From Candidatus Shapirobacteria bacterium (GTDB lineage Bacteria; Patescibacteriota; Microgenomatia; UBA12405), in the NCBI GenBank assembly GCA_041661765.1, contig JBAZTV010000002.1, positions 8,083-72,082 of the forward strand: a stretch of 64,000 nt of DNA, in the 5' to 3' direction. Within the stretch, counting starts at the first letter, position 1; each line of letters begins with the position of its first letter. The notes under the pieces are model-generated. The model had not been told where the DNA came from and ran no database searches. It was given only the letters and a program-made list of their open reading frames with translations. Positions 1 through 64,000 of this stretch are shown piece by piece. Both the position numbers and the translations under genes were made by a program.

Positions 1-251
1 ATACTAAAACCAGGGACTATCTTAGTCATCAACATTAGAAGTAATGCATTAATAACAAAAGTAAATAAACCTAAAGTCAAAAAATTAATTGGTAGTGTCA
101 ATAATATTAGTATTGGTCTAATTATCAAAGTCAATATTCCCCACACTATAGAAACAACAATTAACGTCGCCAAACCGCTAACGACAAACCCAGGTATTAA
201 ATAAGCAGTAACATAAAAAGCAACCGTACTGATTAATAATTGTATGATCAT
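1..251 (-). CDS. DUF360 / phage-holin-family-4 (YvlD-like) small membrane protein, 3' end truncated by window start
   Basis: Minus-strand ATG at 251..249. My own translation gives MIIQLLISTVAFYVTAYLIPGFVVSGLATLIVVSIVWGILTLIIRPILILLTLPINFLTLGLFTFVINALLLMLMTKIVPGF. The LTLP-x-x-LTLGLF-x-x-VINA pattern and four hydrophobic segments match that family. It is absent from the ORF track because it runs off the window edge. Confidence 0.5.
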   Translation of the reverse strand, partial: MIIQLLISTVAFYVTAYLIPGFVVSGLATLIVVSIVWGILTLIIRPILILLTLPINFLTLGLFTFVINALLLMLMTKIVPGFS

Positions 252-299
252 TATTTAATAATAAACCATTGCTATAAATATTACAAATTATTAGTTTTT

Positions 300-496
300 A
301 AAAAAAAATGGTAAAATACCACCTATTATAGGCATAGTATCTTTGTTTAGCTAAAATATTTGTTGTCTTATAATTAGAACATTAAAATAATTAGAATTTC
401 TTTTATATGGATAACTCTGTGGATATAGACATATCTAGAGAGTTATCCATAGGATAGCCACACAAAAATGTGAAAATGAAAGGGGAGATTTTAGAA
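300..496 (+). promoter_or_regulatory. Conserved structured 5' leader, copy 1. Extended -10 TGGTAAAAT at about 309-317. 13-bp-stem hairpin at 406-451. Conserved RBS-proximal block AAATGTGAAAATGAAAGG.
   Basis: About 80% identical over ~170 nt to the reverse complement of 21228-21400, upstream of a paralogous gene. Stem tatggataactct / agagttatccata encloses a 20-nt loop that carries an inner gatat/atatc stem. Confidence 0.55.
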
Positions 497-784
497 ATGT
501 TGGATTATGATAATGTTACCAGTGGACAAGGAGCTCGAATCATATTTATTTTCGAAGATGATGAATTTAAAAATGAATTATCAAAAAATGCTCCTAGTCA
601 GAAAGCATTTCAAGACACTACCCGTAAGAGAATTAGTCAAACGATGGTAGATACTAATAAAGGTATTGTTTATGTACTGATAAATAGTCAAGGAATAACT
701 AAAGCAATTAGTGAATCAGAATATCTTCAATGGCAAAACGCTGCCAAAAAAGAATGGTTTCACCAATATGTTTATGCTTTCTAA
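497..784 (+). CDS. Hypothetical small protein, paralog of the N-terminal domain of CDS 20637-21227
   Basis: The track ORF 470-784 begins at GTG. ATG 497 (MLDYDNVTSGQGARIIFIFE...) aligns residue-for-residue with the paralog start MVVFEKLTSCKGAKIEIHFE. Shared motifs include VDTxKGxVxxVLINxQGI and EYxxWQ...WFH. No family recognised. Confidence 0.6.
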   Translation: MLDYDNVTSGQGARIIFIFEDDEFKNELSKNAPSQKAFQDTTRKRISQTMVDTNKGIVYVLINSQGITKAISESEYLQWQNAAKKEWFHQYVYAF

Positions 785-977
785 ATTAACACCAGACAAT
801 AACGATTATTAAAAGTATTCAACATTATGACCAAGTTTTGGTCAAATAAAGGCTTCGGTAAATTATAAATTAGGGTAAAACCTGATTTTTATAGTTTGCA
901 CGGAGCCTTATTTTTTATCAATTTATTATAAATTAAATTAATTATAAAAATTACCTAAAATAATAGATAAATCATTT

Positions 978-1955
978 CTAAAAATCTAATTGTCTAACAC
1001 CTAGATTTTTATATTTGCCAACAAACTCTTCAAAAAAAAATTTTAGACTAGGCACCAATTCTGAAACCCGAGTTAATTTTCCATCGTTTTCTACCAACGG
1101 ATCAACAAACCTTGGTTTATTGGGTCCAAAAAATTCAGCGTTGCATTCATCTTCATAAACAAATTCTTTTCCTGGACTTAGCCTGTCTAATAATTGTTTA
1201 ATTTTAATATTTTTACTTGATTTAAGTTTTACCAACAAAAATTCATCGTCTGTAAAAAAATCTTCTTCAGTAATTAATTTATCATCAAGAGCAAGTTTGA
1301 TCGCTTCGGCAATTAAAAAAAATGAACCATGTGATGTCGGATCTAACCAAATTAAACGAGAAAAATTAACAAATAAAATTGCAAAAGTCGAAGCCAATTT
1401 TAGATCTTTAAAGTAAAAAACATTTTCCTTTTCAAATATTTCAGATAAAAAAATATCAATAATTGATTTAGGTAAAAAACCTATTGTGTAACCATCCCTC
1501 ATAAAATAATCCCATCTATCCACCGAAATATCAGGTAATGAATTTTCAAGTAAAGGAAATTTATTTTTATCCAATATTTTTTTTAAATCAAAACCATTAT
1601 TTTTAACTATTTGGGGAATATTTGATTTATTAATCATCTCTTTTAGTTTTTCATCCGCAAATTCTTGTTTTTCATTTTTAACTACAAAATCAATCACATG
1701 TGAAAAGGCAGTATGGGACAAATCGTGTAGTAGGCAAGCAATTTGTTCTTCCATTGATCTCTTATAAAGAGATGATAAATACCAAACACCGATTGAATGT
1801 TCATATCTAGTTACTCTCCTTATTGGTTGGATAAAATGCGGTGCACCATCCTGACTTATTTTTTTCAGTCGTTGAAATATTGGCGTATTAATTAAATCAA
1901 TTATTACCTGATCCTTTATTTTGATATTTCCATAAATATTGTCATTTATCACCAT
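978..1955 (-). CDS. HD-domain phosphohydrolase, COG1078-like (dNTP triphosphohydrolase / SAMHD1-like family)
   Basis: N-terminal D-x-IYG-x-I...LIxTPIFQRLKKI motif and the HD-domain signature around ...TRYEHSIGVWYLS...LLHDLSHTAFSH. Confidence 0.7.
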   Translation of the reverse strand: MVINDNIYGNIKIKDQVIIDLINTPIFQRLKKISQDGAPHFIQPIRRVTRYEHSIGVWYLSSLYKRSMEEQIACLLHDLSHTAFSHVIDFVVKNEKQEFADEKLKEMINKSNIPQIVKNNGFDLKKILDKNKFPLLENSLPDISVDRWDYFMRDGYTIGFLPKSIIDIFLSEIFEKENVFYFKDLKLASTFAILFVNFSRLIWLDPTSHGSFFLIAEAIKLALDDKLITEEDFFTDDEFLLVKLKSSKNIKIKQLLDRLSPGKEFVYEDECNAEFFGPNKPRFVDPLVENDGKLTRVSELVPSLKFFFEEFVGKYKNLGVRQLDF

Positions 1956-1959
1956 ATTT

Positions 1960-2565
1960 TTATATTACAGACTCTACTACTTCAATTTTTTCATTCCTAA
2001 CAAGTAATTTAATATAAGAAGTATTTTTAACAACATTAGGTGGTAGTGAATCATACGTACCCCAGCCTAAATATAAAAGCAAAGATCTCATTGAACCACC
2101 ATGAGTAACAGCTAATATTGTTTTATTTTTTTTCTTTGAATGTGAATCTTTTATAAAACTGACCATTCGAATCGCAACCTCACTATCACTCTCCACATCA
2201 GGAAATGCTTTAAAAGATAGTCTTTTATCCTTATCAACCGTATCAAGCAAATCATCCAACACTTTTAATTCAGTGAAAATTTTCCTCTCAAACCGACCAT
2301 AACATTTTTCTCTTAAATTTTTATCAATTTTTGTTGGTTCTAATTGGTTTCTTTTAATAATTTCTGCTGTATGGACTGCTCTATTTAAATCTGATGAATA
2401 ATATTCATCAATTGCAATGTTTTTAAATAAATTACCCAAATCTTCAGCCTGTTTTTTTCCTTTATTGGTTAATTCTGAATCACTATGACCTTGGATAATT
2501 CCTTGAGTATTAAATAAAGTTTCTCCATGTCGAACCAAATACAATATTGTTTGGCTTTTTTTCAT
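1960..2565 (-). CDS. Histidine phosphatase family protein (phosphoglycerate-mutase-like)
   Basis: LVRHGETLFN RHG catalytic motif and a C-terminal ...AVTHGG histidine. Confidence 0.75.
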   Translation of the reverse strand: MKKSQTILYLVRHGETLFNTQGIIQGHSDSELTNKGKKQAEDLGNLFKNIAIDEYYSSDLNRAVHTAEIIKRNQLEPTKIDKNLREKCYGRFERKIFTELKVLDDLLDTVDKDKRLSFKAFPDVESDSEVAIRMVSFIKDSHSKKKNKTILAVTHGGSMRSLLLYLGWGTYDSLPPNVVKNTSYIKLLVRNEKIEVVESVI

Positions 2566-2567
2566 AA

Positions 2568-3170
2568 TTAAATTTGTTTAATTAATTCAATAATCTCAGG
2601 AAAAGTTTCTTGACTAAAATGATCTCTGTCTTCAAAAATAATTACTTTTGCATTTGGTAATGCTTTTTTATATTTTTCAACCTCTTTAAAAAGAACTACA
2701 ATATCATCCTTACTTTGGATTAAAAATATATTTTTAGACTGTTCTAAAAATTTTTCAAGTGAATTAGGTAATTTAAAATCAATCAGAGATTCTTCATTAT
2801 TTGAATCATCAAAAGGTGCGGCTATTAAAATAGTTGCTTTAATTTTTTTATTAATTTTATTTTCAGATAAATACTTTGCCAAAAAAATCCCTCCTAACGA
2901 ACTACCTAAAAGAATTAGATCATCATCTAAAATATCAACAATTTTTTCAAACCATATTTTCCACTCAAGATAACGCGCATTTCTTTTATTTGGCATTTCT
3001 GGAAGAAACACTTCAAAATCTTCACCTAAATCAGCCTCCATTCTATTCTTCCAACCTTTTTTCGTTTTTAAATTATCTAGACGAATTTCTCTATTCTTAA
3101 GATAAGAAATATAATCATCATAATTATTAAAAGTTTCTCCACCTCGAATAACAAGAACTTGTTGTTTCAT
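2568..3170 (-). CDS. Alpha/beta-hydrolase-fold serine esterase (RBBP9/YdeN-like)
   Basis: G-S-S-L-G-G nucleophile elbow (LLGSSLGGIFLAKY) with downstream D and H. The first 40 codons of track ORF 2568-3290 overlap the tRNA at 3197-3267, so the start is moved to Met41 (ATG 3170..3168). Confidence 0.5.
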   Translation of the reverse strand: MKQQVLVIRGGETFNNYDDYISYLKNREIRLDNLKTKKGWKNRMEADLGEDFEVFLPEMPNKRNARYLEWKIWFEKIVDILDDDLILLGSSLGGIFLAKYLSENKINKKIKATILIAAPFDDSNNEESLIDFKLPNSLEKFLEQSKNIFLIQSKDDIVVLFKEVEKYKKALPNAKVIIFEDRDHFSQETFPEIIELIKQI

Positions 3171-3196
3171 TTTTTTCAGTATATCAAAATCCAAAG

Positions 3197-3267
3197 TTGC
3201 TTCGTATGGATTCGAACCACAATTGATCGGTTCAGAGCCGATTGTCCTACCATTAGACGACGAAGCA
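3197..3267 (-). tRNA. tRNA-Gln (anticodon CUG), CCA not encoded
   Basis: Minus-strand sequence tgcttcg-tc-gtct-aatggta-ggac-a-atcgg-ctCTGaa-ccgat-caat-tgtgg-ttcgaat-ccata-cgaagca-a. Acceptor stem has the U1-A72 pair typical of tRNA-Gln. T-loop is TTCGAAT and the anticodon loop is 7 nt. Confidence 0.65.
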
Positions 3268-3271
3268 TTGT

Positions 3272-3338
3272 CGATTGTCCTATTTACCACGCCGAAGCTT
3301 TAGCGAAGGCTGGCCATTAGCAAACGACGAAGCATTAA
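3272..3338 (-). repeat. Degenerate tandem copy of the tRNA-Gln 5' segment (acceptor 5' strand, D-arm and anticodon-stem start) with about 30-nt and 4-nt insertions
   Basis: Plus strand cgattgtccta...ccattag...cgacgaagca recapitulates tRNA positions 3239-3267. A cgaagc motif recurs four times locally. Confidence 0.4.
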
Positions 3339-3409
3339 AACGCCTTTATTATATCAATTTTACTATTAATAATATTGACTTCGTATTATATTTGGGTTTA
3401 TTATTAATC

Positions 3410-4258
3410 ATGAAAATTGCTTTAATTAAAACACTTTTAAATAATTTTGAATTATATGCTCAAAAAACAGAGGATGGTGTTGAGTTTTGGTTAGCCAGGG
3501 ATTTACAACATTTATTAGGCTATAGTAAATGGGACAACTTTCTTAATGTAATTTCAAAAGCAAAAACTGCCTGTGAAATATCAGAGCATAAAATTAGTGA
3601 CCATTTTGCTGACGTCGGGAAAATGGTTTCTCTTGGATCTAATGCGGAAACTGAAATACCGGATATTATGCTTACTCGTTATGCTTGTTATTTAATTACT
3701 CAAAACGGTGATCCTCGAAAAGAAGAGATTGCTTTTGCTCAAACTTATTTTGCGATTCAAACAAGAAAATTAGAAATAATTGAACGAAGATTATTAGAAT
3801 CTGAAAGATTATCTTCTAGAAGAAAATTAGCTCAAACTGAAAAAGAGTTGTCTGGTGTAATTTTTGAACAAACTGGAAGTGATCGAAATTTTGGAATCAT
3901 TAGAAATAAAGGGGATTTGGCTCTATTTGGGTATCCTACAAAAGAGATGAAGAAAAAATGGAAAATACCAAATAATAGGGCATTATCTGATTTTGCGCCA
4001 ACAATAATTTTAAAAGCAAAAGATTTTGCTACAGAAATAACAATTTTTAATGCCAAAGAAAAAAAGATGAAAAATGAACAACAAATATCAAATGAACATA
4101 TTACTAACAACAAAAGTGTTCGTAAAACATTACTAGAAAGAGGAATTAGGCCAGAAATTTTATCCCCAGAAGAAGATATTCAAAAAGTCGAAAGAAAATT
4201 AAAATCACAAACTAAAAAAGAGCTTAAAAATCCCCTTGCTTTAAATAAAAACAATTAA
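3410..4258 (+). CDS. dinD: DNA-damage-inducible protein D (DinD)-like protein
   Basis: EFWLARDLQHLLGYSKWDNF...ISDHFADVGKMVSLGS...MLTRYACYLITQNGDPRK...AFAQTYFAIQTRK is collinear with E. coli DinD as I recall it (EFWSARELAPLLDYRDWRNF...SDHFVETTKMVVLGS...LSRYACYLVVQNGDPAK...AAAQTYFAIQTRR). Start moved to ATG 3410 because the upstream part of track ORF 3275-4258 overlaps the tRNA fragment. Confidence 0.7.
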   Translation: MKIALIKTLLNNFELYAQKTEDGVEFWLARDLQHLLGYSKWDNFLNVISKAKTACEISEHKISDHFADVGKMVSLGSNAETEIPDIMLTRYACYLITQNGDPRKEEIAFAQTYFAIQTRKLEIIERRLLESERLSSRRKLAQTEKELSGVIFEQTGSDRNFGIIRNKGDLALFGYPTKEMKKKWKIPNNRALSDFAPTIILKAKDFATEITIFNAKEKKMKNEQQISNEHITNNKSVRKTLLERGIRPEILSPEEDIQKVERKLKSQTKKELKNPLALNKNN

Positions 4259-4275
4259 ATGATATAAATATCCAA

Positions 4276-4443
4276 ATGCAAACAATCGAAGAATTAACTC
4301 AAGATTTAAAACTAAATCCAGAGCAGTCAGAAACTGTTAAGGATTATATTAATGGTCTTCTAATTGAACTCTTGGAAAGCATAAAACAAGATCACATCAA
4401 AAACTTTGAAGAAACCATCGAGAACCTCAGGCATAACGCTTAG
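4276..4443 (+). CDS. Possible small ORF (55 aa, MQTIEELTQDLKLNPEQSETVKDYINGLLIELLESIKQDHIKNFEETIENLRHNA)
   Basis: ATG-initiated ORF below the track's 60-aa cutoff. It fills an otherwise empty 168-nt gap after the DinD-like gene and overlaps the 3' end of the convergent MBL gene by 17 nt. No homology recognised. Confidence 0.25.
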   Translation: MQTIEELTQDLKLNPEQSETVKDYINGLLIELLESIKQDHIKNFEETIENLRHNA

Positions 4444-5053
4444 ATTCTTTTCCAATCGTCGTTTCTTCTCCATGTCCAGGCAGCACTAAAGTTTCCTTGT
4501 CTAATTTCATTAACTTTTTTAAACTCTCAAATATTTTTGGTGTCGAGCCATAATTAAAATCAGTTCTTCCCCTAAGTCCGGCAAATAATGTATCTCCAGA
4601 GAATAATATTATTCCCTTTTTATAATAAAAACAAACACTTCCCGGCGTGTGTCCCGGTGTTTTTATAATTTCTAAAGCTTCACCACCCAATTTAAAACTT
4701 TTTATTTTATCCAAATCAATATCTATTTTGACAAAATTTGGTGGTGGATTTTTTTCTTTAAAAAAGTATTTGGCAGTTTCATCTTGTCTATCTAAAATAA
4801 ACTTATCTTCACTACTACAGCCAAAATCAACATTGTAAATTAATTTCAAATCCAATGCTCCCAAACAATGATCTAAATGTCCATGAGTCAAAAATATTGC
4901 TTTAACTTTTAATTTTCGGCTATTTATTTCTTCACTAATACTCACCCCATCATCAGCTGGATCAATAACCAAACATTCTTTTGTTTCTTCATTCCACACC
5001 AAATAGCAGTTAGTAGATAGCTGTCCAATCACTAATTTTTCATACTTAAGCAT
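4427..5053 (-). CDS. MBL-fold metallo-hydrolase (glyoxalase-II-like)
   Basis: LTHGHLDHCLGA (HxHxDH) motif and downstream ...PGHTPGS... and ...LPGHG... histidines. Confidence 0.75.
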   Translation of the reverse strand: MLKYEKLVIGQLSTNCYLVWNEETKECLVIDPADDGVSISEEINSRKLKVKAIFLTHGHLDHCLGALDLKLIYNVDFGCSSEDKFILDRQDETAKYFFKEKNPPPNFVKIDIDLDKIKSFKLGGEALEIIKTPGHTPGSVCFYYKKGIILFSGDTLFAGLRGRTDFNYGSTPKIFESLKKLMKLDKETLVLPGHGEETTIGKESKRYA

Positions 5054-5085
5054 TATTTATTTTAACAGGTATAATATAAGTATCT

Positions 5086-5820
5086 ATGTCATCAACTAAA
5101 CCTGTCTCAAAACGCCTATTCATAGGCAGTTTACCTTATCGGTTCACCGAAGGGGAGCTACTTTCTATTTTTATCACCGAAGGTAAAATTGTCTCCATTC
5201 GCATTGTTAATAATCGCTGGGGCAGAAGCCGTGGTATGGCTTATGTTGAATATGAAAACCTCGAAGATGCCATTCGAGCCAAAGAAAAATATCATAATTA
5301 TTTCATTAGTGATCGCACTATTATTGTTGATTATGCAGAGCCCGATCCTTATTTAACCGAAGAAGGCAAAGCTCGTCACGAAGAATCAGTAGAAAAACAT
5401 CCAAATCGTCGTCAAGCTCAAGTTTTTTTACCTCATCCCGACAGTGATGTTTCCGATTATCAACAACAAAAAAAATCTCTTGATAATCGTCAATATCCAC
5501 CTCGCCAAGCATCTTCGGCTCGTCTATCAGTTCCAAAAGAAGAAAGAAAACCCCGCAAATACAAAGGCGGTAAACCTGTTTTTAATTCTCTAGGTAGATC
5601 GTTAAACCGAAATACTACTGGCGAATATGTCCCCAAATTTTTTCCTACCACTGCCGCCGCTTCTCCAAATAAAAAGAAATTTCGCCCAAAGATGGGTCAA
5701 AAACCAGAATATAAATCCAGTTCTGATCTTCATGTCCGAACAACTGTTTTTAAACAACGATCTTTTGGTTCCAAAGTTGGCGCTAAATTCGCCTTCAAAA
5801 CCAAAAAAAAACAAAGATAA
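5086..5820 (+). CDS. RRM-type RNA-binding protein with a basic low-complexity C-terminal tail
   Basis: RNP-2 LFIGSL and RNP-1 RGMAYVEY. The C-terminus is K/R/P/S-rich. Confidence 0.75.
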   Translation: MSSTKPVSKRLFIGSLPYRFTEGELLSIFITEGKIVSIRIVNNRWGRSRGMAYVEYENLEDAIRAKEKYHNYFISDRTIIVDYAEPDPYLTEEGKARHEESVEKHPNRRQAQVFLPHPDSDVSDYQQQKKSLDNRQYPPRQASSARLSVPKEERKPRKYKGGKPVFNSLGRSLNRNTTGEYVPKFFPTTAAASPNKKKFRPKMGQKPEYKSSSDLHVRTTVFKQRSFGSKVGAKFAFKTKKKQR

Positions 5821-5826
5821 ATTAAA

Positions 5827-5875
5827 GCCTCCCTGTCAAGGGAGGTGGTCTGAAATTTAAGACCGGAGGGTTTTA
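5827..5875 (+). repeat. GC-rich double-hairpin intergenic element, family copy a
   Basis: gcCTCCCtgtcaaGGGAGG, then ggtctgaaatttaagacc, then gGAGGGTTTTaaa. Confidence 0.6.
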
Positions 5876-5897
5876 AATACTTAATAAACTTTACAAC

Positions 5898-6956
5898 TTG
5901 ACAAACTTTCTAAATAAAAAAAATATAATTGCCCTCGCCCCCATGGACGGCATCACCGACGAAGCCTATCGTCTTCTTCAATCTGAAATTGCCAAGCCTG
6001 ATTTACTTTTTACTGAATTTGTCAGTGCTGAAGGCATCAGTCATGGTGGAGTTAAATTATACGACACTCTTTTATTTTCGGCCAAAGAACGCCCAATTAT
6101 AGGCCAATTATTTGGCAAAAATCCGGAAAGTTTTTATAAATCCGCCATTATTTTATCCGAACTGGGTTTTGATGGCATCGACATCAACATGGGTTGCCCC
6201 GCCAAAACTGTCACTCAAAATGGTAGTGGCGCTGCTCTTATTGCTAAACCAGATTTAGCTGTCGAAATAATCCAGGCCACTAAAAAGGGGATTGATGACT
6301 GGTTTTCCGGCAAAATCAAAGTCACTGGTCTCGGCCTTAATCAAAAAAGTCTGGCAGTTATCGAAAGAAACAAAAAATATTCTGGCATTGTAGAGACGCA
6401 TTGCAATGCGTCTCTACATAAACTCCAAAAACCAACCATCTCTGTTAAAACTCGCCTTGGAATTTCTGAATCAATTATTGAAATCTGGGCATCAATTTTA
6501 TTAAACCAAGACTTAGATTTTTTAACCATTCACGCTCGCACCCTCAAACAAGGTTATGCTGGATCTGCCGATTGGTCTGAAATTAAAAAAGTGTCGAAAT
6601 TAGCCAAAAATACTAAAACCAAAATTTTTGGCAACGGTGACGTTCAATCAAAATCTCAAGGTATAGAATTTTGCCAAAAGTACGGCGTTAATGGTGTTTT
6701 AATTGGCCGAGCTGCTTGTGGCAATCCTTGGTGTTTTAACGATTATACCGCCACTCCAAAAGAGCGATTTTCTGCCATGCTTCTTCATGCCCAATTTTTT
6801 ACCGAAATTTTCCCCAATCGTCGTTTCGACAGTCTTCGCAAAAACTTTTTATTTTATGCCTCTGGTTTGATCAATGCAAAACAATTAAGGTCAAAATTAG
6901 TCCGATTAAATTCAATTGAAGATCTTTTACAACTTGAAGCCGACTTTCAATCCTGA
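5898..6956 (+). CDS. dus: tRNA-dihydrouridine synthase (Dus family)
   Basis: IALAPMDGITDEAYR N-terminal motif. TIM-barrel FMN pattern ...GFDGIDINMGCPA... and ...HARTLKQGYAG... Confidence 0.8.
   Translation: MTNFLNKKNIIALAPMDGITDEAYRLLQSEIAKPDLLFTEFVSAEGISHGGVKLYDTLLFSAKERPIIGQLFGKNPESFYKSAIILSELGFDGIDINMGCPAKTVTQNGSGAALIAKPDLAVEIIQATKKGIDDWFSGKIKVTGLGLNQKSLAVIERNKKYSGIVETHCNASLHKLQKPTISVKTRLGISESIIEIWASILLNQDLDFLTIHARTLKQGYAGSADWSEIKKVSKLAKNTKTKIFGNGDVQSKSQGIEFCQKYGVNGVLIGRAACGNPWCFNDYTATPKERFSAMLLHAQFFTEIFPNRRFDSLRKNFLFYASGLINAKQLRSKLVRLNSIEDLLQLEADFQS
6389..6418. repeat. Perfect 30-bp palindrome tgtagagacgcattgcaatgcgtctctaca embedded in frame in dus, encoding (I)VETHCNASL(H)
   Basis: The sequence equals its own reverse complement. 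It shares the core tgtagagacg / cgtctctaca with the intergenic palindrome at 29526-29564. Confidence 0.7.
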
Positions 6957-6970
6957 TAAAGTTAAACGGT

Positions 6971-7381
6971 ATGCCAAACGAAAATCAAAATCCAAACCAA
7001 GTTGCAAATCTGTTAAATATTGAATCGCTCATCAATTCTTCGACTGCCAGATTTGATGTTCTTCAAAAAGAATATCAGGAGCAAAAATCACAACTCGATT
7101 CTATTCTAGACAGTGATATTGAATACCAAGAAATCGCTCAAGAAGCTCAAAAACAAGCCAAACTAAAAACCATCGCCAAACAAAAGGTAATGGTTCGTCC
7201 CGAAGCTGCTCAACTAGTTGAAAAAATGAAAGATGCTCACATTCAAATCAAAGAATTAAAAACTGCCATGTCAGATTATTTAGCCCAATTTGTTATTTTG
7301 TCTGGTACTAATCAAATCGAAGGTCCAGATGGTGTTCTTCGCCAGATAATTTACACTGCTAAACTAGTTAAAACAAAATAA
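6971..7381 (+). CDS. Hypothetical coiled-coil protein
   Basis: ORF with N/Q-rich N-terminus. No recognised motif. Confidence 0.4.
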   Translation: MPNENQNPNQVANLLNIESLINSSTARFDVLQKEYQEQKSQLDSILDSDIEYQEIAQEAQKQAKLKTIAKQKVMVRPEAAQLVEKMKDAHIQIKELKTAMSDYLAQFVILSGTNQIEGPDGVLRQIIYTAKLVKTK

Positions 7382-7396
7382 GTTATAATTACAATT

Positions 7397-7708
7397 ATGA
7401 TCAATCTAAATAAAGAAAACTTTAAAACCGAAGTTTTAGATTTTGACGGTAAAGTCTTAGTCGATTTTTGGGCTCCCTGGTGTGGCCCCTGTCAAATGCT
7501 TACTCCTGTCATGGAAGAAATTAGTAATGAAATGTCAGGAAAAGTCAAAGTCGCTAAAGTAAATGTTGATGAAAATCCAGAGTTATCAACCGAACACAAT
7601 GTTTCTTCAATTCCTTTAGTCGTTTTGTTTAATAAAGGTCAAATTATAGATACATTTATTGGCTTCAAGCAAAAAGAAAATTACATTAATGCCATAAATA
7701 AGGCATAA
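7397..7708 (+). CDS. trxA: Thioredoxin
   Basis: WAPWCGPCQ active site. About 100 aa. Confidence 0.85.
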   Translation: MINLNKENFKTEVLDFDGKVLVDFWAPWCGPCQMLTPVMEEISNEMSGKVKVAKVNVDENPELSTEHNVSSIPLVVLFNKGQIIDTFIGFKQKENYINAINKA

Positions 7709-7711
7709 TAA

Positions 7712-8707
7712 ATGGATTTAATTAAATTAAAAAAAACTTTAGATTTACTCGACCTTCCTGCTTTTCGGTATCGTCAAATAGTTAAAAACTATCATTCTGG
7801 TCGCTATTTAAATTTCGACCAAATGACAGATCTTTCCCTTGATCTTCGCCAAAAATTGTCAGAATCTTTAAAATTACTATCAGTAACCGAGGAAAAATTA
7901 ATTGGAGATGAATCGACTCAAAAAGCCTTATTAACTTTATCTGACGGTCAAAAGATCGAATCGGTTTTTATGGATTATGATGATTGGCTAACCGCTTGTG
8001 TCTCTAGTCAAGTCGGTTGTTCTCTTGGTTGTCATTTTTGCGCCACTGGTAAAATGGGTTTTAAAAGAAATCTTACTACTGAAGAAATTGTTGATCAAAT
8101 TTTATATTGGAACCAAAAAATTTACCCAAAGTATATTGGCAGGGTTGTTTTTATGGGCATGGGTGAGCCATTTTTGAACTGGGACAATGTTTTGGCGGCT
8201 ATTAATATTATTAATGCTGACAACGGATTAAACATTGGTGCTAGAAAAATTAGCATCTCAACTGCTGGTATTGCCGATAAAATTATTGAATTTGCCAATC
8301 TTAACACTCAAATAAATTTAGCTGTTTCTCTCCATTCTGCCGATCAAAAAATTAGAGAATCCTTTATGCTAATAGCCAAAAAATATTCTCTATCTCAACT
8401 TAAAAATGCTTGTAATTATTATGTCGGCAAAACTAATCGTCAATTGTTTTTTGAATACGCCTTAATGGATATTAATACCAGCCAAAACGATGCCAAATTA
8501 TTAATTGATTTTATAAATTCCAATCGTCTTTTCTTTTTAAATTTAATTCCACTTAATACAGTTGAGGGTGGCATGACTCCAGCTTCTCCAAGCCAACAAA
8601 AAGCTTTTATAAACTATTTAGATCAATCTAGAATTGAATATTCTCTCCGCCGTTCCTTTGGTCAAAATTTTGCCGCTGCCTGCGGCCAATTAATTACCGA
8701 CAAATAA
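7712..8707 (+). CDS. rlmN: Radical SAM 23S rRNA (A2503 C2) / tRNA methyltransferase RlmN
   Basis: LPAFRYRQIVKNY N-terminus. CxxxCxxC radical-SAM cluster in ...SQVGCSLGCHFCATG. ...MGMGEPF... Confidence 0.85.
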   Translation: MDLIKLKKTLDLLDLPAFRYRQIVKNYHSGRYLNFDQMTDLSLDLRQKLSESLKLLSVTEEKLIGDESTQKALLTLSDGQKIESVFMDYDDWLTACVSSQVGCSLGCHFCATGKMGFKRNLTTEEIVDQILYWNQKIYPKYIGRVVFMGMGEPFLNWDNVLAAINIINADNGLNIGARKISISTAGIADKIIEFANLNTQINLAVSLHSADQKIRESFMLIAKKYSLSQLKNACNYYVGKTNRQLFFEYALMDINTSQNDAKLLIDFINSNRLFFLNLIPLNTVEGGMTPASPSQQKAFINYLDQSRIEYSLRRSFGQNFAAACGQLITDK

Positions 8708-8726
8708 TTAAAATTAAAAATTAATT

Positions 8727-8777
8727 TCTCCCTTTCTTAAGGGGAGATGTCGAACAAAGTGAGACAGAGAGGTTTTA
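8727..8777 (+). repeat. GC-rich double-hairpin intergenic element, family copy f (terminator position for rlmN)
   Basis: tCTCCCtttcttaaGGGGAGa, then tgtcgaacaaagtgagaca, then gAGAGGTTTTaa. Confidence 0.55.
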
Positions 8778-8795
8778 ATTGGATATAATACTCCC

Positions 8796-9746
8796 ATGTT
8801 AATCGATGAAGTTAGAATTACAATCAAAGGTGGCGACGGTGGAAATGGCTCTGCTCATTTTTATAGCGATGCCTTTCGTCCCAAAGGTGGCCCAGACGGC
8901 GGCATTGGTGGCGACGGTGGCTCTGTTTTTTTTGAAGCCGTTTCCGACATCAGTAAATTAAATCAATTTCGTCATGCCAAAGTTTATACTGCCCAAAACG
9001 GCGAACAAGGTGGTCACAATAATCGCACTGGCCACAATGGTGAGGATTTAATTATCCAAGTTCCAGTTGGTACTCTTGCCACCTATGATAATGGCACTTC
9101 AATTGAGTTAACTAAATTAGGTCAAAAAGTTTTAATGGCCAAAGGTGGCAGTGGTGGTCGTGGTAATTTCTGTTTTAAGTCATCCACTAACCAAACTCCT
9201 CTAGAAAAAGAATTAGGTTACAAGTGTCAGACAAAAAAATTATTTTTACAATTAAAATTAATCGCTCAAGTCGGTTTAATTGGTTTACCTAATGCTGGTA
9301 AAACCAGTCTCTTAAACGAACTCACAACCGCTGATGCTAAAGTTGCTAATTATTCTTTTACCACCCTCGAACCAAATTTAGGTGTCATGAAAAATGGTCT
9401 AATTATTGCCGATATTCCAGGACTTATTGAAGGTGCGGCCGAGGGTCGTGGTCTTGGTGTTAAATTCTTAAAACATGTCGAAAGAACCAGTCTTTTAATT
9501 CATTGCATTGCTGCCGATTCAAGTGATCCTTTAAAAGATTATCAAACTGTCCATCAAGAATTAAATAATTACAGTTCTAATTTAGCTAATAAACCAGAAA
9601 TAATTGTTCTAACCAAATCAGACACTCTTGACCCAAAAGAAATTACAAAAATTCAAAAATTAATTAAAGCTCAAATTTCCACGTCCATTGTTGATCCTGA
9701 AAGTATTAAAAAACTCAACGATCTCATCACCAAAAATTTAAAATAA
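8796..9746 (+). CDS. obg: GTPase Obg
   Basis: Gly-rich Obg fold GGDGGNGSAHF...GGPDGGIGGDGG. G1 motif GLIGLPNAGKTSLL. Confidence 0.85.
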   Translation: MLIDEVRITIKGGDGGNGSAHFYSDAFRPKGGPDGGIGGDGGSVFFEAVSDISKLNQFRHAKVYTAQNGEQGGHNNRTGHNGEDLIIQVPVGTLATYDNGTSIELTKLGQKVLMAKGGSGGRGNFCFKSSTNQTPLEKELGYKCQTKKLFLQLKLIAQVGLIGLPNAGKTSLLNELTTADAKVANYSFTTLEPNLGVMKNGLIIADIPGLIEGAAEGRGLGVKFLKHVERTSLLIHCIAADSSDPLKDYQTVHQELNNYSSNLANKPEIIVLTKSDTLDPKEITKIQKLIKAQISTSIVDPESIKKLNDLITKNLK

Positions 9747-9749
9747 ATT

Positions 9750-10661
9750 TTATCTTAAAATATCTCTTTCTGCCCAGTGTTTATCTATTTCAACGGTCAA
9801 TTCCAAAAATACTTTTCGACTAGACATTAATTCCAATTCTTTTCTAGCGTTATAACCAATTTCTCTTATTTTTTTTCCACCCACCCCAATAATCATTTTT
9901 TTATATCTATCAGCCGTAGTTAAAATTCTCGCTTTAATTAAAATTAATTTTTTCTTATCAACCACACTATCCACTTCCACATTAACTGAATAGGGTACTT
10001 CTTTTCTTAAAAATAAATAGGCTTTTTCTCGAATAATTTCAGCAATATAATCTTTTGAACTTAAACTAATAACCGGCCCTTTTTTAGATTCCATTATCTC
10101 TAAATCCTCTTCGGTTAACTTGGAATCTTTTTCCGGTAACAATTCAAAAATAAGATTAATTAATCCTTTAACATTAGTTTCTTTAATGGCGCTTACTGAA
10201 ATCACTTCATCAAATTCGTCTTCCAAATAATTATATTCAGCTAAATGATCCTTACTACCAATTGCCTGATCGATTTTATTATAAACCAAAATTTTTTTGG
10301 CTTTCGATTTTCTAACCAATCCAATTACTTTATTTTCTTCTTCAGTTTTTGGTCGGGAAATATCCAAAAGACAAATTACCACATCGGCTCTACCAACTTC
10401 CTTGGGGGCTTCAGTATTAACCCGTTTACCAATTAAATCGGACACTTTATTAATAATTCCTGGAGTGTCAGAAAAAATAATTTTTCCTTTTTCACTACTA
10501 AAAACTACTCGTGCATTTTTTCGAGTTGTTTGAGCCATTGGTGAAGTGATAGCCACTTTTTGACTCATTATTGCGTTAAGTAAAGTAGATTTTCCAGTAT
10601 TAGGTCGCCCTAAAATCACCACCCGTCCAATTTTTACTTTTTCCTCAATTATTTTTCGCAT
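9750..10661 (-). CDS. era: GTPase Era
   Basis: VVILGRPNTGKSTLLN G1 motif, DTPG, NKID, and a C-terminal KH domain. Confidence 0.85.
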   Translation of the reverse strand: MRKIIEEKVKIGRVVILGRPNTGKSTLLNAIMSQKVAITSPMAQTTRKNARVVFSSEKGKIIFSDTPGIINKVSDLIGKRVNTEAPKEVGRADVVICLLDISRPKTEEENKVIGLVRKSKAKKILVYNKIDQAIGSKDHLAEYNYLEDEFDEVISVSAIKETNVKGLINLIFELLPEKDSKLTEEDLEIMESKKGPVISLSSKDYIAEIIREKAYLFLRKEVPYSVNVEVDSVVDKKKLILIKARILTTADRYKKMIIGVGGKKIREIGYNARKELELMSSRKVFLELTVEIDKHWAERDILR

Positions 10662-10750
10662 TCGTCATATTTTACCAGGTTTTTTGAATTTAAACTAACT
10701 CGTTGCCAATTTATATTCTCCAGGTAAAATATAAAGACTATCAAAACTAT

Positions 10751-10779
10751 TTGACACTTAGCAAACCAAGTGTTAGACT
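10751..10779 (+). promoter_or_regulatory. Putative sigma-70-type promoter for lon (TTGACA-17-TAGACT), ending 7 nt before the ATG; possibly leaderless
   Basis: Sequence match only. Confidence 0.35.
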
Positions 10780-10786
10780 GCTAATT

Positions 10787-13165
10787 ATGCCAGAAAATAT
10801 TAATCAAAATCCAATTCCAGCTCCACAACCTTTAAGAAAAGTATTACCCTTAATTCCTCTTCGTAATATCGTTTTATTCCCATCAGTTGAAACATCACTT
10901 TTTTTTGGCCGTAAAGAATCAATGAATTCATTACTACATGCCTATGACAACACTAATAAATTAGTCATCATTACCGCTCAACAAAATTCTCGCACTGAAA
11001 AACCAGAATACAAAGACCTTTACAATGTTGGTGTTTTAGCCAAAATTGAACATATTCTTCAAAGTGATGGCAGTCTCCATGCTATTGTTAAAGGAATTTC
11101 TCGTGTCAATATTTTAAATTTAATTCAAACAGAGCCATTTTTCATGGTCGAATATGTTGATCTTCCAGTTGTCCCTGAGCCAGTAGCCGAAATTCAACAA
11201 TCCGCCGAAACTCTTTTAAGTCAATTAAAAAAAGCTTTTGCCATGGGTCGTCAATTTGATCTTCCTGCTATGATGCAACTCAGCACTGGTGTTTCTAGTG
11301 GTGACTTAGCCGATCAAGTTTGTTTCTCGGTCGAAGGAAAAATACCCGAAAAACAGGTGCTATTGGAAACACTAATTGTCAGTCAAAGATTAAAAGCGGC
11401 TACTGAATATTTAATTCAAGAAATGAAAGTTGCTGAATTAGAAAGATCCATTGAAGAAAAAACTCAAGAAAAATTTAACACTGGTATCAAAAGAAATGTT
11501 TTAGAGGAAAGAAAACGTCAAATTGAAAAAGAATTAAAACGTCTTGGTCAAAACAGCGGTGGTGAATTTTCTGATTTAGAAAAGAAAATTAAAAATAAAA
11601 ATATTCCACCAGAAGTTAGAAAAAAATTAACCAAAGAATTAGAACGTCTCACTGAAATGGGATCTATGGCTCCAGAATCAGGTTATATTAGGACCTATTT
11701 AGAAACAGTATTAGAATTGCCTTGGGGGAAATACAATAAATCAGATATTAGCTTGCCTAAAGCTTCAAAAATTCTCGATCAAGATCATTACGGCATCAAA
11801 GACGTTAAAGAAAGAATTTTAGAATATTTAGCTGTTTTAAATTTAAAAAGTAAAAACAAAAAGAAAGGTGAAGAAGTTTCTCAAACTGCCAATATTTTAT
11901 GTTTCATCGGCCCTCCAGGTGTCGGTAAAACTTCTCTTGGAAAATCAATCGCTAAAGCTATGGGTAAAAGTTTTATCCGTGCCTCTCTTGGTGGAATTCG
12001 TGACGAGGCAGAAATCCGCGGTCACCGTCGAACTTATGTTGGTGCCATGCCCGGTAGAATTGTAAAAGGTCTCAAAGACGCCAAATCAATGAATCCAGTT
12101 TTTATGTTAGATGAAATTGATAAAATTGGTGCCGATTATCGCGGCGATCCATCAGCTGCTCTTTTGGAAACTCTCGACCCCGAGCAAAATCGCGAATTTG
12201 CCGATCATTACCTCGATTTCCCTCTCGACTTATCTAAAGTTTTTTTCATTTTAACCGGCAATGATATTTCCACAATTCCAGGCCCCCTAAGAGATCGTTT
12301 GGAAATTATCAATTTTTCCGGTTACACTCAAGATGAAAAATTCCATATTGCCAAAAAATACTTAATTAAAAAAGAGCTTAATGCTAATGGTCTAAAAGAA
12401 AGTAATATCGCCGAAATTAAGGATGAAACTATTAAATTTATTATTGATAAATACACTCGAGAAGCTGGAGTTCGCGGTTTGGAACGAACATTTGCTAGTC
12501 TTTTTAGAAAAGCTGCAAAAAAGATTATTGTTAATCATACTAATAAAGTTGACTTAAATGATCCGATTATAATTAAAAAATTTTTAGGCCCTGCTAAATT
12601 TACTTCAACTCTAAAAGGCAAAAAAGATGAAGTCGGTCTCTCTACTGGTTTGGCTTGGACTTCTGTTGGTGGTGAAATTTTATTTATCGAAGTCAATGTT
12701 ATGCCTGGCAAAGGCCAGTTGATTTTAACCGGAAAACTTGGTTCAGTTATGAAAGAATCTTGTCAAGCCGCCCTTTCGTTTATTCGTAGTCAAGCCAAAG
12801 AATTTGACATTAAACAAGATTTTCACAAAATCGACATTCATATTCACGTCCCCGAAGGTGCCACTCCAAAAGATGGTCCAAGTGCTGGCGGTGCCATTAC
12901 TACTGCTCTAATTTCTGCTCTCAAAAAAGTTGCAGTTCCTCGTGATATCGGTATGACTGGTGAAATTACTCTACGTGGAAATATTTTAGAAATCGGCGGT
13001 CTTAAAGAAAAATCAATTGCCGCTCACCGTGCCGGACTTAAAACTATTTTTATTCCAAAAGATAATGAAAAAATTCTGATCAACATTCCCAAAGAAGTAA
13101 AAAAAGACATTAAGTTCATTCCCGTCTCCCACTATTCCGAAATCTACAAAAAGATTTTTGAGTAA
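10787..13165 (+). CDS. lon: ATP-dependent Lon protease
   Basis: Lon N-domain LPLIPLRNIVLFP. Walker A GPPGVGKTSLGKSIA. Catalytic serine PKDGPSAGGA. Track ORF start 10703 trimmed to the ATG at 10787. Confidence 0.9.
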   Translation: MPENINQNPIPAPQPLRKVLPLIPLRNIVLFPSVETSLFFGRKESMNSLLHAYDNTNKLVIITAQQNSRTEKPEYKDLYNVGVLAKIEHILQSDGSLHAIVKGISRVNILNLIQTEPFFMVEYVDLPVVPEPVAEIQQSAETLLSQLKKAFAMGRQFDLPAMMQLSTGVSSGDLADQVCFSVEGKIPEKQVLLETLIVSQRLKAATEYLIQEMKVAELERSIEEKTQEKFNTGIKRNVLEERKRQIEKELKRLGQNSGGEFSDLEKKIKNKNIPPEVRKKLTKELERLTEMGSMAPESGYIRTYLETVLELPWGKYNKSDISLPKASKILDQDHYGIKDVKERILEYLAVLNLKSKNKKKGEEVSQTANILCFIGPPGVGKTSLGKSIAKAMGKSFIRASLGGIRDEAEIRGHRRTYVGAMPGRIVKGLKDAKSMNPVFMLDEIDKIGADYRGDPSAALLETLDPEQNREFADHYLDFPLDLSKVFFILTGNDISTIPGPLRDRLEIINFSGYTQDEKFHIAKKYLIKKELNANGLKESNIAEIKDETIKFIIDKYTREAGVRGLERTFASLFRKAAKKIIVNHTNKVDLNDPIIIKKFLGPAKFTSTLKGKKDEVGLSTGLAWTSVGGEILFIEVNVMPGKGQLILTGKLGSVMKESCQAALSFIRSQAKEFDIKQDFHKIDIHIHVPEGATPKDGPSAGGAITTALISALKKVAVPRDIGMTGEITLRGNILEIGGLKEKSIAAHRAGLKTIFIPKDNEKILINIPKEVKKDIKFIPVSHYSEIYKKIFE

Positions 13166-13168
13166 GCG

Positions 13169-14896
13169 CTACATTCTCTCCACTGTTTTTATTCCCAACA
13201 AGCCTAATCCTGTATGTAAAATACTTGCTGTAGTTTTAGTTAAAAATATTCTAAAAACCTCTTCTTTTTGATCAATAATTCTATTTTTTGCATAAAATTC
13301 GTTATATTTTCTTGCCACCCCCAATAAATATTCCGCAATCACAGAAGGGGAGAAGCGCGTCGATGCCTCCACAATTTTTTCCTCAAATCGATAAAATTCC
13401 TTAAGTAAGGCCATTTCATTATCATTAATATTTTCAGGAATTTCATTAATATTTTTTTGTTCTTTAACTTGAGTTTTATCTAAAACACTTTTACATCTGG
13501 CATAGGTGTATTGCAAATATGGACCAGAATCCCCATCTAAACTCATAATTTGATCCCAATCAAAAATTACATCTTTTCTTGGATCGCTAGACAAATCATT
13601 AAATTTAATTGCCCCAATAGCTACCGATTCAATCATTTTTCTTTTTTCTTCATTTGTTAAATCTTTTGCAACTGTACTGTTTTTAGCAACATCTTCGGCT
13701 TTTTCCATTGCTTTATCAATTACATCTGACAAATGAATCGTGTCACCCTTTCGAGTCGAAAATTTTCCTGTTGTCCATCTAATTAACCCATGAGCAATAT
13801 GAACCATACCTTGATCAGGCATCCAACCCATCATTTCGGCGGTTTTAAACACCTGTTTAAAATGTAATTGTTGATCAGCTCCAACCTCATAAATTATCAA
13901 ATTTGGTTTCCAATTTTCCAATCTATATTTAATTGTGGCCATATCACGGGTAAAGTATGTAGTTGTTCCATTTGATTTTTGCAACATCGCTGGCGGCATG
14001 TCATCAAATTCTATTATCGTTGCCCCCTCACTTTTTTTTGTAATTCCTTTATCAACAATTTCTTTAGTTATTCCTTCCAGCTTTTCTTCATAAAACGATT
14101 CACCATGAATAAAATCAATTTTTACATCCAACAATCCATAAACTTTATCAAATTCAATCATCGAAATATCAATACATTTTTGCCAAATTTCTTTAGCCTC
14201 CTTATTTCCTTTTTCTAATTTTACAAACCAGTCTCGACCCTCATCGATTAATTTTTCATCAGTTTCCGCTTCTTTGTGAAATTTTACATATAACTTTTCT
14301 AATTCTTCAATTGTCAAATCATTTAAATCTTTTTTATTCCACTTTTTAATTGCCGCCACTAACTTTCCATACTGAGTACCCCAATCACCAATATGATTAT
14401 CACCAATGCAATTCCACCCTAAAATTTTATAAATATTATAAATAGCCTGTCCGATATTTGTCGATCGCAAATGTCCAATTCCAAAAGGCTTAGCAATATT
14501 TGGTGCCGAATAATCAATCACTACAGTTTTTCCATTTCCAACTTCACTCAATTTATTTCTAAACTCAATTTCATAATTAATACTTTCTGCCTCCTTAATT
14601 AAAAATTCTGGTTTCAAATAAAAATTAATAAATCCGGCTCCAGCCATTCCAACTTTTTCCAAAAAATCATTTCGATCAATACTATTTACTATTTTTTGAG
14701 CCAATTCTTTTGGGTTTTTTGCTTGCCCGTCGTAGCCTTGGCGAAGTCGGGCCAAAGTCATGGCAATATTCGTTGAATAGTCTCCAAAATTTACATCACT
14801 TGGATGTTCAAGTTTTATTTCTTCCTCAATTACAGATAATTTCAAATCTCTACAACTTTCAAGAATTATTTTTTTAATTTCTTCAGCAATTTTCAT
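13169..14896 (-). CDS. argS: Arginyl-tRNA synthetase
   Basis: Class I HIGH region (SAPNIAKPFGIGHLRS) and KMSK-like (KFSTRKG) motifs. About 575 aa. Start taken at the Met of MKIAEEIKK. Confidence 0.85.
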   Translation of the reverse strand: MKIAEEIKKIILESCRDLKLSVIEEEIKLEHPSDVNFGDYSTNIAMTLARLRQGYDGQAKNPKELAQKIVNSIDRNDFLEKVGMAGAGFINFYLKPEFLIKEAESINYEIEFRNKLSEVGNGKTVVIDYSAPNIAKPFGIGHLRSTNIGQAIYNIYKILGWNCIGDNHIGDWGTQYGKLVAAIKKWNKKDLNDLTIEELEKLYVKFHKEAETDEKLIDEGRDWFVKLEKGNKEAKEIWQKCIDISMIEFDKVYGLLDVKIDFIHGESFYEEKLEGITKEIVDKGITKKSEGATIIEFDDMPPAMLQKSNGTTTYFTRDMATIKYRLENWKPNLIIYEVGADQQLHFKQVFKTAEMMGWMPDQGMVHIAHGLIRWTTGKFSTRKGDTIHLSDVIDKAMEKAEDVAKNSTVAKDLTNEEKRKMIESVAIGAIKFNDLSSDPRKDVIFDWDQIMSLDGDSGPYLQYTYARCKSVLDKTQVKEQKNINEIPENINDNEMALLKEFYRFEEKIVEASTRFSPSVIAEYLLGVARKYNEFYAKNRIIDQKEEVFRIFLTKTTASILHTGLGLLGIKTVERM

Positions 14897-14897
14897 A

Positions 14898-15269
14898 TTA
14901 AAAAACCTTTGATCCAACCGGTAAATCTTGGTCAGGTAATAATAAACTGACTATTTCTGTAAGCTCCCCTTGGCCGTCCGTAGCTTCAGCGGAGGAGGCG
15001 AAAATCATCGCTTCTGACAATTCACCCATAATTTTTCGTGGTTTTATATTAGTTACAAAAACAGTTTTTTTACCAATTAAATCAGCGGGTGAATACCATT
15101 TTTTAATTCCCGAAAAAATATTTCTCAATTTTTCTTCGCCAAAATCCACTTGAAGTCTTAACAATTTTTCCGATCCTTCAACTTCAATCGCCTCTTTAAT
15201 TTCACCAATCTTAAATTCCACTTTGGCAAAATCATCATATTTAATTTGATCCATGCCCAATTTTATCAT
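14898..15269 (-). CDS. tRNA-binding domain protein (CsaA / Trbp111 / MetG C-terminal EMAP-like)
   Basis: DDFAKVEFKIGEIKEA...SGI...Y.P..LIGKKTVFV.N.KPRK..G..SE.M.FA. The track start is TTG. An ATG at 15269 or 15254 is more likely. Confidence 0.6.
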   Translation of the reverse strand: MIKLGMDQIKYDDFAKVEFKIGEIKEAIEVEGSEKLLRLQVDFGEEKLRNIFSGIKKWYSPADLIGKKTVFVTNIKPRKIMGELSEAMIFASSAEATDGQGELTEIVSLLLPDQDLPVGSKVF

Positions 15270-15270
15270 T

Positions 15271-15307
15271 CCCCTCCTTGTCAAGGGAGGGGTCAGGGGT
15301 GGGTTTT
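15271..15307 (+). repeat. GC-rich hairpin element, family copy b, in a divergent promoter region (not a terminator position)
   Basis: CCCCTCCttgtcaaGGGAGGGG, then tcaGGGGTGGGTTTTTat. Confidence 0.55.
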
Positions 15308-15351
15308 TATGTTATCCTATAAACACAATTAATTATTAATTTAAAATTTTT

Positions 15352-16713
15352 ATGATTAATCTAGATACTTCCATTTTTAAATCTTACGATATTCGTGCTA
15401 TTTACCCTACTCAAGCCGACGAAGAATTAGCCGAAAAAATCGGTCGTGGTTTCGCTAAATATTTAAATTTCCCCACCAAAGTAATCGTCGCTCGTGATGG
15501 TCGTATTTCTGGTGAGTCAATGAAAAATGCCTTAGTTGAGGGATTAATTAAGGTTGGTGTTAATGTTATTGATATCGATTTGGCTTCCACTGATTCGTTT
15601 TATTACGCTTGTCAAACTCGTGACCTTCCAGGCATTACCGTTACAGCCAGTCATAACCCAAAAGAATATACCGGTTTTAAAATGGTCAAAAAAATTCCAG
15701 AACTTTTGTCAGGCGATGCTGGTATTAAAGAAATTAAAGAATATATATTGAATAATGATTTACCTGCCGACAGTGTCACTCCAGGCACGATTGAACATCA
15801 AGATGTTAAATCTGAATTTGTTGACTATGTTCTGTCTTTAATCGACATTTCTAAAGTCAAAAATTTTAAAATTCACGCCGACACTGCCAATGGTATGGTT
15901 GGTCCATTTTTAGAATTGGCTTCTCAAAAACTTCCAACGGTAGAATTTATAAAAATGTTTTGGGACATTGACGGTAATTTTCCAAATCATGGTGGTGATC
16001 CATTGTTAGCCGCAAATAGAACGGAAATTCAATTACGAGTTCCAAGTGAAGGCAGTGATTTAGGAATTATGTTTGATCCCGATGGTGATCGTTTTTTTGT
16101 TATCGATAAAAAAGGTCGTTTTATTCCAGGTGATTTTATGACCGCCATTCTCGCCGAATATTTTATTAAAAAACATCCGAGTTGTAGTATTGTTTATGAT
16201 ATTCGTGCCTCCAAGGTTGTATCGGAAACTATTTTTGCTTGTGGTGGAAAACCACTAGCCAATCGTGTTGGTCACACTCATATTAAAGCTCGTATGAAAC
16301 AGGAAAATGCCTATTTTGGCGGTGAAGTTTCTGGTCATTATTATTTTAAAGATTTCTTTTTGTGTGACACCGGTTTAGTAACTTTTATCTATCTTCTCGA
16401 TTTCTTATCTACTACCAATAAGCCTCTCGAGACGATTATCGACGAAATGTTAGCCAAATACCATATTTCTGGTGAAATAAATTCAAAAGTTGCCGATGTT
16501 CCAAGTGTTTTAACTAAACTTGAAAATACCTACAGTTCAAAAACCATCGCCCCGATTGAGCGTATGGATGGTATGACTTTTGAAATGGGTGATTGGCGTT
16601 TTAATATTCGTTCATCAAACACCGAGCCTCTACTTCGTCTTAATCTTGAAGCCAACACAGAAGAACTCATGGCTCAAAAACGTGATGAAGTTTTAGCCAT
16701 TATTAACGGATAA
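15352..16713 (+). CDS. Phosphomannomutase / phosphoglucomutase
   Basis: Active-site TASHNPKEYTGFK. Metal loop FDPDGDR. Sugar-binding GGEVSGH. Confidence 0.8.
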   Translation: MINLDTSIFKSYDIRAIYPTQADEELAEKIGRGFAKYLNFPTKVIVARDGRISGESMKNALVEGLIKVGVNVIDIDLASTDSFYYACQTRDLPGITVTASHNPKEYTGFKMVKKIPELLSGDAGIKEIKEYILNNDLPADSVTPGTIEHQDVKSEFVDYVLSLIDISKVKNFKIHADTANGMVGPFLELASQKLPTVEFIKMFWDIDGNFPNHGGDPLLAANRTEIQLRVPSEGSDLGIMFDPDGDRFFVIDKKGRFIPGDFMTAILAEYFIKKHPSCSIVYDIRASKVVSETIFACGGKPLANRVGHTHIKARMKQENAYFGGEVSGHYYFKDFFLCDTGLVTFIYLLDFLSTTNKPLETIIDEMLAKYHISGEINSKVADVPSVLTKLENTYSSKTIAPIERMDGMTFEMGDWRFNIRSSNTEPLLRLNLEANTEELMAQKRDEVLAIING

Positions 16714-16716
16714 TTT

Positions 16717-17916
16717 ATGTGTCAGCCGTCACCAGAAATTCTAGATAATTATGCCGATGTTTTGGTAAATTTTGCTCTAAACAGTGGACGAGGCGTCAAA
16801 AAAGGTGAAGTAGTTTTTCTCCAAGTACCAGAATCTGCCAAACCACTTTTAAAATCACTTCAAAAATCTGTATTAAAGGCTGGCGCTCACGCTATTATTC
16901 AATATTTACCCGACGAAATGTCTCGTGAATTTTTTGAATTAGCCAATGATGATCAATTAAAATTCTTTCCAGCCACCTTTTTAAAAGGCCGTGTCAAACA
17001 AGCCGATCATTTTTTGATGATTTTAGCCGAAACCAATTATCACGAACTTGAAGGCATCGATCCACAAAAAATTATGGAGCGAAACCAGGTTTTTAAACCA
17101 TATAAAGATTGGCGTGACGCCAAAGAAAATAAAGGCAAATTAACCTGGACTCTCGGTCTTTATGCCACTCCAGCCATGGCCCAAGAAGCCAATTTAACTT
17201 TACGAGAAGTGTGGGCCCAAATTATTAAAGCTTGTTATTTAAACGATTCAAATCCAGTTGAAAAATGGCGTCAAATTCAAAATAAATCTAACCATCTCCG
17301 TCAAAAATTAAACAAATTAGAAATCGTTAAAATTAATATAAAAGCTAAAGACACTGATTTAAATATTAGTATTGGAGAAAATCGTCAGTGGCTCGGAGCT
17401 AGTGGTAGTAATATTCCTAGTTTTGAAATTTTTACTTCTCCTGATTGGCGTCAAACCAATGGTTATATTTTTTTTGATCAACCTCTTTATCGCCAAGGCA
17501 ATTTGATTAAAAATATAAAATTAACTTTTAAAGACGGCTTAGTTGTTGATGCTCAAGCTGGTTATGGTGAAAAGTTTCTAAAACAGTTAATTAAAGTTGA
17601 AAACTCCGATAAAATAGGGGAATTCTCTTTAACTGACAAACGTTTTTCTAAAATAAATAAATTTATGGCAGAAACTCTTTATGATGAAAATTTTGGTGGA
17701 TCTTTTGGTAACACTCACATTGCTCTCGGTTCATCTTTTAAAGATGCCTGCTCTCAAAAAATAAGTAAATTAACACAAAAAGATTGGAAAGATTTAGGTT
17801 TTAATGATTCAGCTGTTCACACCGACATTATTGCTACCACTGATCGCATTGTTACTGCCACTCTTAAAAGTGGCAAAGAGATTATTCTTTATAAATCTGG
17901 TAAGTTTCAAATTTAA
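16717..17916 (+). CDS. Aminopeptidase, M29 (AmpS/PepS) family
   Basis: Collinear with aminopeptidase T: N-terminal YADVLVNFALN..G..KGE, ...ETLYDENFGGSFGNTHIALG..., ...VHTDI... Confidence 0.7.
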   Translation: MCQPSPEILDNYADVLVNFALNSGRGVKKGEVVFLQVPESAKPLLKSLQKSVLKAGAHAIIQYLPDEMSREFFELANDDQLKFFPATFLKGRVKQADHFLMILAETNYHELEGIDPQKIMERNQVFKPYKDWRDAKENKGKLTWTLGLYATPAMAQEANLTLREVWAQIIKACYLNDSNPVEKWRQIQNKSNHLRQKLNKLEIVKINIKAKDTDLNISIGENRQWLGASGSNIPSFEIFTSPDWRQTNGYIFFDQPLYRQGNLIKNIKLTFKDGLVVDAQAGYGEKFLKQLIKVENSDKIGEFSLTDKRFSKINKFMAETLYDENFGGSFGNTHIALGSSFKDACSQKISKLTQKDWKDLGFNDSAVHTDIIATTDRIVTATLKSGKEIILYKSGKFQI

Positions 17917-17919
17917 ACT

Positions 17920-18435
17920 ATGGAAAATAGTAGTGAATTAATAAATCCGAGTTTAGAAAAAAAAGAGTTTCCAACAGTTTTAAAAATTTGTAATGTTGAA
18001 AATCTTGAAGAACTTAAAAATATTTGTGCAATTGGAGATTCTGAAGAAGTTGAAGTAGGGGATTATTTTTTATTAAGAAAAAATGACAACATTACTACTT
18101 GTAGTTACGGTGCTGGTCCTTGTATTTCCGGTGTTCTTCAAACCAACGATAATAAGCTTTATATGTTTCATAGTTTTGCAGATAGATTTTTGACCTTAGA
18201 ACAAAAAGAAATTATTAAAAATACAAAAAAAGGAATTATTGGTAGTGGAAATAAAGAATTATTAGATACTTTTAAGTCCGAATTTAAAAATGGAAATATT
18301 AAAGTTCTTCCACCTCCCACTGGAGGAAATTATGACTTTAATATTGTTTTTGTTAAAGCCAAAAATAAATATAAAGTTTCACCTGGTATTTATTTTTGTC
18401 ATGATAATATAGAAAATACCGACCAACAATTATAA
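17920..18435 (+). CDS. Hypothetical protein
   Basis: ORF only. Confidence 0.4.
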   Translation: MENSSELINPSLEKKEFPTVLKICNVENLEELKNICAIGDSEEVEVGDYFLLRKNDNITTCSYGAGPCISGVLQTNDNKLYMFHSFADRFLTLEQKEIIKNTKKGIIGSGNKELLDTFKSEFKNGNIKVLPPPTGGNYDFNIVFVKAKNKYKVSPGIYFCHDNIENTDQQL

Positions 18436-18456
18436 AAAATTCATTTATAATAAATC

Positions 18457-18930
18457 ATGTCTAAAGATAAAATAATTACAGCCTCTTTAATAATTATTTT
18501 TGTTTTAGCTTTTTATTTTTTAACCAAAAAACCGAGCAGTATGGAAAATCAAGTTTCCAATTCTACTCCAACCTCAAATCCTATGCCAACTCTTCCTCCA
18601 TCTAAAGTCACAGAATTAAAAATTGAAGATATTAAAGTCGGAACTGGCAGTGCTGTTAAATCCGGCGATATCGTTTCTATAAACTACCTTGGCACTCTTG
18701 AAGACGGCACAAAATTCGATAGCTCTTATGATCGAAATCAACCTTTTGAAACACAAATTGGTGTTGGTCAAGTTATTGAAGGTTGGGATAAAGGAGTTGT
18801 TGGTATGCAAGTTGGTGGTAAAAGAAAACTAACTATTCCTTATCAAATGGCTTACGGTGAAAATGGCTATGGTCCGATTCCCGCCAAAGCCACCCTCATT
18901 TTTGAAGTTGAGTTAATGTTTATAAAATAA
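18457..18930 (+). CDS. FKBP-type peptidyl-prolyl cis-trans isomerase, membrane-anchored
   Basis: N-terminal TM helix. FKBP core GDIVSINYLGTLEDGTKFDSSYDRNQPFETQIGVGQVIEGWDKGVVGMQVGGKRKLTIP. Confidence 0.8.
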   Translation: MSKDKIITASLIIIFVLAFYFLTKKPSSMENQVSNSTPTSNPMPTLPPSKVTELKIEDIKVGTGSAVKSGDIVSINYLGTLEDGTKFDSSYDRNQPFETQIGVGQVIEGWDKGVVGMQVGGKRKLTIPYQMAYGENGYGPIPAKATLIFEVELMFIK

Positions 18931-18992
18931 AAAATATTTACCCCTTTTCTTAAAAGGAGAAATAGCTAAGCCAAAAGGGATCTTATTCAACC

Positions 18993-19023
18993 AAAAAAAT
19001 GCTGGCAAACGCCAGCATTTTTA
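18993..19023. terminator. Bidirectional rho-independent terminator between convergent genes
   Basis: aaaaaaATGCTGGCaaacGCCAGCATttttt has an A-run and a T-run flanking an 8-bp stem. Confidence 0.7.
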
Positions 19024-19042
19024 ATATACTCTTTGAGTAAAA

Positions 19043-19720
19043 TTATTTATAAATAATTTTTGCTGAAGATTTTAAATTATTAAACCAAGTGCTAAGAGCA
19101 GTATTTTTTGCTTGAGTTTCAAGTTGTTCTTTCGCTAATATTTGTAGTTCACTATCTGTCTTTCCTGTTGGTAAATAACTTTTATTTTCTTTTAAGAAAG
19201 CGTCAATCTGTTCTTTTGTAACTTCAGCACTAGGTGATGCCAATGCTTCAGCAATCTTTTGAGTACGGATTTGTGAAACAACTTCATCTTTTGTCACACC
19301 TTGTGTTTTCATTGCCTCTTCTAAAGTCGTTCCTTGAGTTTTAACTTGATCTTCGATTAAAGCCAAACCTTTATCAATTTCTTCTTGACTAATAACAATG
19401 CCTTTGTTTTTAGCTTCACCTTCTATTAAAGCATCTTGGACCATCTGACCAAGAATAACCTGTTTATCTTGTTTTTGTAATTGTGTAATATATGAATGTC
19501 TATAAATTGGTTTTCCATTCACTGTTGCCACGACCCCAAATTTAATAAAACAACCAGTAATAAAGGCCAATAAAACCAGAAAACCAATTAAGTGAATTGT
19601 TGCCATCTTAGACATTTTTTTCATTACTAGTTTCTTCTTTTCCGTTACTTTTTTAATATCAACAACCTCATTGGTAACTTTTTTGTTTGTTTTTTTGATT
19701 ATTTTTTTCATATATTTCAT
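19043..19720 (-). CDS. SurA-N-terminal-domain-like periplasmic chaperone (PrsA/SurA N-domain)
   Basis: TM anchor then VATVNGKPI..Y..L SurA_N-like helical region. The lysine-rich N-terminus suggests the true start is an internal Met, MSKMATIHL. Confidence 0.45.
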   Translation of the reverse strand: MKYMKKIIKKTNKKVTNEVVDIKKVTEKKKLVMKKMSKMATIHLIGFLVLLAFITGCFIKFGVVATVNGKPIYRHSYITQLQKQDKQVILGQMVQDALIEGEAKNKGIVISQEEIDKGLALIEDQVKTQGTTLEEAMKTQGVTKDEVVSQIRTQKIAEALASPSAEVTKEQIDAFLKENKSYLPTGKTDSELQILAKEQLETQAKNTALSTWFNNLKSSAKIIYK

Positions 19721-19832
19721 TTATAATAGCATTTTTTAAATAATTTAAAAACAAAAAAAGGCCCTGATAACTATTTTGATTTTTACATCAACAAGTCACC
19801 AAGACACTTATTTTCTCTTCTTGTTACTAAAA

Positions 19833-20288
19833 TTATTTAATTATTGCTGATCCGTCAGAATCCTTTATTGTTGTTACTCGTTCGCTCATAAACATATTAA
19901 CTGTACTGATAATAGATTTCGAGATAAACTCATCCTTTGCTTCGGTAAATCCTGAAACAGCGACTACAAAATATTCGCCCCGTTTTAGTTCTATTGACCA
20001 ACTTCCTCCCCAGACACAATCTCCTGAAGTTAATAACTCGGGATAAATAGAAGCCATTTTTGATGGTAATCCATTTTCCCAAGAAAATTTTGCTTTACCA
20101 GTTGCATTTTGTTTACGTTCTTCAGTGCTTATTCCGACTTCGTGTTCAATTAGAATTGAATCATTAAAATCAAAATCTCCAAATTGTTTATTTGGGTCAG
20201 TTATAACGATCCAAATTTTACCTCCCAATTTTTCAATTATTGGTTTGGTCAAATCAATAGCTGCCAAAATCATTTCTTTTGTAATCAT
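19833..20288 (-). CDS. GlcG/HbpS-like (DUF336) protein, putative
   Basis: Track ORF starts at TTG and its first 33 aa are AT-rich junk, so the start is taken at ATG 20288 (MITKEMILAAID...). ...IWIVITDPNKQFGDFDF... and ...GEYFVVAVSGFTEAKDEFISK resemble GlcG family motifs. Confidence 0.4.
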   Translation of the reverse strand: MITKEMILAAIDLTKPIIEKLGGKIWIVITDPNKQFGDFDFNDSILIEHEVGISTEERKQNATGKAKFSWENGLPSKMASIYPELLTSGDCVWGGSWSIELKRGEYFVVAVSGFTEAKDEFISKSIISTVNMFMSERVTTIKDSDGSAIIK

Positions 20289-20416
20289 ACATGGAGATTT
20301 CTTTTTTTTCACACAAATCACCAATCTTTCTTTTTTATTGTAAATGTACAAGAAGAGAGCTTCAAAAAAACAAAAAATAAAAAACAATTTTTTTATCTTT
20401 ATTTTTAAGTAGGGAA

Positions 20417-20516
20417 ATTATATCAAACCAGTTCAAAAAAAACACTTTAGTGACCCCAGACCTTCAAGAGGGGGTCTGATAAACCCTGTTCAATTACTCC
20501 CGTGTAGAGAATGTAA
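20417..20516. promoter_or_regulatory. Bidirectional promoter module, left copy
   Basis: Conserved 5' box attatatcaaaccagttcaaaaaaaacactttagtgac carries a minus-strand extended -10 TGATATAAT facing gene 19833-20288. Conserved 3' box ttcaattactcccgtgtagagaatgtaa. A 31-nt variable core carries a cagacc/ggtctg hairpin. Confidence 0.5.
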
Positions 20517-20636
20517 ATATTAATACAATTCTTTCATTTCCATTAGTTTTAAAAACATTTAAAAAAAATACGGCCAAAGTCTAAATTGAATGTGTAACAC
20601 ACATCAACTTTTGACTCCAGCCGTAATTATGTTAGT

Positions 20637-21227
20637 TTAAAAAACCGCAAGAACCGTCTTCAGTTCCTCATAGTTAAAAGAAGAGTCTCTTTTGGGACAG
20701 ATTCCAATTGGTATTAGGCAAAATTTGCAATCATGGGAATGGTCATCCTTTTTCATCGCCATAATTTTATCCATATTACTTGGATCAGAAAAAATTTCAT
20801 CCATCTCTTCTTTTGTTGGGCCAACGAATTTATTGTCCCCAATATCTCCAAAGAGATCATTCATCATTAGTATCCCCGTCGGTATCCCAAAATGCCCACC
20901 AAACATGTCAGCTATTAGCATGAGATGCAGTAGCTCATCCAAAGGATGTTGGCTGCGGTGAAACCAGTCCTTATTTTCTTTAGACTGCCAATCGGCGTAT
21001 TCCACTTCTTCCATCGGCTTGCCAATACCTTGGTCGTTTATGAGCACGTGAACCACTGTACCTTTTCCAGTATCAACGCCTTTGTGGTCAATCTGGTTGC
21101 GTAGTTTTCTTTGAAGTTCATTCTGGGAGTAATTATTTTGAAGATGATTTTTAATCCCTTCTTCGCCCTCAAAATGAATCTCAATTTTTGCTCCTTTACA
21201 ACTTGTTAGTTTTTCAAAAACTACCAT
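20637..21227 (-). CDS. Hypothetical two-domain protein: N-terminal domain paralogous to CDS 497-784, plus a C-terminal Cys/His-rich extension
   Basis: N-terminal 95 aa are about 45% identical to CDS 497-784. C-terminal ~100 aa contain H-x3-H...GGHFG...HSHDCKFC...C...C. No family recognised. Confidence 0.6.
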   Translation of the reverse strand: MVVFEKLTSCKGAKIEIHFEGEEGIKNHLQNNYSQNELQRKLRNQIDHKGVDTGKGTVVHVLINDQGIGKPMEEVEYADWQSKENKDWFHRSQHPLDELLHLMLIADMFGGHFGIPTGILMMNDLFGDIGDNKFVGPTKEEMDEIFSDPSNMDKIMAMKKDDHSHDCKFCLIPIGICPKRDSSFNYEELKTVLAVF

Positions 21228-21400
21228 ATTTACAAACTCCTTTCATTTTCACATTTACATGTGGTTATCCTATGGACAACTCTCTAGATATAGAAATACC
21301 CACAGAGTTGCCCATAATCAGGAGTTTTATTATTTTAATGTTCTCTTATTAAGACATAAATATTTTAGCTAATTAAAAATATTATGCCTAATATAGTCCA
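21228..21400 (-). promoter_or_regulatory. Conserved structured 5' leader, copy 2. Hairpin at 21271-21317. RBS-proximal block AAATGTGAAAATGAAAGG.
   Basis: Reverse complement aligns with 324-496. Hairpin stem tatgggcaactct / agagttgtccata differs from copy 1 by compensatory changes. Transcript likely starts about 7 nt after the promoter at 21410..21402. Confidence 0.55.
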
Positions 21401-21401
21401 T

Positions 21402-21560
21402 ATTATATCAAACCAGTTCAAAAAAAACACTTTGGTAACATCAGACATCCCGCAAGAGAACCAAATCATCAGCGAACTTATTTTCTATTTCAAAACCTTT
21501 GCAGATGATATCTCTAACCTAACAAATCCTATTCAATTACTCCCCGTATAGAGAATATAA
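21402..21560. promoter_or_regulatory. Bidirectional promoter module, right copy
   Basis: Same 38-nt 5' box, with minus-strand TGATATAAT driving the leader and gene 21227..20637. Same 28-nt 3' box (possible weak plus-strand promoter TTCAAT-17-ATATAA toward 21603). Variable core of ~80 nt. Confidence 0.5.
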
Positions 21561-21602
21561 CTAAAAATTAGTGTTAATTGATCAACTAAAGTAAAATAAC
21601 CT

Positions 21603-22106
21603 ATGACGGAAATTGATAAATCAAATTTTGAACCAGTTAATTCTCAACTTATAAATATAGTTGAAAAAGAAAAAAGTCCAGTTAAATATCCAATAACAAT
21701 GGAACAATTGAAAGATTTATTTAAAAGACAGGCTGAATTTGACGAATCAGAAGATGAACCAGAGTTACTTTCGGAATCTAAATTTGAAGTTATACCTCAA
21801 GGGTTAAATATTACTTCCTCATATACTATCTCTAACTTAGAAGGTGGTAGGACTAATCTTACAATCAAAGGTTGTTTAAATAATAATGAGAATGGATTTT
21901 TATCTGACGAAACTCCAGCAGAAATTAGTGGTGACACAAAAGCTAAACAACGTACTCTTAGTGCTTTTGGAGTAGAAGAAGAATTACCTTTTAAAACTTA
22001 TTTAAAAGCCATGATTGAAGATTCTTTACAAGGTAAAGTAAGTATTAAAGAAATATCACTTCAAGATAAAAATCTAGTTTTGGAAATTGAAAAACCACAA
22101 GATTAA
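21603..22106 (+). CDS. Hypothetical acidic protein
   Basis: ORF only. Confidence 0.4.
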   Translation: MTEIDKSNFEPVNSQLINIVEKEKSPVKYPITMEQLKDLFKRQAEFDESEDEPELLSESKFEVIPQGLNITSSYTISNLEGGRTNLTIKGCLNNNENGFLSDETPAEISGDTKAKQRTLSAFGVEEELPFKTYLKAMIEDSLQGKVSIKEISLQDKNLVLEIEKPQD

Positions 22107-22111
22107 AAAAG

Positions 22112-22186
22112 TGGTGACCCTACGGGGAATCGAACCCCGATTAGCAGAATGAGAATCTGCTGTCCTAACCATTAGACGATAAGGCC
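22112..22186 (-). tRNA. tRNA-Glu (anticodon CUC), CCA encoded
   Basis: Minus strand ggcctta-tc-gtct-aatggtta-ggac-a-gcaga-ttCTCat-tctgc-taat-cgggg-ttcgatt-ccccg-tagggtc-a-cca. Canonical cloverleaf with two G-U pairs in the acceptor stem. Confidence 0.7.
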
Positions 22187-22208
22187 AGATTAATGTAAAA
22201 TTAATTAG

Positions 22209-23345
22209 ATGTATTTTACCAAATATAGCTCTTATTTTAAGCTTATAGCTTTAACGGTGCTTTTTTCCGTTTGTTTTTGGTTTACCTTTTATTTTAACAT
22301 TCCCGGCAAAATAGGTTTTAACAACGTTTCCCTAGAAACTGTTTTTTTTAACTACGACGGACCAAATTATATGGTTATCAGTAAATGTGGTTACAACAAA
22401 AATTGTATCGGTCCAAATTTTTCCATGCCTCAATCATTTGAATATTACCCAGCCCATTTGCCTGGTTATCCCATGCTAATTACCTTCATTTCTAATTTCA
22501 CTTCCACTCCAAAAGCCATGCTTTTAACCACTCTTGCCGGATCGATTTTTTTGTCACTGATTTTATTTGAATTTTTTAAATTATTTATCAATGAAAAGAA
22601 AGCTTTTTGGCTTTCCACTCTTTTTATTTTTTTTCCTGCTCGTTTTTTTGTCTTACGTCAAATTGGTGCTCCAGAAACTTGGTTTTTAGCCACTATTATT
22701 GCCTCTATTTTTTATTTTAAAAAAGGCAAATATCTACCCGCTGCCATTTTTGCCGCCCTTGCCCAAAGTCTCAAAAGTCCCGGCATTCTTTTATTTGCAT
22801 CATATGGAATTATTGCCATTTATGAGTTAATTAAAACCAAAAATTTTTGGCCGATTTTTAAAAAATATTTTTGTTTTATTTTAGCTCCAATTACGGTCCT
22901 TATAATTTTTAATCTTTATCGAATCCAAACAGGGGATTTTTGGGCCTATTTCCACAGTGGCGATAATTTTCATTTAAATACCTTGCCATATTTAGTTTTT
23001 ATCAGCACTAAATCATGGATCAATACTATTTGGCTCGAAGATGTTATTTATATTTATTTAATCGCTATTTATGGCGTTTATCGTTTATATAAAAAATATA
23101 AATTCGATATTATTGTCATTTTTCCTACTCTTTTTACACTGGCCACCCTCTTTGTCGCCCATCGAGACATTAGTCGTTACATAGCTCCAGTCTATCCATT
23201 TTTATTACTCGCTTTCGCTAAATTTTTAAATAAAAAATCCATAAAAATTATTTTTCTGATTCTTCTCCCAGCCATAATTCTCTATGGCATTAATTTTGTC
23301 GCTGGTAATGTCGCCCCAATCGCCGACTGGGGTCCATATCTTTAA
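22209..23345 (+). CDS. Polytopic membrane protein, probably a GT-C-type glycosyltransferase
   Basis: More than 9 predicted TM segments, aromatic-rich. No catalytic motif confidently recognised. Confidence 0.45.
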   Translation: MYFTKYSSYFKLIALTVLFSVCFWFTFYFNIPGKIGFNNVSLETVFFNYDGPNYMVISKCGYNKNCIGPNFSMPQSFEYYPAHLPGYPMLITFISNFTSTPKAMLLTTLAGSIFLSLILFEFFKLFINEKKAFWLSTLFIFFPARFFVLRQIGAPETWFLATIIASIFYFKKGKYLPAAIFAALAQSLKSPGILLFASYGIIAIYELIKTKNFWPIFKKYFCFILAPITVLIIFNLYRIQTGDFWAYFHSGDNFHLNTLPYLVFISTKSWINTIWLEDVIYIYLIAIYGVYRLYKKYKFDIIVIFPTLFTLATLFVAHRDISRYIAPVYPFLLLAFAKFLNKKSIKIIFLILLPAIILYGINFVAGNVAPIADWGPYL

Positions 23346-24220
23346 CTTAAATAAATCTTACCACTCTCTTGTACAATCAAATCCCTCATCAACATCATCG
23401 AAATTGTTGTCGAAATTTCACTTACTGGTGATTTAATTTTTTGACACAATTCATCAATCGTAATCGCTTCATTTTCTAAAATTGACACAATTTGTTTTTC
23501 TAGATCAGATAAATCACTGTAGTCTTTAAATAAATTTTGTTGATCGGGGCAATGGTTTGAATTCCCCAAAATATCACCGGCACTTGTCACTAATTTGGCT
23601 CCGCCACTTTGAATTAACCAATTAGTTCCTTCGGCCACTTTAAAACCAATCTGTCCTGGAATTGCAAAAATCGGCCGTTGTTGTTTTAACGCCAATTTAG
23701 CCGTAATTAAGCTTCCCGATTTTAGTCCCGCTTCCACAATTAAGACTCCAATTGTCGATAGTCCCGACACAATTCTATTACGTTGAGGAAAACTCCACAG
23801 TGTTGCTTTAAAATTCGGCTCATATTCTGAAATCACCAATCCGCCTTTTTCCAAAATCTCCGTATAAAGTTTATCGTTTTCATTCGGATATAATTCATCT
23901 AATCCGCTTCCTAAAACGGCTATTGTTTTTCCACCTAAATTAAGGCAATTTTTATGAGCCTCACTATCAACACCATACATAAATCCCGAAATTATTGTTA
24001 TTTTTTGAGCCACCAATTCTGGCATAAATTTTTCAATCACTTCTCGTCCATATCGGCTAATATTTCGACTGCCCACAACCGCTAAAGTTTTTTTAAAAAT
24101 TTCTTCATTCCAATTTCCTCGATAAAATAATTTTTCCGGGCAATTTGGTATCTTTTTAAAACCGCTCGAAAAATCCTTTTTCTCAATAATTTTTATCGGC
24201 CACTTTTTCCATTCATTCAT
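23342..24220 (-). CDS. dprA: DNA-processing protein DprA (Smf)
   Basis: Rossmann-like DprA core LAVVGSRNISRYG...SGFMYGVDSEAHKNCL...TIAVLGSGLDELYP. Confidence 0.85.
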   Translation of the reverse strand: MNEWKKWPIKIIEKKDFSSGFKKIPNCPEKLFYRGNWNEEIFKKTLAVVGSRNISRYGREVIEKFMPELVAQKITIISGFMYGVDSEAHKNCLNLGGKTIAVLGSGLDELYPNENDKLYTEILEKGGLVISEYEPNFKATLWSFPQRNRIVSGLSTIGVLIVEAGLKSGSLITAKLALKQQRPIFAIPGQIGFKVAEGTNWLIQSGGAKLVTSAGDILGNSNHCPDQQNLFKDYSDLSDLEKQIVSILENEAITIDELCQKIKSPVSEISTTISMMLMRDLIVQESGKIYLS

Positions 24221-24330
24221 AGATTAGATTTTTGCAAAAATGGTGAGATGGTATTTTTCCGCGCACAGTATCCGAGGTGCACTACCGAAGGGGTCGAGCA
24301 CGGTAAAAATATCATCAAACCATTGAATAA

Positions 24331-24705
24331 TTAATATAAATTTTCATAATGATTAACTATTTTAATAGTGTCATCTTCATTCAACACAATACAAACCGCA
24401 TCTATTCGATATTTTTTAAATTGTTTTACTTTTTTATTTTCTAAAACCAAATAACTTTCCGCCACTCTTTTAACTTGTGACAATTTCCTTTTATTAATCA
24501 TTTCCTCAGGTGTTCCAAATTTATCCCCGACTTTCAATTTCACTTCCACAAACACCAACCAATCTTTATCAATCATTATCAAATCAATTTCTCCAATTTT
24601 ATTTTCATAATTCATCTCCACTAATTCAAATCCCTTTTTCGTCAAAAATCCACGGGCTATTTCTTCTCCATTTTTCCCTTTATTGTAATTTTCTTTTTTA
24701 TACAT
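24331..24705 (-). CDS. yraN: YraN-family (UPF0102) endonuclease
   Basis: GE.IA..FL...G...V..N......GEIDLI......LVFVEVK pattern. About 124 aa. Confidence 0.8.
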   Translation of the reverse strand: MYKKENYNKGKNGEEIARGFLTKKGFELVEMNYENKIGEIDLIMIDKDWLVFVEVKLKVGDKFGTPEEMINKRKLSQVKRVAESYLVLENKKVKQFKKYRIDAVCIVLNEDDTIKIVNHYENLY

Positions 24706-24731
24706 AAAAATAAAATTTCTATTTATAAATC

Positions 24732-24775
24732 GCCCTGTTAAGGGAGATGTCCCGCACCGCGGGACAGAGGGTTTA
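24732..24775 (+). repeat. GC-rich double-hairpin element, family copy c (plus orientation between two minus-strand genes)
   Basis: gCCCTgttaaGGGag, then atgtcccgcaccgcgggaca, then GAGGGTTTaaa. Confidence 0.5.
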
Positions 24776-24780
24776 AATCA

Positions 24781-26316
24781 TTAAGATAATTCACGCGTCC
24801 TATATTGCAACGCTTCTGCCACATGAAATTCTTTTATTATTTCCGACTTATCCAAATCAGCGATTGTCCTCGACACTTTTATTAATCTAAAATACGACCG
24901 AGCCGACAATGCAAACTTATTAACTGCCTGTTTTAAGAGTAAATTTGCTTCATCACTTAATTTAGCAAATTCCTTTAAATGACTGTTTTTCATATCGGAA
25001 TTACTGTGAATATGCCCCAATTTTTTAAATCTTTCGCTTTGAATTTTTCTCGCCTCGTTAACTCTCTTTTTAATTTCCACTGATTTTTCACCACTCGCTT
25101 TTTCCTTATCAATCATTAAATTATTCACATCCACCGCCGGCACCGTCAAATGCAAATCGATTCGATCCATTATTGGCCCTGATAATTTTTTTTGATAATT
25201 CAAAATTTGATGGGCTGTACATTTGCATTCTTTTTTTGGATCTCCAAGATGACCACACGGGCAGGGGTTGGCTGCTGCCGCCAACATAAATTGAGCTGGA
25301 AAAGTAATTGATCCCGCCGCCCGGGAAATATTAATTATGCCATCTTCCATTGGTTGCCTTAAAGCTTCAATAGTTGCCCGATTTAGTTCCGGAAATTCGT
25401 CCAAAAATAAAACACCCCGATGTGCCAATGAAATTTCTCCGGGTTTCGGATTACTGCCACCGCCGATTAATCCAATTTGTGAAGTCGTATGATGTGGTGC
25501 CCGAAACGGCCTTTGTCTAATTAAAGATCCGCCCGGTGGAATATTTCCCGTCAATGAATAAATTTTTGTCACTTCTAAACTTTCTTTTTCCGTTAAATTC
25601 GGCAAAATTCCTGCCATTGCCCGAGCCAGCATAGTTTTTCCACTTCCCGGTGGCCCCATCATAAAAATATTATGTCCACCCGCCGCCGCAATTTCCAAGG
25701 CTCTTTTGGCCTGATTTTGCCCCAAAACTTCACAAAAATCAAATTCCGGTCTAATATCGCTCAAAATTTCTACTACATTCACCAACTTCAAAGCCTCGAT
25801 CAATTTTTCTTCCCTCAGGTGTCGAATTAAACTTTTCAAACTATCAACCGGGTAAACATTAACATCCTCGATTACACTGGCCTCGTTAGCACTCATTCTC
25901 GGTACAAAAATATTTTTTACCCCTTCCTCTTTTGCCAAAAGTGCCAATAAAAATACGCCTTTAGTGTGACGCAAACTTCCGTCCAATGACAATTCACCAT
26001 AAAAATAAGCCTTATCTTTTGGTAAATTTATCTCACCAATAGCGGCAATAATTCCCATTGCCACCGGCAAATCATAGGCGGAGCCATCTTTGACTAAATC
26101 AGCCGGTGCCAAATTTACTGTAATTTTTGCCGTTGGAAATTCGATATCAGAATTAATAATTGCCGTCTTTACTCTTTCTTTTGTTTCTTCCACTGATCTT
26201 CCTGTCAAACCAACAATTCCAAAACCAGGAAACCCTTTGTCTGCAACATTAACCTCAACTTCCACTTTTTCAGTTTTTAAGCCGACATTAGCCATCGACA
26301 ACACCTTTGTAAGCAT
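24781..26316 (-). CDS. comM: Mg-chelatase-like AAA+ protein YifB/ComM
   Basis: Lon-like N-domain, Walker A GPPGSGKT, ...VLFLDEFPE..., arginine finger, C-terminal Mg-chelatase domain. Confidence 0.85.
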   Translation of the reverse strand: MLTKVLSMANVGLKTEKVEVEVNVADKGFPGFGIVGLTGRSVEETKERVKTAIINSDIEFPTAKITVNLAPADLVKDGSAYDLPVAMGIIAAIGEINLPKDKAYFYGELSLDGSLRHTKGVFLLALLAKEEGVKNIFVPRMSANEASVIEDVNVYPVDSLKSLIRHLREEKLIEALKLVNVVEILSDIRPEFDFCEVLGQNQAKRALEIAAAGGHNIFMMGPPGSGKTMLARAMAGILPNLTEKESLEVTKIYSLTGNIPPGGSLIRQRPFRAPHHTTSQIGLIGGGSNPKPGEISLAHRGVLFLDEFPELNRATIEALRQPMEDGIINISRAAGSITFPAQFMLAAAANPCPCGHLGDPKKECKCTAHQILNYQKKLSGPIMDRIDLHLTVPAVDVNNLMIDKEKASGEKSVEIKKRVNEARKIQSERFKKLGHIHSNSDMKNSHLKEFAKLSDEANLLLKQAVNKFALSARSYFRLIKVSRTIADLDKSEIIKEFHVAEALQYRTRELS

Positions 26317-26355
26317 AATTACAAATATTACATGCTCTAGCTGTTGTTTGCAATA

Positions 26356-26970
26356 TTACAATTCAATCTCAGGCCTATTTGGAACTTCCCAGTGATTCTC
26401 ACATCTGGATGTGTAAAAATTAGCACCAGCCACCAAAATAATTGGGCTATTATAAGGAGATGGTTTCCCGTCAACTAATCTTTGAGTAAAATAAGCCGGT
26501 TTTCTACAAATACTACCATCTTCGTTTTCATGGACACAAATAGCAGTTAAGTTAATTACTTTTTGAGCTAACCCCATTAATTTTGGTATGGGACCAAAAG
26601 GTTCACCTCTAAAATCTTGAATTAGGCCGGTTACTACCACATCTATACCTTTTTCCTTAGTCAAATAATTAATAACATCGACTATTTTTTCATCAAAAAA
26701 TTGACCTTCATCAATAAACACTTTTTCAATTAGTTTTGAGCTATTTTCAATATATTTAGCAATTTCTATAGAATTTTCTATCACTGTCGATTTAATACAA
26801 TGTCCATCATTAGTACAAATTTCATCAGCTTTATATCGGTTATCAATTTTCGGCTTAAAAACCGCAATTTTCATTTTTGAAATTAAAGCTAAGTCTATTT
26901 GTCTAACTAACTCACTTGTTTTACCAGAGAACATTGGTCCACAAATTACTTCAATTAATCCTGTTTTCAT
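26356..26970 (-). CDS. tdk: Thymidine kinase
   Basis: GPMFSGKTSEL P-loop, VIGIDEGQFF-like FIDEGQFF, and a C-terminal Zn ribbon (C..C...C..H). Start at MKTGLIEVICGPMFSGKT. Confidence 0.85.
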   Translation of the reverse strand: MKTGLIEVICGPMFSGKTSELVRQIDLALISKMKIAVFKPKIDNRYKADEICTNDGHCIKSTVIENSIEIAKYIENSSKLIEKVFIDEGQFFDEKIVDVINYLTKEKGIDVVVTGLIQDFRGEPFGPIPKLMGLAQKVINLTAICVHENEDGSICRKPAYFTQRLVDGKPSPYNSPIILVAGANFYTSRCENHWEVPNRPEIEL

Positions 26971-27106
26971 ATAACTACAGTTTAACCTAATTTTAATTTT
27001 TGACAAGAAAATACCCCAACAAACAACAAATTAAAAATTAACACCTAAGTGTAAATTAATAATTTAGTCATTTTGTTGGGGTTGAAATTAGTCGTTTGAT
27101 TGGAGA

Positions 27107-27376
27107 TTATTGATTTTTGTTAAACTCTCTTTCTACACACATAATAGAACAACTTGATTTACAAGTCACGCCATTATGACCAGGGATTTCCGTATTCTCG
27201 ATTGTTTCCAATGCTTGTTTTACTTCCAATGGCATATTGTTCCTTCTCGGTACTTCCTGAATACTCCACCATTTTTGGAAAATATAAAAAGCTCTTTTTG
27301 TTTCTCTTGGAAAACCTTCAATTATTACTGGTCCGATAGGAATTCCTCCTGAACACATAAAATCTTCTCCTTTCAA
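27107..27376 (-). CDS. Hypothetical small Cys-rich protein
   Basis: ORF only. Contains C...CKSSCSIMC. Confidence 0.3.
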   Translation of the reverse strand: MKGEDFMCSGGIPIGPVIIEGFPRETKRAFYIFQKWWSIQEVPRRNNMPLEVKQALETIENTEIPGHNGVTCKSSCSIMCVEREFNKNQ

Positions 27377-27524
27377 AACTAAATTTCAATGTACTAGCTT
27401 TCGCCTAACATTAGAATGATTATATCAAACAAAGCACATAAATCAATATTATAGGTAACCAATTTAATATATTAAAATTAATAATTTACCCAAACAAAAG
27501 ACGAAACCATGGTAAAATAGAAAC

Positions 27525-29516
27525 ATGCTTTTCCAGCTAAATTCACCATTTCAGCCATCAGGCGATCAACCTCAAGCTATCGACAAATTAGTCGATAATC
27601 TTTCGTCTGGAATCAAACGCCAAACCTTACTTGGTGTCACTGGTAGTGGAAAAACATTTACTATTGCCAACGTCATTCAGAAAACCCAATTACCAACTTT
27701 AATTATTTCCCACAATAAAACTTTAGCTGGTCAACTTTACCAAGAGTTTAAAGAACTTTTTCCCGATAACAAAGTTTCCTATTTTGTCTCCTATTATGAT
27801 TATTATCAACCTGAGGCTTATGTTCCAGCCTCTGACACCTACATTGCCAAAGAAGTTCAAATTAATGATTTAATTGACCGTCTTCGACTCGAAGCTTCAT
27901 CCAATCTTTTATCTGGTAATGACAATATCGTCATCGCATCGGTCAGTTGTATCTACAATATCGGCGATCCAACTGAATTTGAAAATCGAGCTTTAGACCT
28001 AAAAATAAGTAAAAATTATTCTCGTCGTCAACTTTTTGAATCTTTCATTAATCTTTTTTACACTCGTTCTGAATCAGAATTTAAACGTTCCACTTTTCGG
28101 GTCAGGGGAGAAACCATTGAAATTTGGCCATCCTACACCGATTCATTTTTGTCACTCGAGTTTCAAGACGAAAATCTAATTAAAATTACTCAAAATCACC
28201 CATTTTCCGGTCAACAAAAATTATTAGAAGATTTTAAACTTTTTCCAGCCAAACAATATGTCGGCGGTGACAAAAATTTAACCGAAGTTTTTAAAACTAT
28301 TAGAAAAGACTGTACTAAACAAGTCGAACTTTTTAAAAAGCAAAATAAAATTTTAGAAGCCCATCGAATCGAACAGCGGGTCGAATATGATTTAGAAATG
28401 CTCCAAGAAACCGGCTATATTAACGGCATTGAAAACTATTCAATTTATTTTGACAATAATCGAAAACCTGGCGATCCACCATATACTTTAATTGATTATT
28501 TCCGTCACCTATGGGGAGATAATTTTTTAACCATCATTGATGAATCACACGTTACTGTTCCTCAGGTTGGTGGTATGTTTGGCGGCGATTTTGCTCGCAA
28601 AACCAACTTAGTCGATTTTGGTTTTCGGCTACCGAGTGCTCTTGATAATCGACCATTAAAGTTTGAAGAATTTAATACAAGAACATCCAAAATTATTTAT
28701 GTTTCCGCTACTCCCTCAAAATACGAAATTGAAGATTCTAAAAAGCATATTATTGAGCAAATTATTCGCCCTACTGGTTTAGTTGATCCTCAAATCACTG
28801 TTAGACCCAGTAAAAATCAAATTCCAGATTTAATTGAAGAAATAAAAAAACGAGTTATTAAAAAAGAAAGAGTTTTAATTACTACTCTCACTAAGCGTAT
28901 GGCTGAAGATTTATCTGCTTTTTTATCCGATCCAGATAAAACCAGTACTGATTTTAAAGTTGCTTATCTTCATTCTGATATTGTCACTTTGGAACGTTCT
29001 AAAATTTTAGATGATTTACGTTCTGGAAATTATGATGTTTTAATTGGTATTAATCTTTTACGCGAAGGTCTAGATTTACCAGAAGTCAGTTTAGTTGCTA
29101 TTCTTGATGCCGATCAACAAGGATTTTTGAGATCAAAATCAGCTTTAATTCAAACCATGGGTCGAGCTTCTCGCCATCTCGACGGCCAGGTAATTTTATA
29201 TGCTGACTCTGTTTCTGATGCTATGGACGGAGCCATCAAAGAAGTCAATCGTCGCAGAAAAATCCAATTAAAATACAACAAAGACCATAACATTACTGCC
29301 CAATCAGTGGTAAAATCTATTCGTCCCCAAATCATTGAAATGATAAAAACCGAGACTAAACCAGAGTGGTTTAAGATTGATGTTTCATCTTTAACTCCAC
29401 CTCAACAATTTAAATATATTAAAGATCTAAAAAAACAAATGCGCAATTTTGCTTTTGCTTTAGATTTTGAAGAAGCCATTAAAATTAGAGACAAAATCAA
29501 AGAACTTGAAAAATAA
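27525..29516 (+). CDS. uvrB: Excinuclease ABC subunit B
   Basis: LLGVTGSGKTFT Walker A, helicase motifs, C-terminal UVR domain (...EEAIKIRDKIKELE). Confidence 0.9.
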   Translation: MLFQLNSPFQPSGDQPQAIDKLVDNLSSGIKRQTLLGVTGSGKTFTIANVIQKTQLPTLIISHNKTLAGQLYQEFKELFPDNKVSYFVSYYDYYQPEAYVPASDTYIAKEVQINDLIDRLRLEASSNLLSGNDNIVIASVSCIYNIGDPTEFENRALDLKISKNYSRRQLFESFINLFYTRSESEFKRSTFRVRGETIEIWPSYTDSFLSLEFQDENLIKITQNHPFSGQQKLLEDFKLFPAKQYVGGDKNLTEVFKTIRKDCTKQVELFKKQNKILEAHRIEQRVEYDLEMLQETGYINGIENYSIYFDNNRKPGDPPYTLIDYFRHLWGDNFLTIIDESHVTVPQVGGMFGGDFARKTNLVDFGFRLPSALDNRPLKFEEFNTRTSKIIYVSATPSKYEIEDSKKHIIEQIIRPTGLVDPQITVRPSKNQIPDLIEEIKKRVIKKERVLITTLTKRMAEDLSAFLSDPDKTSTDFKVAYLHSDIVTLERSKILDDLRSGNYDVLIGINLLREGLDLPEVSLVAILDADQQGFLRSKSALIQTMGRASRHLDGQVILYADSVSDAMDGAIKEVNRRRKIQLKYNKDHNITAQSVVKSIRPQIIEMIKTETKPEWFKIDVSSLTPPQQFKYIKDLKKQMRNFAFALDFEEAIKIRDKIKELEK

Positions 29517-29525
29517 TAATTTAAT

Positions 29526-29564
29526 ATCTTGTAGAGACGTCCCGGCGGGGCGTCTCTACAAGAT
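29526..29564. repeat. Intergenic 14-bp-stem palindrome atcttgtagagacg-tcccggcgggg-cgtctctacaagat, related to the in-frame dus palindrome
   Basis: Shares the tgtagagacg core. No flanking T-run in either orientation. Confidence 0.6.
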
Positions 29565-29581
29565 CAAAAACCAACACAAAA

Positions 29582-32254
29582 ATGCTAGACAAAATAATCG
29601 TTAAAGGTGCTCGAGAAAACAATCTAAAAAATATTTCTTTCGAGTTTCCCAAAAATAAAATGACCGTTTTTACTGGAGTTTCCGGCTCTGGTAAATCTAG
29701 TATGGCTTTTGACACTCTTTTTGCCGAAGGTCAGCGTCGCTATGTCGAAAGTTTGTCGTCATATGCTCGTCAATTTTTAGGCAATATGAAACGGCCAGAC
29801 ATTGATTTAATTGAAGGATTATCTCCATCTATCGCCATAAATCAAAAAGCTATTTCTCATAATCCTCGTTCCACTGTTGGCACTGTCACTGAAATTTATG
29901 ATTATCTTCGTTTACTCTTTGCCAGAATTGGTCATCCACATTGTCCAAATTGTGGTCGCGAAGTTTCCCCTCAAACAAGTAAACAAATTGTTACTCAAAT
30001 TTTAGACATCGCCCGTCTTCAAGCTCACGGCTTAAACATATATCGAATTTTAATTTTAGCCCCAATTGTTCGTGATAAAAAAGGCGATTTTCATGGTTTA
30101 GTTGAAAATTTAAGAAAACAAGGTTATAAATGGCTCCGTGTTGACAATCATATTATCGATCTTTATTCAGATTTTGGCATTGCCAAAACAAATAAGCACA
30201 ATATAGACACTGTCGTTGACCGACTTTCTATTAATAAAGATAATTTTAAAGATGAAAAAGCTATTTATGATCGTCTTATTAATGATGTTGAACAGGCCAT
30301 GAAACTATCCAATGGTCTAATTATTGTTTCTGAAGTTAAAGATCCAGGTTTTACTTTTCCTGATAATCCAAAAGAAATGGCGGACACTCTTTATTCAGAA
30401 AATTATGCCTGTCCTATCTGTAATATTTCACTCCCAGAAATTGAACCACGTCTTTTTTCTTTCAATTCTCCTCAAGGCGCCTGTCACGAATGTAAAGGTC
30501 TCGGATCCAAATTTCAAATCGATCGTTCCCAATTCCCCGAGTGGAAAGCCAAAATGCTCGAGGGTCGTTATATCAGTTCTCAAAGCGATGGAGTTCGCGA
30601 AGAACTGGAAAAATTTATGATTAAAGAAGAATGTTCAGCTTGTCACGGTTCTCGTCTTAATTCAGAAGCTTTATCGATCACTGTTTTAGGAAAAACAATT
30701 TACGAGATATCCACTCTTCCCATCGAAAAACTTGAAATTTGGATTAATAATCTTGAATTAGAATTACAAAATAACATAGAAAAAGAAATTGTTGCTCCCA
30801 TAAAAAAAGAGTTATTTGGTCGATTACAATTTTTATTGGCTGTTGGCCTTGATTATTTAAGTCTTGATCGTGAAGCTGGAACCCTATCCAGCGGTGAATC
30901 TCAGCGCATTCGTTTAGCTAGTCAAATTGGCACTGGGTTGACTGGAGTTTTATACATTCTCGATGAACCAACCATAGGTCTCCATTCTCGTGACAACGAT
31001 CGTCTCATCGGTACTCTCAAAAAATTAAAAGATTTAGGCAACACTGTTGTTGTTGTAGAACACGACGAAGATGTCATTAAAAATGCCGATCATATCGTTG
31101 ATTTTGGCCTCTATGCCGGAAAGCTTGGTGGTGAAATTGTTGCCCAAGGCAGTTTGGAAGAAATAAAAAATAATAATAATTCTTTAACCGGAAAATATTT
31201 ATCAGGTAAATTAAAAATCGAATCAAAAACTAAAGATGTCCCCCTTGTCAAAGGGGGATTTAGGGGGATTGAAATCACCAACGCTCGTCAATGGAATTTA
31301 AAAAATATAAATGTCGAATTTCCTCTCAATAAATTAATTTGTGTCACTGGTGTCTCTGGTTCAGGTAAATCAACTTTAATTCATGACACACTTTATGGTG
31401 GCGTTCGCAAATCTACCCTCGGTGTTTATTATGGAACCATTGGTCAGTTCGATAAAATAACTGGTTGTGAAAATGTTTCAGATGTTCTTCTGGTTGATCA
31501 ATCTCCAATTGGTCGCACTCCAAGGAGTAATCCCGCCACCTATACCAAAGTTTTCGACGATATTCGTGTTTTAATGGCTCAAACCATTGAAGCCAAATTA
31601 CACGGTTTCAGTCAGAGTCGTTTTTCTTTCAATGTCAAAGATGGTCGCTGTCCAGTTTGTGAAGGTCAAGGTCAAATAAAAATTGAAATGCAATTTTTGT
31701 CCGATATTTACGTTACTTGCGATGAATGTCACGGCAGTCGTTTTAAAGAGGAAACGTTAGAAGTCGATTATAAAGGAAAAAATATTGCTGAAATTTTAAA
31801 AATGACTATCGACGAAGCTCTTGAGTTTTTTAAAAATATTCCAAGTTTAAGGCGAAAATTAACTACCATTCAAGATGTAGGTCTTGGTTATTTAGAATTA
31901 GGTCAACCATCTAACACTCTTTCTGGAGGAGAATCTCAACGACTCAAAATCAGTCGTGAATTAGTCAAAAAATTTGATGGAAAAATGCTTTATATTCTCG
32001 ACGAACCAACCACTGGTCTTCATTTTTACGATGTCGATAAATTAATTAAAGTTTTGCGTCAATTAGTTAATAACGGTAATACTGTCGTTCTAATCGAACA
32101 CAATTTAGATGTTATCAAAAATTCAGATTGGATCATTGATCTCGGTCCAGAAGGTGGTGAAAAGGGTGGGGAAGTTGTTGCCATCGGTACCGTCCAAGAT
32201 GTAATGAAAGTTGCCAAAAGTTACACCGGTCAATATCTTAAAAAATCAACCTAA
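29582..32254 (+). CDS. uvrA: Excinuclease ABC subunit A
   Basis: Two ABC ATPase modules (GVSGSGKSS... and GVSGSGKST...) and Zn-finger CxxC pairs. Confidence 0.9.
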   Translation: MLDKIIVKGARENNLKNISFEFPKNKMTVFTGVSGSGKSSMAFDTLFAEGQRRYVESLSSYARQFLGNMKRPDIDLIEGLSPSIAINQKAISHNPRSTVGTVTEIYDYLRLLFARIGHPHCPNCGREVSPQTSKQIVTQILDIARLQAHGLNIYRILILAPIVRDKKGDFHGLVENLRKQGYKWLRVDNHIIDLYSDFGIAKTNKHNIDTVVDRLSINKDNFKDEKAIYDRLINDVEQAMKLSNGLIIVSEVKDPGFTFPDNPKEMADTLYSENYACPICNISLPEIEPRLFSFNSPQGACHECKGLGSKFQIDRSQFPEWKAKMLEGRYISSQSDGVREELEKFMIKEECSACHGSRLNSEALSITVLGKTIYEISTLPIEKLEIWINNLELELQNNIEKEIVAPIKKELFGRLQFLLAVGLDYLSLDREAGTLSSGESQRIRLASQIGTGLTGVLYILDEPTIGLHSRDNDRLIGTLKKLKDLGNTVVVVEHDEDVIKNADHIVDFGLYAGKLGGEIVAQGSLEEIKNNNNSLTGKYLSGKLKIESKTKDVPLVKGGFRGIEITNARQWNLKNINVEFPLNKLICVTGVSGSGKSTLIHDTLYGGVRKSTLGVYYGTIGQFDKITGCENVSDVLLVDQSPIGRTPRSNPATYTKVFDDIRVLMAQTIEAKLHGFSQSRFSFNVKDGRCPVCEGQGQIKIEMQFLSDIYVTCDECHGSRFKEETLEVDYKGKNIAEILKMTIDEALEFFKNIPSLRRKLTTIQDVGLGYLELGQPSNTLSGGESQRLKISRELVKKFDGKMLYILDEPTTGLHFYDVDKLIKVLRQLVNNGNTVVLIEHNLDVIKNSDWIIDLGPEGGEKGGEVVAIGTVQDVMKVAKSYTGQYLKKST

Positions 32255-33771
32255 TCATTACACAATTTCCTGATCTCTACGATTGTCCGCCAATTTGTTT
32301 CCCATTTTTCCACTGTGCAATATCTTTCAAATTGATTTAACCAACCAACATAACTATTTTTCATTTCATAAATCAAAGCAATTTTTCCAGTTTTATTTTC
32401 TCTAATATTTTTATAAAACTCAGATTGAGTTCTAAAATATTCTGGTACTTCAACTAAACTATAAGAAACTTTATTCGGCATATATTCATATTTTTTAGTA
32501 CCATACCACCAATAAAGATATTGGTTGGGATAATCATAAACCTCTGGAACATAATTGTAAGCCTCAAACCCATCGCCATTCATTTTTTGATAAACCCAAT
32601 CAATATTTTTTATTAAATTATTTAAATTTTTTGGATCATCAGTTGTCTTTTTTTGAACAAATTGCCATTGATCCACACCTACCCGATAAAAATTTATGGT
32701 CAATAAAACAATTAATAATACTCCGGCTAATTTTTTATATCTATTAATATTAACCAAAGCAATTCCTACCACAAAGCAATACCAAACTCTTAGACTCTCT
32801 AAATACCATATTTTTAATTCATGATGATAAATTGTCGTATAAAAAGCGAATACAAATATCAAAAATCCCAAGAAATAAAGTCCATATTTGCGATATTTTT
32901 TATTTACTAAAATCAATATTATCGATAATAATAATAAAATTAATCCGTATCCATTTGGTAATATAAATTGTCCCTCAAAAAATTGTTTTATTGTTTTCCA
33001 ATGAGATTCAATTACTTGTCCAATTGCCAATTTATCGCCCAAAACATCATTACTGCCACTAAATATCCCCAAAAGAAGTTTCGTCATTTGAAACTTATTT
33101 TTTATTTCAAGCGCTATTTGTGGCAAAAACCAAGGTATTAATCCTACTAAAAAAAATTTCCAAGTTTTAATTTTTTTGTTTAAAACTACTATTAATACCG
33201 AAAAAATTAAACAAACAATTCCAAAAGCTGCCTCAAATTGAGTCAAAAGACCACTGGTTATTCCCAGCCATAAAACTGATTTTTTATCCTTTTTATTCAA
33301 AAAATTCAACAAAGCTAAAAAGAAATAAACGCTTAGATATGTCGCCATATTAGCATTCCAAAAATATCTAGTAGTGTTAAAAAGTTGTGGTGACATTAAA
33401 AAAAATATCGATATCAACAATCCTAAGGTTATATTTTTTTTCTTAAAAAACCAAAAAATAAATCCACCTGTAAACAAAAAACCCAAAATATTCCAATAAA
33501 CCAATATTTGTGGATCACCACCACCCAACCAATATGCTGGTAAGTTAAAGTAATAATAAAAAGGTCCCAACCTTAGACCATTAATTGAAGTTGTTGGTCC
33601 TAATACTGCCAAGTCCTTAAATTCACCTAAGGCTCTTATATCCAATAAATCTCTCGCCTGATCATAAGTAAAAGCAGTATTATAATCATTAGTTTGATTA
33701 AATCTAATAATTCCAGAAAGCACCAGAATAACTCCAAAAACTATTGTCAATATCTTTTCTTTAAGTTTCAT
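32251..33771 (-). CDS. ArnT/PMT-like GT-C membrane glycosyltransferase (GT83/GT39-like)
   Basis: N-terminal TM, then DQARDLL...GP.TS..G...GPFYYY motif. 11+ TM helices. Confidence 0.65.
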   Translation of the reverse strand: MKLKEKILTIVFGVILVLSGIIRFNQTNDYNTAFTYDQARDLLDIRALGEFKDLAVLGPTTSINGLRLGPFYYYFNLPAYWLGGGDPQILVYWNILGFLFTGGFIFWFFKKKNITLGLLISIFFLMSPQLFNTTRYFWNANMATYLSVYFFLALLNFLNKKDKKSVLWLGITSGLLTQFEAAFGIVCLIFSVLIVVLNKKIKTWKFFLVGLIPWFLPQIALEIKNKFQMTKLLLGIFSGSNDVLGDKLAIGQVIESHWKTIKQFFEGQFILPNGYGLILLLLSIILILVNKKYRKYGLYFLGFLIFVFAFYTTIYHHELKIWYLESLRVWYCFVVGIALVNINRYKKLAGVLLIVLLTINFYRVGVDQWQFVQKKTTDDPKNLNNLIKNIDWVYQKMNGDGFEAYNYVPEVYDYPNQYLYWWYGTKKYEYMPNKVSYSLVEVPEYFRTQSEFYKNIRENKTGKIALIYEMKNSYVGWLNQFERYCTVEKWETNWRTIVEIRKLCND

Positions 33772-33792
33772 TCTTTCATTATATAATACCTT

Positions 33793-35034
33793 GTGATCGA
33801 TTTAACTAAAATTCCATCATCCCCAGGTGTTTATATTTACAAAAATTCCGACAATAAAATAATTTACATCGGTAAGGCCGTCAATTTAAAAAAACGGGTT
33901 TCTCAATATTTTAAAGGAGATGAAGCCCTCGGCTATAAAACCAAAAAATTAGTTTCCCAAATCACCAAAATTGATTTTCAAATTGTCAGTTCCGAAATCG
34001 AAGCCTTAATTTTAGAGTCAAGTTTAATTAAACAATACCGCCCCAAATTTAATTCCCAATTAAAAGACGATAAAAGCTATATTTACATCACTTTTTCTAA
34101 AGACAAAATTCCTTTAATTAAATCTGCTTTTAAATCAAATTTAAATAAAAATGCTTTTTTTTATGGCCCCTTTCCTGATTCCTCCGCTGTTAAAAATCTT
34201 TTAAAAACAATAAAGACTATATTTCCTTTTTATTCGTCAATTCACAGTCCTAAAAAATGCCTTTATTGTCATTTAAATCTATGTCCCGGCCCAAATCCTA
34301 ACATTAAAGAATATAAAAAAAATATTCTCAAAATTAAAAATATTTTAAATGGCAATTTTCCTAAATTAATTTTTAAATTGGAAAAAGAGATGATCGTTTT
34401 TTCTAAATCTCAAAATTTTGAGCTAGCTAAAACTCGTCGTGATCAAATTAATTCATTAAAATACATCATTTCTGGCTGGAAAAATCTAAGTAATTTATAT
34501 CAAAAAGTTGATCTTCAAGAAGACCAAACCAGTAAAGCGCTTCGTGATTTAAAAACAATCTTATCGCCTTATTTCCCCAGTTTAAAAAATATTAATCGCT
34601 TTGAAGCTTATGATATTTCCAATTCAGGTTCTAAATATTTTGTCGGATCTATGACCGTTTTTCAGCAGGGGAGAATAACTAAAAATGAATATCGTAAATT
34701 TAAAATTTATTCTAAAATTACTCCTGATGATCAATTTATGATCAAAGAAATTATTTATCGTCGCCTTAAACATCCCGAATGGCAATTTCCTGATTTTATT
34801 TTAGTCGATGGCGGCAAACCCCAAGTTTCCGCAGCTAATTCCGTTTCAAAAATTCCAATTATAGGTTTAGCCAAAAAACAAGAAATAATAGTTATTAAAA
34901 TAGGGGATTCTTGGGAAGAAATTAAATTATCAAAAAACTCCCCTTCTCTTCAACTCCTCCAACAACTTCGCGACGAAGCCCATCGTTTTTCAAATAAATT
35001 TAGAAAAGAATTAATATCCAAGACATTGTTCTAA
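33793..35034 (+). CDS. uvrC: Excinuclease ABC subunit C, short form (GIY-YIG plus RNase-H-like endonuclease region; no C-terminal HhH)
   Basis: GVYIYKNSDNKIIYIGKAVNLKKRVSQYF GIY-YIG motif. Central ...FILVDGGKPQVSAA...GLAKK.E... and ...LQQLRDEAHRFS. Confidence 0.75.
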   Translation: MIDLTKIPSSPGVYIYKNSDNKIIYIGKAVNLKKRVSQYFKGDEALGYKTKKLVSQITKIDFQIVSSEIEALILESSLIKQYRPKFNSQLKDDKSYIYITFSKDKIPLIKSAFKSNLNKNAFFYGPFPDSSAVKNLLKTIKTIFPFYSSIHSPKKCLYCHLNLCPGPNPNIKEYKKNILKIKNILNGNFPKLIFKLEKEMIVFSKSQNFELAKTRRDQINSLKYIISGWKNLSNLYQKVDLQEDQTSKALRDLKTILSPYFPSLKNINRFEAYDISNSGSKYFVGSMTVFQQGRITKNEYRKFKIYSKITPDDQFMIKEIIYRRLKHPEWQFPDFILVDGGKPQVSAANSVSKIPIIGLAKKQEIIVIKIGDSWEEIKLSKNSPSLQLLQQLRDEAHRFSNKFRKELISKTLF

Positions 35035-35077
35035 TAAAATTTGATATTATCGGATCTAATTATATTAAAACAATAAA

Positions 35078-35962
35078 ATGAGTCTTAAAGAATTCCCTTC
35101 CGTTCAAAATCGTATAGAGTTCCTTTCTGAATATGTCCAAAAACCTGAAGCCGTAATTTTTAATACAGATGAAATCTATTCCTATTTATCAGATGAAAAT
35201 AAAGAATTTTTATCTCCACTTTCCAATCATTTTGAAACCTATTTAAATTGTCTTACGAATGTAATTCGTTGGAAAGAACATCCTTATCAAAAACTTACCC
35301 AAAAATTAAACGATACGGATTATGACCACACTTTGGAAATGCTCAAAATTAGTAGAGATATTAAAAATTTAAATTTTAATTCTATAAATTTTAGCGATGT
35401 TGAGCTTATAACATTAATCCATGATGGTGGTGAAATTATTACTGATGACATTTCCGCCAATCATATTGCAACCAATCAGCCATTAGCTGATATTAAAAAA
35501 CTAGAACCAAGAGTGTTTGTTTCATGTGTTTTAAATCAACTCAAAGAAAAAGAATTTTTTATTCTTAGAAAAAAAATTAGAAATTTATATAAAAGATATG
35601 AATCTCGTCATAATAATTTTTCTGATACTGAATCACATTTAGTTAAACTAATTGATATTTTTCAAGGTGATAACTTTGGATTGGAAAATGTTTATTCAAA
35701 AACTAAATTAGATAAAGCATACGGCGACGATATTTTTACCAGTCCAGACAATTTTTTATCAGAAAGAATTAATAAAGAAATTTCTCAACTAAAAATTGTT
35801 CTAGACAGTTTAAAAGATCCCCAAGAAAAATCTAAACTTTTCTTTTATTATAAAAATCAACAGTTTGTAAAATTTTCAAATCCAGATTATGGCTTTCAAA
35901 AAATATTTGATAATTTTTCACCCACTGTTTGTTCTATTGGTCAAACTTTACCATCTTTCTAA
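35078..35962 (+). CDS. Hypothetical protein, possible HD-domain hydrolase
   Basis: ...LITLIHDGGEIITDDI... resembles the HD/YfbR-type H-D..E...GD motif. Weak. Confidence 0.3.
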   Translation: MSLKEFPSVQNRIEFLSEYVQKPEAVIFNTDEIYSYLSDENKEFLSPLSNHFETYLNCLTNVIRWKEHPYQKLTQKLNDTDYDHTLEMLKISRDIKNLNFNSINFSDVELITLIHDGGEIITDDISANHIATNQPLADIKKLEPRVFVSCVLNQLKEKEFFILRKKIRNLYKRYESRHNNFSDTESHLVKLIDIFQGDNFGLENVYSKTKLDKAYGDDIFTSPDNFLSERINKEISQLKIVLDSLKDPQEKSKLFFYYKNQQFVKFSNPDYGFQKIFDNFSPTVCSIGQTLPSF

Positions 35963-37373
35963 CATGTTCCCTTGCTAATTGGGTTTTAACCACATCTAAC
36001 CAATTTTTATTTACGTTTATTTTTTTACCCAAAAGCACTTCTATTAAATCACCAGTTTTAATTTCATCATCAATTCTAGCCATTTTTCCATTAATTTTAA
36101 TCCCTTTACATCTATCACCAATACTAGTGTGTATTCTATAGGCAAAATCCAAAGCCACACATCCTTTTGGAAGTTGAATAGTGTCACCCTTTGGCGTAAA
36201 CACATAAACATAATTAGTTAACACTTTAATTCGATAATTATTCACATTATCATCACCTTTTTGCCATTTAACCAAATCTTTAATCCATTCCATCCCTCGA
36301 CCATTTTCCAATATTCCTTTTCCCATTTTGTAAGCAATATGAGAGGCTGGTCCAAATTCATTAAAATCATGCATTTCTTTGGTTTTTATTTGAATTTCTA
36401 CCGTCATTTTATCTTTCCAATTAACAGTTGTTTGAATCGATCTGTAGCCATTTGGTTTTGGAGATGAAATATAATCTACAAATTCTTCTGGTAGATATTT
36501 ATATTTTGCGTGCAGTAATCCTAAAACTGTATAACAATCAACCAAATTATCGGTCAAAACTCTAATTGCCACTCTGTCGTTTACTTGATAATTTTCTCCC
36601 TTCCTCTTTATTTTTAAATAAGTACTATAAAGGCTTTTAATTCGCCCCTCAACCATGGCCCCGTTTATATTATTGATCTTTAAAACACTTTTCAATTCAT
36701 TTTCAATTAAATTTAAGGCCTTTATTTCATCTTTAGATTTTTCTTTAAATATCTCTTTTATTTTTTCTGCTTCATCAATATAAAGAACTCTAAATGCCCG
36801 GTCTTCTATTAATTTTTTAAAATAATGCAATCCAACATATTCCGCCAATGGTCCATAAATCCTCATTATATTTCTAGCATATATTAACTGCCTTTCTTTC
36901 GGTAAAAATTCTATTGTCATACTATTATGAAGTTTATCTACCAACCTTATAATTAAAATCCTCACATCATTTATTGATGAAAAGAAAAATTTTCTAAAAA
37001 CTTCAATACTTGTTTGGTTAATTTGCAATCCTTTTGTTTTTGTTTTTACTTCAGTCAAACCCGCAACCAAAAGTGCAACTTCATCACCAAACTCTTTAGC
37101 AATATCATCTATTTTTACATTTGTATCCTCAACACAATCATGAAGCAAAGCCGCAACTACTGCCTCCTGTCCAATATTCAATTGAGCTACTACCTTAGCA
37201 ATCCACACCGGGTGTGAAATATAAGGTTTTCCAGAATATCTTGTTTGCCCTTCATGAGCCTCGGCCATAAAATTATAAGCTTTTCTAATCAACTCTTTAT
37301 TAAAACTTGGCCCAACTAAATACCGTTCCAAATCCTCCCAATAATTATCACTAAAAGATAAATTTAATCCCAT
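35934..37373 (-). CDS. relA: (p)ppGpp synthetase/hydrolase, RelA/SpoT family (HD + synthetase + TGS; no ACT domain)
   Basis: HD HPVWIAKVV...LLHDCVEDT. Synthetase ...YRSIQTTV.... TGS ...GDTIQLPKGCVALDFAYRIHTSIGD.... Confidence 0.8.
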   Translation of the reverse strand: MGLNLSFSDNYWEDLERYLVGPSFNKELIRKAYNFMAEAHEGQTRYSGKPYISHPVWIAKVVAQLNIGQEAVVAALLHDCVEDTNVKIDDIAKEFGDEVALLVAGLTEVKTKTKGLQINQTSIEVFRKFFFSSINDVRILIIRLVDKLHNSMTIEFLPKERQLIYARNIMRIYGPLAEYVGLHYFKKLIEDRAFRVLYIDEAEKIKEIFKEKSKDEIKALNLIENELKSVLKINNINGAMVEGRIKSLYSTYLKIKRKGENYQVNDRVAIRVLTDNLVDCYTVLGLLHAKYKYLPEEFVDYISSPKPNGYRSIQTTVNWKDKMTVEIQIKTKEMHDFNEFGPASHIAYKMGKGILENGRGMEWIKDLVKWQKGDDNVNNYRIKVLTNYVYVFTPKGDTIQLPKGCVALDFAYRIHTSIGDRCKGIKINGKMARIDDEIKTGDLIEVLLGKKINVNKNWLDVVKTQLAREHVRKMVKFDQ

Positions 37374-38069
37374 TTAAATCCTTTTGGTAAAAATTAATAA
37401 TCTTTTCCAATCAGTTCCTATTGGCCAACATGTTTGTAAAATTAACACTTCTCCTCCTCCTTCTTCTTTATAATCCAAATACTCAATATCATTCGCTCCA
37501 ACAATTTTTTGACCATAAACTTTATATTTATAAATTTCTCCATTAAATCCAACAAAAACAAAATCATCAGTTTTTAATTCTCCTAATAAATAAAATACAG
37601 AATTTTGTCTTACCATTTGGATTCCTTGCTTAGTTGAGTGTGCAAATAAATATATTGCCTTTTCTTTTTGCCCCGGCAGGCCAGTACCTTTAGCTTGAGC
37701 TACAAAATCACCTTCTAAAACTGGCAAATATTCCTTTTTATCAAAAGGAGAAATATTTTTCTTAACTTCTGCCGAAGCTCCAATCATTGGAATTTTTACC
37801 CAAAATTCTTCTTTTACTACTTTTATTTCTGCTACATCTTGTTTTATTTCAGTTTTTGAAAAAATTTTTCCTCCGCTTTTATAAACAATAATAGATTTTG
37901 CTAGCGGCCAATATAAATAACAAAAATATCCGATTGCCAAAAAAAATATAAATGTTCCGACATAAAAAAGATATTTTTTACCACCAGTTGGATTATTAAA
38001 AATAATCCCATTTTTAGATTTAATCTTTACGGACCTTTTTTTTGGCACCAGTCTAAAAAAATCGAACAT
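37374..38069 (-). CDS. Sortase-family transpeptidase
   Basis: N-terminal TM anchor. Catalytic His in ...YLFAHS.... TLxTC-type Cys motif VLILQTCWP. Downstream conserved Arg (KRLLI). Confidence 0.6.
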   Translation of the reverse strand: MFDFFRLVPKKRSVKIKSKNGIIFNNPTGGKKYLFYVGTFIFFLAIGYFCYLYWPLAKSIIVYKSGGKIFSKTEIKQDVAEIKVVKEEFWVKIPMIGASAEVKKNISPFDKKEYLPVLEGDFVAQAKGTGLPGQKEKAIYLFAHSTKQGIQMVRQNSVFYLLGELKTDDFVFVGFNGEIYKYKVYGQKIVGANDIEYLDYKEEGGGEVLILQTCWPIGTDWKRLLIFTKRI

Positions 38070-38178
38070 ATACCATTGTACCTAAAAATACTATTTTGAA
38101 AAATCATCAAAAAAATGCCCGAACGGTTTTATGATTAGTCTTGCGACAAATCCCATTCAGGCTCAAATAAAAATATGT

Positions 38179-38589
38179 TCAAAAACAATCACAAGGATAA
38201 TCTATTTCCCATCTTGTATCATCATGGACATACAAATGCATATTACTCTTAGAAAATTCATTTTCTAATAAACTAACAATAATCATCATTGCATCATAAT
38301 TTTGAGCTCCATATATATCGACTTGAAATGGACCATCTCTCCCCACAGTTATTGTTCCTAAAAAAAGTTTTAATCTTTTTTTTGTAAAAAAACCAAAATA
38401 TCCTTTAAAAGGAGCATCAACAGTAGAACGCAAAATGCCAATTCTACTAGGAACTTTAACGAAAGAGAACAAGCCTTTATTTACTTCTAAACCCTTTTCG
38501 TCTGCTATAGTGTCACCATTCTTGATTATTAAATTAGCCACTTTCCACACTGGAACAAAGGAACTTACTGTTTTACCCATTAACTTCAC
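38179..38589 (-). CDS. Hypothetical protein
   Basis: ORF only. Ends in ...YPCDCF. Confidence 0.35.
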   Translation of the reverse strand: MKLMGKTVSSFVPVWKVANLIIKNGDTIADEKGLEVNKGLFSFVKVPSRIGILRSTVDAPFKGYFGFFTKKRLKLFLGTITVGRDGPFQVDIYGAQNYDAMMIIVSLLENEFSKSNMHLYVHDDTRWEIDYPCDCF

Positions 38590-38683
38590 ACCTCTCTTTT
38601 TTTTGATTTATATAAACATATTTATATCTGTAAAAGAACACTAAATTTTATCATTATTATAGGACATGGTCAATTAAATGCAT

Positions 38684-38712
38684 TTGACAAAGAAAAGAAT
38701 TTACTCTAATAT
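38684..38712 (+). promoter_or_regulatory. Putative promoter for greA (TTGACA-17-TAATAT)
   Basis: Sequence match only. Confidence 0.35.
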
Positions 38713-38777
38713 ATACCCCAATAGCCCAAAACCCCTGGCCTTAAAGCTGGGGATTTATTTTTATTTTTTTAAAAAAA

Positions 38778-39239
38778 ATGAGCCATAAAAATCTGTTAAC
38801 CCAAGAAGGTTATGATAGTTTAGTCGAACAATTAAACGAACTTAAAAATAGACAAGAGCACTTAATTACTCAAATTGAGGAAGTTGCTCAACCGGATGAG
38901 TCCGGCGAAGATGGTCTCGCCACTCAATTAAAAGACGAATTGGAAGTTATCAATGAAAAAATTGACAACATAGAAAATACACTAGAAGATGCCACTATAA
39001 TCAGTGGTGATTGTAAGCGTGACAAAGTTGAAATTGGCTGTAAGGTAACAATTAAAGTTTCTGGCAATCTTACCAAAGAATTTAATATTGTTAACCATCT
39101 TGAGGCCGATCCAACCGTTAATAAAATTTCTGATGAGTCCCCATTAGGTGTGGCTCTCATTGGTAAAAAAATTAATGACGAAGTTGAAGTCAGTGCTCCC
39201 GCCGGAAAAATAACCTACAAAATCGTTTCTATTAAGTAA
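38778..39239 (+). CDS. greA: Transcription elongation factor GreA
   Basis: N-terminal coiled coil LTQEGYDSLVEQLNELK. C-terminal FKBP-like domain ...SDESPLGVALIGKKINDEVEV. Confidence 0.85.
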   Translation: MSHKNLLTQEGYDSLVEQLNELKNRQEHLITQIEEVAQPDESGEDGLATQLKDELEVINEKIDNIENTLEDATIISGDCKRDKVEIGCKVTIKVSGNLTKEFNIVNHLEADPTVNKISDESPLGVALIGKKINDEVEVSAPAGKITYKIVSIK

Positions 39240-39255
39240 TGTAGTAAAATTACTT

Positions 39256-40716
39256 ATGGCGGATTTAAAATTAAACGAACTTCAGCGACAGAGACAGCAA
39301 AAACTTACCCAACTTAAGAGTCTCAATACAAATATTTATCCTCAGCCAAATCTTGAAAACAAAATAAGTACGGCTGACGCTAAGGAAAAGATGGACGATA
39401 CAGTTTTAATTGCTGGTCGTCTCATGTCTCTTCGTGGTCACGGCAAAATTATGTTTGCTGACCTCCAAGACCGAGTTGGTAAAATTCAACTTTTCTTTCA
39501 AGAAAAAACTTTAGCCGAAAAAATGTCTCAAACCAAATTATTAGATTTAGGTGACATTGTTTCAATATCTGGAACTATTTTCAAAACCCAAGCTGGCGAA
39601 ATTACTGTCAACGTTGAAGAATTCCAAATTTTAGCTAAAAATATTCGCGCTTTACCCGAAAAATGGCATGGTCTTAAAGATGTTGAAATCAGTTATCGAC
39701 AGCGTTATGTTGATTTAATTGTCAATCCAGAATCTCGTCAAGTTTTTGAAACAAGAACAAAAATTTTATCCGAAATGCGTCGATTTTTAGACGACCACGG
39801 TTTTATGGAAGTCGAGACTCCAGTGCTTCAACCAGTTTACGGTGGTGCTGCCGCCAAACCTTTTATCACTCACCATAACGAGCTCGATATGGACATGTAC
39901 CTTCGAATTTCCGATGAATTATATTTAAAACGCCTTATTGTTGGCGGTTTTGAAAAAGTATATGAAGTCAGTCGTGATTTTAGAAACGAAGGTGTTTCTC
40001 GTTTTCATAATCCAGAATTTACTCAAATTGAATTTTATTGGGCCTATGTTGACTACGAAGTTTTAATGAAATTTACCGAAGAATTGATTAAGCATTTATT
40101 AATGATCACCAAAAATACTCTCAAGTTTTCTTTCCAAGGCATTGATTTAGATTTTGAAAAACCAATTAAAAGATTAACTTTTAAAAATGCCATTTTAGAA
40201 AAAACTGGCATCAATATTGATGAAATTAAATCAGAGGAAGATTTTAAAAAAGAATTAGAAAATAAAAAAATAAAAGTTGATTTAAAAAATGTTTATGGTC
40301 TCGGTGCATGTTTCGACTCACTTTATAAAGAACATGTTCGTCCAGAAATAATTGAGCCAACTTTTATCATGGATTATCCAGCTGAAATGATTGCTTTGGC
40401 TAAACGTAAAGAGTCTGATCCCACCAAAATTGCTTCTTTCCAATTACTCGCTTGTGGTATTGAATTTCTCAAAGCCTACGATGAATTAAATGATCCAAAA
40501 GATCAATCCGATCGCTGGTTAGATGAACAAAAATTAGCCGACCAAGGTTCTGAAATTGCTTCTCAATTCGATAGCGATTATATTCGTGCCCTTGAATACG
40601 GAATGCCTCCAACGGCAGGCTGGGGAATGGGCCTCGATCGTTTTGTTCAATTAGTCACTGACTCGCCAACCATCAAAGACGTCATCTTATTTCCATCAAT
40701 GAGAAAGGAGGATTAA
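39256..40716 (+). CDS. lysS: Lysyl-tRNA synthetase (class II)
   Basis: OB-fold anticodon-binding domain and class II motifs (...YRQRYVDLI..., ...FRNEGVS..HNPEFT..E.Y..Y..., ...GGMGLDR...). Confidence 0.9.
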   Translation: MADLKLNELQRQRQQKLTQLKSLNTNIYPQPNLENKISTADAKEKMDDTVLIAGRLMSLRGHGKIMFADLQDRVGKIQLFFQEKTLAEKMSQTKLLDLGDIVSISGTIFKTQAGEITVNVEEFQILAKNIRALPEKWHGLKDVEISYRQRYVDLIVNPESRQVFETRTKILSEMRRFLDDHGFMEVETPVLQPVYGGAAAKPFITHHNELDMDMYLRISDELYLKRLIVGGFEKVYEVSRDFRNEGVSRFHNPEFTQIEFYWAYVDYEVLMKFTEELIKHLLMITKNTLKFSFQGIDLDFEKPIKRLTFKNAILEKTGINIDEIKSEEDFKKELENKKIKVDLKNVYGLGACFDSLYKEHVRPEIIEPTFIMDYPAEMIALAKRKESDPTKIASFQLLACGIEFLKAYDELNDPKDQSDRWLDEQKLADQGSEIASQFDSDYIRALEYGMPPTAGWGMGLDRFVQLVTDSPTIKDVILFPSMRKED

Positions 40717-41060
40717 TGGCTATTCTAAAAATAGAATCACCGCCAATCCAGGAAGAATTTAAAAAATTATCAGAAGAATTTGGTGAATATATTAAATTAG
40801 TTGCCGATGTCGATCAAGAAATTTTATATGGTGGTTCTCGTCTTCATGCCGACATTGAAAAAATATTAATTGATTCTGGATCTTTACAAAAAAATATTTG
40901 GGGCGGGGGAATCGATTTAAAATTTAAAACTATTGAATGTTCCGCTGTTGCCAACATTAGACCAGAAACAAACCCCAGCACTGAAATATTAGATCCAATA
41001 ATTAGAGAAAAATTTGTAAATATAGTTAAAAAATATTTTCCAGAATTTATTTATGGATAA
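40716..41060 (+). CDS. Hypothetical protein
   Basis: ORF only. Confidence 0.4.
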   Translation: MAILKIESPPIQEEFKKLSEEFGEYIKLVADVDQEILYGGSRLHADIEKILIDSGSLQKNIWGGGIDLKFKTIECSAVANIRPETNPSTEILDPIIREKFVNIVKKYFPEFIYG

Positions 41061-41322
41061 TTCAAAATTAGAATTATTAAACATATGCACTGATTTAAAA
41101 CGATCAGTTATGTTTTTAGTTAAAAGCCAAGATAATGATCCAAAAAATTGTGTTTTTATTCAAAATATTTTAAAAAATTTTCCAAAATTATCAAAAAATA
41201 ATCCTCAAATATCAAAAATTATCGACATTAATTACATTAACAGTAATATCGATTCTGCTAATACTAAGGCTGAATTTTTATTAATGCAAAGTTTAAAATT
41301 ACAACATTATTTAGGATTATAA
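41053..41322 (+). CDS. Hypothetical protein
   Basis: ORF only. Confidence 0.35.
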   Translation: MDNSKLELLNICTDLKRSVMFLVKSQDNDPKNCVFIQNILKNFPKLSKNNPQISKIIDINYINSNIDSANTKAEFLLMQSLKLQHYLGL

Positions 41323-41328
41323 TAAAAT

Positions 41329-41991
41329 ATGAAATTACTTCTAACATCCGGCGGTCTTGAAAATAAGTCCATTATTAAAGCTTTGTCTGATTTACTCCAA
41401 AAACCATTCGAAGAATCAAAAATTGCTTTCATTCCTACCGCTTCTAATCTAGAAGCAGGTGATAAAAAGGATTGGTTTATTGAAGATTTAATTCAACTCA
41501 AAAACCTTAAATTCAATAGTATAGATATTGTCGATATTTCCGCTTTACCAAAAGAAATTTGGTTAGAAAGATTAAAAGAAGTAGATGTTTTATTTGTCGA
41601 AGGTGGAAATACTTACCATTTAATGTATTGGTTTAACAAATCTGGTTTATCAGAAATTTTACCTGAATTATTAAAAACCAAAATTTACATCGGTGTCAGT
41701 GCGGGTACTATAATCGCCACACCTAGTTTATTAAATTCCAAATCAGAACAAGAGTTTTCTGAAAAAATTGGCCAGACCATTAGTGATCAAGCGTTGGGTT
41801 TGGTTAATTTTATGATCACTACACATGTTAACAGTTCTTGGTTTCCTGAATTAAACTTTGATTTTTTAGAATTAGAATCCAAGAATTATCCATATTCAAT
41901 TTACGGCCTAGATGATAATTCAGCCATTAAAATCGACGGTGATAAAATTGAAATAATTTCCGAAGGTGTTTGGAAATTATTTGAAAAATAA
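41329..41991 (+). CDS. Peptidase S51 (dipeptidase E-like)
   Basis: LLLTSGG..., ...FVEGGNTYHLM..., ...GVSAGTIIA (Ser nucleophile in GxSAG). Confidence 0.75.
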   Translation: MKLLLTSGGLENKSIIKALSDLLQKPFEESKIAFIPTASNLEAGDKKDWFIEDLIQLKNLKFNSIDIVDISALPKEIWLERLKEVDVLFVEGGNTYHLMYWFNKSGLSEILPELLKTKIYIGVSAGTIIATPSLLNSKSEQEFSEKIGQTISDQALGLVNFMITTHVNSSWFPELNFDFLELESKNYPYSIYGLDDNSAIKIDGDKIEIISEGVWKLFEK

Positions 41992-41992
41992 T

Positions 41993-42583
41993 ATGACAGA
42001 CAGAAAAATTTTCAAAGACGCAGTTGAAAAAACTTTAGAAAAAAATATTTTTTACCATTCACTCGCTCTCGAAGCTTGCATGGGTGGAATCTATGATTAT
42101 TTAAAACAAAATAATCAGTTAGACGAAAAAGAACCATCAAAAGAAGATTGGCTTTTGGCTGGTTTAATTCACGATATTGATTATTTTGGTGAATATAAAG
42201 AAACTCATCCACTTAAAATAAAAGAAATTTTAGTCAAATTTAATTTAGAAATTCCAGAAGAAATTAATCAAATAATTTTGGCCCACGATGGTAAACAAAA
42301 TAACATTTATGATAACAAAGCCAAATGGGCTATCTTTTGTGCCGATAGTTTAACTGGTTTAATTACCGCTGTCGCTTTTATTTATCCATCCAAAAAATTA
42401 TCCGATGTCAAAGTTTCTTCTGTTTTAAAAAGATTTTTAAAAGAACCTCGTTTTGCCGCCGGCACTCGCCGTGATGAAATTGCTAAGTGTGAATTAAACG
42501 AAGGACTCAATATTCCCCTCGAAAAATTTATCGAAATTTGTTTGACTTCAATGCAACAAATCGCCCCAGAAATTGGTTTATAG
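41993..42583 (+). CDS. HD-domain phosphohydrolase
   Basis: H...HD motif (...LLAGLIHDIDYF...) and ...AHDG.... Start taken at ATG 41993 just after the peptidase E stop. Confidence 0.5.
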   Translation: MTDRKIFKDAVEKTLEKNIFYHSLALEACMGGIYDYLKQNNQLDEKEPSKEDWLLAGLIHDIDYFGEYKETHPLKIKEILVKFNLEIPEEINQIILAHDGKQNNIYDNKAKWAIFCADSLTGLITAVAFIYPSKKLSDVKVSSVLKRFLKEPRFAAGTRRDEIAKCELNEGLNIPLEKFIEICLTSMQQIAPEIGL

Positions 42584-42585
42584 TT

Positions 42586-42912
42586 TTATCTTTCGTTTTT
42601 AAAATAAAAGGCAACTATAAAACCTAAAGGTCCACCTAAGGTTGATGAGATTAATAAAACCATGTCTTTTATGGGGATAAATAATTCAGAATTACCAGTA
42701 ATCAAATAGATACATAAATTAAAAGACCATGGGATTACAAAAGATAGGGCTAATGTTAAAAAATATAAATTAACAAATTTTTTTGCCAAACCACTCCTCG
42801 TCTCAGCAGTAATACTTTCAGTATCTCTTTTAAGATTATCAAAATTATTACGTAAATTTAATAATTCATCTTTTACATTTTCTGATTTTTTTAAATCTTC
42901 TATTGTATCCAT
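42586..42912 (-). CDS. Hypothetical protein with coiled-coil N-terminus and two C-terminal TM helices
   Basis: ORF only. Confidence 0.3.
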   Translation of the reverse strand: MDTIEDLKKSENVKDELLNLRNNFDNLKRDTESITAETRSGLAKKFVNLYFLTLALSFVIPWSFNLCIYLITGNSELFIPIKDMVLLISSTLGGPLGFIVAFYFKNER

Positions 42913-42926
42913 AACTAAAATTGCCT

Positions 42927-43175
42927 TTATAATTTCCCATTATTTTTAACCAAATCAGCAGTTATATTTATTTGTTCCTGGGTAATGACTATTAATTTTT
43001 TAATATTTTCCAACAAAGAGCTAGAAATTTCTTTTATCTCATTTGAGCTAGAAAGAGGAGGAGCGTTAATTTTGTCTAAATTTTTCATTAAATAAAATAA
43101 ATTATCAATAATTTTAAGATTTTCATCAATATTTTTTTGCAACCTATTAGTAAGTGAAATGTCTTTTGAATCCAT
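42927..43175 (-). CDS. Hypothetical coiled-coil protein
   Basis: ORF only. Confidence 0.3.
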   Translation of the reverse strand: MDSKDISLTNRLQKNIDENLKIIDNLFYLMKNLDKINAPPLSSSNEIKEISSSLLENIKKLIVITQEQINITADLVKNNGKL

Positions 43176-43310
43176 AAAAGGATTTTATCAAATCTACAAT
43201 AATGTATAAAAACATAAATTAAGCAATAGATATATTTTGATATATTTCTTCACTTGCGATAAAATTGCGGGCATTTTTTTTCAATGATTTTGCTACAATA
43301 AAATCATCAA

Positions 43311-44579
43311 ATGATTGATATCAATTTATTACGACAACAGCCCGAACTTATTAAAACTGCGCTTACAAATCGTCAAAAAGACCTGAGTGTTATTAGTCAA
43401 ATTTTAGGTATTGATGAAAATTATAGAACAACTTTGTCTGAAGTCGAAAAACTACGTTCAGAACAAAATGCATTAAGTCGTAGTTTCAAAGGTAAACCAA
43501 CATCAGAACAACTCATTAAAAGTACAGAAGTTAAAAATAATCTTAAAATTAAAGAAGGTGAGTTATCTTCTTCTGAAAAAATTAGAGATAATTTATTAGA
43601 AGAAATTCCCAATATTCCATCAGATGATACTCCAATCGGTAAAGACGATAATGATAATGTTGTTTTCAAAACCGTCGGAGAAATTCCCAAATTTGATTTT
43701 CAACCTCTCGACCATGCCGATCTAGGTGAAAAACTCGACATTATTGATATTAAAAAAGCAGCTCAACTTTCCGGTTCTCGTTTTGGTTATTTCAAAGGGC
43801 AGGGTGCCGTTTTAGAAATGGCCGTTATGTTTTACGCCTTCACTAAATTAACCAAAAAAGGTTTTACCGGCATGATTCCTCCAGTCATGGTTAAAAGTGA
43901 TACTGAATGGAAATGCGGTTATGCCAGCAATAAAAATTTAATGGGTGCTTATTATTCAATTCCTGAAGACGATTTAATTTTTATCAGCAGTTCTGAACAC
44001 GCCGTTGTTCCATATCACATGGATGAAATTTTAGATCAGAAATCTTTTCCAATTAAATATGTAAATTATTCCCCTTGTTTTAGGCGAGAAGCGGGGACTT
44101 ATGGCAAAGACATGAAAGGCATGCTTCGTGTTCACTTTTTTAATAAAGTTGAAATGAATGTTTTTACTTTACCAGATTACAAAATTTCCGACGCAATGTG
44201 TTTAGAAATGTTAAATAACGAAGAAGAATTAATGCAGGAGTTAGAATTACCTTATCAAATTGTCAAAGCGTGTACTGGTGATCTACCTCAACCTAATCGT
44301 CGCATGTACGACATTAACACTTGGTTCCCTGGTCAAAATGCTTATCGCGAAACTCAATCATGCAGTAATTGTGGAGATTATCAATCTCGTCGTTTAAATA
44401 CTAAAGTTAAGATCGACGGCAAAAATGAATTAGTCCATATTTTAAATGCCACCCTTATTACTGACCGTGCCGTTTTGGCTATTATTGAAAATCATCAACA
44501 AGCCGACGGTTCAATTAAAATTCCGAAAGTCTTACAACCATACACTGGTTTTGAGATTATTAGGCCAAACAATAGCTAG
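43311..44579 (+). CDS. serS: Seryl-tRNA synthetase
   Basis: N-terminal coiled-coil arm MIDINLLRQQPELIK and class II core (...FRRE.G.....G..R.HQF.K.E...). Confidence 0.9.
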   Translation: MIDINLLRQQPELIKTALTNRQKDLSVISQILGIDENYRTTLSEVEKLRSEQNALSRSFKGKPTSEQLIKSTEVKNNLKIKEGELSSSEKIRDNLLEEIPNIPSDDTPIGKDDNDNVVFKTVGEIPKFDFQPLDHADLGEKLDIIDIKKAAQLSGSRFGYFKGQGAVLEMAVMFYAFTKLTKKGFTGMIPPVMVKSDTEWKCGYASNKNLMGAYYSIPEDDLIFISSSEHAVVPYHMDEILDQKSFPIKYVNYSPCFRREAGTYGKDMKGMLRVHFFNKVEMNVFTLPDYKISDAMCLEMLNNEEELMQELELPYQIVKACTGDLPQPNRRMYDINTWFPGQNAYRETQSCSNCGDYQSRRLNTKVKIDGKNELVHILNATLITDRAVLAIIENHQQADGSIKIPKVLQPYTGFEIIRPNNS

Positions 44580-44660
44580 AGGAGCCACCTCAATCTGGAC
44601 TTTTCCTTTCAAAAGATTGGAAAGGTCCAGAAGGTGTTTTTTTAATATATAATTACCCAT

Positions 44661-47315
44661 ATGTTCAAGTCACTCAAAAATTTATTTGACGAAGATATCC
44701 GCCGCATCAAATCGTACAACCCGATTATTCGAAAAATTAACGATTTTGAATCAGAAATTTCAAAATTGAGTGATAAAGAACTTTCTCAAAAAACAATTTA
44801 CTTTAAAGAACTCCTAAAGACAGGAAAAACTCTCGATGATATTTTGCCAGAAGCTTTTGCTGTTGTTCGTGAAACCATTAATCGAATTATTGGCGAAAGA
44901 GCTTATGATGTCCAACTTATGGCTGCTATCACTCTACACCAAGGCGCCATCGCTGAACAAAAAACCGGAGAGGGAAAAACGCACTCTGTTGTATTCCCTG
45001 CTTATTTAAATGCTCTCACTGGAAAAGGTGTTCATATCATCACTCCAAATGATTACTTAACTCGTGTCGGTGCTGGTTGGTATCCAAAAGCTCTTAAATT
45101 TTTAGGTGTCAACACTTCTTGTATTGTTAATGAACAGTCTTTTGTTTTAGATCTCGATTATACCGATCCCAGTGAGACCATCGACAATCGTTTAGCTCAT
45201 TTACGTCCAGTCACTCGCCAGGAAGCATATTTAGCTGACGTCACCTATGGCACAAACAATGAATTTGGCTTTGATTATCTTCGTGATCACATGGCCCCAG
45301 ACCAAAGTCGAGTCGTTCAACGATCTCATTATTTTGCTATTGTTGATGAAGTAGATTTTGTTTTAATTGATGAGGCCAGAACGCCGCTGATTATTTCTTC
45401 CCCCAACAACCAACCAGTCGATAAATATTACAATTTTGCCAAAATTGTCGAAAAACTTCAACCAACCGATTATATTATTGATGAAAAAACCCGTTCCGCC
45501 ACTCTTTCAGAATATGGTATTCGCAAGGTTGAAAAAGTTTTAAATGTTTCCAATTTATATGAAGAATCTTTTGAAACCATTCATTACATTGAAAACGCCA
45601 TTAAAGCCCAGGCTATTTTTCACAAAGACAAAGATTATGTCATTAAAGATGGAGAAATAATTATTGTTGATGAATTCACCGGTCGTCTCATGAATGGTCG
45701 TCGTTGGTCTGATGGTCTTCATCAAGCTGTTGAAGCCAAAGAAGGTGTCAAAGTCCAACAAGAATCTCAAACTTGGGCCACCATCACTTTTCAAAATTAT
45801 TTTCGTCTCTATGACAAACTCGCCGGTATGACCGGAACCGCTGCCACTGAATCAGAAGAGTTTAAAAAAATTTATAATCTCGATGTTGTCTCAATTCCCA
45901 CCAATAAAACCAAACAGCGAATTGATGAAGGTGATTTAATTTTCAAGTCTCAACGTTCAAAATATGTTGCTGTTGCCAATTTTATTGAGGAAAGATATAA
46001 AGCTGGTCAACCAGTTTTAATCGGTACCACTTCAATTGAAAAAAACCAAATCGTTTCCAATCTTTTGAAGAAAAAAGGTTTACCCCACCAGATGTTAAAT
46101 GCTAAAAATCACCGATCCGAGGCTGAAATTATTTCCAAAGCTGGCAAAAAAGGCGCCATCACTGTCGCCACAAACATGGCAGGTCGTGGTGTTGACATTA
46201 TCCTCGGTGGTCCAAAAGACGATGTTGATAAAAAAGTTTGGCAAAAAGAACACGATGAAGTTTTATCTCTAGGTGGTCTCTGTGTTATCGGCACTGAGCG
46301 CCATGAATCTCGCCGCATTGATAACCAGCTTCGTGGTCGTTCAGGTCGTCAAGGTGATCCTGGATTTTCTCGGTTTTACGTCGCTCTTGACGATGATTTA
46401 ATGCGTGTCTTTGGTGGTGAAAAAATTAGTTCTCTTATGAGCCGCTTCAACATGCCCGAAGATATTCCATTAACTCATCCTTTAGTTTCCAAAGTCATCG
46501 AGCAAATCCAAATAAAAGTTGAAGGTTTTAATTTTGATTCTCGTAAAAATTTAGTCGAATACGACGATGTTATTAATAAACAACGAACAATTATTTATCA
46601 ATTACGCGACCAAACTCTTTTAAATCAAAAAGACAACCCCGAAAAAAACAAGGAAACCATTTTTAAAAATATTACCACTCAAATCAATTCTATTATTTCA
46701 ATAAATTCTGATTATGAAAGTGGAAAAATAGATTCTGAAAAAGTAGTTTTAGAATTTTGTGAGATCTTACCCCTCGATCCTCGACAACGCGCTGATCTTA
46801 AAAACAAATTAGAAAAATCAGATAATTCATCTGAATTTTTAATCAAAACTCTAACAGATCAATGGCAACAACGTGTCAATTATTTTGGTGCTGATCTAGC
46901 CAATAGTGTCTCCACTTTTGCAATCATTTCCACCATCGATCCTTTGTGGGTTGAACATTTAACCGCTCTCGATGATTTGCGTGATGGTGTTCGTCTTCGT
47001 GGTTACGCTCAAAAAGATCCTTTAATCGAATACCGCAAAGAAGGTTTCGAGATGTTCCAAAAATTAATGTCTCAATTTGAATATAATTTAGTTCGAAAAC
47101 TATACCGTCTCGAGCCAGTCACTGATCCTAATTTAATTCCCAAAAATGTCACCGAAGGCAGGGGAGATTCTATGTCTGAAAATCCTCAAGCCGAAGCAGA
47201 ATTACCACCAAAACAAATTACAGTTAAGAATGAGCAAGTTATCGGCCGGAATGATTTTTGTCCTTGCGGCTCCGGTAAAAAATACAAAAAATGTTGTTAC
47301 CCCAAATATGAATAA
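44661..47315 (+). CDS. secA: Preprotein translocase ATPase SecA
   Basis: DEAD-like motor, ...MTGTA..., and C-terminal Zn finger CPCGSGKKYKKCC. Confidence 0.9.
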   Translation: MFKSLKNLFDEDIRRIKSYNPIIRKINDFESEISKLSDKELSQKTIYFKELLKTGKTLDDILPEAFAVVRETINRIIGERAYDVQLMAAITLHQGAIAEQKTGEGKTHSVVFPAYLNALTGKGVHIITPNDYLTRVGAGWYPKALKFLGVNTSCIVNEQSFVLDLDYTDPSETIDNRLAHLRPVTRQEAYLADVTYGTNNEFGFDYLRDHMAPDQSRVVQRSHYFAIVDEVDFVLIDEARTPLIISSPNNQPVDKYYNFAKIVEKLQPTDYIIDEKTRSATLSEYGIRKVEKVLNVSNLYEESFETIHYIENAIKAQAIFHKDKDYVIKDGEIIIVDEFTGRLMNGRRWSDGLHQAVEAKEGVKVQQESQTWATITFQNYFRLYDKLAGMTGTAATESEEFKKIYNLDVVSIPTNKTKQRIDEGDLIFKSQRSKYVAVANFIEERYKAGQPVLIGTTSIEKNQIVSNLLKKKGLPHQMLNAKNHRSEAEIISKAGKKGAITVATNMAGRGVDIILGGPKDDVDKKVWQKEHDEVLSLGGLCVIGTERHESRRIDNQLRGRSGRQGDPGFSRFYVALDDDLMRVFGGEKISSLMSRFNMPEDIPLTHPLVSKVIEQIQIKVEGFNFDSRKNLVEYDDVINKQRTIIYQLRDQTLLNQKDNPEKNKETIFKNITTQINSIISINSDYESGKIDSEKVVLEFCEILPLDPRQRADLKNKLEKSDNSSEFLIKTLTDQWQQRVNYFGADLANSVSTFAIISTIDPLWVEHLTALDDLRDGVRLRGYAQKDPLIEYRKEGFEMFQKLMSQFEYNLVRKLYRLEPVTDPNLIPKNVTEGRGDSMSENPQAEAELPPKQITVKNEQVIGRNDFCPCGSGKKYKKCCYPKYE

Positions 47316-48306
47316 AAAAATCTGGTCCGAAATCAAAAAAGCAAAAAACATTTTACTCACTCTTCATCCAAGTCCCGATGGCGATTCAATTGGTTCTAAT
47401 TTAGCCTTATTTCACTCCTTAACTAAAATGGGTAAAAAAGTTACTCTTCTTGGCGGCGATTCTGAATTTCCCAAAAACTTTTCCACTCTTCCTGGCACTG
47501 ATAAAATTTTACCCAAGAATTTTTTTCAAATTAATCAAGATGATTTTGATTTGTTTATTATTGCCGACATTGCCAGTCCAAAATTAATTTCCAGACAAGG
47601 TGAAATTATTTTTAATAAAAACTTAAAAACCATCATCATCGATCATCATCAAAGTAATCCAAAATTTGCCGATATTAATTTAGTTGACGCTAAAACTCCA
47701 GCCACCTGTCAATTAATCTACAATTTATTTCAAGAAAACAATATTAAAATAACCAAAAACATTGCTGCTTGTTTATTTATTGGCATCTACACCGATACTG
47801 GCGGTTTTAAATATACAAACACCACCTACAAAACTTTTTTAGCTGCTGCCAACCTTTCCAAAATAAATCCCAATTACAATAAATTTATTTTTGAACTTGA
47901 AAATAATGATCATCCCGACCGTCTTAAATTTTTATCGATTATACTTGGCTCAGTTAAAACCTATCTTTCAGGAAAAGTTGCCATAGCTTCACTTGATTTT
48001 GAAACTATAAAAGAAAGTAAGATTAGTAATAGTGTTATTAATGGTTCAGAGGTTGCCAATTCAATTAAATCAGTTACTGGATGGGAAATTGGAATTAGTA
48101 TGATTGAATATCAGCCGAATTATATTAAAATCAGTTTCAGGACTCGAGATGCAAGTAAATACGATTTATCTAAAATATCCACTGCAGTTGGTGGTGGTGG
48201 ACATATGGCTGCCGCTGGTGCCACCATTAATGGATCATTAACCGAAGCTACTGATATTATTTTAAAAAATATCAAACTATTATTTCCAGATTTAGAAAAA
48301 GAGTAA
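47308..48306 (+). CDS. nrnA: DHH-family phosphoesterase NrnA-like (oligoribonuclease/pAp phosphatase)
   Basis: HPSPDGDSIGS, ...IIIDHHQSN..., and DHHA1 GGGGHMAAAG. Start at the ATG overlapping the secA stop by 8 nt. Confidence 0.75.
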   Translation: MNKKIWSEIKKAKNILLTLHPSPDGDSIGSNLALFHSLTKMGKKVTLLGGDSEFPKNFSTLPGTDKILPKNFFQINQDDFDLFIIADIASPKLISRQGEIIFNKNLKTIIIDHHQSNPKFADINLVDAKTPATCQLIYNLFQENNIKITKNIAACLFIGIYTDTGGFKYTNTTYKTFLAAANLSKINPNYNKFIFELENNDHPDRLKFLSIILGSVKTYLSGKVAIASLDFETIKESKISNSVINGSEVANSIKSVTGWEIGISMIEYQPNYIKISFRTRDASKYDLSKISTAVGGGGHMAAAGATINGSLTEATDIILKNIKLLFPDLEKE

Positions 48307-48393
48307 GGCTGGAGTTGAAATTTATAAAATTAATTAAAGCGCACAGCCTTAATATTTTAATATTATTTCACCTCCAACCATGTTTTGATTGAC

Positions 48394-48681
48394 TTAACGA
48401 TAACCTTTTGTTTTTCTTAAATAGATAGAAGTCTTTGCAGTTTTGAGTGTGATTAATTCACCCTTTTTTATTTTCTTTTTTCGATGGAAAAAAAATGGTT
48501 TACACCTAGTTCCATTAATAACTATTTCACCCACAATGACTGTAATTATTTCATCACATTTAGCACTACCAAGATCATATTCTCCAGGACCAATTACTCC
48601 AATATTCATACCCTCTCCATTTTCAATAAAACCTACACAATAAAGTCTACTCTCAGAATGAGCATCATGTATGATAATCAT
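48394..48681 (-). CDS. ppnP: PpnP-like (DUF1255/UPF0345 cupin) pyrimidine/purine nucleoside phosphorylase, putative
   Basis: VGFIENGEGMNIGVIGPGEYDLGSAKCDEIITVIVGEI aligns with E. coli PpnP SIGFS...[26 protein letters not shown]. The C-terminal third is weaker. Confidence 0.5.
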   Translation of the reverse strand: MIIIHDAHSESRLYCVGFIENGEGMNIGVIGPGEYDLGSAKCDEIITVIVGEIVINGTRCKPFFFHRKKKIKKGELITLKTAKTSIYLRKTKGYR

Positions 48682-48765
48682 AATAATTACCCCCTTCTTT
48701 TTTTAAATTTTAAAGAACAATCAAAACGATTGTATTATACCTTAGTCTTTTGTTAAACTGAACTT

Positions 48766-49173
48766 ATGGATGATTGTATTTTTTGCAAAATAATAAAAGG
48801 GGAAATTCCATGTCATAAAGTTTATGAAGACGATAAATTTCTAGCCTTTCTCGACATCAATCCAATTGCCATCGGTCACACTCTTTTAATCCCTAAAACT
48901 CATTTTCGCTGGGTCTACGACCTTCCCAATTTTGATGAATACTGGCAAGTTGCTCAAAAATTAGCCATTGATATTAAAAATTCTACCTTAAATCCAGAAT
49001 ACATTAGTTTCATCACCATGGGCAACGAAATTGAGCACGCTCATATTCATATTATTCCTCGGACCAATATTGATTTGGTTGGGCCAGTTCTTAAATCCAT
49101 TCCTCACTTAAAATTTTCCGATGAAAAATTTTTTGAGATAACCAACATAATTAAAAATTCAATTAATAAATAA
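48766..49173 (+). CDS. HIT-family protein
   Basis: CIFCKII...IAIGHTLLIPK...HAHIHIIP histidine triad. Confidence 0.8.
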   Translation: MDDCIFCKIIKGEIPCHKVYEDDKFLAFLDINPIAIGHTLLIPKTHFRWVYDLPNFDEYWQVAQKLAIDIKNSTLNPEYISFITMGNEIEHAHIHIIPRTNIDLVGPVLKSIPHLKFSDEKFFEITNIIKNSINK

Positions 49174-49174
49174 T

Positions 49175-49459
49175 ATGGATCAAAATCAAGAAATACTTTT
49201 CGAGTTGCAAAAAATCAATCAAAAAATAGACAATTACACTAATCCGTTTAAAATTTCTTGGTCTAATTTTTTAGCTGGCATCTTTCGTTCTCTCGGCACT
49301 CTTTTTGGAACATTAATCATCGCCTCCGCGTTAGTTTATGTTTTTTCGCAATTTAATTTTACTTCATCAGTTTCCAAATGGATAGAAACCACCATGAGTC
49401 AAATAAATTGGACTAAAGTTGTTGCTCCCCAAACCCAAATAATCCAAGAAAGCCAATAG
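49175..49459 (+). CDS. Hypothetical small membrane protein
   Basis: ORF with TM segments. Confidence 0.35.
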   Translation: MDQNQEILFELQKINQKIDNYTNPFKISWSNFLAGIFRSLGTLFGTLIIASALVYVFSQFNFTSSVSKWIETTMSQINWTKVVAPQTQIIQESQ

Positions 49460-49465
49460 TTTAAA

Positions 49466-51304
49466 TTAACTTTTTCTCGAAGCTCTTAATCTATCAGTCT
49501 TATTCAAAATTCTTTTTCTCAAACGAATTGTTTTTGGAGTAACGTCAATAAATTCATCATTATTGATAAAATCCAAAGATTCTTCAATCGTATATTTAGT
49601 TGCTGGAGCCAAAGTGATACCATCGTCATTTCCAGCTGAGCGCATATTGGTTAATTGTTTACCTTTACATATATTAAGTTCCAAATCACCGATCATTGGT
49701 CTAAGACCCACAATTTGTCCCTCATAAACCATTTCTGTTGGAGAAATAAAAATAATTCCTCTTTTTTGAGCCAAGTCTAATCCAAAAGACAAAGCTTTAC
49801 CAGATTCAAAAGCAATTAATACACCATTTCTTTCTTTTTTATTTTCTTCTTGTTTTGGTTCGTATCCCAAAAATAAAGTATTCAAAGAAACCATACCTTT
49901 AGTTTCAGTCACCAAAGTATTTCTTAAACCTAAAGCATTTCTTTCACTTATTTTATAAGTAAGTCTAGTTCCAACTTTTTCATCAGTTTGCATATCAATC
50001 ATTTCCGCTTTTCTTTTACCAAGCTCCGAAGTAATAGTTCCTACAAATTCATCAGGAACAATAATCGTTAATTCATTAAAAGGTTCAAAAATTTTCCCGT
50101 CAATAGTTTTAAAAATAACTTCAGGTTTTCCAATTTCCATTGCGTAACCTTCACGTCGTAATTTTTCAATTAAAATAGCCAAATGCAATTCACCTCGGCC
50201 AGAAACCAACATGCGAATACTATCATTTGGATCATCTTCAATTTTTAAACCTAAATTAGCTTCTACTTCTTCTCTTAATCTTTCTTTAAGTTCTCGACTA
50301 GTTAAAAATCTTGATTCGTCTCGAGCAAACATCGATGTATTTGGACCAAAACTTGCTTTAATAGTTGGTTCAGCCACTTCAATTGCTGGCAAAGCCACTT
50401 GGCAATCCACCGAAGTTAAGGTTTGACCAATTTCAATTGCCGAAATTCCAGAAATATAAATAATCTCTCCAGCGCTAGCCTCTTGTACTTCCACTTTTGA
50501 AATTCCTTCATTCACATACATTTTTTCCACTCTAAAATTACCAACAACTTTTTGATCAGCCTTAACCAATGAGATAAAATCACCCTTTTTAACCATTCCC
50601 TTACTAACTCTTCCCAAGGCCAATCTACCTAAATATTCATTTTTTTCAAAAGCTGAAACCAACATTTGAAATGGTTTATCCGAGTCTTTTTCAGCATTTG
50701 GAATTGTTTTTAAAATAGTTTCAAAAAGGGGAGTCATATCACCAGCCTGTTCAAGTGATTCTGGTAATTCTAAAAAAGTTTTTCCATCTCTACCAATAGC
50801 ATAAACGATTGGAAAATCTAAAAGTTCTGGATCATCAGCCAAAGATAAAAATAAATTTTCAGTATCAGCTACAACGTCCTTAATCCTTTCGTCTTTTCGG
50901 TCAATTTTATTAATAACCAAAATAACTTTTAATTTATAATCCAAAGCTCTTTTTAAAACGAATTTAGTTTGTGAAAGTGGTCCCTCAGAAGCATCTACTA
51001 TTAATAGTACCCCATCAGCCATATTTAAAACTCTTTCCACTTCTCCGCCAAAATCAGCATGTCCAGGAGTATCAATAATATTAATTTTAGTATTTTTATA
51101 AAAGACAGAAGTATTTTTAGACAAAATAGTGATTCCTTTTTCTCTTTCTAAATCATTAGAATCCATAATTCTATCCACATTCATCTCCGCTTGATTATCT
51201 CTAAAGGTGTGTGTTTGTTTCAACATTGCATCCACTAAAGTAGTTTTACCATGGTCGACATGGGCAATAACGGCAATGTTTCTAATATCTGTGAACTTGG
51301 GCAT
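49466..51304 (-). CDS. typA: Translational GTPase TypA/BipA
   Basis: [32 protein letters not shown]. About 610 aa with EF-G-like domains. Confidence 0.9.
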
Positions 51305-51454
51305 CTTTGCATTGTACTATAATATTCAGATTTTGCAAGGAAAAAGGCACTTGTTGATATTAATATAATTATTTAAAATAGTTTTTAAACTATTAATATA
51401 ATCATTTATTATCTTCAAGTGCCCTAAGCATGTTATAGAATTGTTGTTGTTTAA

Positions 51455-51730
51455 TTATAAACGAACCATTTTTATAAAAAACATCCTATAAATTATCGAT
51501 AAGATTACCCAAACAACTAATACAACTAATATTTTAAATATGTCCATGTCGCTATAAGGTTTTTTAAAAAATATAAACACTAAAGTGACTATATACCAAA
51601 CCGCATTAGATATTACTAAAATTATTTTTGATTTCACCCCCCTTGTCATTATTAAAAATAACAACAAATCTACTATTACAAAAACCCACAAAAAAATACC
51701 AAAAACATATCCTGATGCCGCCAAATTCAT
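51455..51730 (-). CDS. Hypothetical small membrane protein
   Basis: Three hydrophobic helices. Confidence 0.3.
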   Translation of the reverse strand: MNLAASGYVFGIFLWVFVIVDLLLFLIMTRGVKSKIILVISNAVWYIVTLVFIFFKKPYSDMDIFKILVVLVVWVILSIIYRMFFIKMVRL

Positions 51731-51917
51731 TTACTCCCTTCACCTTATTATTTAAAAGAACCAAAAACGCTTACGTTAATGTCTTTCCAATAGCGTTTAT
51801 ACCATAATTATTTCTAATTTCAACCCAAACATTATTTAAAACGTTTTTAAAAAAACAACTTCAATAAATTAGGTTTAATTTAAAAAATTTTTAATTATTT
51901 AAATTATAATAATATTT

Positions 51918-52715
51918 ATGAGATTTTTTATCAAAAAAATAATTCCATTTTCATTAATATTACTGATTTTCATTTTTGTGTTATTTTGCTTTCTTTTCCC
52001 AAAAAAATTAACCAAAGAAAATATTGAAAACAAAATTAATCAAACAGTCGAAAAAGTTGAGCAAACCACCACCGAAGTAAAAGCCTCCCTGTCTCAGTCA
52101 AAAGCTGATCAGCCTCTGACTGAAAGGGAAATAAATAAATATTTAATCAAAGCTGCCTTCGTCCAACAAGCTCCAGAAAAAAACTGGGATCAGCCATGGC
52201 AAGATGCTTGTGAAGAAGCGTCTCTTGTAACCGTCGATTATTTTTATAAAAATATTAAAAGCATTACCCCTACAGAAAATCGCGACGCCATTTTAAAAAT
52301 GATTGAATTTGAAAATCAACAAGGCTTCACTCATGATATAAATATTGAACAAATGAATTTAGTAGCTCAAAAATATTTAGGTTATCAAACCAAAATTATT
52401 GAAAACCCCACAATAGAAGACCTTAAAAAATATCTAGTCCAAAATATTCCAATTATCGTTACTGCTAATGGTAAAACCTTATATCAAGAAAATAAACATT
52501 TTAATTCCGGTGGGCCCTATTATCATAGTTTAGTAATTCTTGGTTATGATAATGATAAACAAAAATTTATTGTTCATGATGTTGGTACCAAAGCTGGTGC
52601 TTATTTTAAATATTCTTACAACTTACTTATGGAAAGTATTCATGATTTTCCTTCATCTAATAAAAAGGAAGATATTAATAGCGGCCCCAAAAGAGTTCTG
52701 ATTTTGTTAAAATAA
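51918..52715 (+). CDS. Secreted/anchored protein with putative papain-like (C39-like) peptidase domain
   Basis: N-terminal TM. Cys in ...QDACEEASLVTV... and His in ...YYHSLVILGYDND...HDVG. Paralogous to the C-terminal domain of CDS 58451-59638. Confidence 0.4.
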   Translation: MRFFIKKIIPFSLILLIFIFVLFCFLFPKKLTKENIENKINQTVEKVEQTTTEVKASLSQSKADQPLTEREINKYLIKAAFVQQAPEKNWDQPWQDACEEASLVTVDYFYKNIKSITPTENRDAILKMIEFENQQGFTHDINIEQMNLVAQKYLGYQTKIIENPTIEDLKKYLVQNIPIIVTANGKTLYQENKHFNSGGPYYHSLVILGYDNDKQKFIVHDVGTKAGAYFKYSYNLLMESIHDFPSSNKKEDINSGPKRVLILLK

Positions 52716-52719
52716 TTGT

Positions 52720-53352
52720 GTGAATTTAAAAAATAAATTTCAACTTATTAGTTTAATTATTCTTTCTTCTGTTTTATTTTCTGCCTGCACTAATAAAAAT
52801 ACAGAAACAAATTTAAATCTAAACATGAATCAAAATACAACTCAAACCACCCCTACTAATCCTGTTATTACTGAAATTCCAGCCCCATCAACCGATTCTG
52901 CAAAAACAAACATCGGAGAAACTCTAATTTCCATTAAAACCAAAGATGGTGAAATAATTGCCAAATTATATTCAAAAGAAACACCCAATACTGTCGCTAA
53001 TTTTACAAAAAAGGCCGATTCTGGTTTTTATAAGAATTTAATTTTTCATCGAGTCATTACTGGTTTCATGGCCCAAGGCGGTGACCCGACTGGAACTGGT
53101 ATGGGTGGTGGTAAACAAGCCTCCGAATTAAACAATATCCCCTTTGCTCGAGGTAGTTTTGGTTTAGCCAGAACCGCTGAAACCAATCAAGTCAGTAATG
53201 ATAGTCAATTTTTCATCTGTTTTACCACTGAAGGTTGTCAACATTTAACCGGCGATTATGTTAATTTTGGCGAAGTCGTTTCCGGCCTCGATGTTTTAGA
53301 TAAAATTCAACAGGGTGATAAAATCATTGACATTACCGCTAAAACCAAATGA
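52720..53352 (+). CDS. Cyclophilin-type peptidyl-prolyl isomerase, probable lipoprotein
   Basis: Signal peptide with lipobox-like LFSAC. Cyclophilin core FHRVITGFMAQGGDPTGTGMGG. Confidence 0.8.
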   Translation: MNLKNKFQLISLIILSSVLFSACTNKNTETNLNLNMNQNTTQTTPTNPVITEIPAPSTDSAKTNIGETLISIKTKDGEIIAKLYSKETPNTVANFTKKADSGFYKNLIFHRVITGFMAQGGDPTGTGMGGGKQASELNNIPFARGSFGLARTAETNQVSNDSQFFICFTTEGCQHLTGDYVNFGEVVSGLDVLDKIQQGDKIIDITAKTK

Positions 53353-53738
53353 TAAAAAAAATTATTACTGCCTTAATTATTATTGCCATCTTAATTGGTT
53401 TTTATCTTCTCACTTCTAAAAAACCAGAGTCTATTACTTCCACTGAAACTCCAACCTCCGATTATATTTTATTTTATGGCATCACCTGTCCTCACTGTAA
53501 AATTGTCGAAGAATTTATTTCCACCAATCAAATTGATCAAAAATTAAAAATCAGTCAGCTTGAAGTTTATGAAAATGAGTCGAATAAGACAATTTTTTCC
53601 AAAATTGTTCAACAAATTTGTCCAGATCAAATAAATAATGGTGGTTTACCAGTCCCTTTTCTTATTGATCAAAAAGAAAAGAAATGTACTACTGGTGATA
53701 CCCCAATCACTGAATACCTCACTGAAAAATCAAAATAA
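53349..53738 (+). CDS. Membrane-anchored thioredoxin-fold (glutaredoxin-like) protein
   Basis: N-terminal TM. CPHC redox motif in FYGITCPHCK. Confidence 0.55.
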   Translation: MIKKIITALIIIAILIGFYLLTSKKPESITSTETPTSDYILFYGITCPHCKIVEEFISTNQIDQKLKISQLEVYENESNKTIFSKIVQQICPDQINNGGLPVPFLIDQKEKKCTTGDTPITEYLTEKSK

Positions 53739-53766
53739 TTTCCCTTTTTAATGATAAAATTATACT

Positions 53767-54183
53767 GTGTCCACTGGCCATAAACACAAAAAAAAGAAAC
53801 ACACAGAATTTACTTTTCAATCATTAATCAGATTGGCTGTATTTAGTGTCATTGTTTTTTTTATAATCTCTTTTATTTCCGGACAAAAAACAAATTCATT
53901 TCAAACTGTTGACCCTGTTCTATCCGTTGATGAGCAAAAACCAAATTTTATTCTTGGAAAAACAACCGAAATTTCCAATAATATTTATTTATCAATTCCA
54001 GAAAACAGTCGAAAACAATTAGAAAATTTAAATCAAAACCCAGCGGCAACTTTAATTCAAGAAAAATTAGATTTAATTAAAGAACAAAGCCAGGGATTTC
54101 CTCAAACACAAATTAAAGAAATTCAAAAAATGATCATCAATAATATTTATCAAAATACCCTTAGGAGTATCGATTCACAATAA
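53767..54183 (+). CDS. Hypothetical membrane-anchored protein
   Basis: ORF only. Confidence 0.3.
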   Translation: MSTGHKHKKKKHTEFTFQSLIRLAVFSVIVFFIISFISGQKTNSFQTVDPVLSVDEQKPNFILGKTTEISNNIYLSIPENSRKQLENLNQNPAATLIQEKLDLIKEQSQGFPQTQIKEIQKMIINNIYQNTLRSIDSQ

Positions 54184-54185
54184 TT

Positions 54186-55259
54186 ATGTCATCGCTTTCC
54201 GATCTTAAATCAAAATTAATTTTATTAAAATCTAAATTGTCTTACGATGACAATTTAATTAAATTAAATGATTTAAAATTAAAATCAGAAGAAGAGGATC
54301 TTTGGAAAGACCAAGTAAAAGCTCAAGAAATTCTTCAAAATATTTCCGATCTTCAAAAAAATATTGAAAATATTGATTCTATTGAATCAGATATTCAAAA
54401 TTTAGAAGAATTTGAAAACCTTTTAAAAAACGAGCCAGATACTACCTTGGAGAATGAAATGGTGTTTAACTTAAATGATTTAAATAAAAAAATTTTAAAA
54501 TTAGAATTACAAACATATTTGTCCAGTAAATACGATAAAAATAATGCTATTTTTTCAATTCATTCAGGGCAGGGTGGCACTGAAGCCATGGATTGGGCTG
54601 CAATGTTGCAGCGTATGTATATGAAATATTTTGAGAGCAAAGGTTGGAAATATGATTTGATTGACATCACTCCTGGTGAAGAAGTGGGTATCAAATCAGT
54701 TTATTTCAAGGTTTATACCAATTATGCCTATGGCTATCTTAAACACGAATCAGGCACTCATCGATTAGTTCGACTATCTCCTTTTAATGCCGATCAACTT
54801 CGTCAAACTTCTTTTGCTAAAGTTGAAGTCAGCCCTGTCATTGAAAATGACAACACGGTTGCAATTAAGCCCGAAGAAATTGAATTTTCTGCCTACAGAT
54901 CTGGTGGTTGTGGTGGTCAAAATGTCAACAAGGTCAGCACTGCAGTTCGTGTCGTTCATAAACCAACTGGTATTGCTGTCTGCAGTCAAAGCCAACGTTC
55001 TCAGGAGCAAAACCGCAACATGGCTATGGAAGTTTTATTGTCAAAAATTTGGGCTATTGAACAAGAAAAACAAAGCCAAGAAAAAAAAGATATTAAAGGT
55101 GATAATGTTGTTGCTGGTTGGGGTCACCAAATTAGATCCTATGTCTTACATCCCTACAAAATGGTCAAAGATTTACGCACCAGATATGAAACTTCTGATA
55201 CAACGGGCGTCCTCGATGGCGATCTTGATGCTTTTATTGAAGCCGAATTAAAATTATAA
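54186..55259 (+). CDS. prfB: Peptide chain release factor 2
   Basis: SPF tripeptide (RLSPFNAD) and GGQ (SGGCGGQNVNKV). Single ORF with no programmed frameshift site. Confidence 0.85.
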   Translation: MSSLSDLKSKLILLKSKLSYDDNLIKLNDLKLKSEEEDLWKDQVKAQEILQNISDLQKNIENIDSIESDIQNLEEFENLLKNEPDTTLENEMVFNLNDLNKKILKLELQTYLSSKYDKNNAIFSIHSGQGGTEAMDWAAMLQRMYMKYFESKGWKYDLIDITPGEEVGIKSVYFKVYTNYAYGYLKHESGTHRLVRLSPFNADQLRQTSFAKVEVSPVIENDNTVAIKPEEIEFSAYRSGGCGGQNVNKVSTAVRVVHKPTGIAVCSQSQRSQEQNRNMAMEVLLSKIWAIEQEKQSQEKKDIKGDNVVAGWGHQIRSYVLHPYKMVKDLRTRYETSDTTGVLDGDLDAFIEAELKL

Positions 55260-55261
55260 AT

Positions 55262-56293
55262 ATGAAATTATTCAAAATAATCACCAAAATTATTTTCAGC
55301 ATTGTTTTTTTAATTATTTTTTCAGTTACCATCATCTCTAGTATAATTTCCCGATCTATCGGCAAATCTCCAAATTATTTAATCGAAACAATTTATACTT
55401 CAGTCAAATCTAATCCTTATCAATCTAAAGATAAAATTAATTTTTTAATTCTAGGTCTTGATGAACGTAATGATGCTCTTGAAAAAACTACCACCACTGA
55501 TACTATAATTTTCGCTTCACTAAATTTAAAAACTTTCAAATTAAATTTAATTTCCACTCCCAGAGATCTTTGGTTTTATGAAAAAGAAGTAAAAATAAAC
55601 AATCTCTATCCGTTAAGTTTAGAATCTGGCCAAGATAAATTCGATTTCTTAAAATCAAATTTTAAAATTATATACGGACAACCTATCGATCATATAGTCG
55701 TTCTCACTACCAACAATTTAATCAATTTTGTCAATATTATCGGGGGCGTCGATTTATATTTAGAAAAAGGTTTTATTGATGATCAGTATCCAAATCAAGA
55801 ATATATTAAAAATCCATCACCTTCAATTCCAATCTATAAAACCATCGAATTTCCTTCCGGTTGGATTCATTTAGATTCTAGTAATATCACCGAATTTGTT
55901 CGTTCTCGAAAAAGCGCTGAAACTGCCGCTCAAGGTGGCACTGATATTGGTCGCATTCAACGCCAACAACTTTTAATTGACGCCATTTTAAATAAAATTA
56001 AATCAGGAACTTTTGTTAACACCACAGATCAATTAAAAAATCTTTATTTCTTTTGGCAAAATGACATTTCAAAAACTCTTTCCGACACCGATGCTTTACA
56101 AATTGGTCTAATTTTAAATAAAAATTTAAAAAATATTTCTCTAAATAAAATTGAAATACCAATTGGAACTAATAATAGTAATGGAGTAATTTATCACCCA
56201 GAAAAAACCAATTTTACTAAACAATGGATATTCACCACCAACGACGATAAATACCAAGGTTTTCATCAATTTATCTCTGAAAAAATTAAATAA
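55262..56293 (+). CDS. LytR-CpsA-Psr (LCP) family cell-envelope phosphotransferase
   Basis: N-terminal TM. NFLILGLDERND....DTIIFAS....ISTPRDLW LCP core. Confidence 0.75.
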   Translation: MKLFKIITKIIFSIVFLIIFSVTIISSIISRSIGKSPNYLIETIYTSVKSNPYQSKDKINFLILGLDERNDALEKTTTTDTIIFASLNLKTFKLNLISTPRDLWFYEKEVKINNLYPLSLESGQDKFDFLKSNFKIIYGQPIDHIVVLTTNNLINFVNIIGGVDLYLEKGFIDDQYPNQEYIKNPSPSIPIYKTIEFPSGWIHLDSSNITEFVRSRKSAETAAQGGTDIGRIQRQQLLIDAILNKIKSGTFVNTTDQLKNLYFFWQNDISKTLSDTDALQIGLILNKNLKNISLNKIEIPIGTNNSNGVIYHPEKTNFTKQWIFTTNDDKYQGFHQFISEKIK

Positions 56294-56336
56294 GCCTCCT
56301 TGTCAAGGGAGGCCTCTCTGACGAGGGTGGGTTTTT
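56294..56336 (+). repeat. GC-rich double-hairpin element, family copy d
   Basis: gCCTCCttgtcaaGGGAGGc, then ctctctgacgagg, then GTGGGTTTTTac. Confidence 0.6.
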
Positions 56337-56391
56337 ACTTAAGAAAAGTTTATTTTTTTGTTATACTGAATTATTAGATTTTAAAATTAAA

Positions 56392-56886
56392 ATGGACATC
56401 CCAAATTTATCTCAAAATACCCAAACCTCATACTTTACTTCAAACACTTCTTCAAAAAATAAAAACTCAAAATTTCCCTTCATTATAATCTTAGTTTTGT
56501 CTATTGGCATTGGTTTCGGTCTTTCTCGCCTTTGGCCCCTCAGCAGTCCCAATGACAGTCTTATTAGTTCCATCACCCAAGGAAATGTTGCTTCAGTGGA
56601 TGATATTAAAAGTGCAGAAGACTTAATTGTCGGGCAATCTTACGGTGATACCGGAAAAACATTTACCGACACCGCTACTGGTACCCTTGTTAAAGGCGGT
56701 ATTAATGGTGAAGGTACTCACACCTTGCAGAGAGAAGGTGGTAAGACTCAATATGCTGCTCTAACTTCGTCAACAGCCGATCTTGATCTTTTTGTCGGTA
56801 AAAAAGTTGAAATTAAAGGAGAAACTAATGCTTCCACAAAAGCTGGATGGTTTCTTGATGTCGGTATTATCAAAATTTTAGAATAA
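56392..56886 (+). CDS. Hypothetical membrane-anchored protein
   Basis: ORF only. Confidence 0.35.
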   Translation: MDIPNLSQNTQTSYFTSNTSSKNKNSKFPFIIILVLSIGIGFGLSRLWPLSSPNDSLISSITQGNVASVDDIKSAEDLIVGQSYGDTGKTFTDTATGTLVKGGINGEGTHTLQREGGKTQYAALTSSTADLDLFVGKKVEIKGETNASTKAGWFLDVGIIKILE

Positions 56887-56894
56887 AATAAATT

Positions 56895-57575
56895 ATGAAA
56901 ATTGTCTTTGATCAAGTCGATAAAAAATTTGGCATCGTATATGCCCTAAAAGACATTAGCTTTGAAATTGATCAAGGAGAATTTGTATTTCTTATCGGTA
57001 ATTCTGGAGCCGGTAAATCAACTCTTTTAAAACTTATTTTAAATCAACTCAAGCCTACTTCTGGAAAAATTTTATTAGGTAATATTGATCTTTCAAATGG
57101 CAATAAAGACGATGTTAACAACACCCGCAGAAGAATCGGTGTCGTTTTCCAAGATTATCAGCTCATTTCCGACAAAACCATTGAAGAAAATATTGCCTTA
57201 ATATTGGATATTGTTAATTATCCAAAAGAAAAAATTCAATCACGCATCGACAAAGTAATTAAAGAAGTTAATCTTGGCACTCGTCGGTTTTTATTTCCTT
57301 CCCAACTCGCTGGTGGTGAGCTTCAGCGCGCTTCTCTCGCTCGAGCCTTAGCCATCGAGCCGGAAGTTATTTTGGCTGATGAACCAACCGGTAATTTAGA
57401 CCCAGAAAATTCCTGGAATTTAGTCAAATTATTAAAAGATATAAATAAAGAAAACAACACCACTATTATCATGACCACTCACAACAATGAAATTGTCGAA
57501 TCAATGGGTAAAAGAGTCATTAAAATTAATGATGGTGAAATTGTTAAAGATTATAATATTTCTAAAAAATCATGA
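56895..57575 (+). CDS. ftsE: Cell-division ABC ATPase FtsE
   Basis: Walker A GNSGAGKST, ABC signature LAGGELQR, Walker B ILADEPTGNLD. Confidence 0.85.
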   Translation: MKIVFDQVDKKFGIVYALKDISFEIDQGEFVFLIGNSGAGKSTLLKLILNQLKPTSGKILLGNIDLSNGNKDDVNNTRRRIGVVFQDYQLISDKTIEENIALILDIVNYPKEKIQSRIDKVIKEVNLGTRRFLFPSQLAGGELQRASLARALAIEPEVILADEPTGNLDPENSWNLVKLLKDINKENNTTIIMTTHNNEIVESMGKRVIKINDGEIVKDYNISKKS

Positions 57576-58444
57576 GTCCACTAAAAACTACTTGGCACCA
57601 CATTAGACGTTCCCCATTTCAAAGTCTAATTGCCACAATTGCAATGTTCTTAAGTTTCTTTTTTATTTCCACATTTATCATAATTAATTCTGGTCTTTCC
57701 ATGGTGTTAAAATATTTTGAAACCAAACCAGAAATCACTTTGTTTTTAAAAGATGGTCTTAACACAGCCACTGTCGAAAATTTACAAAAAGATTTATCGA
57801 GTTATCAGGGGGTTAAAGAAATTACTTTTATTTCTAAAGAAAAAGCTCTAACTATCTACAAAGAACAAAACAAAGACAATCCTCTTTTAACTGAAATGGT
57901 TACCGCCAGTATTCTACCAGCGTCCTTTGAAATTACAGTTTCAGAGCCAGGGGTATTGGAAAAGATTTATCAAAATTATTCAACTAAAACTGATGTCATT
58001 GATGAAATTATTTATCAAAAAGATATTATTGCTTCTTTATTGAATTGGACCAACGCCACCAGAAAAATTGGTCTTGCTATTATTTTAATAATTGCCTCTA
58101 CCTCTTTCTTAACCATGATCACAATTATTGGCATGAAAATCACCAACCGAAAAGATGAAATCAAAATTAGCCGACTTTTAGGCGCCTCCAGTTTCTATGT
58201 CAAAAAACCTTTCCTTTTAGAAGGAGTAATTTATGGTCTTTTGGGTAGTATATTTGGTTTTCTTTTTAGTTTTTTACTCGCTCTAATTTTTCAAAAGTCA
58301 ATTAATTCTTTTTTTCAGCCGATAACCTTCATAGATTTAAATATCAATTTCTATTTAATGCTTTTGTTTACTGAAATCACAATTGGAACTCTTTTAGGGT
58401 TCTTTGCCAGTTGGATCGGAGCCAAAAGATATATTAAATTTTAA
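57572..58444 (+). CDS. ftsX: Cell-division permease FtsX
   Basis: Four TM helices with a large first periplasmic loop, directly downstream of and overlapping ftsE. Confidence 0.7.
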   Translation: MSPLKTTWHHIRRSPFQSLIATIAMFLSFFFISTFIIINSGLSMVLKYFETKPEITLFLKDGLNTATVENLQKDLSSYQGVKEITFISKEKALTIYKEQNKDNPLLTEMVTASILPASFEITVSEPGVLEKIYQNYSTKTDVIDEIIYQKDIIASLLNWTNATRKIGLAIILIIASTSFLTMITIIGMKITNRKDEIKISRLLGASSFYVKKPFLLEGVIYGLLGSIFGFLFSFLLALIFQKSINSFFQPITFIDLNINFYLMLLFTEITIGTLLGFFASWIGAKRYIKF

Positions 58445-58450
58445 GGTTTA

Positions 58451-59638
58451 ATGTTTAAAAAAACTTTTTTTTTATTTTTAGCACTATCTTTTTTTTTGTT
58501 CATCCCAATTACTTCATACGCCGATGATAGAGAAGATTTAGAAAATAAAATCACAGAATACACTCAAAAACTTTCCGAATTAGGCACTGCCAAAAATACC
58601 TTAGCCAATCAAATAAAAATTTTAAGCTCACAATATGAATTAACCCTTTTAAGAATTACTCAAACTGAAAATTCAATCAAAAATCTTGAAAAAGAAATAA
58701 ACGGTCTTACTGTTGAAATTGACGGCCTAAACACTAAGCTAAACAAACTTTCCTCACTTTATGTTCTCCAGATAATTGAAAATTATAAACTTCAAAAAAA
58801 AGTTCCTCCGTTTGCTTTTTTGTTTTCATCTGACCTAAATAATTTTTTAGAACAATACAAATATGTTGCCAATGTTCAAAAGGCTAGTCAAACCAGTTTA
58901 ATTAATATGGAAACAGTCAGGTCTAATTATGATGCCCAAAAAACGGCCAAAACTCAAAAACAACAAGAAATGGAAACTCTTCAAAAAACATTAGCCACTC
59001 AAAAAACCACTCTTGATAATCAAAAAGCCGCCAAAGATAAACTTTTAGAAAGTACAAAAAATGACGAGAAAAAATACCAATCACTTCTTGCCGCAGCTCA
59101 ATCACAATTAGCCGCACTCAGAAGCTTCTCTAGTTCAGCTGGTGGAAGTAGTTGTTTGTCAGCATCTCCAGGTGATGGCAATGATCATAATTTTTATTCT
59201 CAAAGAGATCCTCGTTGGTGTAAACAATTCATTGGTAACTCTAGTGATACTATTGGCTCAGTCGGTTGTTATATTAATAGTATTGCTATGACTTATAAAA
59301 AACTAGGCTTTGACATTTCTCCATCAGCTTACGCCGCCAATTCTAGTAATTTTTGGAGCAATACCGCCTATATGCTCACTCCGTCTCCTCCGTTAGGCTA
59401 TACTTTTAAACAAGTTTCCTATAACGCTTCAACTGTCGACAATGAATTAAAAGCTGGCCGTTATGTCATTGCCCAAATGAGAATGAACACCATCGTCGGA
59501 ATGCATTTTATTGTGATTATTAGTGGAAGTAATGGCAATTACAAAATTCACGACCCTTGGTTTGGAGCAGACCAAAATCTTCCTTCTAACCTTTATTCTC
59601 TTAGTTCTATTATTAGCCTTCGTTTAATCACCAAATAA
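58451..59638 (+). CDS. FtsEX-associated coiled-coil protein with C-terminal papain-like (C39/CHAP/NlpC-like) cysteine peptidase domain (PcsB/EnvC analogue)
   Basis: Signal/TM, about 200 aa of coiled coil, then Cys (GSVGCYINSIA) and His (GMHFIVII). Position immediately after ftsEX. Confidence 0.5.
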   Translation: MFKKTFFLFLALSFFLFIPITSYADDREDLENKITEYTQKLSELGTAKNTLANQIKILSSQYELTLLRITQTENSIKNLEKEINGLTVEIDGLNTKLNKLSSLYVLQIIENYKLQKKVPPFAFLFSSDLNNFLEQYKYVANVQKASQTSLINMETVRSNYDAQKTAKTQKQQEMETLQKTLATQKTTLDNQKAAKDKLLESTKNDEKKYQSLLAAAQSQLAALRSFSSSAGGSSCLSASPGDGNDHNFYSQRDPRWCKQFIGNSSDTIGSVGCYINSIAMTYKKLGFDISPSAYAANSSNFWSNTAYMLTPSPPLGYTFKQVSYNASTVDNELKAGRYVIAQMRMNTIVGMHFIVIISGSNGNYKIHDPWFGADQNLPSNLYSLSSIISLRLITK

Positions 59639-59640
59639 AA

Positions 59641-59682
59641 AGCCTCCCTGTCAAGGGAGGTGCCCGAAGGGCGGAGGGTTTT
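59641..59682 (+). repeat. GC-rich double-hairpin element, family copy e1
   Basis: aGCCTCCCtgtcaaGGGAGGt, then gcccgaagggc, then gGAGGGTTTTaaa. Confidence 0.6.
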
Positions 59683-59689
59683 AAACACC

Positions 59690-59731
59690 AAAAACCCCTC
59701 CTTTTTTAAGGGAGGGGGAGGGGTAGGTTTT
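59690..59731. terminator. Bidirectional terminator / family copy e2
   Basis: aaaaaCCCCTCCttttttaaGGGAGGGGgaggggtaggtttt. On the minus strand it reads as a hairpin followed by a T-run for convergent gene 59740-60357. Confidence 0.55.
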
Positions 59732-59739
59732 AATCTAGT

Positions 59740-60357
59740 TTAATATCCTCTAACAAATTTTCTTAAAGAAAATCCACCAACAGCTAATAAAGTAACTAAA
59801 ATTGTTTTAACAGCAATATCTGAAGCACCAGTAGCTGGTACAGTAGCTTTACCAATAAAATAACTGGCAGTATCAACATCACATTGACCAGCACCGCAAG
59901 CCTCAGCTTTATTGGTTTGCTTAGTAGAAACATTTAATTTAGTGCTGTCATTAATTTTAGCTCTAATTAAATAAGTTTTACTTTCATTAGCCTCCAATTT
60001 ATCAATATTCCATTCAACGATATACTGATCATTATCAAATTTACCAGGATAAAAAATTAAAGATAAGTATTTTGGCAACATATCTTTAACATTAATATTA
60101 TATATAACTCCAGTTCCAATATTTTTAACTTCAACTTGAAACTCAACTACATCTTTTTCATAAAAAGTCTTTTTTGAAGATTCAATATTGTCGTAATATT
60201 GAGAATCATCAACAGATCGGACTTTTTTATCAATCGAAATATTTTTTGTACTATTACTATCATCATAACCAAAAGCTTTAGTAGGACTAAAGAGCGATAA
60301 GAATAATACCGCCATCGCGCCTAAAGCAAGACTAATATTTATTATTTTATGTTTCAT
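59740..60357 (-). CDS. Surface protein with C-terminal sortase sorting signal (VPATG + TM + RKFVRGY) and DUF11-like beta domain
   Basis: N-terminal signal peptide. C-terminal ...ATVPATGASDIAVKTILVTLLAVGGFSLRKFVRGY. Confidence 0.5.
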   Translation of the reverse strand: MKHKIINISLALGAMAVLFLSLFSPTKAFGYDDSNSTKNISIDKKVRSVDDSQYYDNIESSKKTFYEKDVVEFQVEVKNIGTGVIYNINVKDMLPKYLSLIFYPGKFDNDQYIVEWNIDKLEANESKTYLIRAKINDSTKLNVSTKQTNKAEACGAGQCDVDTASYFIGKATVPATGASDIAVKTILVTLLAVGGFSLRKFVRGY

Positions 60358-60467
60358 ATTGAGTTATTAATATTTAATTATAGGATATTATATTGTTATA
60401 TGGTCTATTTGTCAAGCAAAAAGCGATGTACTTGTTTTTTAGGCCTTTTTTGCCTTATACTCTACTT

Positions 60468-61196
60468 ATGACTAAATTTTTAATCAATGAGCTTTCAGTC
60501 TTTTTTCCTTGCTATAACGAAGAAAAAAATATTAAGAATACAATTGATAAAACAATTCCCATGCTTAAAAAAATTGCCGAAAATTGGGAAATAATTTTAG
60601 TAAATGATGGTTCAAAAGATAACACCGCTAAAATTCTAGAAGAAATTAAAAAAGAATATCCAAAGCAAATAAAAATAATCACCCACAATCCCAATCGTGG
60701 TTATGGCGCTGCCCTTAAAAGTGGTCTTTACAATTCTCAATATCAATGGATTGCTTTTACTGATGCCGATGGTCAATTCGATTTTACAGAGGTCACTAAA
60801 CTTATTAAAAAGCAACAAAAAACTAAAGCAGATGTTGTGATTGGTTATTACCTAGCTCGTCAGGTTTCTAAGTTTGCCATTATTACCTCAAAAATGTGGG
60901 AATTAGTCGTTTTTATTCTTTTCGGTCTCCATGTCACCGACATTGATTGTGGTTTTAAGTTGATTAATAAAAAAGTGGTCGATATTATTCCCAAATTAGA
61001 AGCTGAAAGGGGAGCTTTTATAAGTAGTGAATTTCTAATTAAATCAAAAAAAGCCGGATTTAAGATTGTTGAGGTTGGTGTTCATCACTATCCTCGACTC
61101 GAAGGTCAAGCCACTGGTCGAAATATAAAAGTTATCATCAAGAGTTTTTCCGATCTTGTTAGACTCTGGTTTAAAATTAATTTTCATCGTGATTAA
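60468..61196 (+). CDS. GT2 polyprenol-phosphate glycosyltransferase (Dpm1/ArnC-like)
   Basis: SVFFPCYNEEKNI...ILVNDGSKDNT...TDADGQ. Track ORF starts at TTG 60393. ATG 60468 (MTKFLINELSVFFP) fits the family N-terminus. Confidence 0.75.
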   Translation: MTKFLINELSVFFPCYNEEKNIKNTIDKTIPMLKKIAENWEIILVNDGSKDNTAKILEEIKKEYPKQIKIITHNPNRGYGAALKSGLYNSQYQWIAFTDADGQFDFTEVTKLIKKQQKTKADVVIGYYLARQVSKFAIITSKMWELVVFILFGLHVTDIDCGFKLINKKVVDIIPKLEAERGAFISSEFLIKSKKAGFKIVEVGVHHYPRLEGQATGRNIKVIIKSFSDLVRLWFKINFHRD

Positions 61197-62667
61197 ACAA
61201 TTTTTTAAAAAACATTGGCTTTTAGTGGCCATTTTAATTCTAGCTTCATTTCTTCGTCTCTATCAAATATCCAGTTATATGGAATTCTTAGGTGATCAAG
61301 GTCGAGATGTTACCATCATTAAAGATTTTCTCCAAAACGGCAATTTATTTTTCATTGGCCCTCAAACTAGTATTGGTAATATGTATCTTGGTCCTTATTT
61401 TTATTATTTAATCGCACCATCTTTATTTTTATCCAACTATAATCCTGTTGGCCCGGCAATTTTCATCGCTCTTCTCAATATTGCCACCGTTTTTCTAATT
61501 TATTTTGTCGGCAAGCGTTGGTTTAGTCGTCCGGTTGGTTTAATTTCTGCCTTTCTTTTCGCCATTTCTCCAGTAGTTATTAAGTATTCCAATTTTATTT
61601 GGAATCCCAACATTATGCCCTTTTTCAGTTTGCTTTTTATTTATTTCTTTTTTGAAAGTTTCCGATCTAAAAAATACCACTATTTTTTATACGCATCAAT
61701 GGCTTTTATCATGGTTATTAACAGTCATTATCTTGGCTTGGCCCTTTTACCATTCATTGGTCTTTTTTGGCTTTACAATTTAATTAAATTTATCCAAACA
61801 AAATCAAAACGATTAAAACCATTTTTAAAATACACTTTTTTAGCCATTTTTATTTTTATTTTATCCCTAACTCCTCAAATTCTTTTTGATATTAAACATG
61901 ACGGTCAAAACTTCAAGGCTCTTTTGAATTTTTTTACCTATCGAGAAACTACCGTTAATATTAAGGCTTATAAAGCTATTCCTGAATTGCCAGCCTTATT
62001 CAATCAGGTCAACACTCGACTTTTAACTGGTAAAAACGAAACAGTTGGTTTAATCGTCAGTATTGTTTTCTTTATTAGTCTTGTGCCACTTGTTTTAAAA
62101 TTCAAAAAACAAAAACCCGCCTTTTGGATTATTTTTTTCTGGTATTTATCTGGTTTAATTGCTTTAGCTCTCTATAAACAACACATCTATGATCATTATT
62201 TTGCCTTTCTTTTTCCCGTTGTTTTTATTCTCGCCGGTTTTTTAATTAATAAATTTAAATTTATAGGCATTCCTTTTTTAATTCTAATAACTATTGTTTC
62301 CTTTTTAGAAAATCCTTTCCGTTATCAACCCAACAGCCAATTAAAAACCGTCACTCAAATTGCCGATTTAATTATTACCAACTCCAATAATCAAGATTTT
62401 AACTTTGCTCTGCTTGCAAAACAAAATTACGATCCTCCATATCGTTATATTTTAGGTAATAAACAAGCAAAAATAGTCAATCTTCCCGATAAAATGGCCG
62501 AACAATTATTTATTGTTTGTGAACCCTTCCAAATTGAATGTAACCCTATTAATAATCCAGAATGGTCTGTTGCCGCCTTTGGTTGGGCAAAAATCGATAA
62601 CCAATGGGAAGTAAATGGTATAAAAGTTTTTAAACTTATACATAACTCAGACGGTAAAAAAGAATAA
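61156..62667 (+). CDS. ArnT/PMT-like GT-C membrane glycosyltransferase
   Basis: ...RLYQISSYMEFLGDQGRD... and ...GPYFYY... motifs. Multi-TM. Overlaps the GT2 gene, so the true start may be GTG 61189. Confidence 0.7.
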   Translation: MLDSGLKLIFIVIKQFFKKHWLLVAILILASFLRLYQISSYMEFLGDQGRDVTIIKDFLQNGNLFFIGPQTSIGNMYLGPYFYYLIAPSLFLSNYNPVGPAIFIALLNIATVFLIYFVGKRWFSRPVGLISAFLFAISPVVIKYSNFIWNPNIMPFFSLLFIYFFFESFRSKKYHYFLYASMAFIMVINSHYLGLALLPFIGLFWLYNLIKFIQTKSKRLKPFLKYTFLAIFIFILSLTPQILFDIKHDGQNFKALLNFFTYRETTVNIKAYKAIPELPALFNQVNTRLLTGKNETVGLIVSIVFFISLVPLVLKFKKQKPAFWIIFFWYLSGLIALALYKQHIYDHYFAFLFPVVFILAGFLINKFKFIGIPFLILITIVSFLENPFRYQPNSQLKTVTQIADLIITNSNNQDFNFALLAKQNYDPPYRYILGNKQAKIVNLPDKMAEQLFIVCEPFQIECNPINNPEWSVAAFGWAKIDNQWEVNGIKVFKLIHNSDGKKE

Positions 62668-62668
62668 C

Positions 62669-64000
62669 CTATTCTGTATATCCTAATAACGGATCTAATT
62701 GATTTTCTTTCGCCTTACACCATTCACTACTGGAGGCTTCCTTTTGAACCGGTAAAACAACTCCAAATCTTCCAAATTTTTCACTAATCTCATTGGCACT
62801 TGTTTCCCAAGGAATTATCACATTATATGTCGGTACAGATCCGCTTGGTTTAATTATTTCAACTCCCTTATACCAAAATAGATATCTGAAACCCACTCCA
62901 TCTCCAAATTTAGCTACATAATTTATCCCAATACAAGGATAACCTTTTTTTAATTGATCAGCCCGGATATATTCAACTAATTGTCTTTTATACAAATAAG
63001 AATCGTTATTTTGATTAGTAATTTTTATCAACCAAACAAAATTAGCTATTAAATAAATTCCGCCAATTCCTAAAATAACTTTATCAAAATATTTTTTATC
63101 CCAAAATATATCAAAAAATAAAGAAACTATAACTACAAAAATGGCCAGATAATTTGTGAAATAATATTCACTTACTATTCTTTTCGAGGTATATTGAGCT
63201 AAACCAATTATAAAAAACCAAACAAAAAAGGCGATTAATTCTTTCCCTTTTATTTTCTTAAATTTATAAACAACATAAGTTATTAATAAAAAAATAGGCC
63301 AAACAATTTCCACAGGTTTAATTGGTAATCCAATCAATAATCTTTGTTGTATTTCAATAGCAGATGCATTAATCACCTTTTTAAATTTTACAAATCCTAC
63401 TGGTTGACCTAGATCCTTTTGGGAAGCAGTAATCACACTTCTAACCTGAGAAAAATTATGTTTCAATTCAAAAATCCAAAAAGGACTACTAATCAACATA
63501 AATAACAGTAAAGTTACTAAAACATTTTTAATTTTTATTTTCTTTAAATTTTCTTTAAATTTTCCACCAGACATAAAATAAGCCAAAATCGGAATTGGTA
63601 AAACAGGTATTAAGGCAATATGAATATGGTAGGTAAGTCCAGCTAAAACACCAAAAAGCGGCATTAATTTCAAATTTTTTCTAAACATTCCAAATATCAA
63701 ATACAAAAACCAAACCGTCCAAAGAATTGCCAGTTCAGTTGGACACGACCATTTATCATACAAGGCCGCTCCATAAGAAACGGCGTAAATAAAGGCCATT
63801 ACTATTCCAACTCTTTCAGAAAAATATTTTTTACCCAAAATAAAAAAACTCACTATTGTTAATAAGCCAATCGTGGTTAGCGGAACAATGGCACTAATTG
63901 GATTCATACCAAACAAAAAATATACAAAGGCCATCATATAATAGTATAGAGGCCCAATAAAAACACCATCAACGCTAGTTATTTGTCCAACAGTTCGTAT
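62669..64000 (-). CDS. ArnT/PMT-like GT-C membrane glycosyltransferase, 5' end beyond window
   Basis: The track ORF starts at 63937, but in-frame upstream translation has no stop and reads ...IGPLYYYMMAF, the GP(L/F)YYY family motif. The gene therefore continues past 64000. Confidence 0.65.
   Translation of the reverse strand: MRTVGQITSVDGVFIGPLYYYMMAFVYFLFGMNPISAIVPLTTIGLLTIVSFFILGKKYFSERVGIVMAFIYAVSYGAALYDKWSCPTELAILWTVWFLYLIFGMFRKNLKLMPLFGVLAGLTYHIHIALIPVLPIPILAYFMSGGKFKENLKKIKIKNVLVTLLLFMLISSPFWIFELKHNFSQVRSVITASQKDLGQPVGFVKFKKVINASAIEIQQRLLIGLPIKPVEIVWPIFLLITYVVYKFKKIKGKELIAFFVWFFIIGLAQYTSKRIVSEYYFTNYLAIFVVIVSLFFDIFWDKKYFDKVILGIGGIYLIANFVWLIKITNQNNDSYLYKRQLVEYIRADQLKKGYPCIGINYVAKFGDGVGFRYLFWYKGVEIIKPSGSVPTYNVIIPWETSANEISEKFGRFGVVLPVQKEASSSEWCKAKENQLDPLLGYTE

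Follow-up and report, generated by a model that had tools for sequence, protein, structure and literature searches.

The repeats in the window, the stretch of 64,000 nucleotides of Candidatus Shapirobacteria DNA analyzed here, are best explained as members of a large family of mobile DNA repeats of 35–60 nt, each composed of a hairpin with one purine arm and a 3' tail that is the mirror image of this arm. The complete element is a cassette of ~0.5 kb in which two whole inverted repeats are placed around a small DUF559 (Vsr-like PD-(D/E)XK) endonuclease gene, and the window copies are solo units, not cassettes. The mobile triplex-class repeats together with the DUF559 cassette probably form a REP/RAYT-like repeat-plus-nuclease system working on single-stranded DNA. 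The DUF559 link, the parallel with Escherichia coli ycjD, the orientation by GC skew and the insertions in uvrA are new relative to the literature searched.

The arrangement of the window copies is given in Table 1. A covariance model trained on related copies and run over both strands of the window returns the seven copies listed in the initial annotation, all on the + strand and within a few bases of their earlier positions, with scores of 26–59 bits (E 3e-6 to 5e-17) and nothing of comparable score on the − strand. The same model run also brings out an eighth, unlisted + strand copy at 31234-31273, within the uvrA ORF. The 18-mer of hairpin 1, CCTCC[CT]TGTCAAGGGAGG, has four window matches at ≤1 mismatch, all on the + strand, compared with none in shuffles, and a model-free scan for a hairpin with an all-purine 3' arm and a mirror tail finds six of the eight copies, including copy 8, which lies in-frame in the hypervariable uvrA linker and encodes ..DVPLVKGGFRGI.. 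there. The gene context described earlier holds, with the copies annotated at 5827, 8727, 56294 and 59641 following + strand genes, 15271 placed between divergent genes and 24732 between two − strand genes. A second hairpin, previously ascribed to every copy, is missing from 15271 and 59690, where there is a linker of only 1–3 nt. Copy 3 is 17 nt upstream of the ATG of a − strand gene (at 15254), and its site is also occupied by copies in L010 and L064. At the L063 site orthologous to that of copy 4 the repeat is of another subtype, and copy 6 has an identical counterpart in the related genome L022. On the − strand copy 7 reads as a hairpin with TTTTT after it, placed where the convergent gene 59740-60357 has its 3' end; in related genomes this spot is taken by an ordinary hairpin terminator.

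Table 1. Repeat copies in the window and their parts (Y-arm, pyrimidine arm; R-arm, purine arm; positions are those of the window)
Copy	Type	Coordinates	Strand	Bits	Y-arm	Loop 1	R-arm	Linker or hairpin 2	Tail	After tail	Remarks
1	long	5828..5874	+	59.4	CCTCCCT (5828-5834)	GTCA (5835-5838)	AGGGAGG (5839-5845)	T (5846); hairpin 2 (5847-5864)	GGAGGGTT (5865-5872)	TT	mirror, 0 mismatches
2	diverged long	8727..8776	+	26.2	TCTCCCTTT	CTT	AAGGGGAGA	T; imperfect hairpin 2 (8749-8765)	AGAGAGGTTTT		mirror, 1 mismatch
3	short, without hairpin 2	15271..15308	+	52.1	CCCCTCCTT	GTCA	AGGGAGGGG	linker TCA	GGGGTGGGTT	TTT	recovered by mirror scan
4	long	24730..24774	+	47.8	TCGCCCT (one G.A mismatch)	GTTA	AGGGAGA	T; hairpin 2 GTCCCGCACCGCGGGAC	AGAGGGTT		between two − strand genes
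8		31240..31270 (model match 31234-31273)	+	19.2	CCCCCTT	GTC	AAAGGGGG	linker ATTTA	GGGGGATT		mirror, 0 mismatches; absent from earlier list
5		56295..56336	+	48.8	CCTCCTT	GTCA	AGGGAGG	short hairpin 2 (CCTC..GAGG)	GGTGGGTT	TTT	18-mer match; mirror scan
6	long	59643..59682	+	56.9	CCTCCCT	GTCA	AGGGAGG	T; hairpin 2 GCCCGAAGGGC	GGAGGGTT	TT	18-mer match; mirror scan
7	degenerate short	59695..59731	+	36.6	CCCCTCCTT	TTTT	AAGGGAGGGGG		GGGGTAGGTTTT		2 mirror mismatches

The alignment of 148 copies shows the order of the unit on one strand as a pyrimidine arm, the loop GTCA, a purine arm, an optional variable hairpin (hairpin 2) and the 3' tail. In hairpin 1, pairing holds in 96.9% of cells, with compensatory changes in 5 of the 8 pairs. 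Hairpin 2 is separated from the purine arm by a single T and abuts the tail, and most of its 67 distinct sequences fold (93% with ≥4 bp, median z −4.1). The feature conserved at the 3' end is the relation of the tail to hairpin 1 and not an end sequence as had been proposed, the bare 9-mer GAGGGTTTT showing no enrichment (24 matches compared with 25.7 expected). Of 143 distinct copies, 102 have a tail that mirrors the purine run over its full length, and a matching mirror tail is seen for each of at least 13 arm classes; the mirror score between purine arm and tail is 8.27 compared with 7.20 ± 0.06 after random re-pairing of arms and tails. The corresponding values for Watson-Crick pairing of the 5' arm with the tail are 7.11 and 7.16. 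A plain Watson-Crick switch between two mutually exclusive folds, suggested earlier from this complementarity, is not supported, as the complementarity of arm and tail shows no covariation whereas their mirror relation covaries. The triplet table from 254 copies has a tail G opposite G in 96.7% of cases and, opposite A, a T in 63.8% or an A in 32.5% (T or A 96.3%). With the tail antiparallel, this G.G-C, A.A-T and T.A-T pattern is that of a purine-motif intrastrand triplex.

Judged by sequence, the copies fall into the intrastrand class II purine-motif triplex repeats, a structural class represented in E. coli by BoxC/PIT/TMECO. The class has been described from other bacteria besides E. coli, with no function assigned to it (PMC4666352); with the family being abundant across Candidatus Shapirobacteria as well, the remark in the initial annotation that such repeats are unusual in a small streamlined genome is misleading. 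Likeness to TMECO covers the single-strand series of pyrimidine arm, purine arm and reverse-Hoogsteen block, the triplet code, G/C-rich stems of 7–10 nt, a first loop of 3–4 nt, a second loop that in the short type resembles TTA(G)/TCA, and a multi-copy, mainly intergenic distribution with inverted pairs at times. The window copies deviate from the strict TMECO consensus, CCCTCNCCC N3-6 GGGNGAGGG N3 GGGNGAGGG (PMC4666352), and are of the same class without being TMECO in the strict sense. The TMECO arms are CCCTCNCCC/GGGNGAGGG compared with CCCCTCCTT/AAGGGAGGGG in the window, the GTCA loop is conserved in the Shapirobacteria family, and the Shapirobacteria covariance model gives no match on E. 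coli TMECO #9. The second loop is 1–7 nt in short copies and a closed hairpin of 12–26 nt in long copies, which are the majority and lie outside the limits of the ITxF search (1–6 nt; TMECO loops are 3–6 nt and 3 nt; PMC4666352). Hairpin 2 of the long type leaves one free T at the junction, yet exceeds these published limits. Further differences are the in-frame copies within a gene (uvrA), the 32% GC Patescibacteria host and a strong GC-skew orientation bias, compared with a weak replichore bias in E. coli (8 versus 5 solo copies in our own count); no plus/minus strand bias is reported for TMECO (PMC4666352). CD and NMR show that an isolated TMECO strand folds into a stable triplex in vitro, and DMS footprinting of PIT/TMECO in E. 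coli gave no triplex in vivo (PMC4666352). The triplet code suggests that the Shapirobacteria unit may adopt a triplex in vivo.

The hairpin 1 18-mer occurs in >106 loci, mostly from Shapirobacteria, and in the first 106 of these all five DUF559 ORFs abut copies. In a second set of 80 metagenome loci, collected by DUF559 similarity, a (−) copy lies 5–35 nt upstream of the DUF559 gene in 56, a (+) copy is placed at its 3' end in 52 and both are present in 44; 126 of the 145 model matches in the same loci are at DUF559 gene ends. Cassettes located in unrelated contexts share homology running exactly from AAAACCCTCC to GGAGGGTTTT, with sharp common boundaries. The left repeat, just upstream of the DUF559 gene, has a TTGACA in its loop and is followed, 17 nt beyond this TTGACA, by an AATAAT-like hexamer; the right repeat overlaps the gene at its 3' end. 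The flanked ORFs match Pfam PF04480 with E values of 1e-27 to 1e-34 (96–117 bits, cut-off 20.6); 73 of 74 have an intact frame, and D66, E77, D79 and H83 are invariant in all 74. Relatives in the PDB are 3hrl (E 2e-27) and, weakly, the homing endonuclease 3r3p. The matches to PF04480 and 3hrl and the retained D..ExD..H residues are shared with the Vsr / DUF559 / I-Bth0305I clade, the known members of which function in T:G mismatch repair or intron homing. In the papers searched there is no mention of the DUF559-flanked cassette and no triplex repeat tied to any member of this clade. The cassette architecture suggests that the DUF559 nuclease acts on the repeats; alternatively, it might be no more than a passenger that exploits or targets them.

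The association of repeat and DUF559 gene is seen across phyla and in E. coli, where TMECO #9 is 168 nt downstream of ycjD (DUF559) in gene orientation, accompanied by degenerate remnants. TMECO counts are 19–30 in the listed strains with ycjD, which we take to be of phylogroups A/B1/C (the exception being UMNK88 with 13), and 1–2 in strains presumed to be B2, in which eefRABCD is present in place of ycjD, a co-variation that is confounded by phylogeny.

The solo copies follow the gene-independent GC skew and not the genes. For 114 intergenic copies in related genomes the orientation relative to flanking genes equals the intergenic background, and divergent regions are not depleted (20% of copies, 17% expected). 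The copies are not restricted to the 3' ends of co-directional genes, the distribution that the initial annotation had named as the mark of ordinary terminators. The C-rich strand carries 108 of 125 copies, and 65 of 68 once the coding-strand effect is removed; orientation is uniform within 24 of 27 multi-copy loci. Cassettes, with one copy in each direction, show no orientation bias (18 versus 21). The C-rich strand also carries dnaA (3/3), rpoB (2/2) and tuf, but tRNAs are divided 9 to 13, and no GC-skew switch lies beside dnaA.

The covariance model gives 148–170 matches in about 0.7 Mb. The uvrA linker holds three different subtypes, in-frame and at the same place, in three Shapirobacteria lineages, and the closest relative (92% UvrA identity) has no copy in this linker. 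The copies are typically flanked by A-rich 5' and T-rich 3' sequence (TTAAAG... and ...TTTTAA), the complexity of which is too low for a target duplication to be called, and no excision or insertion event was identified through a clean empty site or a target duplication. Compared with a MITE, the solo unit is one cassette end and not a pair of inverted repeats.

In the mechanism we propose, the pyrimidine and purine arms would form hairpin 1 with the optional variable hairpin as a connector, and the 3' mirror block would lie in the major groove of hairpin 1 through G.G-C, A.A-T and T.A-T triplets. The repeats may act and spread as single-stranded DNA, for example at the replication fork, where the DUF559 nuclease would recognize or nick them as RAYT transposases serve REP/REPIN. 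As a side effect, single copies may incidentally terminate transcription (59695, on the − strand) or lend promoter parts. It is quite possible, although we hold this more tentatively, that DUF559 (YcjD-type, Vsr-like) nucleases are the long-missing partners of BoxC/PIT/TMECO and of the Patescibacteria triplex repeats, making up a widespread REPIN-RAYT-like system with a PD-(D/E)XK nickase that recognizes a fold of hairpin plus triple helix in single-stranded DNA at the replication fork. If true, fold recognition by a DUF559 nickase would account for how the repeats spread and for their strand polarity.

The repeats might instead spread and persist with no enzyme of their own, a stable non-B structure being the site of replication slippage, recombination or gene conversion, and DUF559 would be a separate selfish or hitch-hiking gene that either uses the repeats as homing targets or has taken them over as a portable promoter and terminator. 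We regard this, in either form, as unlikely. It agrees with the report of Holder et al. of local instability at TMECO with no mobility genes nearby (PMC4666352), with the TTGACA of the left repeat, the AATAAT-like hexamer 17 nt beyond it and the overlap of the right repeat with the gene 3' end, with the homing endonuclease (3r3p) of the DUF559 clade and with the window, where no DUF559 gene is found over the 64 kb or in ~9 kb past its left end. It is opposed by the recurrence of the composite two-repeat unit with the same sharp boundaries in unrelated contexts, by the DUF559 link across phyla and in E. coli and by the fall of TMECO to 1–2 copies in E. coli lineages without ycjD; slippage alone also leaves dispersal to new sites, such as the uvrA linker with its varied subtypes, unexplained. 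The strong orientation bias on gene-independent GC skew and its uniformity within loci would suit host-beneficial polar replication or segregation signals (KOPS, Chi-like) or pause sites selected onto one strand, a very unlikely reading given the fast turnover of subtypes at the same sites, the insertions into coding sequence, the inverted repeats around a nuclease gene and the weak replichore bias of E. coli solo copies.

That the copies are ordinary, possibly bidirectional, intrinsic terminators with a sequence conserved by chance appears highly improbable, despite the four window copies after + strand genes, the typical A-rich and T-rich flanks, the replacement of a plain terminator hairpin by copy 59695 and the − strand of copy 5828, where hairpin 1 precedes CTTTAATTTA and a terminator scan flags it. 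On the + strand the last hairpin and the T run are set apart by a G-rich block of 6–10 nt, and a simple terminator rule calls none of the four + strand copies in the scan of 5000–24999. The orientation relative to genes is that of the background and tracks GC skew, and copies occur inside uvrA, which supports the earlier view of a dispersed REP/MITE-like repeat. The PIT element studies of Hoyne and Maher (2000, 2002), as cited by Holder et al. 2015 (PMC4666352), are quoted there as finding no terminator activity. An RNA-level switch, with 5' CCUCC alternating between two G-rich partners, or a G-quadruplex regulator is scarcely credible. The GGAGGG subtype allows CCTCC to pair with GGAGG, and short-type copies fit a G3+ quadruplex pattern, but the alternative pairing lacks covariation and GGGTGGG tails yield a U.U mismatch. 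Subtypes with two G-runs (AGGGAAA|AAAGGG, GGGGG|GGGGG, GGGGGG|GGGGGG) retain the mirror although no intramolecular quadruplex, requiring four G-runs of at least 2–3 on one strand, is possible in them, and NMR of TMECO excluded a quadruplex (PMC4666352). The gene-independent orientation also opposes a regulator, as do the lack of a common gene family downstream of the copies and of any Rfam family at the gathering threshold (the closest, whalefall-1, RF01762, reaches 10–13 bits against a threshold of 37).

The REP/RAYT-like system we favor resembles REP/REPIN-RAYT in having short, structured, high-copy repeats, a protein gene between two inverted repeats, solo or non-autonomous copies that far exceed the gene, and repeats proposed to act as single-stranded hairpins. 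It differs in that the flanked gene encodes a DUF559 Vsr-like PD-(D/E)XK nuclease and not a Y1 HUH transposase, in the addition of the mirror (triplex) block to the palindrome and in the absence of a GTAG or CGTC tag from all Shapirobacteria-family copies. Subterminal hairpins on one strand and an orientation tied to the replication strand are shared with IS200/IS605 and other single-strand transposons; the Shapirobacteria family has no TnpA gene and its ends are inverted whole repeats. Rickettsia palindromic elements are likewise palindromic repeats placed in-frame in protein genes at tolerant surface or linker positions, but at about 100–150 nt they are much longer than the Shapirobacteria repeats (~30–60 nt) and differ in sequence and host; they are not known to have a mirror block or a linked nuclease. 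A separate family of GTAG-tagged hairpins is present in the window.

All seven copies of the repeat proposed in the initial annotation are present in the sequence, and all lie on the plus strand as it had said, a covariance model (R1, built from 57 related copies) scoring them at 26-59 bits with no comparable match on the minus strand. An eighth copy was added by the R1 search of the window. The second hairpin that had been ascribed to every copy is absent from copies 15271 and 59690 (named by start coordinate), and the bare 9-mer GAGGGTTTT shows no enrichment, the true signal being the relation of the tail to hairpin 1. The 18-mer of hairpin 1, CCTCC[CT]TGTCAAGGGAGG, occurs four times at no more than one mismatch, always on the plus strand, with a count of 0 in shuffles. 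The window has a G+C content of 32%, and neither a strong copy nor a DUF559 gene lies in the ~9 kb of contig to its left.

Coordinates of the repeat copies and of the other elements discussed in the text
Feature	Sequence	Coordinates	Strand
Repeat copy	window	5827-5875	+
Repeat copy	window	8727-8777	+
Repeat copy	window	15271-15307	+
Repeat copy	window	24732-24775	+
Repeat copy (eighth)	window	31234-31273	+
Repeat copy	window	56294-56336	+
Repeat copy	window	59641-59682	+
Repeat copy	window	59690-59731	+
GTAG-tagged hairpin	window	6390-6417	
ORF containing it	window	5898-6956	
GTAG-tagged hairpin	window	29531-29559	
Promoter-like site	window	8761-8798	
GC-rich segment	window	24265-24310	
Inverted copy pair	L051	4776-4893	
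Inverted copy pair	L051	6263-6379	
Inverted copy pair	L102	4425-4568	
RNase P RNA	L039	3829-4067	-
E. coli K-12 locus L193	NC_000913.3	1351040-1351830	
ycjD (DUF559)	E. coli K-12	1351407-1351760	-
TMECO #9 (Holder Table 1)	E. coli K-12	1351239-1351204	-

The anatomy of the unit follows from an alignment of 148 model matches taken from the window and 82 related loci. A pyrimidine arm (typically CCCTCCYT) forms the first block and is followed by the GTCA loop, the purine arm (AGGGAGGG), a connector composed either of 3-7 nt or of a single T and a closed hairpin, and a 3' tail that is G-rich and then continues into T's. Hairpin 1 is paired in 96.9% of cells with compensatory double changes at five of its eight pairs, and hairpin 2, represented by 67 distinct sequences of which 93% form a fold of 4 bp or more (median z -4.1), is conserved in structure and not in sequence. 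The tail is the mirror image of the purine arm (its reverse, not its complement), and in 102 of 143 distinct copies the mirror spans the whole purine run, the AA next to the loop being represented by TT, meaning that the T run is partly that mirror and not merely a terminator U-tract. Matching mirror tails accompany at least 13 different arm classes, with arm/tail pairs such as AAGGGAGA/AGAGGGTT, AAGGGAAGGG/GGGAAGGGTT, AAGGGAAA/AAAGGGTT, AAAGGAGGGGG/GGGGGTGGATT and AAGGGGGGA/AGGGGGGTT, and the arm-tail mirror score of 8.27 compares with 7.20 +/- 0.06 after random re-pairing of arms and tails. Across 254 copies an arm G faces a tail G in 96.7%, and an arm A faces a tail T in 63.8% and a tail A in 32.5%; judged from the sequences, this is the code of a predicted antiparallel purine-motif triple helix with G.G-C, A.A-T and T.A-T triplets.

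The hairpin 1 18-mer occurs at 106 or more loci in a scan of one genome per species, and those listed are mostly Shapirobacteria and low-GC MAGs labelled 'Gammaproteobacteria', two of which (L010 and L064) have an orthologue of a window gene. Properly tailed copies are also present in sphingomonads, Aminicenantes, Bacteroidota/Chlorobiota, a Spirochaetales MAG and others. By our own estimate chance alone would give ~35 matches to the 18-mer in 596 Gb, so tail-less cross-phylum matches were not counted as members, and such hairpin-only matches in other phyla may be due to chance. Closely spaced inverted pairs of copies occur in sphingomonads and at one Patescibacteria locus (L051 and L102) and resemble both REPIN doublets and the E. 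coli TMECO pairs termed 'palindromic'.

The eighth window copy is in-frame within the hypervariable linker of UvrA, a protein 92% identical to the UvrA of a Shapirobacteria MAG, an identity that assigns the window to a Candidatus Shapirobacteria genome. At the DNA level this one linker contains three subtypes in three lineages (CCCCCTTGTCAAAGGGGGATTTAGGGGGATT in the window, CCCCCCTGTCAAGGGGGGATCGAGGGGGGTTTT in L194 and CCTCCCTTGTCAAGGGGAGGTGCAGGAGGGGTT in L195), and the closest relative, L196, has no copy there. The site of copy 24732 has a different subtype in the related locus L063, and the 59695 site (that of copy 59690) is occupied by an ordinary hairpin terminator in related genomes. Comparison of the window with L010, L022, L060, L063 and L064 yielded neither a clean empty site nor a target duplication, the orthologous sites having other subtypes or plain hairpins as replacements. 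These single-strand-structured repeats carry a triplex code, are subject to turnover and are able to insert into coding sequence. The GC-rich segment CCGCGCACAGTATCCGAGGTGCACTACCGAAGGGGTCGAGCACGG, located between two minus-strand genes of the window, is replaced at the orthologous place in L063 by a triplex-type repeat.

Relative to genes, the orientation of 114 intergenic copies from low-GC loci is distributed over the flanking-gene classes (-,-) 40, (+,+) 30, (-,+) 23 and (+,-) 21, near the intergenic background of ~33/33/17/17%. With the repeats masked, the top strand of the element lies on the C-rich strand in 108 of 125 copies, and once plus and minus genes are averaged to cancel the contribution of the coding strand to the skew, 65 of 68 copies (37 loci) lie on that strand. 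Orientation is uniform in 24 of 27 multi-copy loci, and the window, having all copies on the plus strand with a gene-independent GC skew of -0.18, fits the same pattern. Gene-independent skew normally marks replication strands, and the orientation of solo copies (those without an accompanying gene) tracks this replication-type asymmetry and not transcription. The C-rich strand encodes dnaA (3/3), rpoB (2/2), tuf (1/1) and 57% of coding bases, tRNAs are split 9 versus 13 by strand, and the skew does not switch within several kb of dnaA. Either these Shapirobacteria invert the usual rule that the leading strand is G-rich, or dnaA lies away from the origin. Solo copies in E. coli, counted from Holder Table 1, divide only 8 versus 5 by replichore. 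Gene-independent GC skew of up to +/-0.4 is observed in the related loci L030, L038, L094, L081, L098 and L054.

Among the first 106 18-mer loci, one ORF family has five members, each of which adjoins copies, and this family is DUF559 (Pfam PF04480, E 1e-27 to 1e-34). DUF559/YcjD is a very common domain with no assigned function. From the gene side, 80 metagenome loci were fetched by DUF559 similarity and then searched with the repeat model, and 126 of the 145 matches lie at gene ends. A (-) copy is located 5-35 nt upstream of the gene in 56 of the 80 loci, a (+) copy is at or overlapping its 3' end in 52, and both ends carry copies in 44. Homology between examples from unrelated contexts begins exactly at AAAACCCTCC and ends exactly at GGAGGGTTTT, the outer tails of the left and right copies respectively, and these sharp shared boundaries define the unit as a cassette of ~0.5 kb with the order inverted repeat, DUF559 and repeat. 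Of 74 cassettes, 73 have an intact ORF, and Asp-66, Glu-77, Asp-79 and His-83 are invariant. Among solved structures 3hrl comes nearest and the intron homing endonuclease 3r3p matches weakly, both within the Vsr/DUF559 clade. The complete form of the repeat family includes this conserved nuclease gene, and cassettes, having one copy each way, show no strand bias (18 versus 21). On the gene strand of cassettes the loop of the left copy reads TTGACA, with an AATAAT-like hexamer 17 nt downstream and the start codon close behind. A role as part of a promoter is a possible reason for the conservation of the loop and has moderate support, the exact TTGACA being present in 26 of 44 upstream copies in an AT-rich background that makes -10-like hexamers cheap.

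These contexts bear on what the repeat is as an element. The REP/MITE-like dispersed repeat reading of the initial annotation is supported by the gene-independent orientation and the in-frame uvrA copies, and its two-fold switch, pairing the 5' arm with either G-rich block, is not, as the score of 7.11 against 7.16 on re-pairing gives no covariation; a Watson-Crick switch also meets a U.U mismatch that arises in the common GGGTGGG tails. A G-quadruplex would leave the subtypes having just two G-runs unexplained. No Rfam family fits at gathering or permissive thresholds (the best, whalefall-1, is far under its threshold), and a leader or riboswitch of one gene family is at odds with the unrelated ORFs adjoining the copies, the DUF559 cases excepted. 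Gene context and a terminator scan speak against a terminator-only reading, and TTGACA as a general -35 box is plausible only in cassettes, its spacing being wrong at copy 15271. Terminator or promoter effects of single copies, as for copy 59695 on the minus strand, are likely secondary. Phage carriage was rejected, 2.9 million viral contigs giving 3 matches, all hairpin-only.

Knowledge of the BoxC/PIT/TMECO triplex repeats goes back to the 1990s. Hoyne and Maher described the E. coli BoxC repeat anew as 'PIT elements', and Holder et al. 2015 (PMC4666352) as TMECO; its pattern is CCCTCNCCC N3-6 GGGNGAGGG N3 GGGNGAGGG, and its fold is a class II intrastrand purine-motif triplex (PMC4666352). 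This triplex is stable in vitro by CD and NMR (Tm 70-82 C) with a quadruplex excluded by NMR, and DMS footprinting showed no triplex in vivo (PMC4666352). TMECO/PIT elements had no promoter and no terminator activity and no strand bias, nearby mobility genes were 'never found', and function was left without assignment (PMC4666352). The window elements share the architecture but differ in sequence, the Shapirobacteria repeat model has no hit on an E. coli copy, and most copies here have a hairpin in the second loop, beyond the loop limits of the published search; they are therefore filed as a variant within the known class. The structural class is already known; the cassette with DUF559, the polarity by strand and the copies inserted in-frame in uvrA have no earlier report in the literature searched.

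In E. coli K-12 the intact TMECO #9 lies 168 nt downstream of ycjD in the gene orientation. The ycjD stop codon is covered by a degenerate Y/R hairpin, and after this come ~70 nt left over from the 3' end of a second DUF559 gene. This downstream region has the look of debris from two or more cassette ends. Of 5426 complete E. coli genomes, 3378 carry ycjD. Strains with TMECO counts are grouped here by what we take to be their phylogroups. Conservation of ycjD extends over phylogroups A, B1 and C, with eefRABCD in its place elsewhere, e.g. in B2 (PMC12817139). TMECO counts are 19-30 in A/B1/C strains (MG1655 23, IAI1 29, W 30, with UMNK88 at 13 as the exception), 6-15 in D, E and F strains and 1-2 in CFT073, UTI89, IHE3034, S88 and other B2 strains (PMC4666352 supplement). 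Such co-variation of ycjD and TMECO is predicted by a repeat-plus-enzyme partnership but is confounded by phylogeny.

The triplex fold would form transiently on single-stranded DNA, and the DUF559 nuclease would recognise or nick the folded repeat, driving or maintaining the repeats in a role likened to that of RAYT serving REPINs. The main rival has the repeats spreading with no enzyme of their own, the nuclease gene only using or targeting them. The physical link of repeats and DUF559 appears consistent in Patescibacteria, other phyla and E. coli K-12, and gives both partners a testable role in a model organism. A partnership driven by the nuclease would add a second, enzymatically unrelated case to the long-lived repeat-plus-enzyme partnerships of REPIN-RAYT type. 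For BoxC/PIT/TMECO the function, a mobility gene and the mechanism of spread are all unreported in the literature searched, and the cassette, the polarity and the uvrA insertions make the old question of the role of these repeats and of YcjD testable. In the annotation of small CPR genomes the family explains recurrent intergenic GC-rich islands, odd P/L/S/R/G-rich peptides within genes such as uvrA, and spurious ORF extensions via stop-free repeats. Extrapolation from 8 copies in 64 kb indicates that streamlined genomes can hold about a hundred such repeats.

The window also has another family of hairpin repeats, unrelated to the first: GTAGAGACG(N)CGTCTCTAC is GTAG-tagged and REP-like, with two copies there and 0 in shuffles. 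The 6390 copy is in-frame and encodes VETHCNASL, and the 29531 copy is just upstream of uvrA, where L196 has two such hairpins. VETHHDASLP-like peptides in the UvrA linker of other lineages (proteins P0106, P0109 and P0114) suggest in-frame GTAG-tagged insertions there as well. The promoter-like site of the window consists of GAGACA, a 17-nt spacer and TATAAT, with the -35-like GAGACA inside copy 8727 and the TATAAT ending 6 nt before the ATG at 8796, suggesting a leaderless mRNA with a repeat-derived promoter part. In a Shapirobacteria MAG (L039), the RNase P RNA scores 123.5 bits on the archaeal model RF00373, the reported clan match.

Follow-up and report, generated by a model that had tools for sequence, protein, structure and literature searches.

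Probable double-foot GTAG REP elements within dus and between uvrB and uvrA of a Shapirobacteria bacterium

Two palindromes found within a 64-kb stretch of a Candidatus Shapirobacteria genome (hereafter the window) are most probably 'double-foot' GTAG REPs, the cognate repeats of subclass 2.4/group 4 REP-associated tyrosine transposases (RAYTs), mobilised as single-stranded DNA hairpins. A double-foot REP is a non-autonomous hairpin of 28-30 bp in which GTAG forms the 5' foot of both strands; its lower stem (GTAGAGACG/CGTCTCTAC) is conserved, and its inner part varies while remaining self-complementary. This kind of element, including its link to RAYTs, is already known; the novelty lies in the CPR host, the in-frame position and the turnover at shared hot spots. 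An odd palindrome within a coding sequence can thereby be placed in REP/RAYT subclass 2.4, an already defined system that appears to extend to the CPR/Patescibacteria. CPR genomes are usually thought to be poor in mobile DNA, and our literature search found no description of REPs in CPR/Patescibacteria.

The two copies in the window

The first copy (6389-6418, no strand assigned) is a perfect 30-bp palindrome, TGTAGAGACGCATTGCAATGCGTCTCTACA, which on direct reading is identical to its own reverse complement. It is located within dus (5898-6956, + strand; PF01207), encoding a tRNA-dihydrouridine synthase, where the codons GTA GAG ACG CAT TGC AAT GCG TCT CTA are translated as VETHCNASL, residues 165-173 of Dus, with the frame intact. 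Both the palindrome and its in-frame peptide had been reported in the initial annotation and were reproduced from the sequence. The 28-bp core of the element, GTAG...CTAC, spans 6390-6417. Residues 11-117 and 173-345 of Dus align to residues 7-110 and 121-299 of T. maritima 1vhn while residues 118-172 are unaligned, and the REP is positioned at the C-terminal edge of this lineage-specific extra segment (residues about 118-172). Folding of the element as single-stranded DNA gave -13.9 kcal/mol with a z-score of -7.6. The annotation's argument that such a palindrome is beyond chance held up. By calculation, a 64-kb sequence of 32% GC should contain about 4e-4 perfect 30-bp palindromes, and the 10-mer TGTAGAGACG occurs 4 times in the window against 0.04 expected, a count reached by 0 of 100 shuffles. 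The dus copy probably survives because its 30 nt amount to 10 codons, because it occupies one of two stop-free reading frames (the third reads TAG), and because the Dus segment in which it sits is length-variable and lineage-specific.

The second copy (29526-29564, likewise without an assigned strand) lies in the 65-bp spacer between uvrB (27525-29516, + strand; UvrB, UvrB_inter, UVR and Helicase_C domains) and uvrA (29582-32254, + strand; UvrA domains), at a distance of 10 nt from the uvrB stop. Its arms are 19 nt long and mispair at a single position, the outer 14 base pairs being perfect. The core (29530-29560) reads TGTAGAGACG TCCCGGCGGGG CGTCTCTACA, the stem being lengthened by 4 bp through flanking complementarity (ATCT/AGAT), and folding as single-stranded DNA gave -18.0 kcal/mol with a z-score of -9.1. 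The sibling palindrome claimed for this spacer, with its 14-bp perfect outer stem and the same 10-mer, was recovered, and direct reading confirmed that no T-run stands beside it on either strand (flanks ...aatatct[hairpin]caaaaacc...). An intrinsic (Rho-independent) terminator was rejected on the grounds that the intergenic copy has no T-run and the other copy is inside a coding sequence. A hairpin termed family B' is additionally found in frame within uvrA (about 31237-31270).

Both copies read (T)GTAG...CTAC(A), with the 5' foot and its 3' complement, and at 30 bp and 39 bp they fall within the 20-40 bp of short-palindrome stem-loops. No further copies of the hairpin were found in the 64-kb window with up to 2 mismatches allowed; two copies per 64 kb therefore do not indicate a REP-rich genome. 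Rfam gave no match for the whole window at gathering thresholds, nor for positions 5700-6500 at E<=1.

A hairpin family and its association with RAYT genes

A genome scan with the pattern TGTAGAGACG-N2-22-CGTCTCTACA matched at least 120 genome loci, and at least 120 metagenome loci were also obtained, so that the core highlighted by the initial annotation does recur outside the window. The family hairpin is laid out as (T)GTAGAGACG, 10-11 variable nt and CGTCTCTAC(A). It is present in at least 10 phyla, with Cyanobacteria and Bacteroidota dominating among the matches listed; many of the matches are in Nostocales, some of them within a MITE-like flank. Hairpins were found in unrelated genes and spacers of many phyla, and cluster at RAYT genes. 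A 28-mer identical to the core of the dus REP is carried by at least 120 metagenome contigs, and an exact metagenome scan for the YATTGCAATR variant led to contigs belonging to many taxa, with GC contents of 25-64%; this inner variant is therefore not lineage-specific.

The inner part measures 10 nt in 96 and 11 nt in 26 of 128 hairpins among the matches listed. Across 54 distinct 10-nt inner variants, the positions of the inner stem form Watson-Crick pairs in 76-96% of cases versus 29-46% when shuffled, with three or four pair types per position, pairing being kept through compensatory stem changes; G-T wobbles also occur. The central 4 nt are themselves palindromic in 76-78% of distinct variants, a feature not required by hairpin selection. 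Inner variants within Shapirobacteria comprise CATTGCAATG, TATTGCAATA, TTGCATGCAA, CATCATGATG, CCAGATCTGG and TTTTGCAAAA. Only some 47% of 123 copies have a T at position -1, and the flanks are not conserved; the unit is therefore the hairpin alone. No target-site duplication was identified, the flanks at the Dus site being too diverged and no flank pattern being apparent across the 123 copies. A literature search with the literal GTAGAGACG/CGTCTCTAC sequences retrieved only primers and unrelated matches. For annotation purposes, the peptides VETxxxxSL or xRDxxxxVST within proteins should be regarded as REP insertions and not as conserved motifs.

The hairpin family is physically associated with RAYT genes in other taxa. 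RAYT-like ORFs were present in 6 of the 120 genome loci listed and in 7 of the 120 metagenome loci listed (a further 2 hold fragments), and within these loci the hairpin is mostly beside or inside the RAYT ORF, the two being about 2.4 kb apart in locus L111. In one locus (L072), 3 copies or fragments of a RAYT are surrounded by 10 hairpins, and another (L073) contains 4 hairpins. The ORFs match NCBIfam NF047646 'REP-associated tyrosine transposase' with E values of 1e-12 to 1e-17, as well as Pfam Y1_Tnp and, weakly, NF033573 IS200; a Pfam search returned nothing for an 86-aa N-terminal RAYT fragment, while full-length ORFs matched. They also contain REP-coded peptides, among them VETHCNASLQ, the same peptide as in the Dus of the window. 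Their motifs, MPNH[VIF]H, WQ and YIxNNP, fit TnpA-REP subclass 2.4 (RAYT group 4). For this subclass, Quentin et al. 2018 (PMC6006769) describe 'double foot' REPs with 5' GT[AG]G and 3' C[TC]AC, along with in-frame REP insertions inside tnpAREP. RAYT 2.4 homologues are also present in CPR bacteria, with source names of the Microgenomates group, Magasanikbacteria, Moranbacteria and Peregrinibacteria. A Microgenomates RAYT gene (L280, 30% GC) contains TGTAGAGACGTCCCGTCGGGACGTCTCTACA, which is 2 nt off positions 29530-29560 of the window.

A profile built from six RAYT-like ORFs was searched with hmmsearch against the window and relatives L121-L127 (about 131 kb of Shapirobacteria DNA; the four uvrB loci L281-L284, about 36 kb, were left out), and no RAYT-like ORF was found in either, the best E value of 3.7 not being significant. 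As no RAYT gene was found in the window, mobilisation within this genome is something we infer. A RAYT encoded elsewhere in the genome or lineage would have placed both copies, which may still be mobile. Once single-stranded, the element would fold into a hairpin; the RAYT would then recognise the GTAG foot and the stem and cut and rejoin the single-stranded DNA, and the hairpin could thereby be copied, moved or exchanged. The main support for a RAYT mechanism is the in-vitro cleavage and rejoining carried out by the E. coli enzyme; we know of no system in which RAYT-driven REP movement has been directly demonstrated in vivo. In the E. coli co-crystal GTAG is unpaired, whereas in the window REPs it can pair with CTAC.

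Presence, absence and exchange at the Dus and uvr sites

Both insertion sites are polymorphic for the presence of the element. At the Dus site, 42 of 120 Shapirobacteria homologues have a short, element-free linker (GVQNKKIK, for example), so that the check asked for in the initial annotation shows the 10 extra residues to be lineage-specific. A REP is present in 22 of the 120, and about 44 of the 120 carry an unrelated double-hairpin, designated family B. This second family is about 45 nt long and is arranged as CCTCCCTGTCAAGGGAGG-[second hairpin]-GGAGGGTTTT. Among the relatives, the site is empty in L121 and is occupied in L122-L124 by REPs with the inner parts TATTGCAATA, TTGCATGCAA and CATCATGATG. 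Dus proteins that are more than 90% identical carry differing elements, including REPs with other inner parts, family B and an unclassified insert, which points to fast turnover. Decayed remnants can also be identified at this site, namely 'GSVETPQK' (P0036) and 'ESFPKT'/'ESLSKT' (P0006/P0014).

At the other site, uvrB and uvrA overlap (ATGA) and no hairpin is present in relatives L282-L284; the copy in the window would have split a junction at which both genes once overlapped. Relative L281 has a REP at the same spot with another inner sequence, TTTTGCAAAA. The UvrB proteins of L281 and the window are 90% identical and the junction flanks are common to both, yet nearly every inner position of the REP differs, which points to replacement or conversion rather than to simple vertical descent. 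REPs of the relatives were located at three further sites: the spacer between an RRM gene and dus (L121, L124), inside uvrA (L281), and the uvrB/uvrA junction (L281). These polymorphic sites in Dus, uvrB/uvrA and UvrA supply natural filled, empty and swapped alleles for studying the movement of a 30-bp element.

A more speculative proposal, which we consider possible but rather doubtful, is that in these very small CPR genomes a given position may hold a GTAG REP (family A), an unrelated family B element or nothing, with the three states alternating among close strains at three or more positions. The positions concerned are the Dus loop, the RRM-dus spacer and UvrA around residue 550, and at one site the inner part of a REP is swapped with stems and flanks unchanged. 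If this were true, insertion would be targeted to certain structures or sites, or the elements would replace one another, for example with hairpins acting as landing pads or by copy-choice at conserved stems. Family B, which is apparently undescribed, would in that case represent a new CPR-specific mobile element without a known transposase. Random insertion filtered by selection is an alternative to targeting or replacement.

Other explanations and known systems

The two copies could conceivably be inert relics that descended vertically or were exchanged among strains, through homologous recombination or through template switching at the conserved 10-bp stems, with no transposase active in the lineage today. 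Their identity as REPs would be unchanged in that event, and only current activity would differ. The lack of a RAYT in the window and L121-L127, the low copy number and the decayed remnants at the Dus site are consistent with such relics, as is the replaced inner part within conserved flanks in the comparison with L281, which fits copy-choice at shared stems. However, the differing elements in Dus proteins more than 90% identical imply fast turnover, and a RAYT 2.4 gene of the Microgenomates group contains a near-identical REP, so we regard this possibility as no better than tentative. It is improbable that the hairpins are instead structures selected by the host, whether as an mRNA-stabilising or terminator-like RNA hairpin or as a protein-binding DNA site, and not selfish DNA. 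The location of the intergenic copy 10 nt past the uvrB stop and the G-T wobbles in inner stems would suit such a role, and many REPs are argued to act as RNA elements (PMC3733652). Against it, there is neither a T-run nor an Rfam match, a coding sequence contains one of the copies, close relatives with an empty site exist for both copies, and the same hairpin turns up across many phyla in genes and spacers that are unrelated, and clusters at RAYT genes.

Movement by a classical TnpA(IS200) rather than a RAYT, with the palindromes being a remnant of an IS200/IS605 end hairpin or a PATE/MITE, is very improbable. The associated proteins do match Pfam Y1_Tnp and, weakly, NF033573 IS200, and the IS200/IS605 enzymes have the same fold and the same single-stranded DNA chemistry. 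Nevertheless, the best family match is to the REP-associated transposase, the motifs are NH[VIF]H/WQ/YIxNNP and not the DH[VI]H/Y[IV]ENQ given for subclass 1.1 (PMC6006769), and the 28-30-bp hairpin is symmetric without distinct left and right ends. A MITE derived from IS200/IS605 (PATE), which would have different left and right subterminal hairpins on either side of a longer non-coding body, was rejected because the copies have unrelated flanks and conservation ends at GTAG and CTAC. The initial annotation had also asked whether the stem matches a restriction or nicking site. It does so insofar as the stem has two outward-facing CGTCTC hexamers, GAGACG...CGTCTC being found in both copies; CGTCTC is the recognition sequence of BsmBI/Esp3I, and an outward-facing pair resembles a Golden Gate stuffer. 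But GAGACG is enriched in the window and not avoided or depleted (17 versus 7.1 expected), and the conserved stem runs past the hexamer, so a restriction site has no explanatory value here. A restriction-site artefact, cloning scar or assembly artefact has a negligible chance and is refuted by independent assemblies, hundreds of them and spread over many phyla, in which the same structure appears.

Double-foot REPs are the preferred reading, and compare as follows with elements already described. The initial annotation proposed a small mobile element, palindromic and tolerant of in-frame insertion like Rickettsia palindromic elements (RPEs). The first part stands, but the likeness to RPEs is an analogy only, as the element belongs to the GTAG REP/RAYT system. 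RPEs, too, are palindromic selfish DNA, and sit in frame within the housekeeping genes of a reduced genome. RPE-1 is about 100-150 bp in length, and membership among RPEs, which would entail a CGTC tag and restriction to Rickettsia, was rejected for the window element, which is 28-30 bp, GTAG-tagged and present in at least 10 phyla. The CGTC tag forms the end of RPE sequences, and RPE-4 and RPE-6 are placed in CGTC families (PMC3733652). Such CGTC repeats have no associated transposase, and RPEs bear no sequence similarity to the window element. The small dispersed repeats (SDRs) of Nostoc (Elhai et al. 2008), found in Nostocaceae, are reportedly mobile, hairpin-forming repeats of 21-27 nt with compensatory changes and nested insertions. 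They are alike in being very small hairpin repeats.

Closer resemblance is seen with the double-foot REPs of subclass 2.4 described by Quentin et al. 2018 (PMC6006769), which share the 5' GTAG/3' CTAC feet, the long perfect stem and in-frame insertions, including into the transposase gene. They are found mainly in Cyanobacteria and Bacteroidetes, with scattered other phyla, and go with proteins bearing NH[IFV]H, WQ and YIxNNP. The window differs from what is presented there in its CPR (Shapirobacteria) host, in having no RAYT and a low copy number, and in that its copies lie at hot spots common to a second element family. The word 'Patescibacteria' is absent from the text of that paper, and its available passages hold nothing on the CPR. 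GTAG REPs and REPtrons, including E. coli REP/TnpA-REP, are likewise 20-40-bp palindromes with terminal GTAG, compensatory stem changes and G-T wobbles, and their repeats flank RAYT genes (PMC3733652). In-frame copies are a further similarity: GTAG REPs occur in frame within genes, and uvrABC and genes for tRNA modification account for many of these cases (Di Nocera et al. 2013, PMC3733652). Classical REPs have a single, unpaired GTAG at one end, and the units are often dimers 20-100 bp apart, whereas in the window element the tag is paired and found on both strands, such that the unit resembles a minimal fused dimer.

Insertions at the Dus and uvrB/uvrA sites

The perfect 30-bp palindrome at 6389-6418, TGTAGAGACGCATTGCAATGCGTCTCTACA, lies within ORF 5898..6956(+), a tRNA-dihydrouridine synthase (Dus; PF01207) whose closest relatives are named Candidatus Shapirobacteria (CPR/Microgenomates). 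As the initial annotation stated, it is its own reverse complement, and its codons GTA GAG ACG CAT TGC AAT GCG TCT CTA are read as VETHCNASL (Dus residues 165-173) without breaking the frame. The reported sibling was equally found, at 29526-29564, where ATCT-TGTAGAGACG-TCCCGGCGGGG-CGTCTCTACA-AGAT is flanked by a UvrB-domain ORF and a UvrA-domain ORF and has no T-run after it on either strand. The 10-mer common to both hairpins occurs four times in the window versus 0.04 expected, with no more copies there at up to two mismatches. Single-stranded DNA folding energies are -13.9 (6389-6418) and -18.0 kcal/mol (29526-29564), with z-scores of -7.6 and -9.1. The palindrome is not a product of chance, as had been proposed. 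[quoted passage not shown]

An alignment of 120 Shapirobacteria Dus homologues (69-100% identity) contained a hypervariable spot flanked by ...RNKKYSxI and KPTISVKTRLG. The site is short and free of any element in 42 of them, with a linker of 7-9 residues (e.g. GVQNKKIK), so that the inserted residues are indeed lineage-specific. REP peptides whose middles covary (VETHCNASL, VETHHDASL, VETLHATSL, VETYCNTSL, VETLRATSL and others) occupy it in 22/120, peptides of a second, unrelated hairpin element, family B (SLPVKGGARRAEGF, SPFVKGRCPEGTERI, SPSSRGESASGGEGF), in about 44/120, and other inserts or remnants in the rest. Among the Shapirobacteria dus loci examined as DNA, L121 is empty, L122-L124 carry REPs with inner parts TATTGCAATA, TTGCATGCAA and CATCATGATG, and L125-L127 carry family B. 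The element carried differs even among Dus proteins more than 90% identical. Relative to T. maritima Dus (1vhn), the protein has an additional, lineage-specific segment at residues ~118-172, with the REP at its C-terminal edge.

At the other site, uvrB and uvrA overlap (ATGA) and the hairpin is absent in three relatives, while the closest relative, L281 (UvrB 90% identical), carries a REP at the identical spot (~2105-2140). Flanks and outer stems are kept between the two, but hardly any position of the inner 10-11 nt agrees (TCCCGGCGGGG vs TTTTGCAAAA), which looks like an in-place swap rather than divergence by point mutation. Both window copies are insertions, with insertion polymorphism at both sites.

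The hairpin family and its RAYT genes

Recurrence of the core elsewhere, also anticipated, was observed widely. When one genome per species was scanned with TGTAGAGACG-N2-22-CGTCTCTACA, leaving the inner part unconstrained, at least 120 genome loci matched. Sources among the loci listed include Cyanobacteria (Nostoc, Calothrix, Coleofasciculus and others), Bacteroidota, Ignavibacteriales, Kapaibacteria, Acidobacteriota, Chloroflexi, Planctomycetes, Deferribacteres, Desulfobacterota, Gammaproteobacteria and one Parcubacteria MAG. Among the matches listed (L001-L120), the inner part measures 10 nt in 96/128 hairpins and 11 nt in 26/128, and it is self-complementary although the scan left it free. 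At each of the five inner pairs, 76-96% of the 54 distinct 10-nt variants are Watson-Crick paired, versus 29-46% when shuffled; every position has three or four types of pair, and occasional G-T wobbles occur. The palindrome ends at GTAG...CTAC in 90 of 123 metagenome copies, and since the flanks of these copies are unconserved (T at -1 in only ~47%), the unit is the 28-30-bp hairpin itself.

The hairpins are physically associated with RAYT 2.4 genes. An ORF adjoining the hairpin in a Nostochopsis locus has homologues in 6/120 genome loci, and seven homologues plus two fragments occur in 120 metagenome loci bearing the exact GTAGAGACGYATTGCAATRCGTCTCTAC variant, both counts being among the matches listed. 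These hairpin-linked ORFs match Pfam Y1_Tnp and the NCBIfam model 'REP-associated tyrosine transposase' (E 1e-12 to 1e-17, under the curated cut-off). Hairpins cluster around the RAYT genes and interrupt them; in locus L072 three RAYT copies or fragments are surrounded by 10 hairpins, nine of which share their inner sequence, and L073 holds four hairpins together with partial copies. The proteins themselves contain REP-coded peptides, e.g. VETHRDASL, CRDGVHTVST and VETPCMASL, and several hold VETHCNASLQ, the peptide of the window Dus. With a simple pattern search, peptides of this kind were recovered from 19/120 database homologues.

In Di Nocera et al. (2013; PMC3733652), GTAG-tagged REPs are described from eight phyla; they are tied to RAYT genes ('REPtrons'), show compensatory stem changes and include intragenic copies in frame, of which many lie in uvrABC and tRNA-modification genes. 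TnpA-REP subclass 2.4, which corresponds to RAYT group 4 of Bertels, was defined by Quentin et al. (2018; PMC6006769); it has the motifs NH[IFV]H, WQ and YIxNNP and 'double foot' REPs (5' GT[AG]G, 3' C[TC]AC), and REP insertions in frame inside the transposase gene are unique to it. Our RAYT ORFs carry MPNH[VIF]H, WQ and YI.NNP and thereby place the element in this class; both window hairpins have its GTAG and CTAC feet.

The RAYT 2.4 enzyme is present in CPR bacteria. Homologues have the source names Microgenomates group, Magasanikbacteria, Moranbacteria and Peregrinibacteria, and all four CPR proteins (P0125, P0153, P0183, P0219) hold a REP-coded VET[SP]RR[DG]VST, which sits between the HuH and Tyr motifs at one shared position. 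The Microgenomates gene (L280) has housekeeping genes as neighbours, on a contig with 30% GC, and contains TGTAGAGACGTCCCGTCGGGACGTCTCTACA, 2 nt off the core of the window's intergenic REP. This REP (8591-8620), the sole one in 18.9 kb, could be a resident 'master copy'.

Several further arrangements were observed. Some REPs lie exactly central in a longer pre-existing palindrome or bidirectional terminator, e.g. aaaaaaccgccatac[REP]gtatggcggtttttt (L090 6996-7025, Parcubacteria; L047 534-563; L096 714-743; L106, L094, L110), and hairpin tips may be preferred targets. Nostocales REPs often lie within a larger conserved asymmetric flank, ttaaatatgcgttacccagaaccct[REP]ttctttttcggagatgtctaat, as a MITE-like composite element (L005, L012, L015, L041, L048, L095, L105, L114; opposite orientation in L036, L086, L105, L117, L119). 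The hairpin pattern also occurs in 32 IMG/VR viral contigs (L248-L279), none with a RAYT-like ORF; phages may ferry copies between hosts.

A second hairpin family at the same sites

Family B has roughly the form GCCTCCCTGTCAAGGGAGG-T-[short hairpin]-GGAGGGTTTT; a variant with a single hairpin reads CCCCCTTGTCAAAGGGGG-TTTA-GGGGGA. Window copies of the family are found at ~5825-5872, ~15271-15310, 24735-24780, 31237-31270 (in frame in UvrA), ~56295-56340 and 59640-59685, and in Shapirobacteria also in L122, L124, L125 and L126. Apart from a single match to the first-hairpin pattern (L242) among the other ~270 loci, it is restricted to Shapirobacteria DNA. It occupies spacers, often right after a stop codon, and is in frame in Dus and UvrA. 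No Rfam match was obtained for it, and we know of no description of this family.

The REP, family B and the empty state alternate between closely related strains at three sites: the Dus loop (window 6389-6418 vs L121-L127), the RRM-dus spacer (window 5825-5872 vs L121 1-30 and L124 9960-9989) and UvrA at about residue 550 (window 31237-31270 vs L281 ~3803). The pattern suggests either that insertion hot spots are shared or that one element takes the place of the other. Such alternation with a second, possibly undescribed element most deserves follow-up.

Tolerance, mechanism and alternatives

On either strand the REP can be translated in two of its three frames, as VET...SL and xRD...VST, while the third reads TAG. 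The element spans 30 nt, or 10 codons. Survival would be expected only for insertions that are in frame, free of stops and located in permissive loops, and this fits the copies in Dus, UvrA (L203, L281), ChlH/HypF-like ORFs (L103, L113) and RAYT genes. The in-frame REP peptides VETHHGASL, CRDAPWRVST, VETHCNASLH and VETFPETSL are encoded by large ORFs in cyanobacteria and other bacteria (L103 ~4294, 1338 aa; L113 ~5575, 874 aa; L203 3324-3351, UvrA; L026 ~5861); by the look of their sequence we take the L103 ORF to be ChlH/CobN-like and the L113 ORF HypF-like. The hairpin behaves as had been suggested, as a small palindromic element tolerating in-frame insertion.

By analogy with HUH/Y1 enzymes and E. 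coli TnpA-REP, the hairpin would form on single-stranded DNA, and the RAYT would recognise the GTAG foot and stem and cut and rejoin DNA, thereby spreading or exchanging copies. Three features are unexplained. In 76-78% of distinct variants (128 hairpins, L001-L120) the central 4 nt of the inner part form a palindrome of their own (CATG, ATAT, AATT, GCGC and others); selection for a hairpin loop does not call for this, which suggests foldback copying or a dyad symmetry of the duplex. In Cyanobacteria, Bacteroidales and Shapirobacteria, half-copies (3' or 5' arm, e.g. ...NNCGTCTCTAC) sit a few to ~20 nt away from a full copy (L011, L020, L028, L052, L056, L073, L088, L100, L102), and the L124 dus has a 3' half-copy, ...ACGTCTCTAC, ~20 nt past its REP; they may be the footprint of a copying mechanism. 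Together with the inner swap between the window and L281, these features hint at a copying process, either by foldback or by copy-choice at conserved stems.

That swap, the existence of decayed remnants and the lack of any RAYT-like ORF in the window or L121-L127 (~131 kb of related Shapirobacteria DNA) would also suit inert relics exchanged by recombination, a plausible if less likely reading that is compatible with REP identity. An RNA or DNA structure selected by the host is unlikely, as the sites are empty in relatives and both a T-run and an Rfam match are absent. Derivation as a MITE from IS200/IS605 is very improbable, because RAYT motifs and a symmetric unit do not fit it, and a restriction-site or cloning artefact is scarcely credible for a hairpin in hundreds of independent assemblies, with GAGACG not depleted in the window. 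Elsewhere in the window, where there is no GC skew switch and DnaA-box-like motifs are no more numerous than expected by chance, three such 9-mers (TTATCCATA, ATATCCACA, TTATCCATA) form a 21-nt inverted repeat at 406-451.
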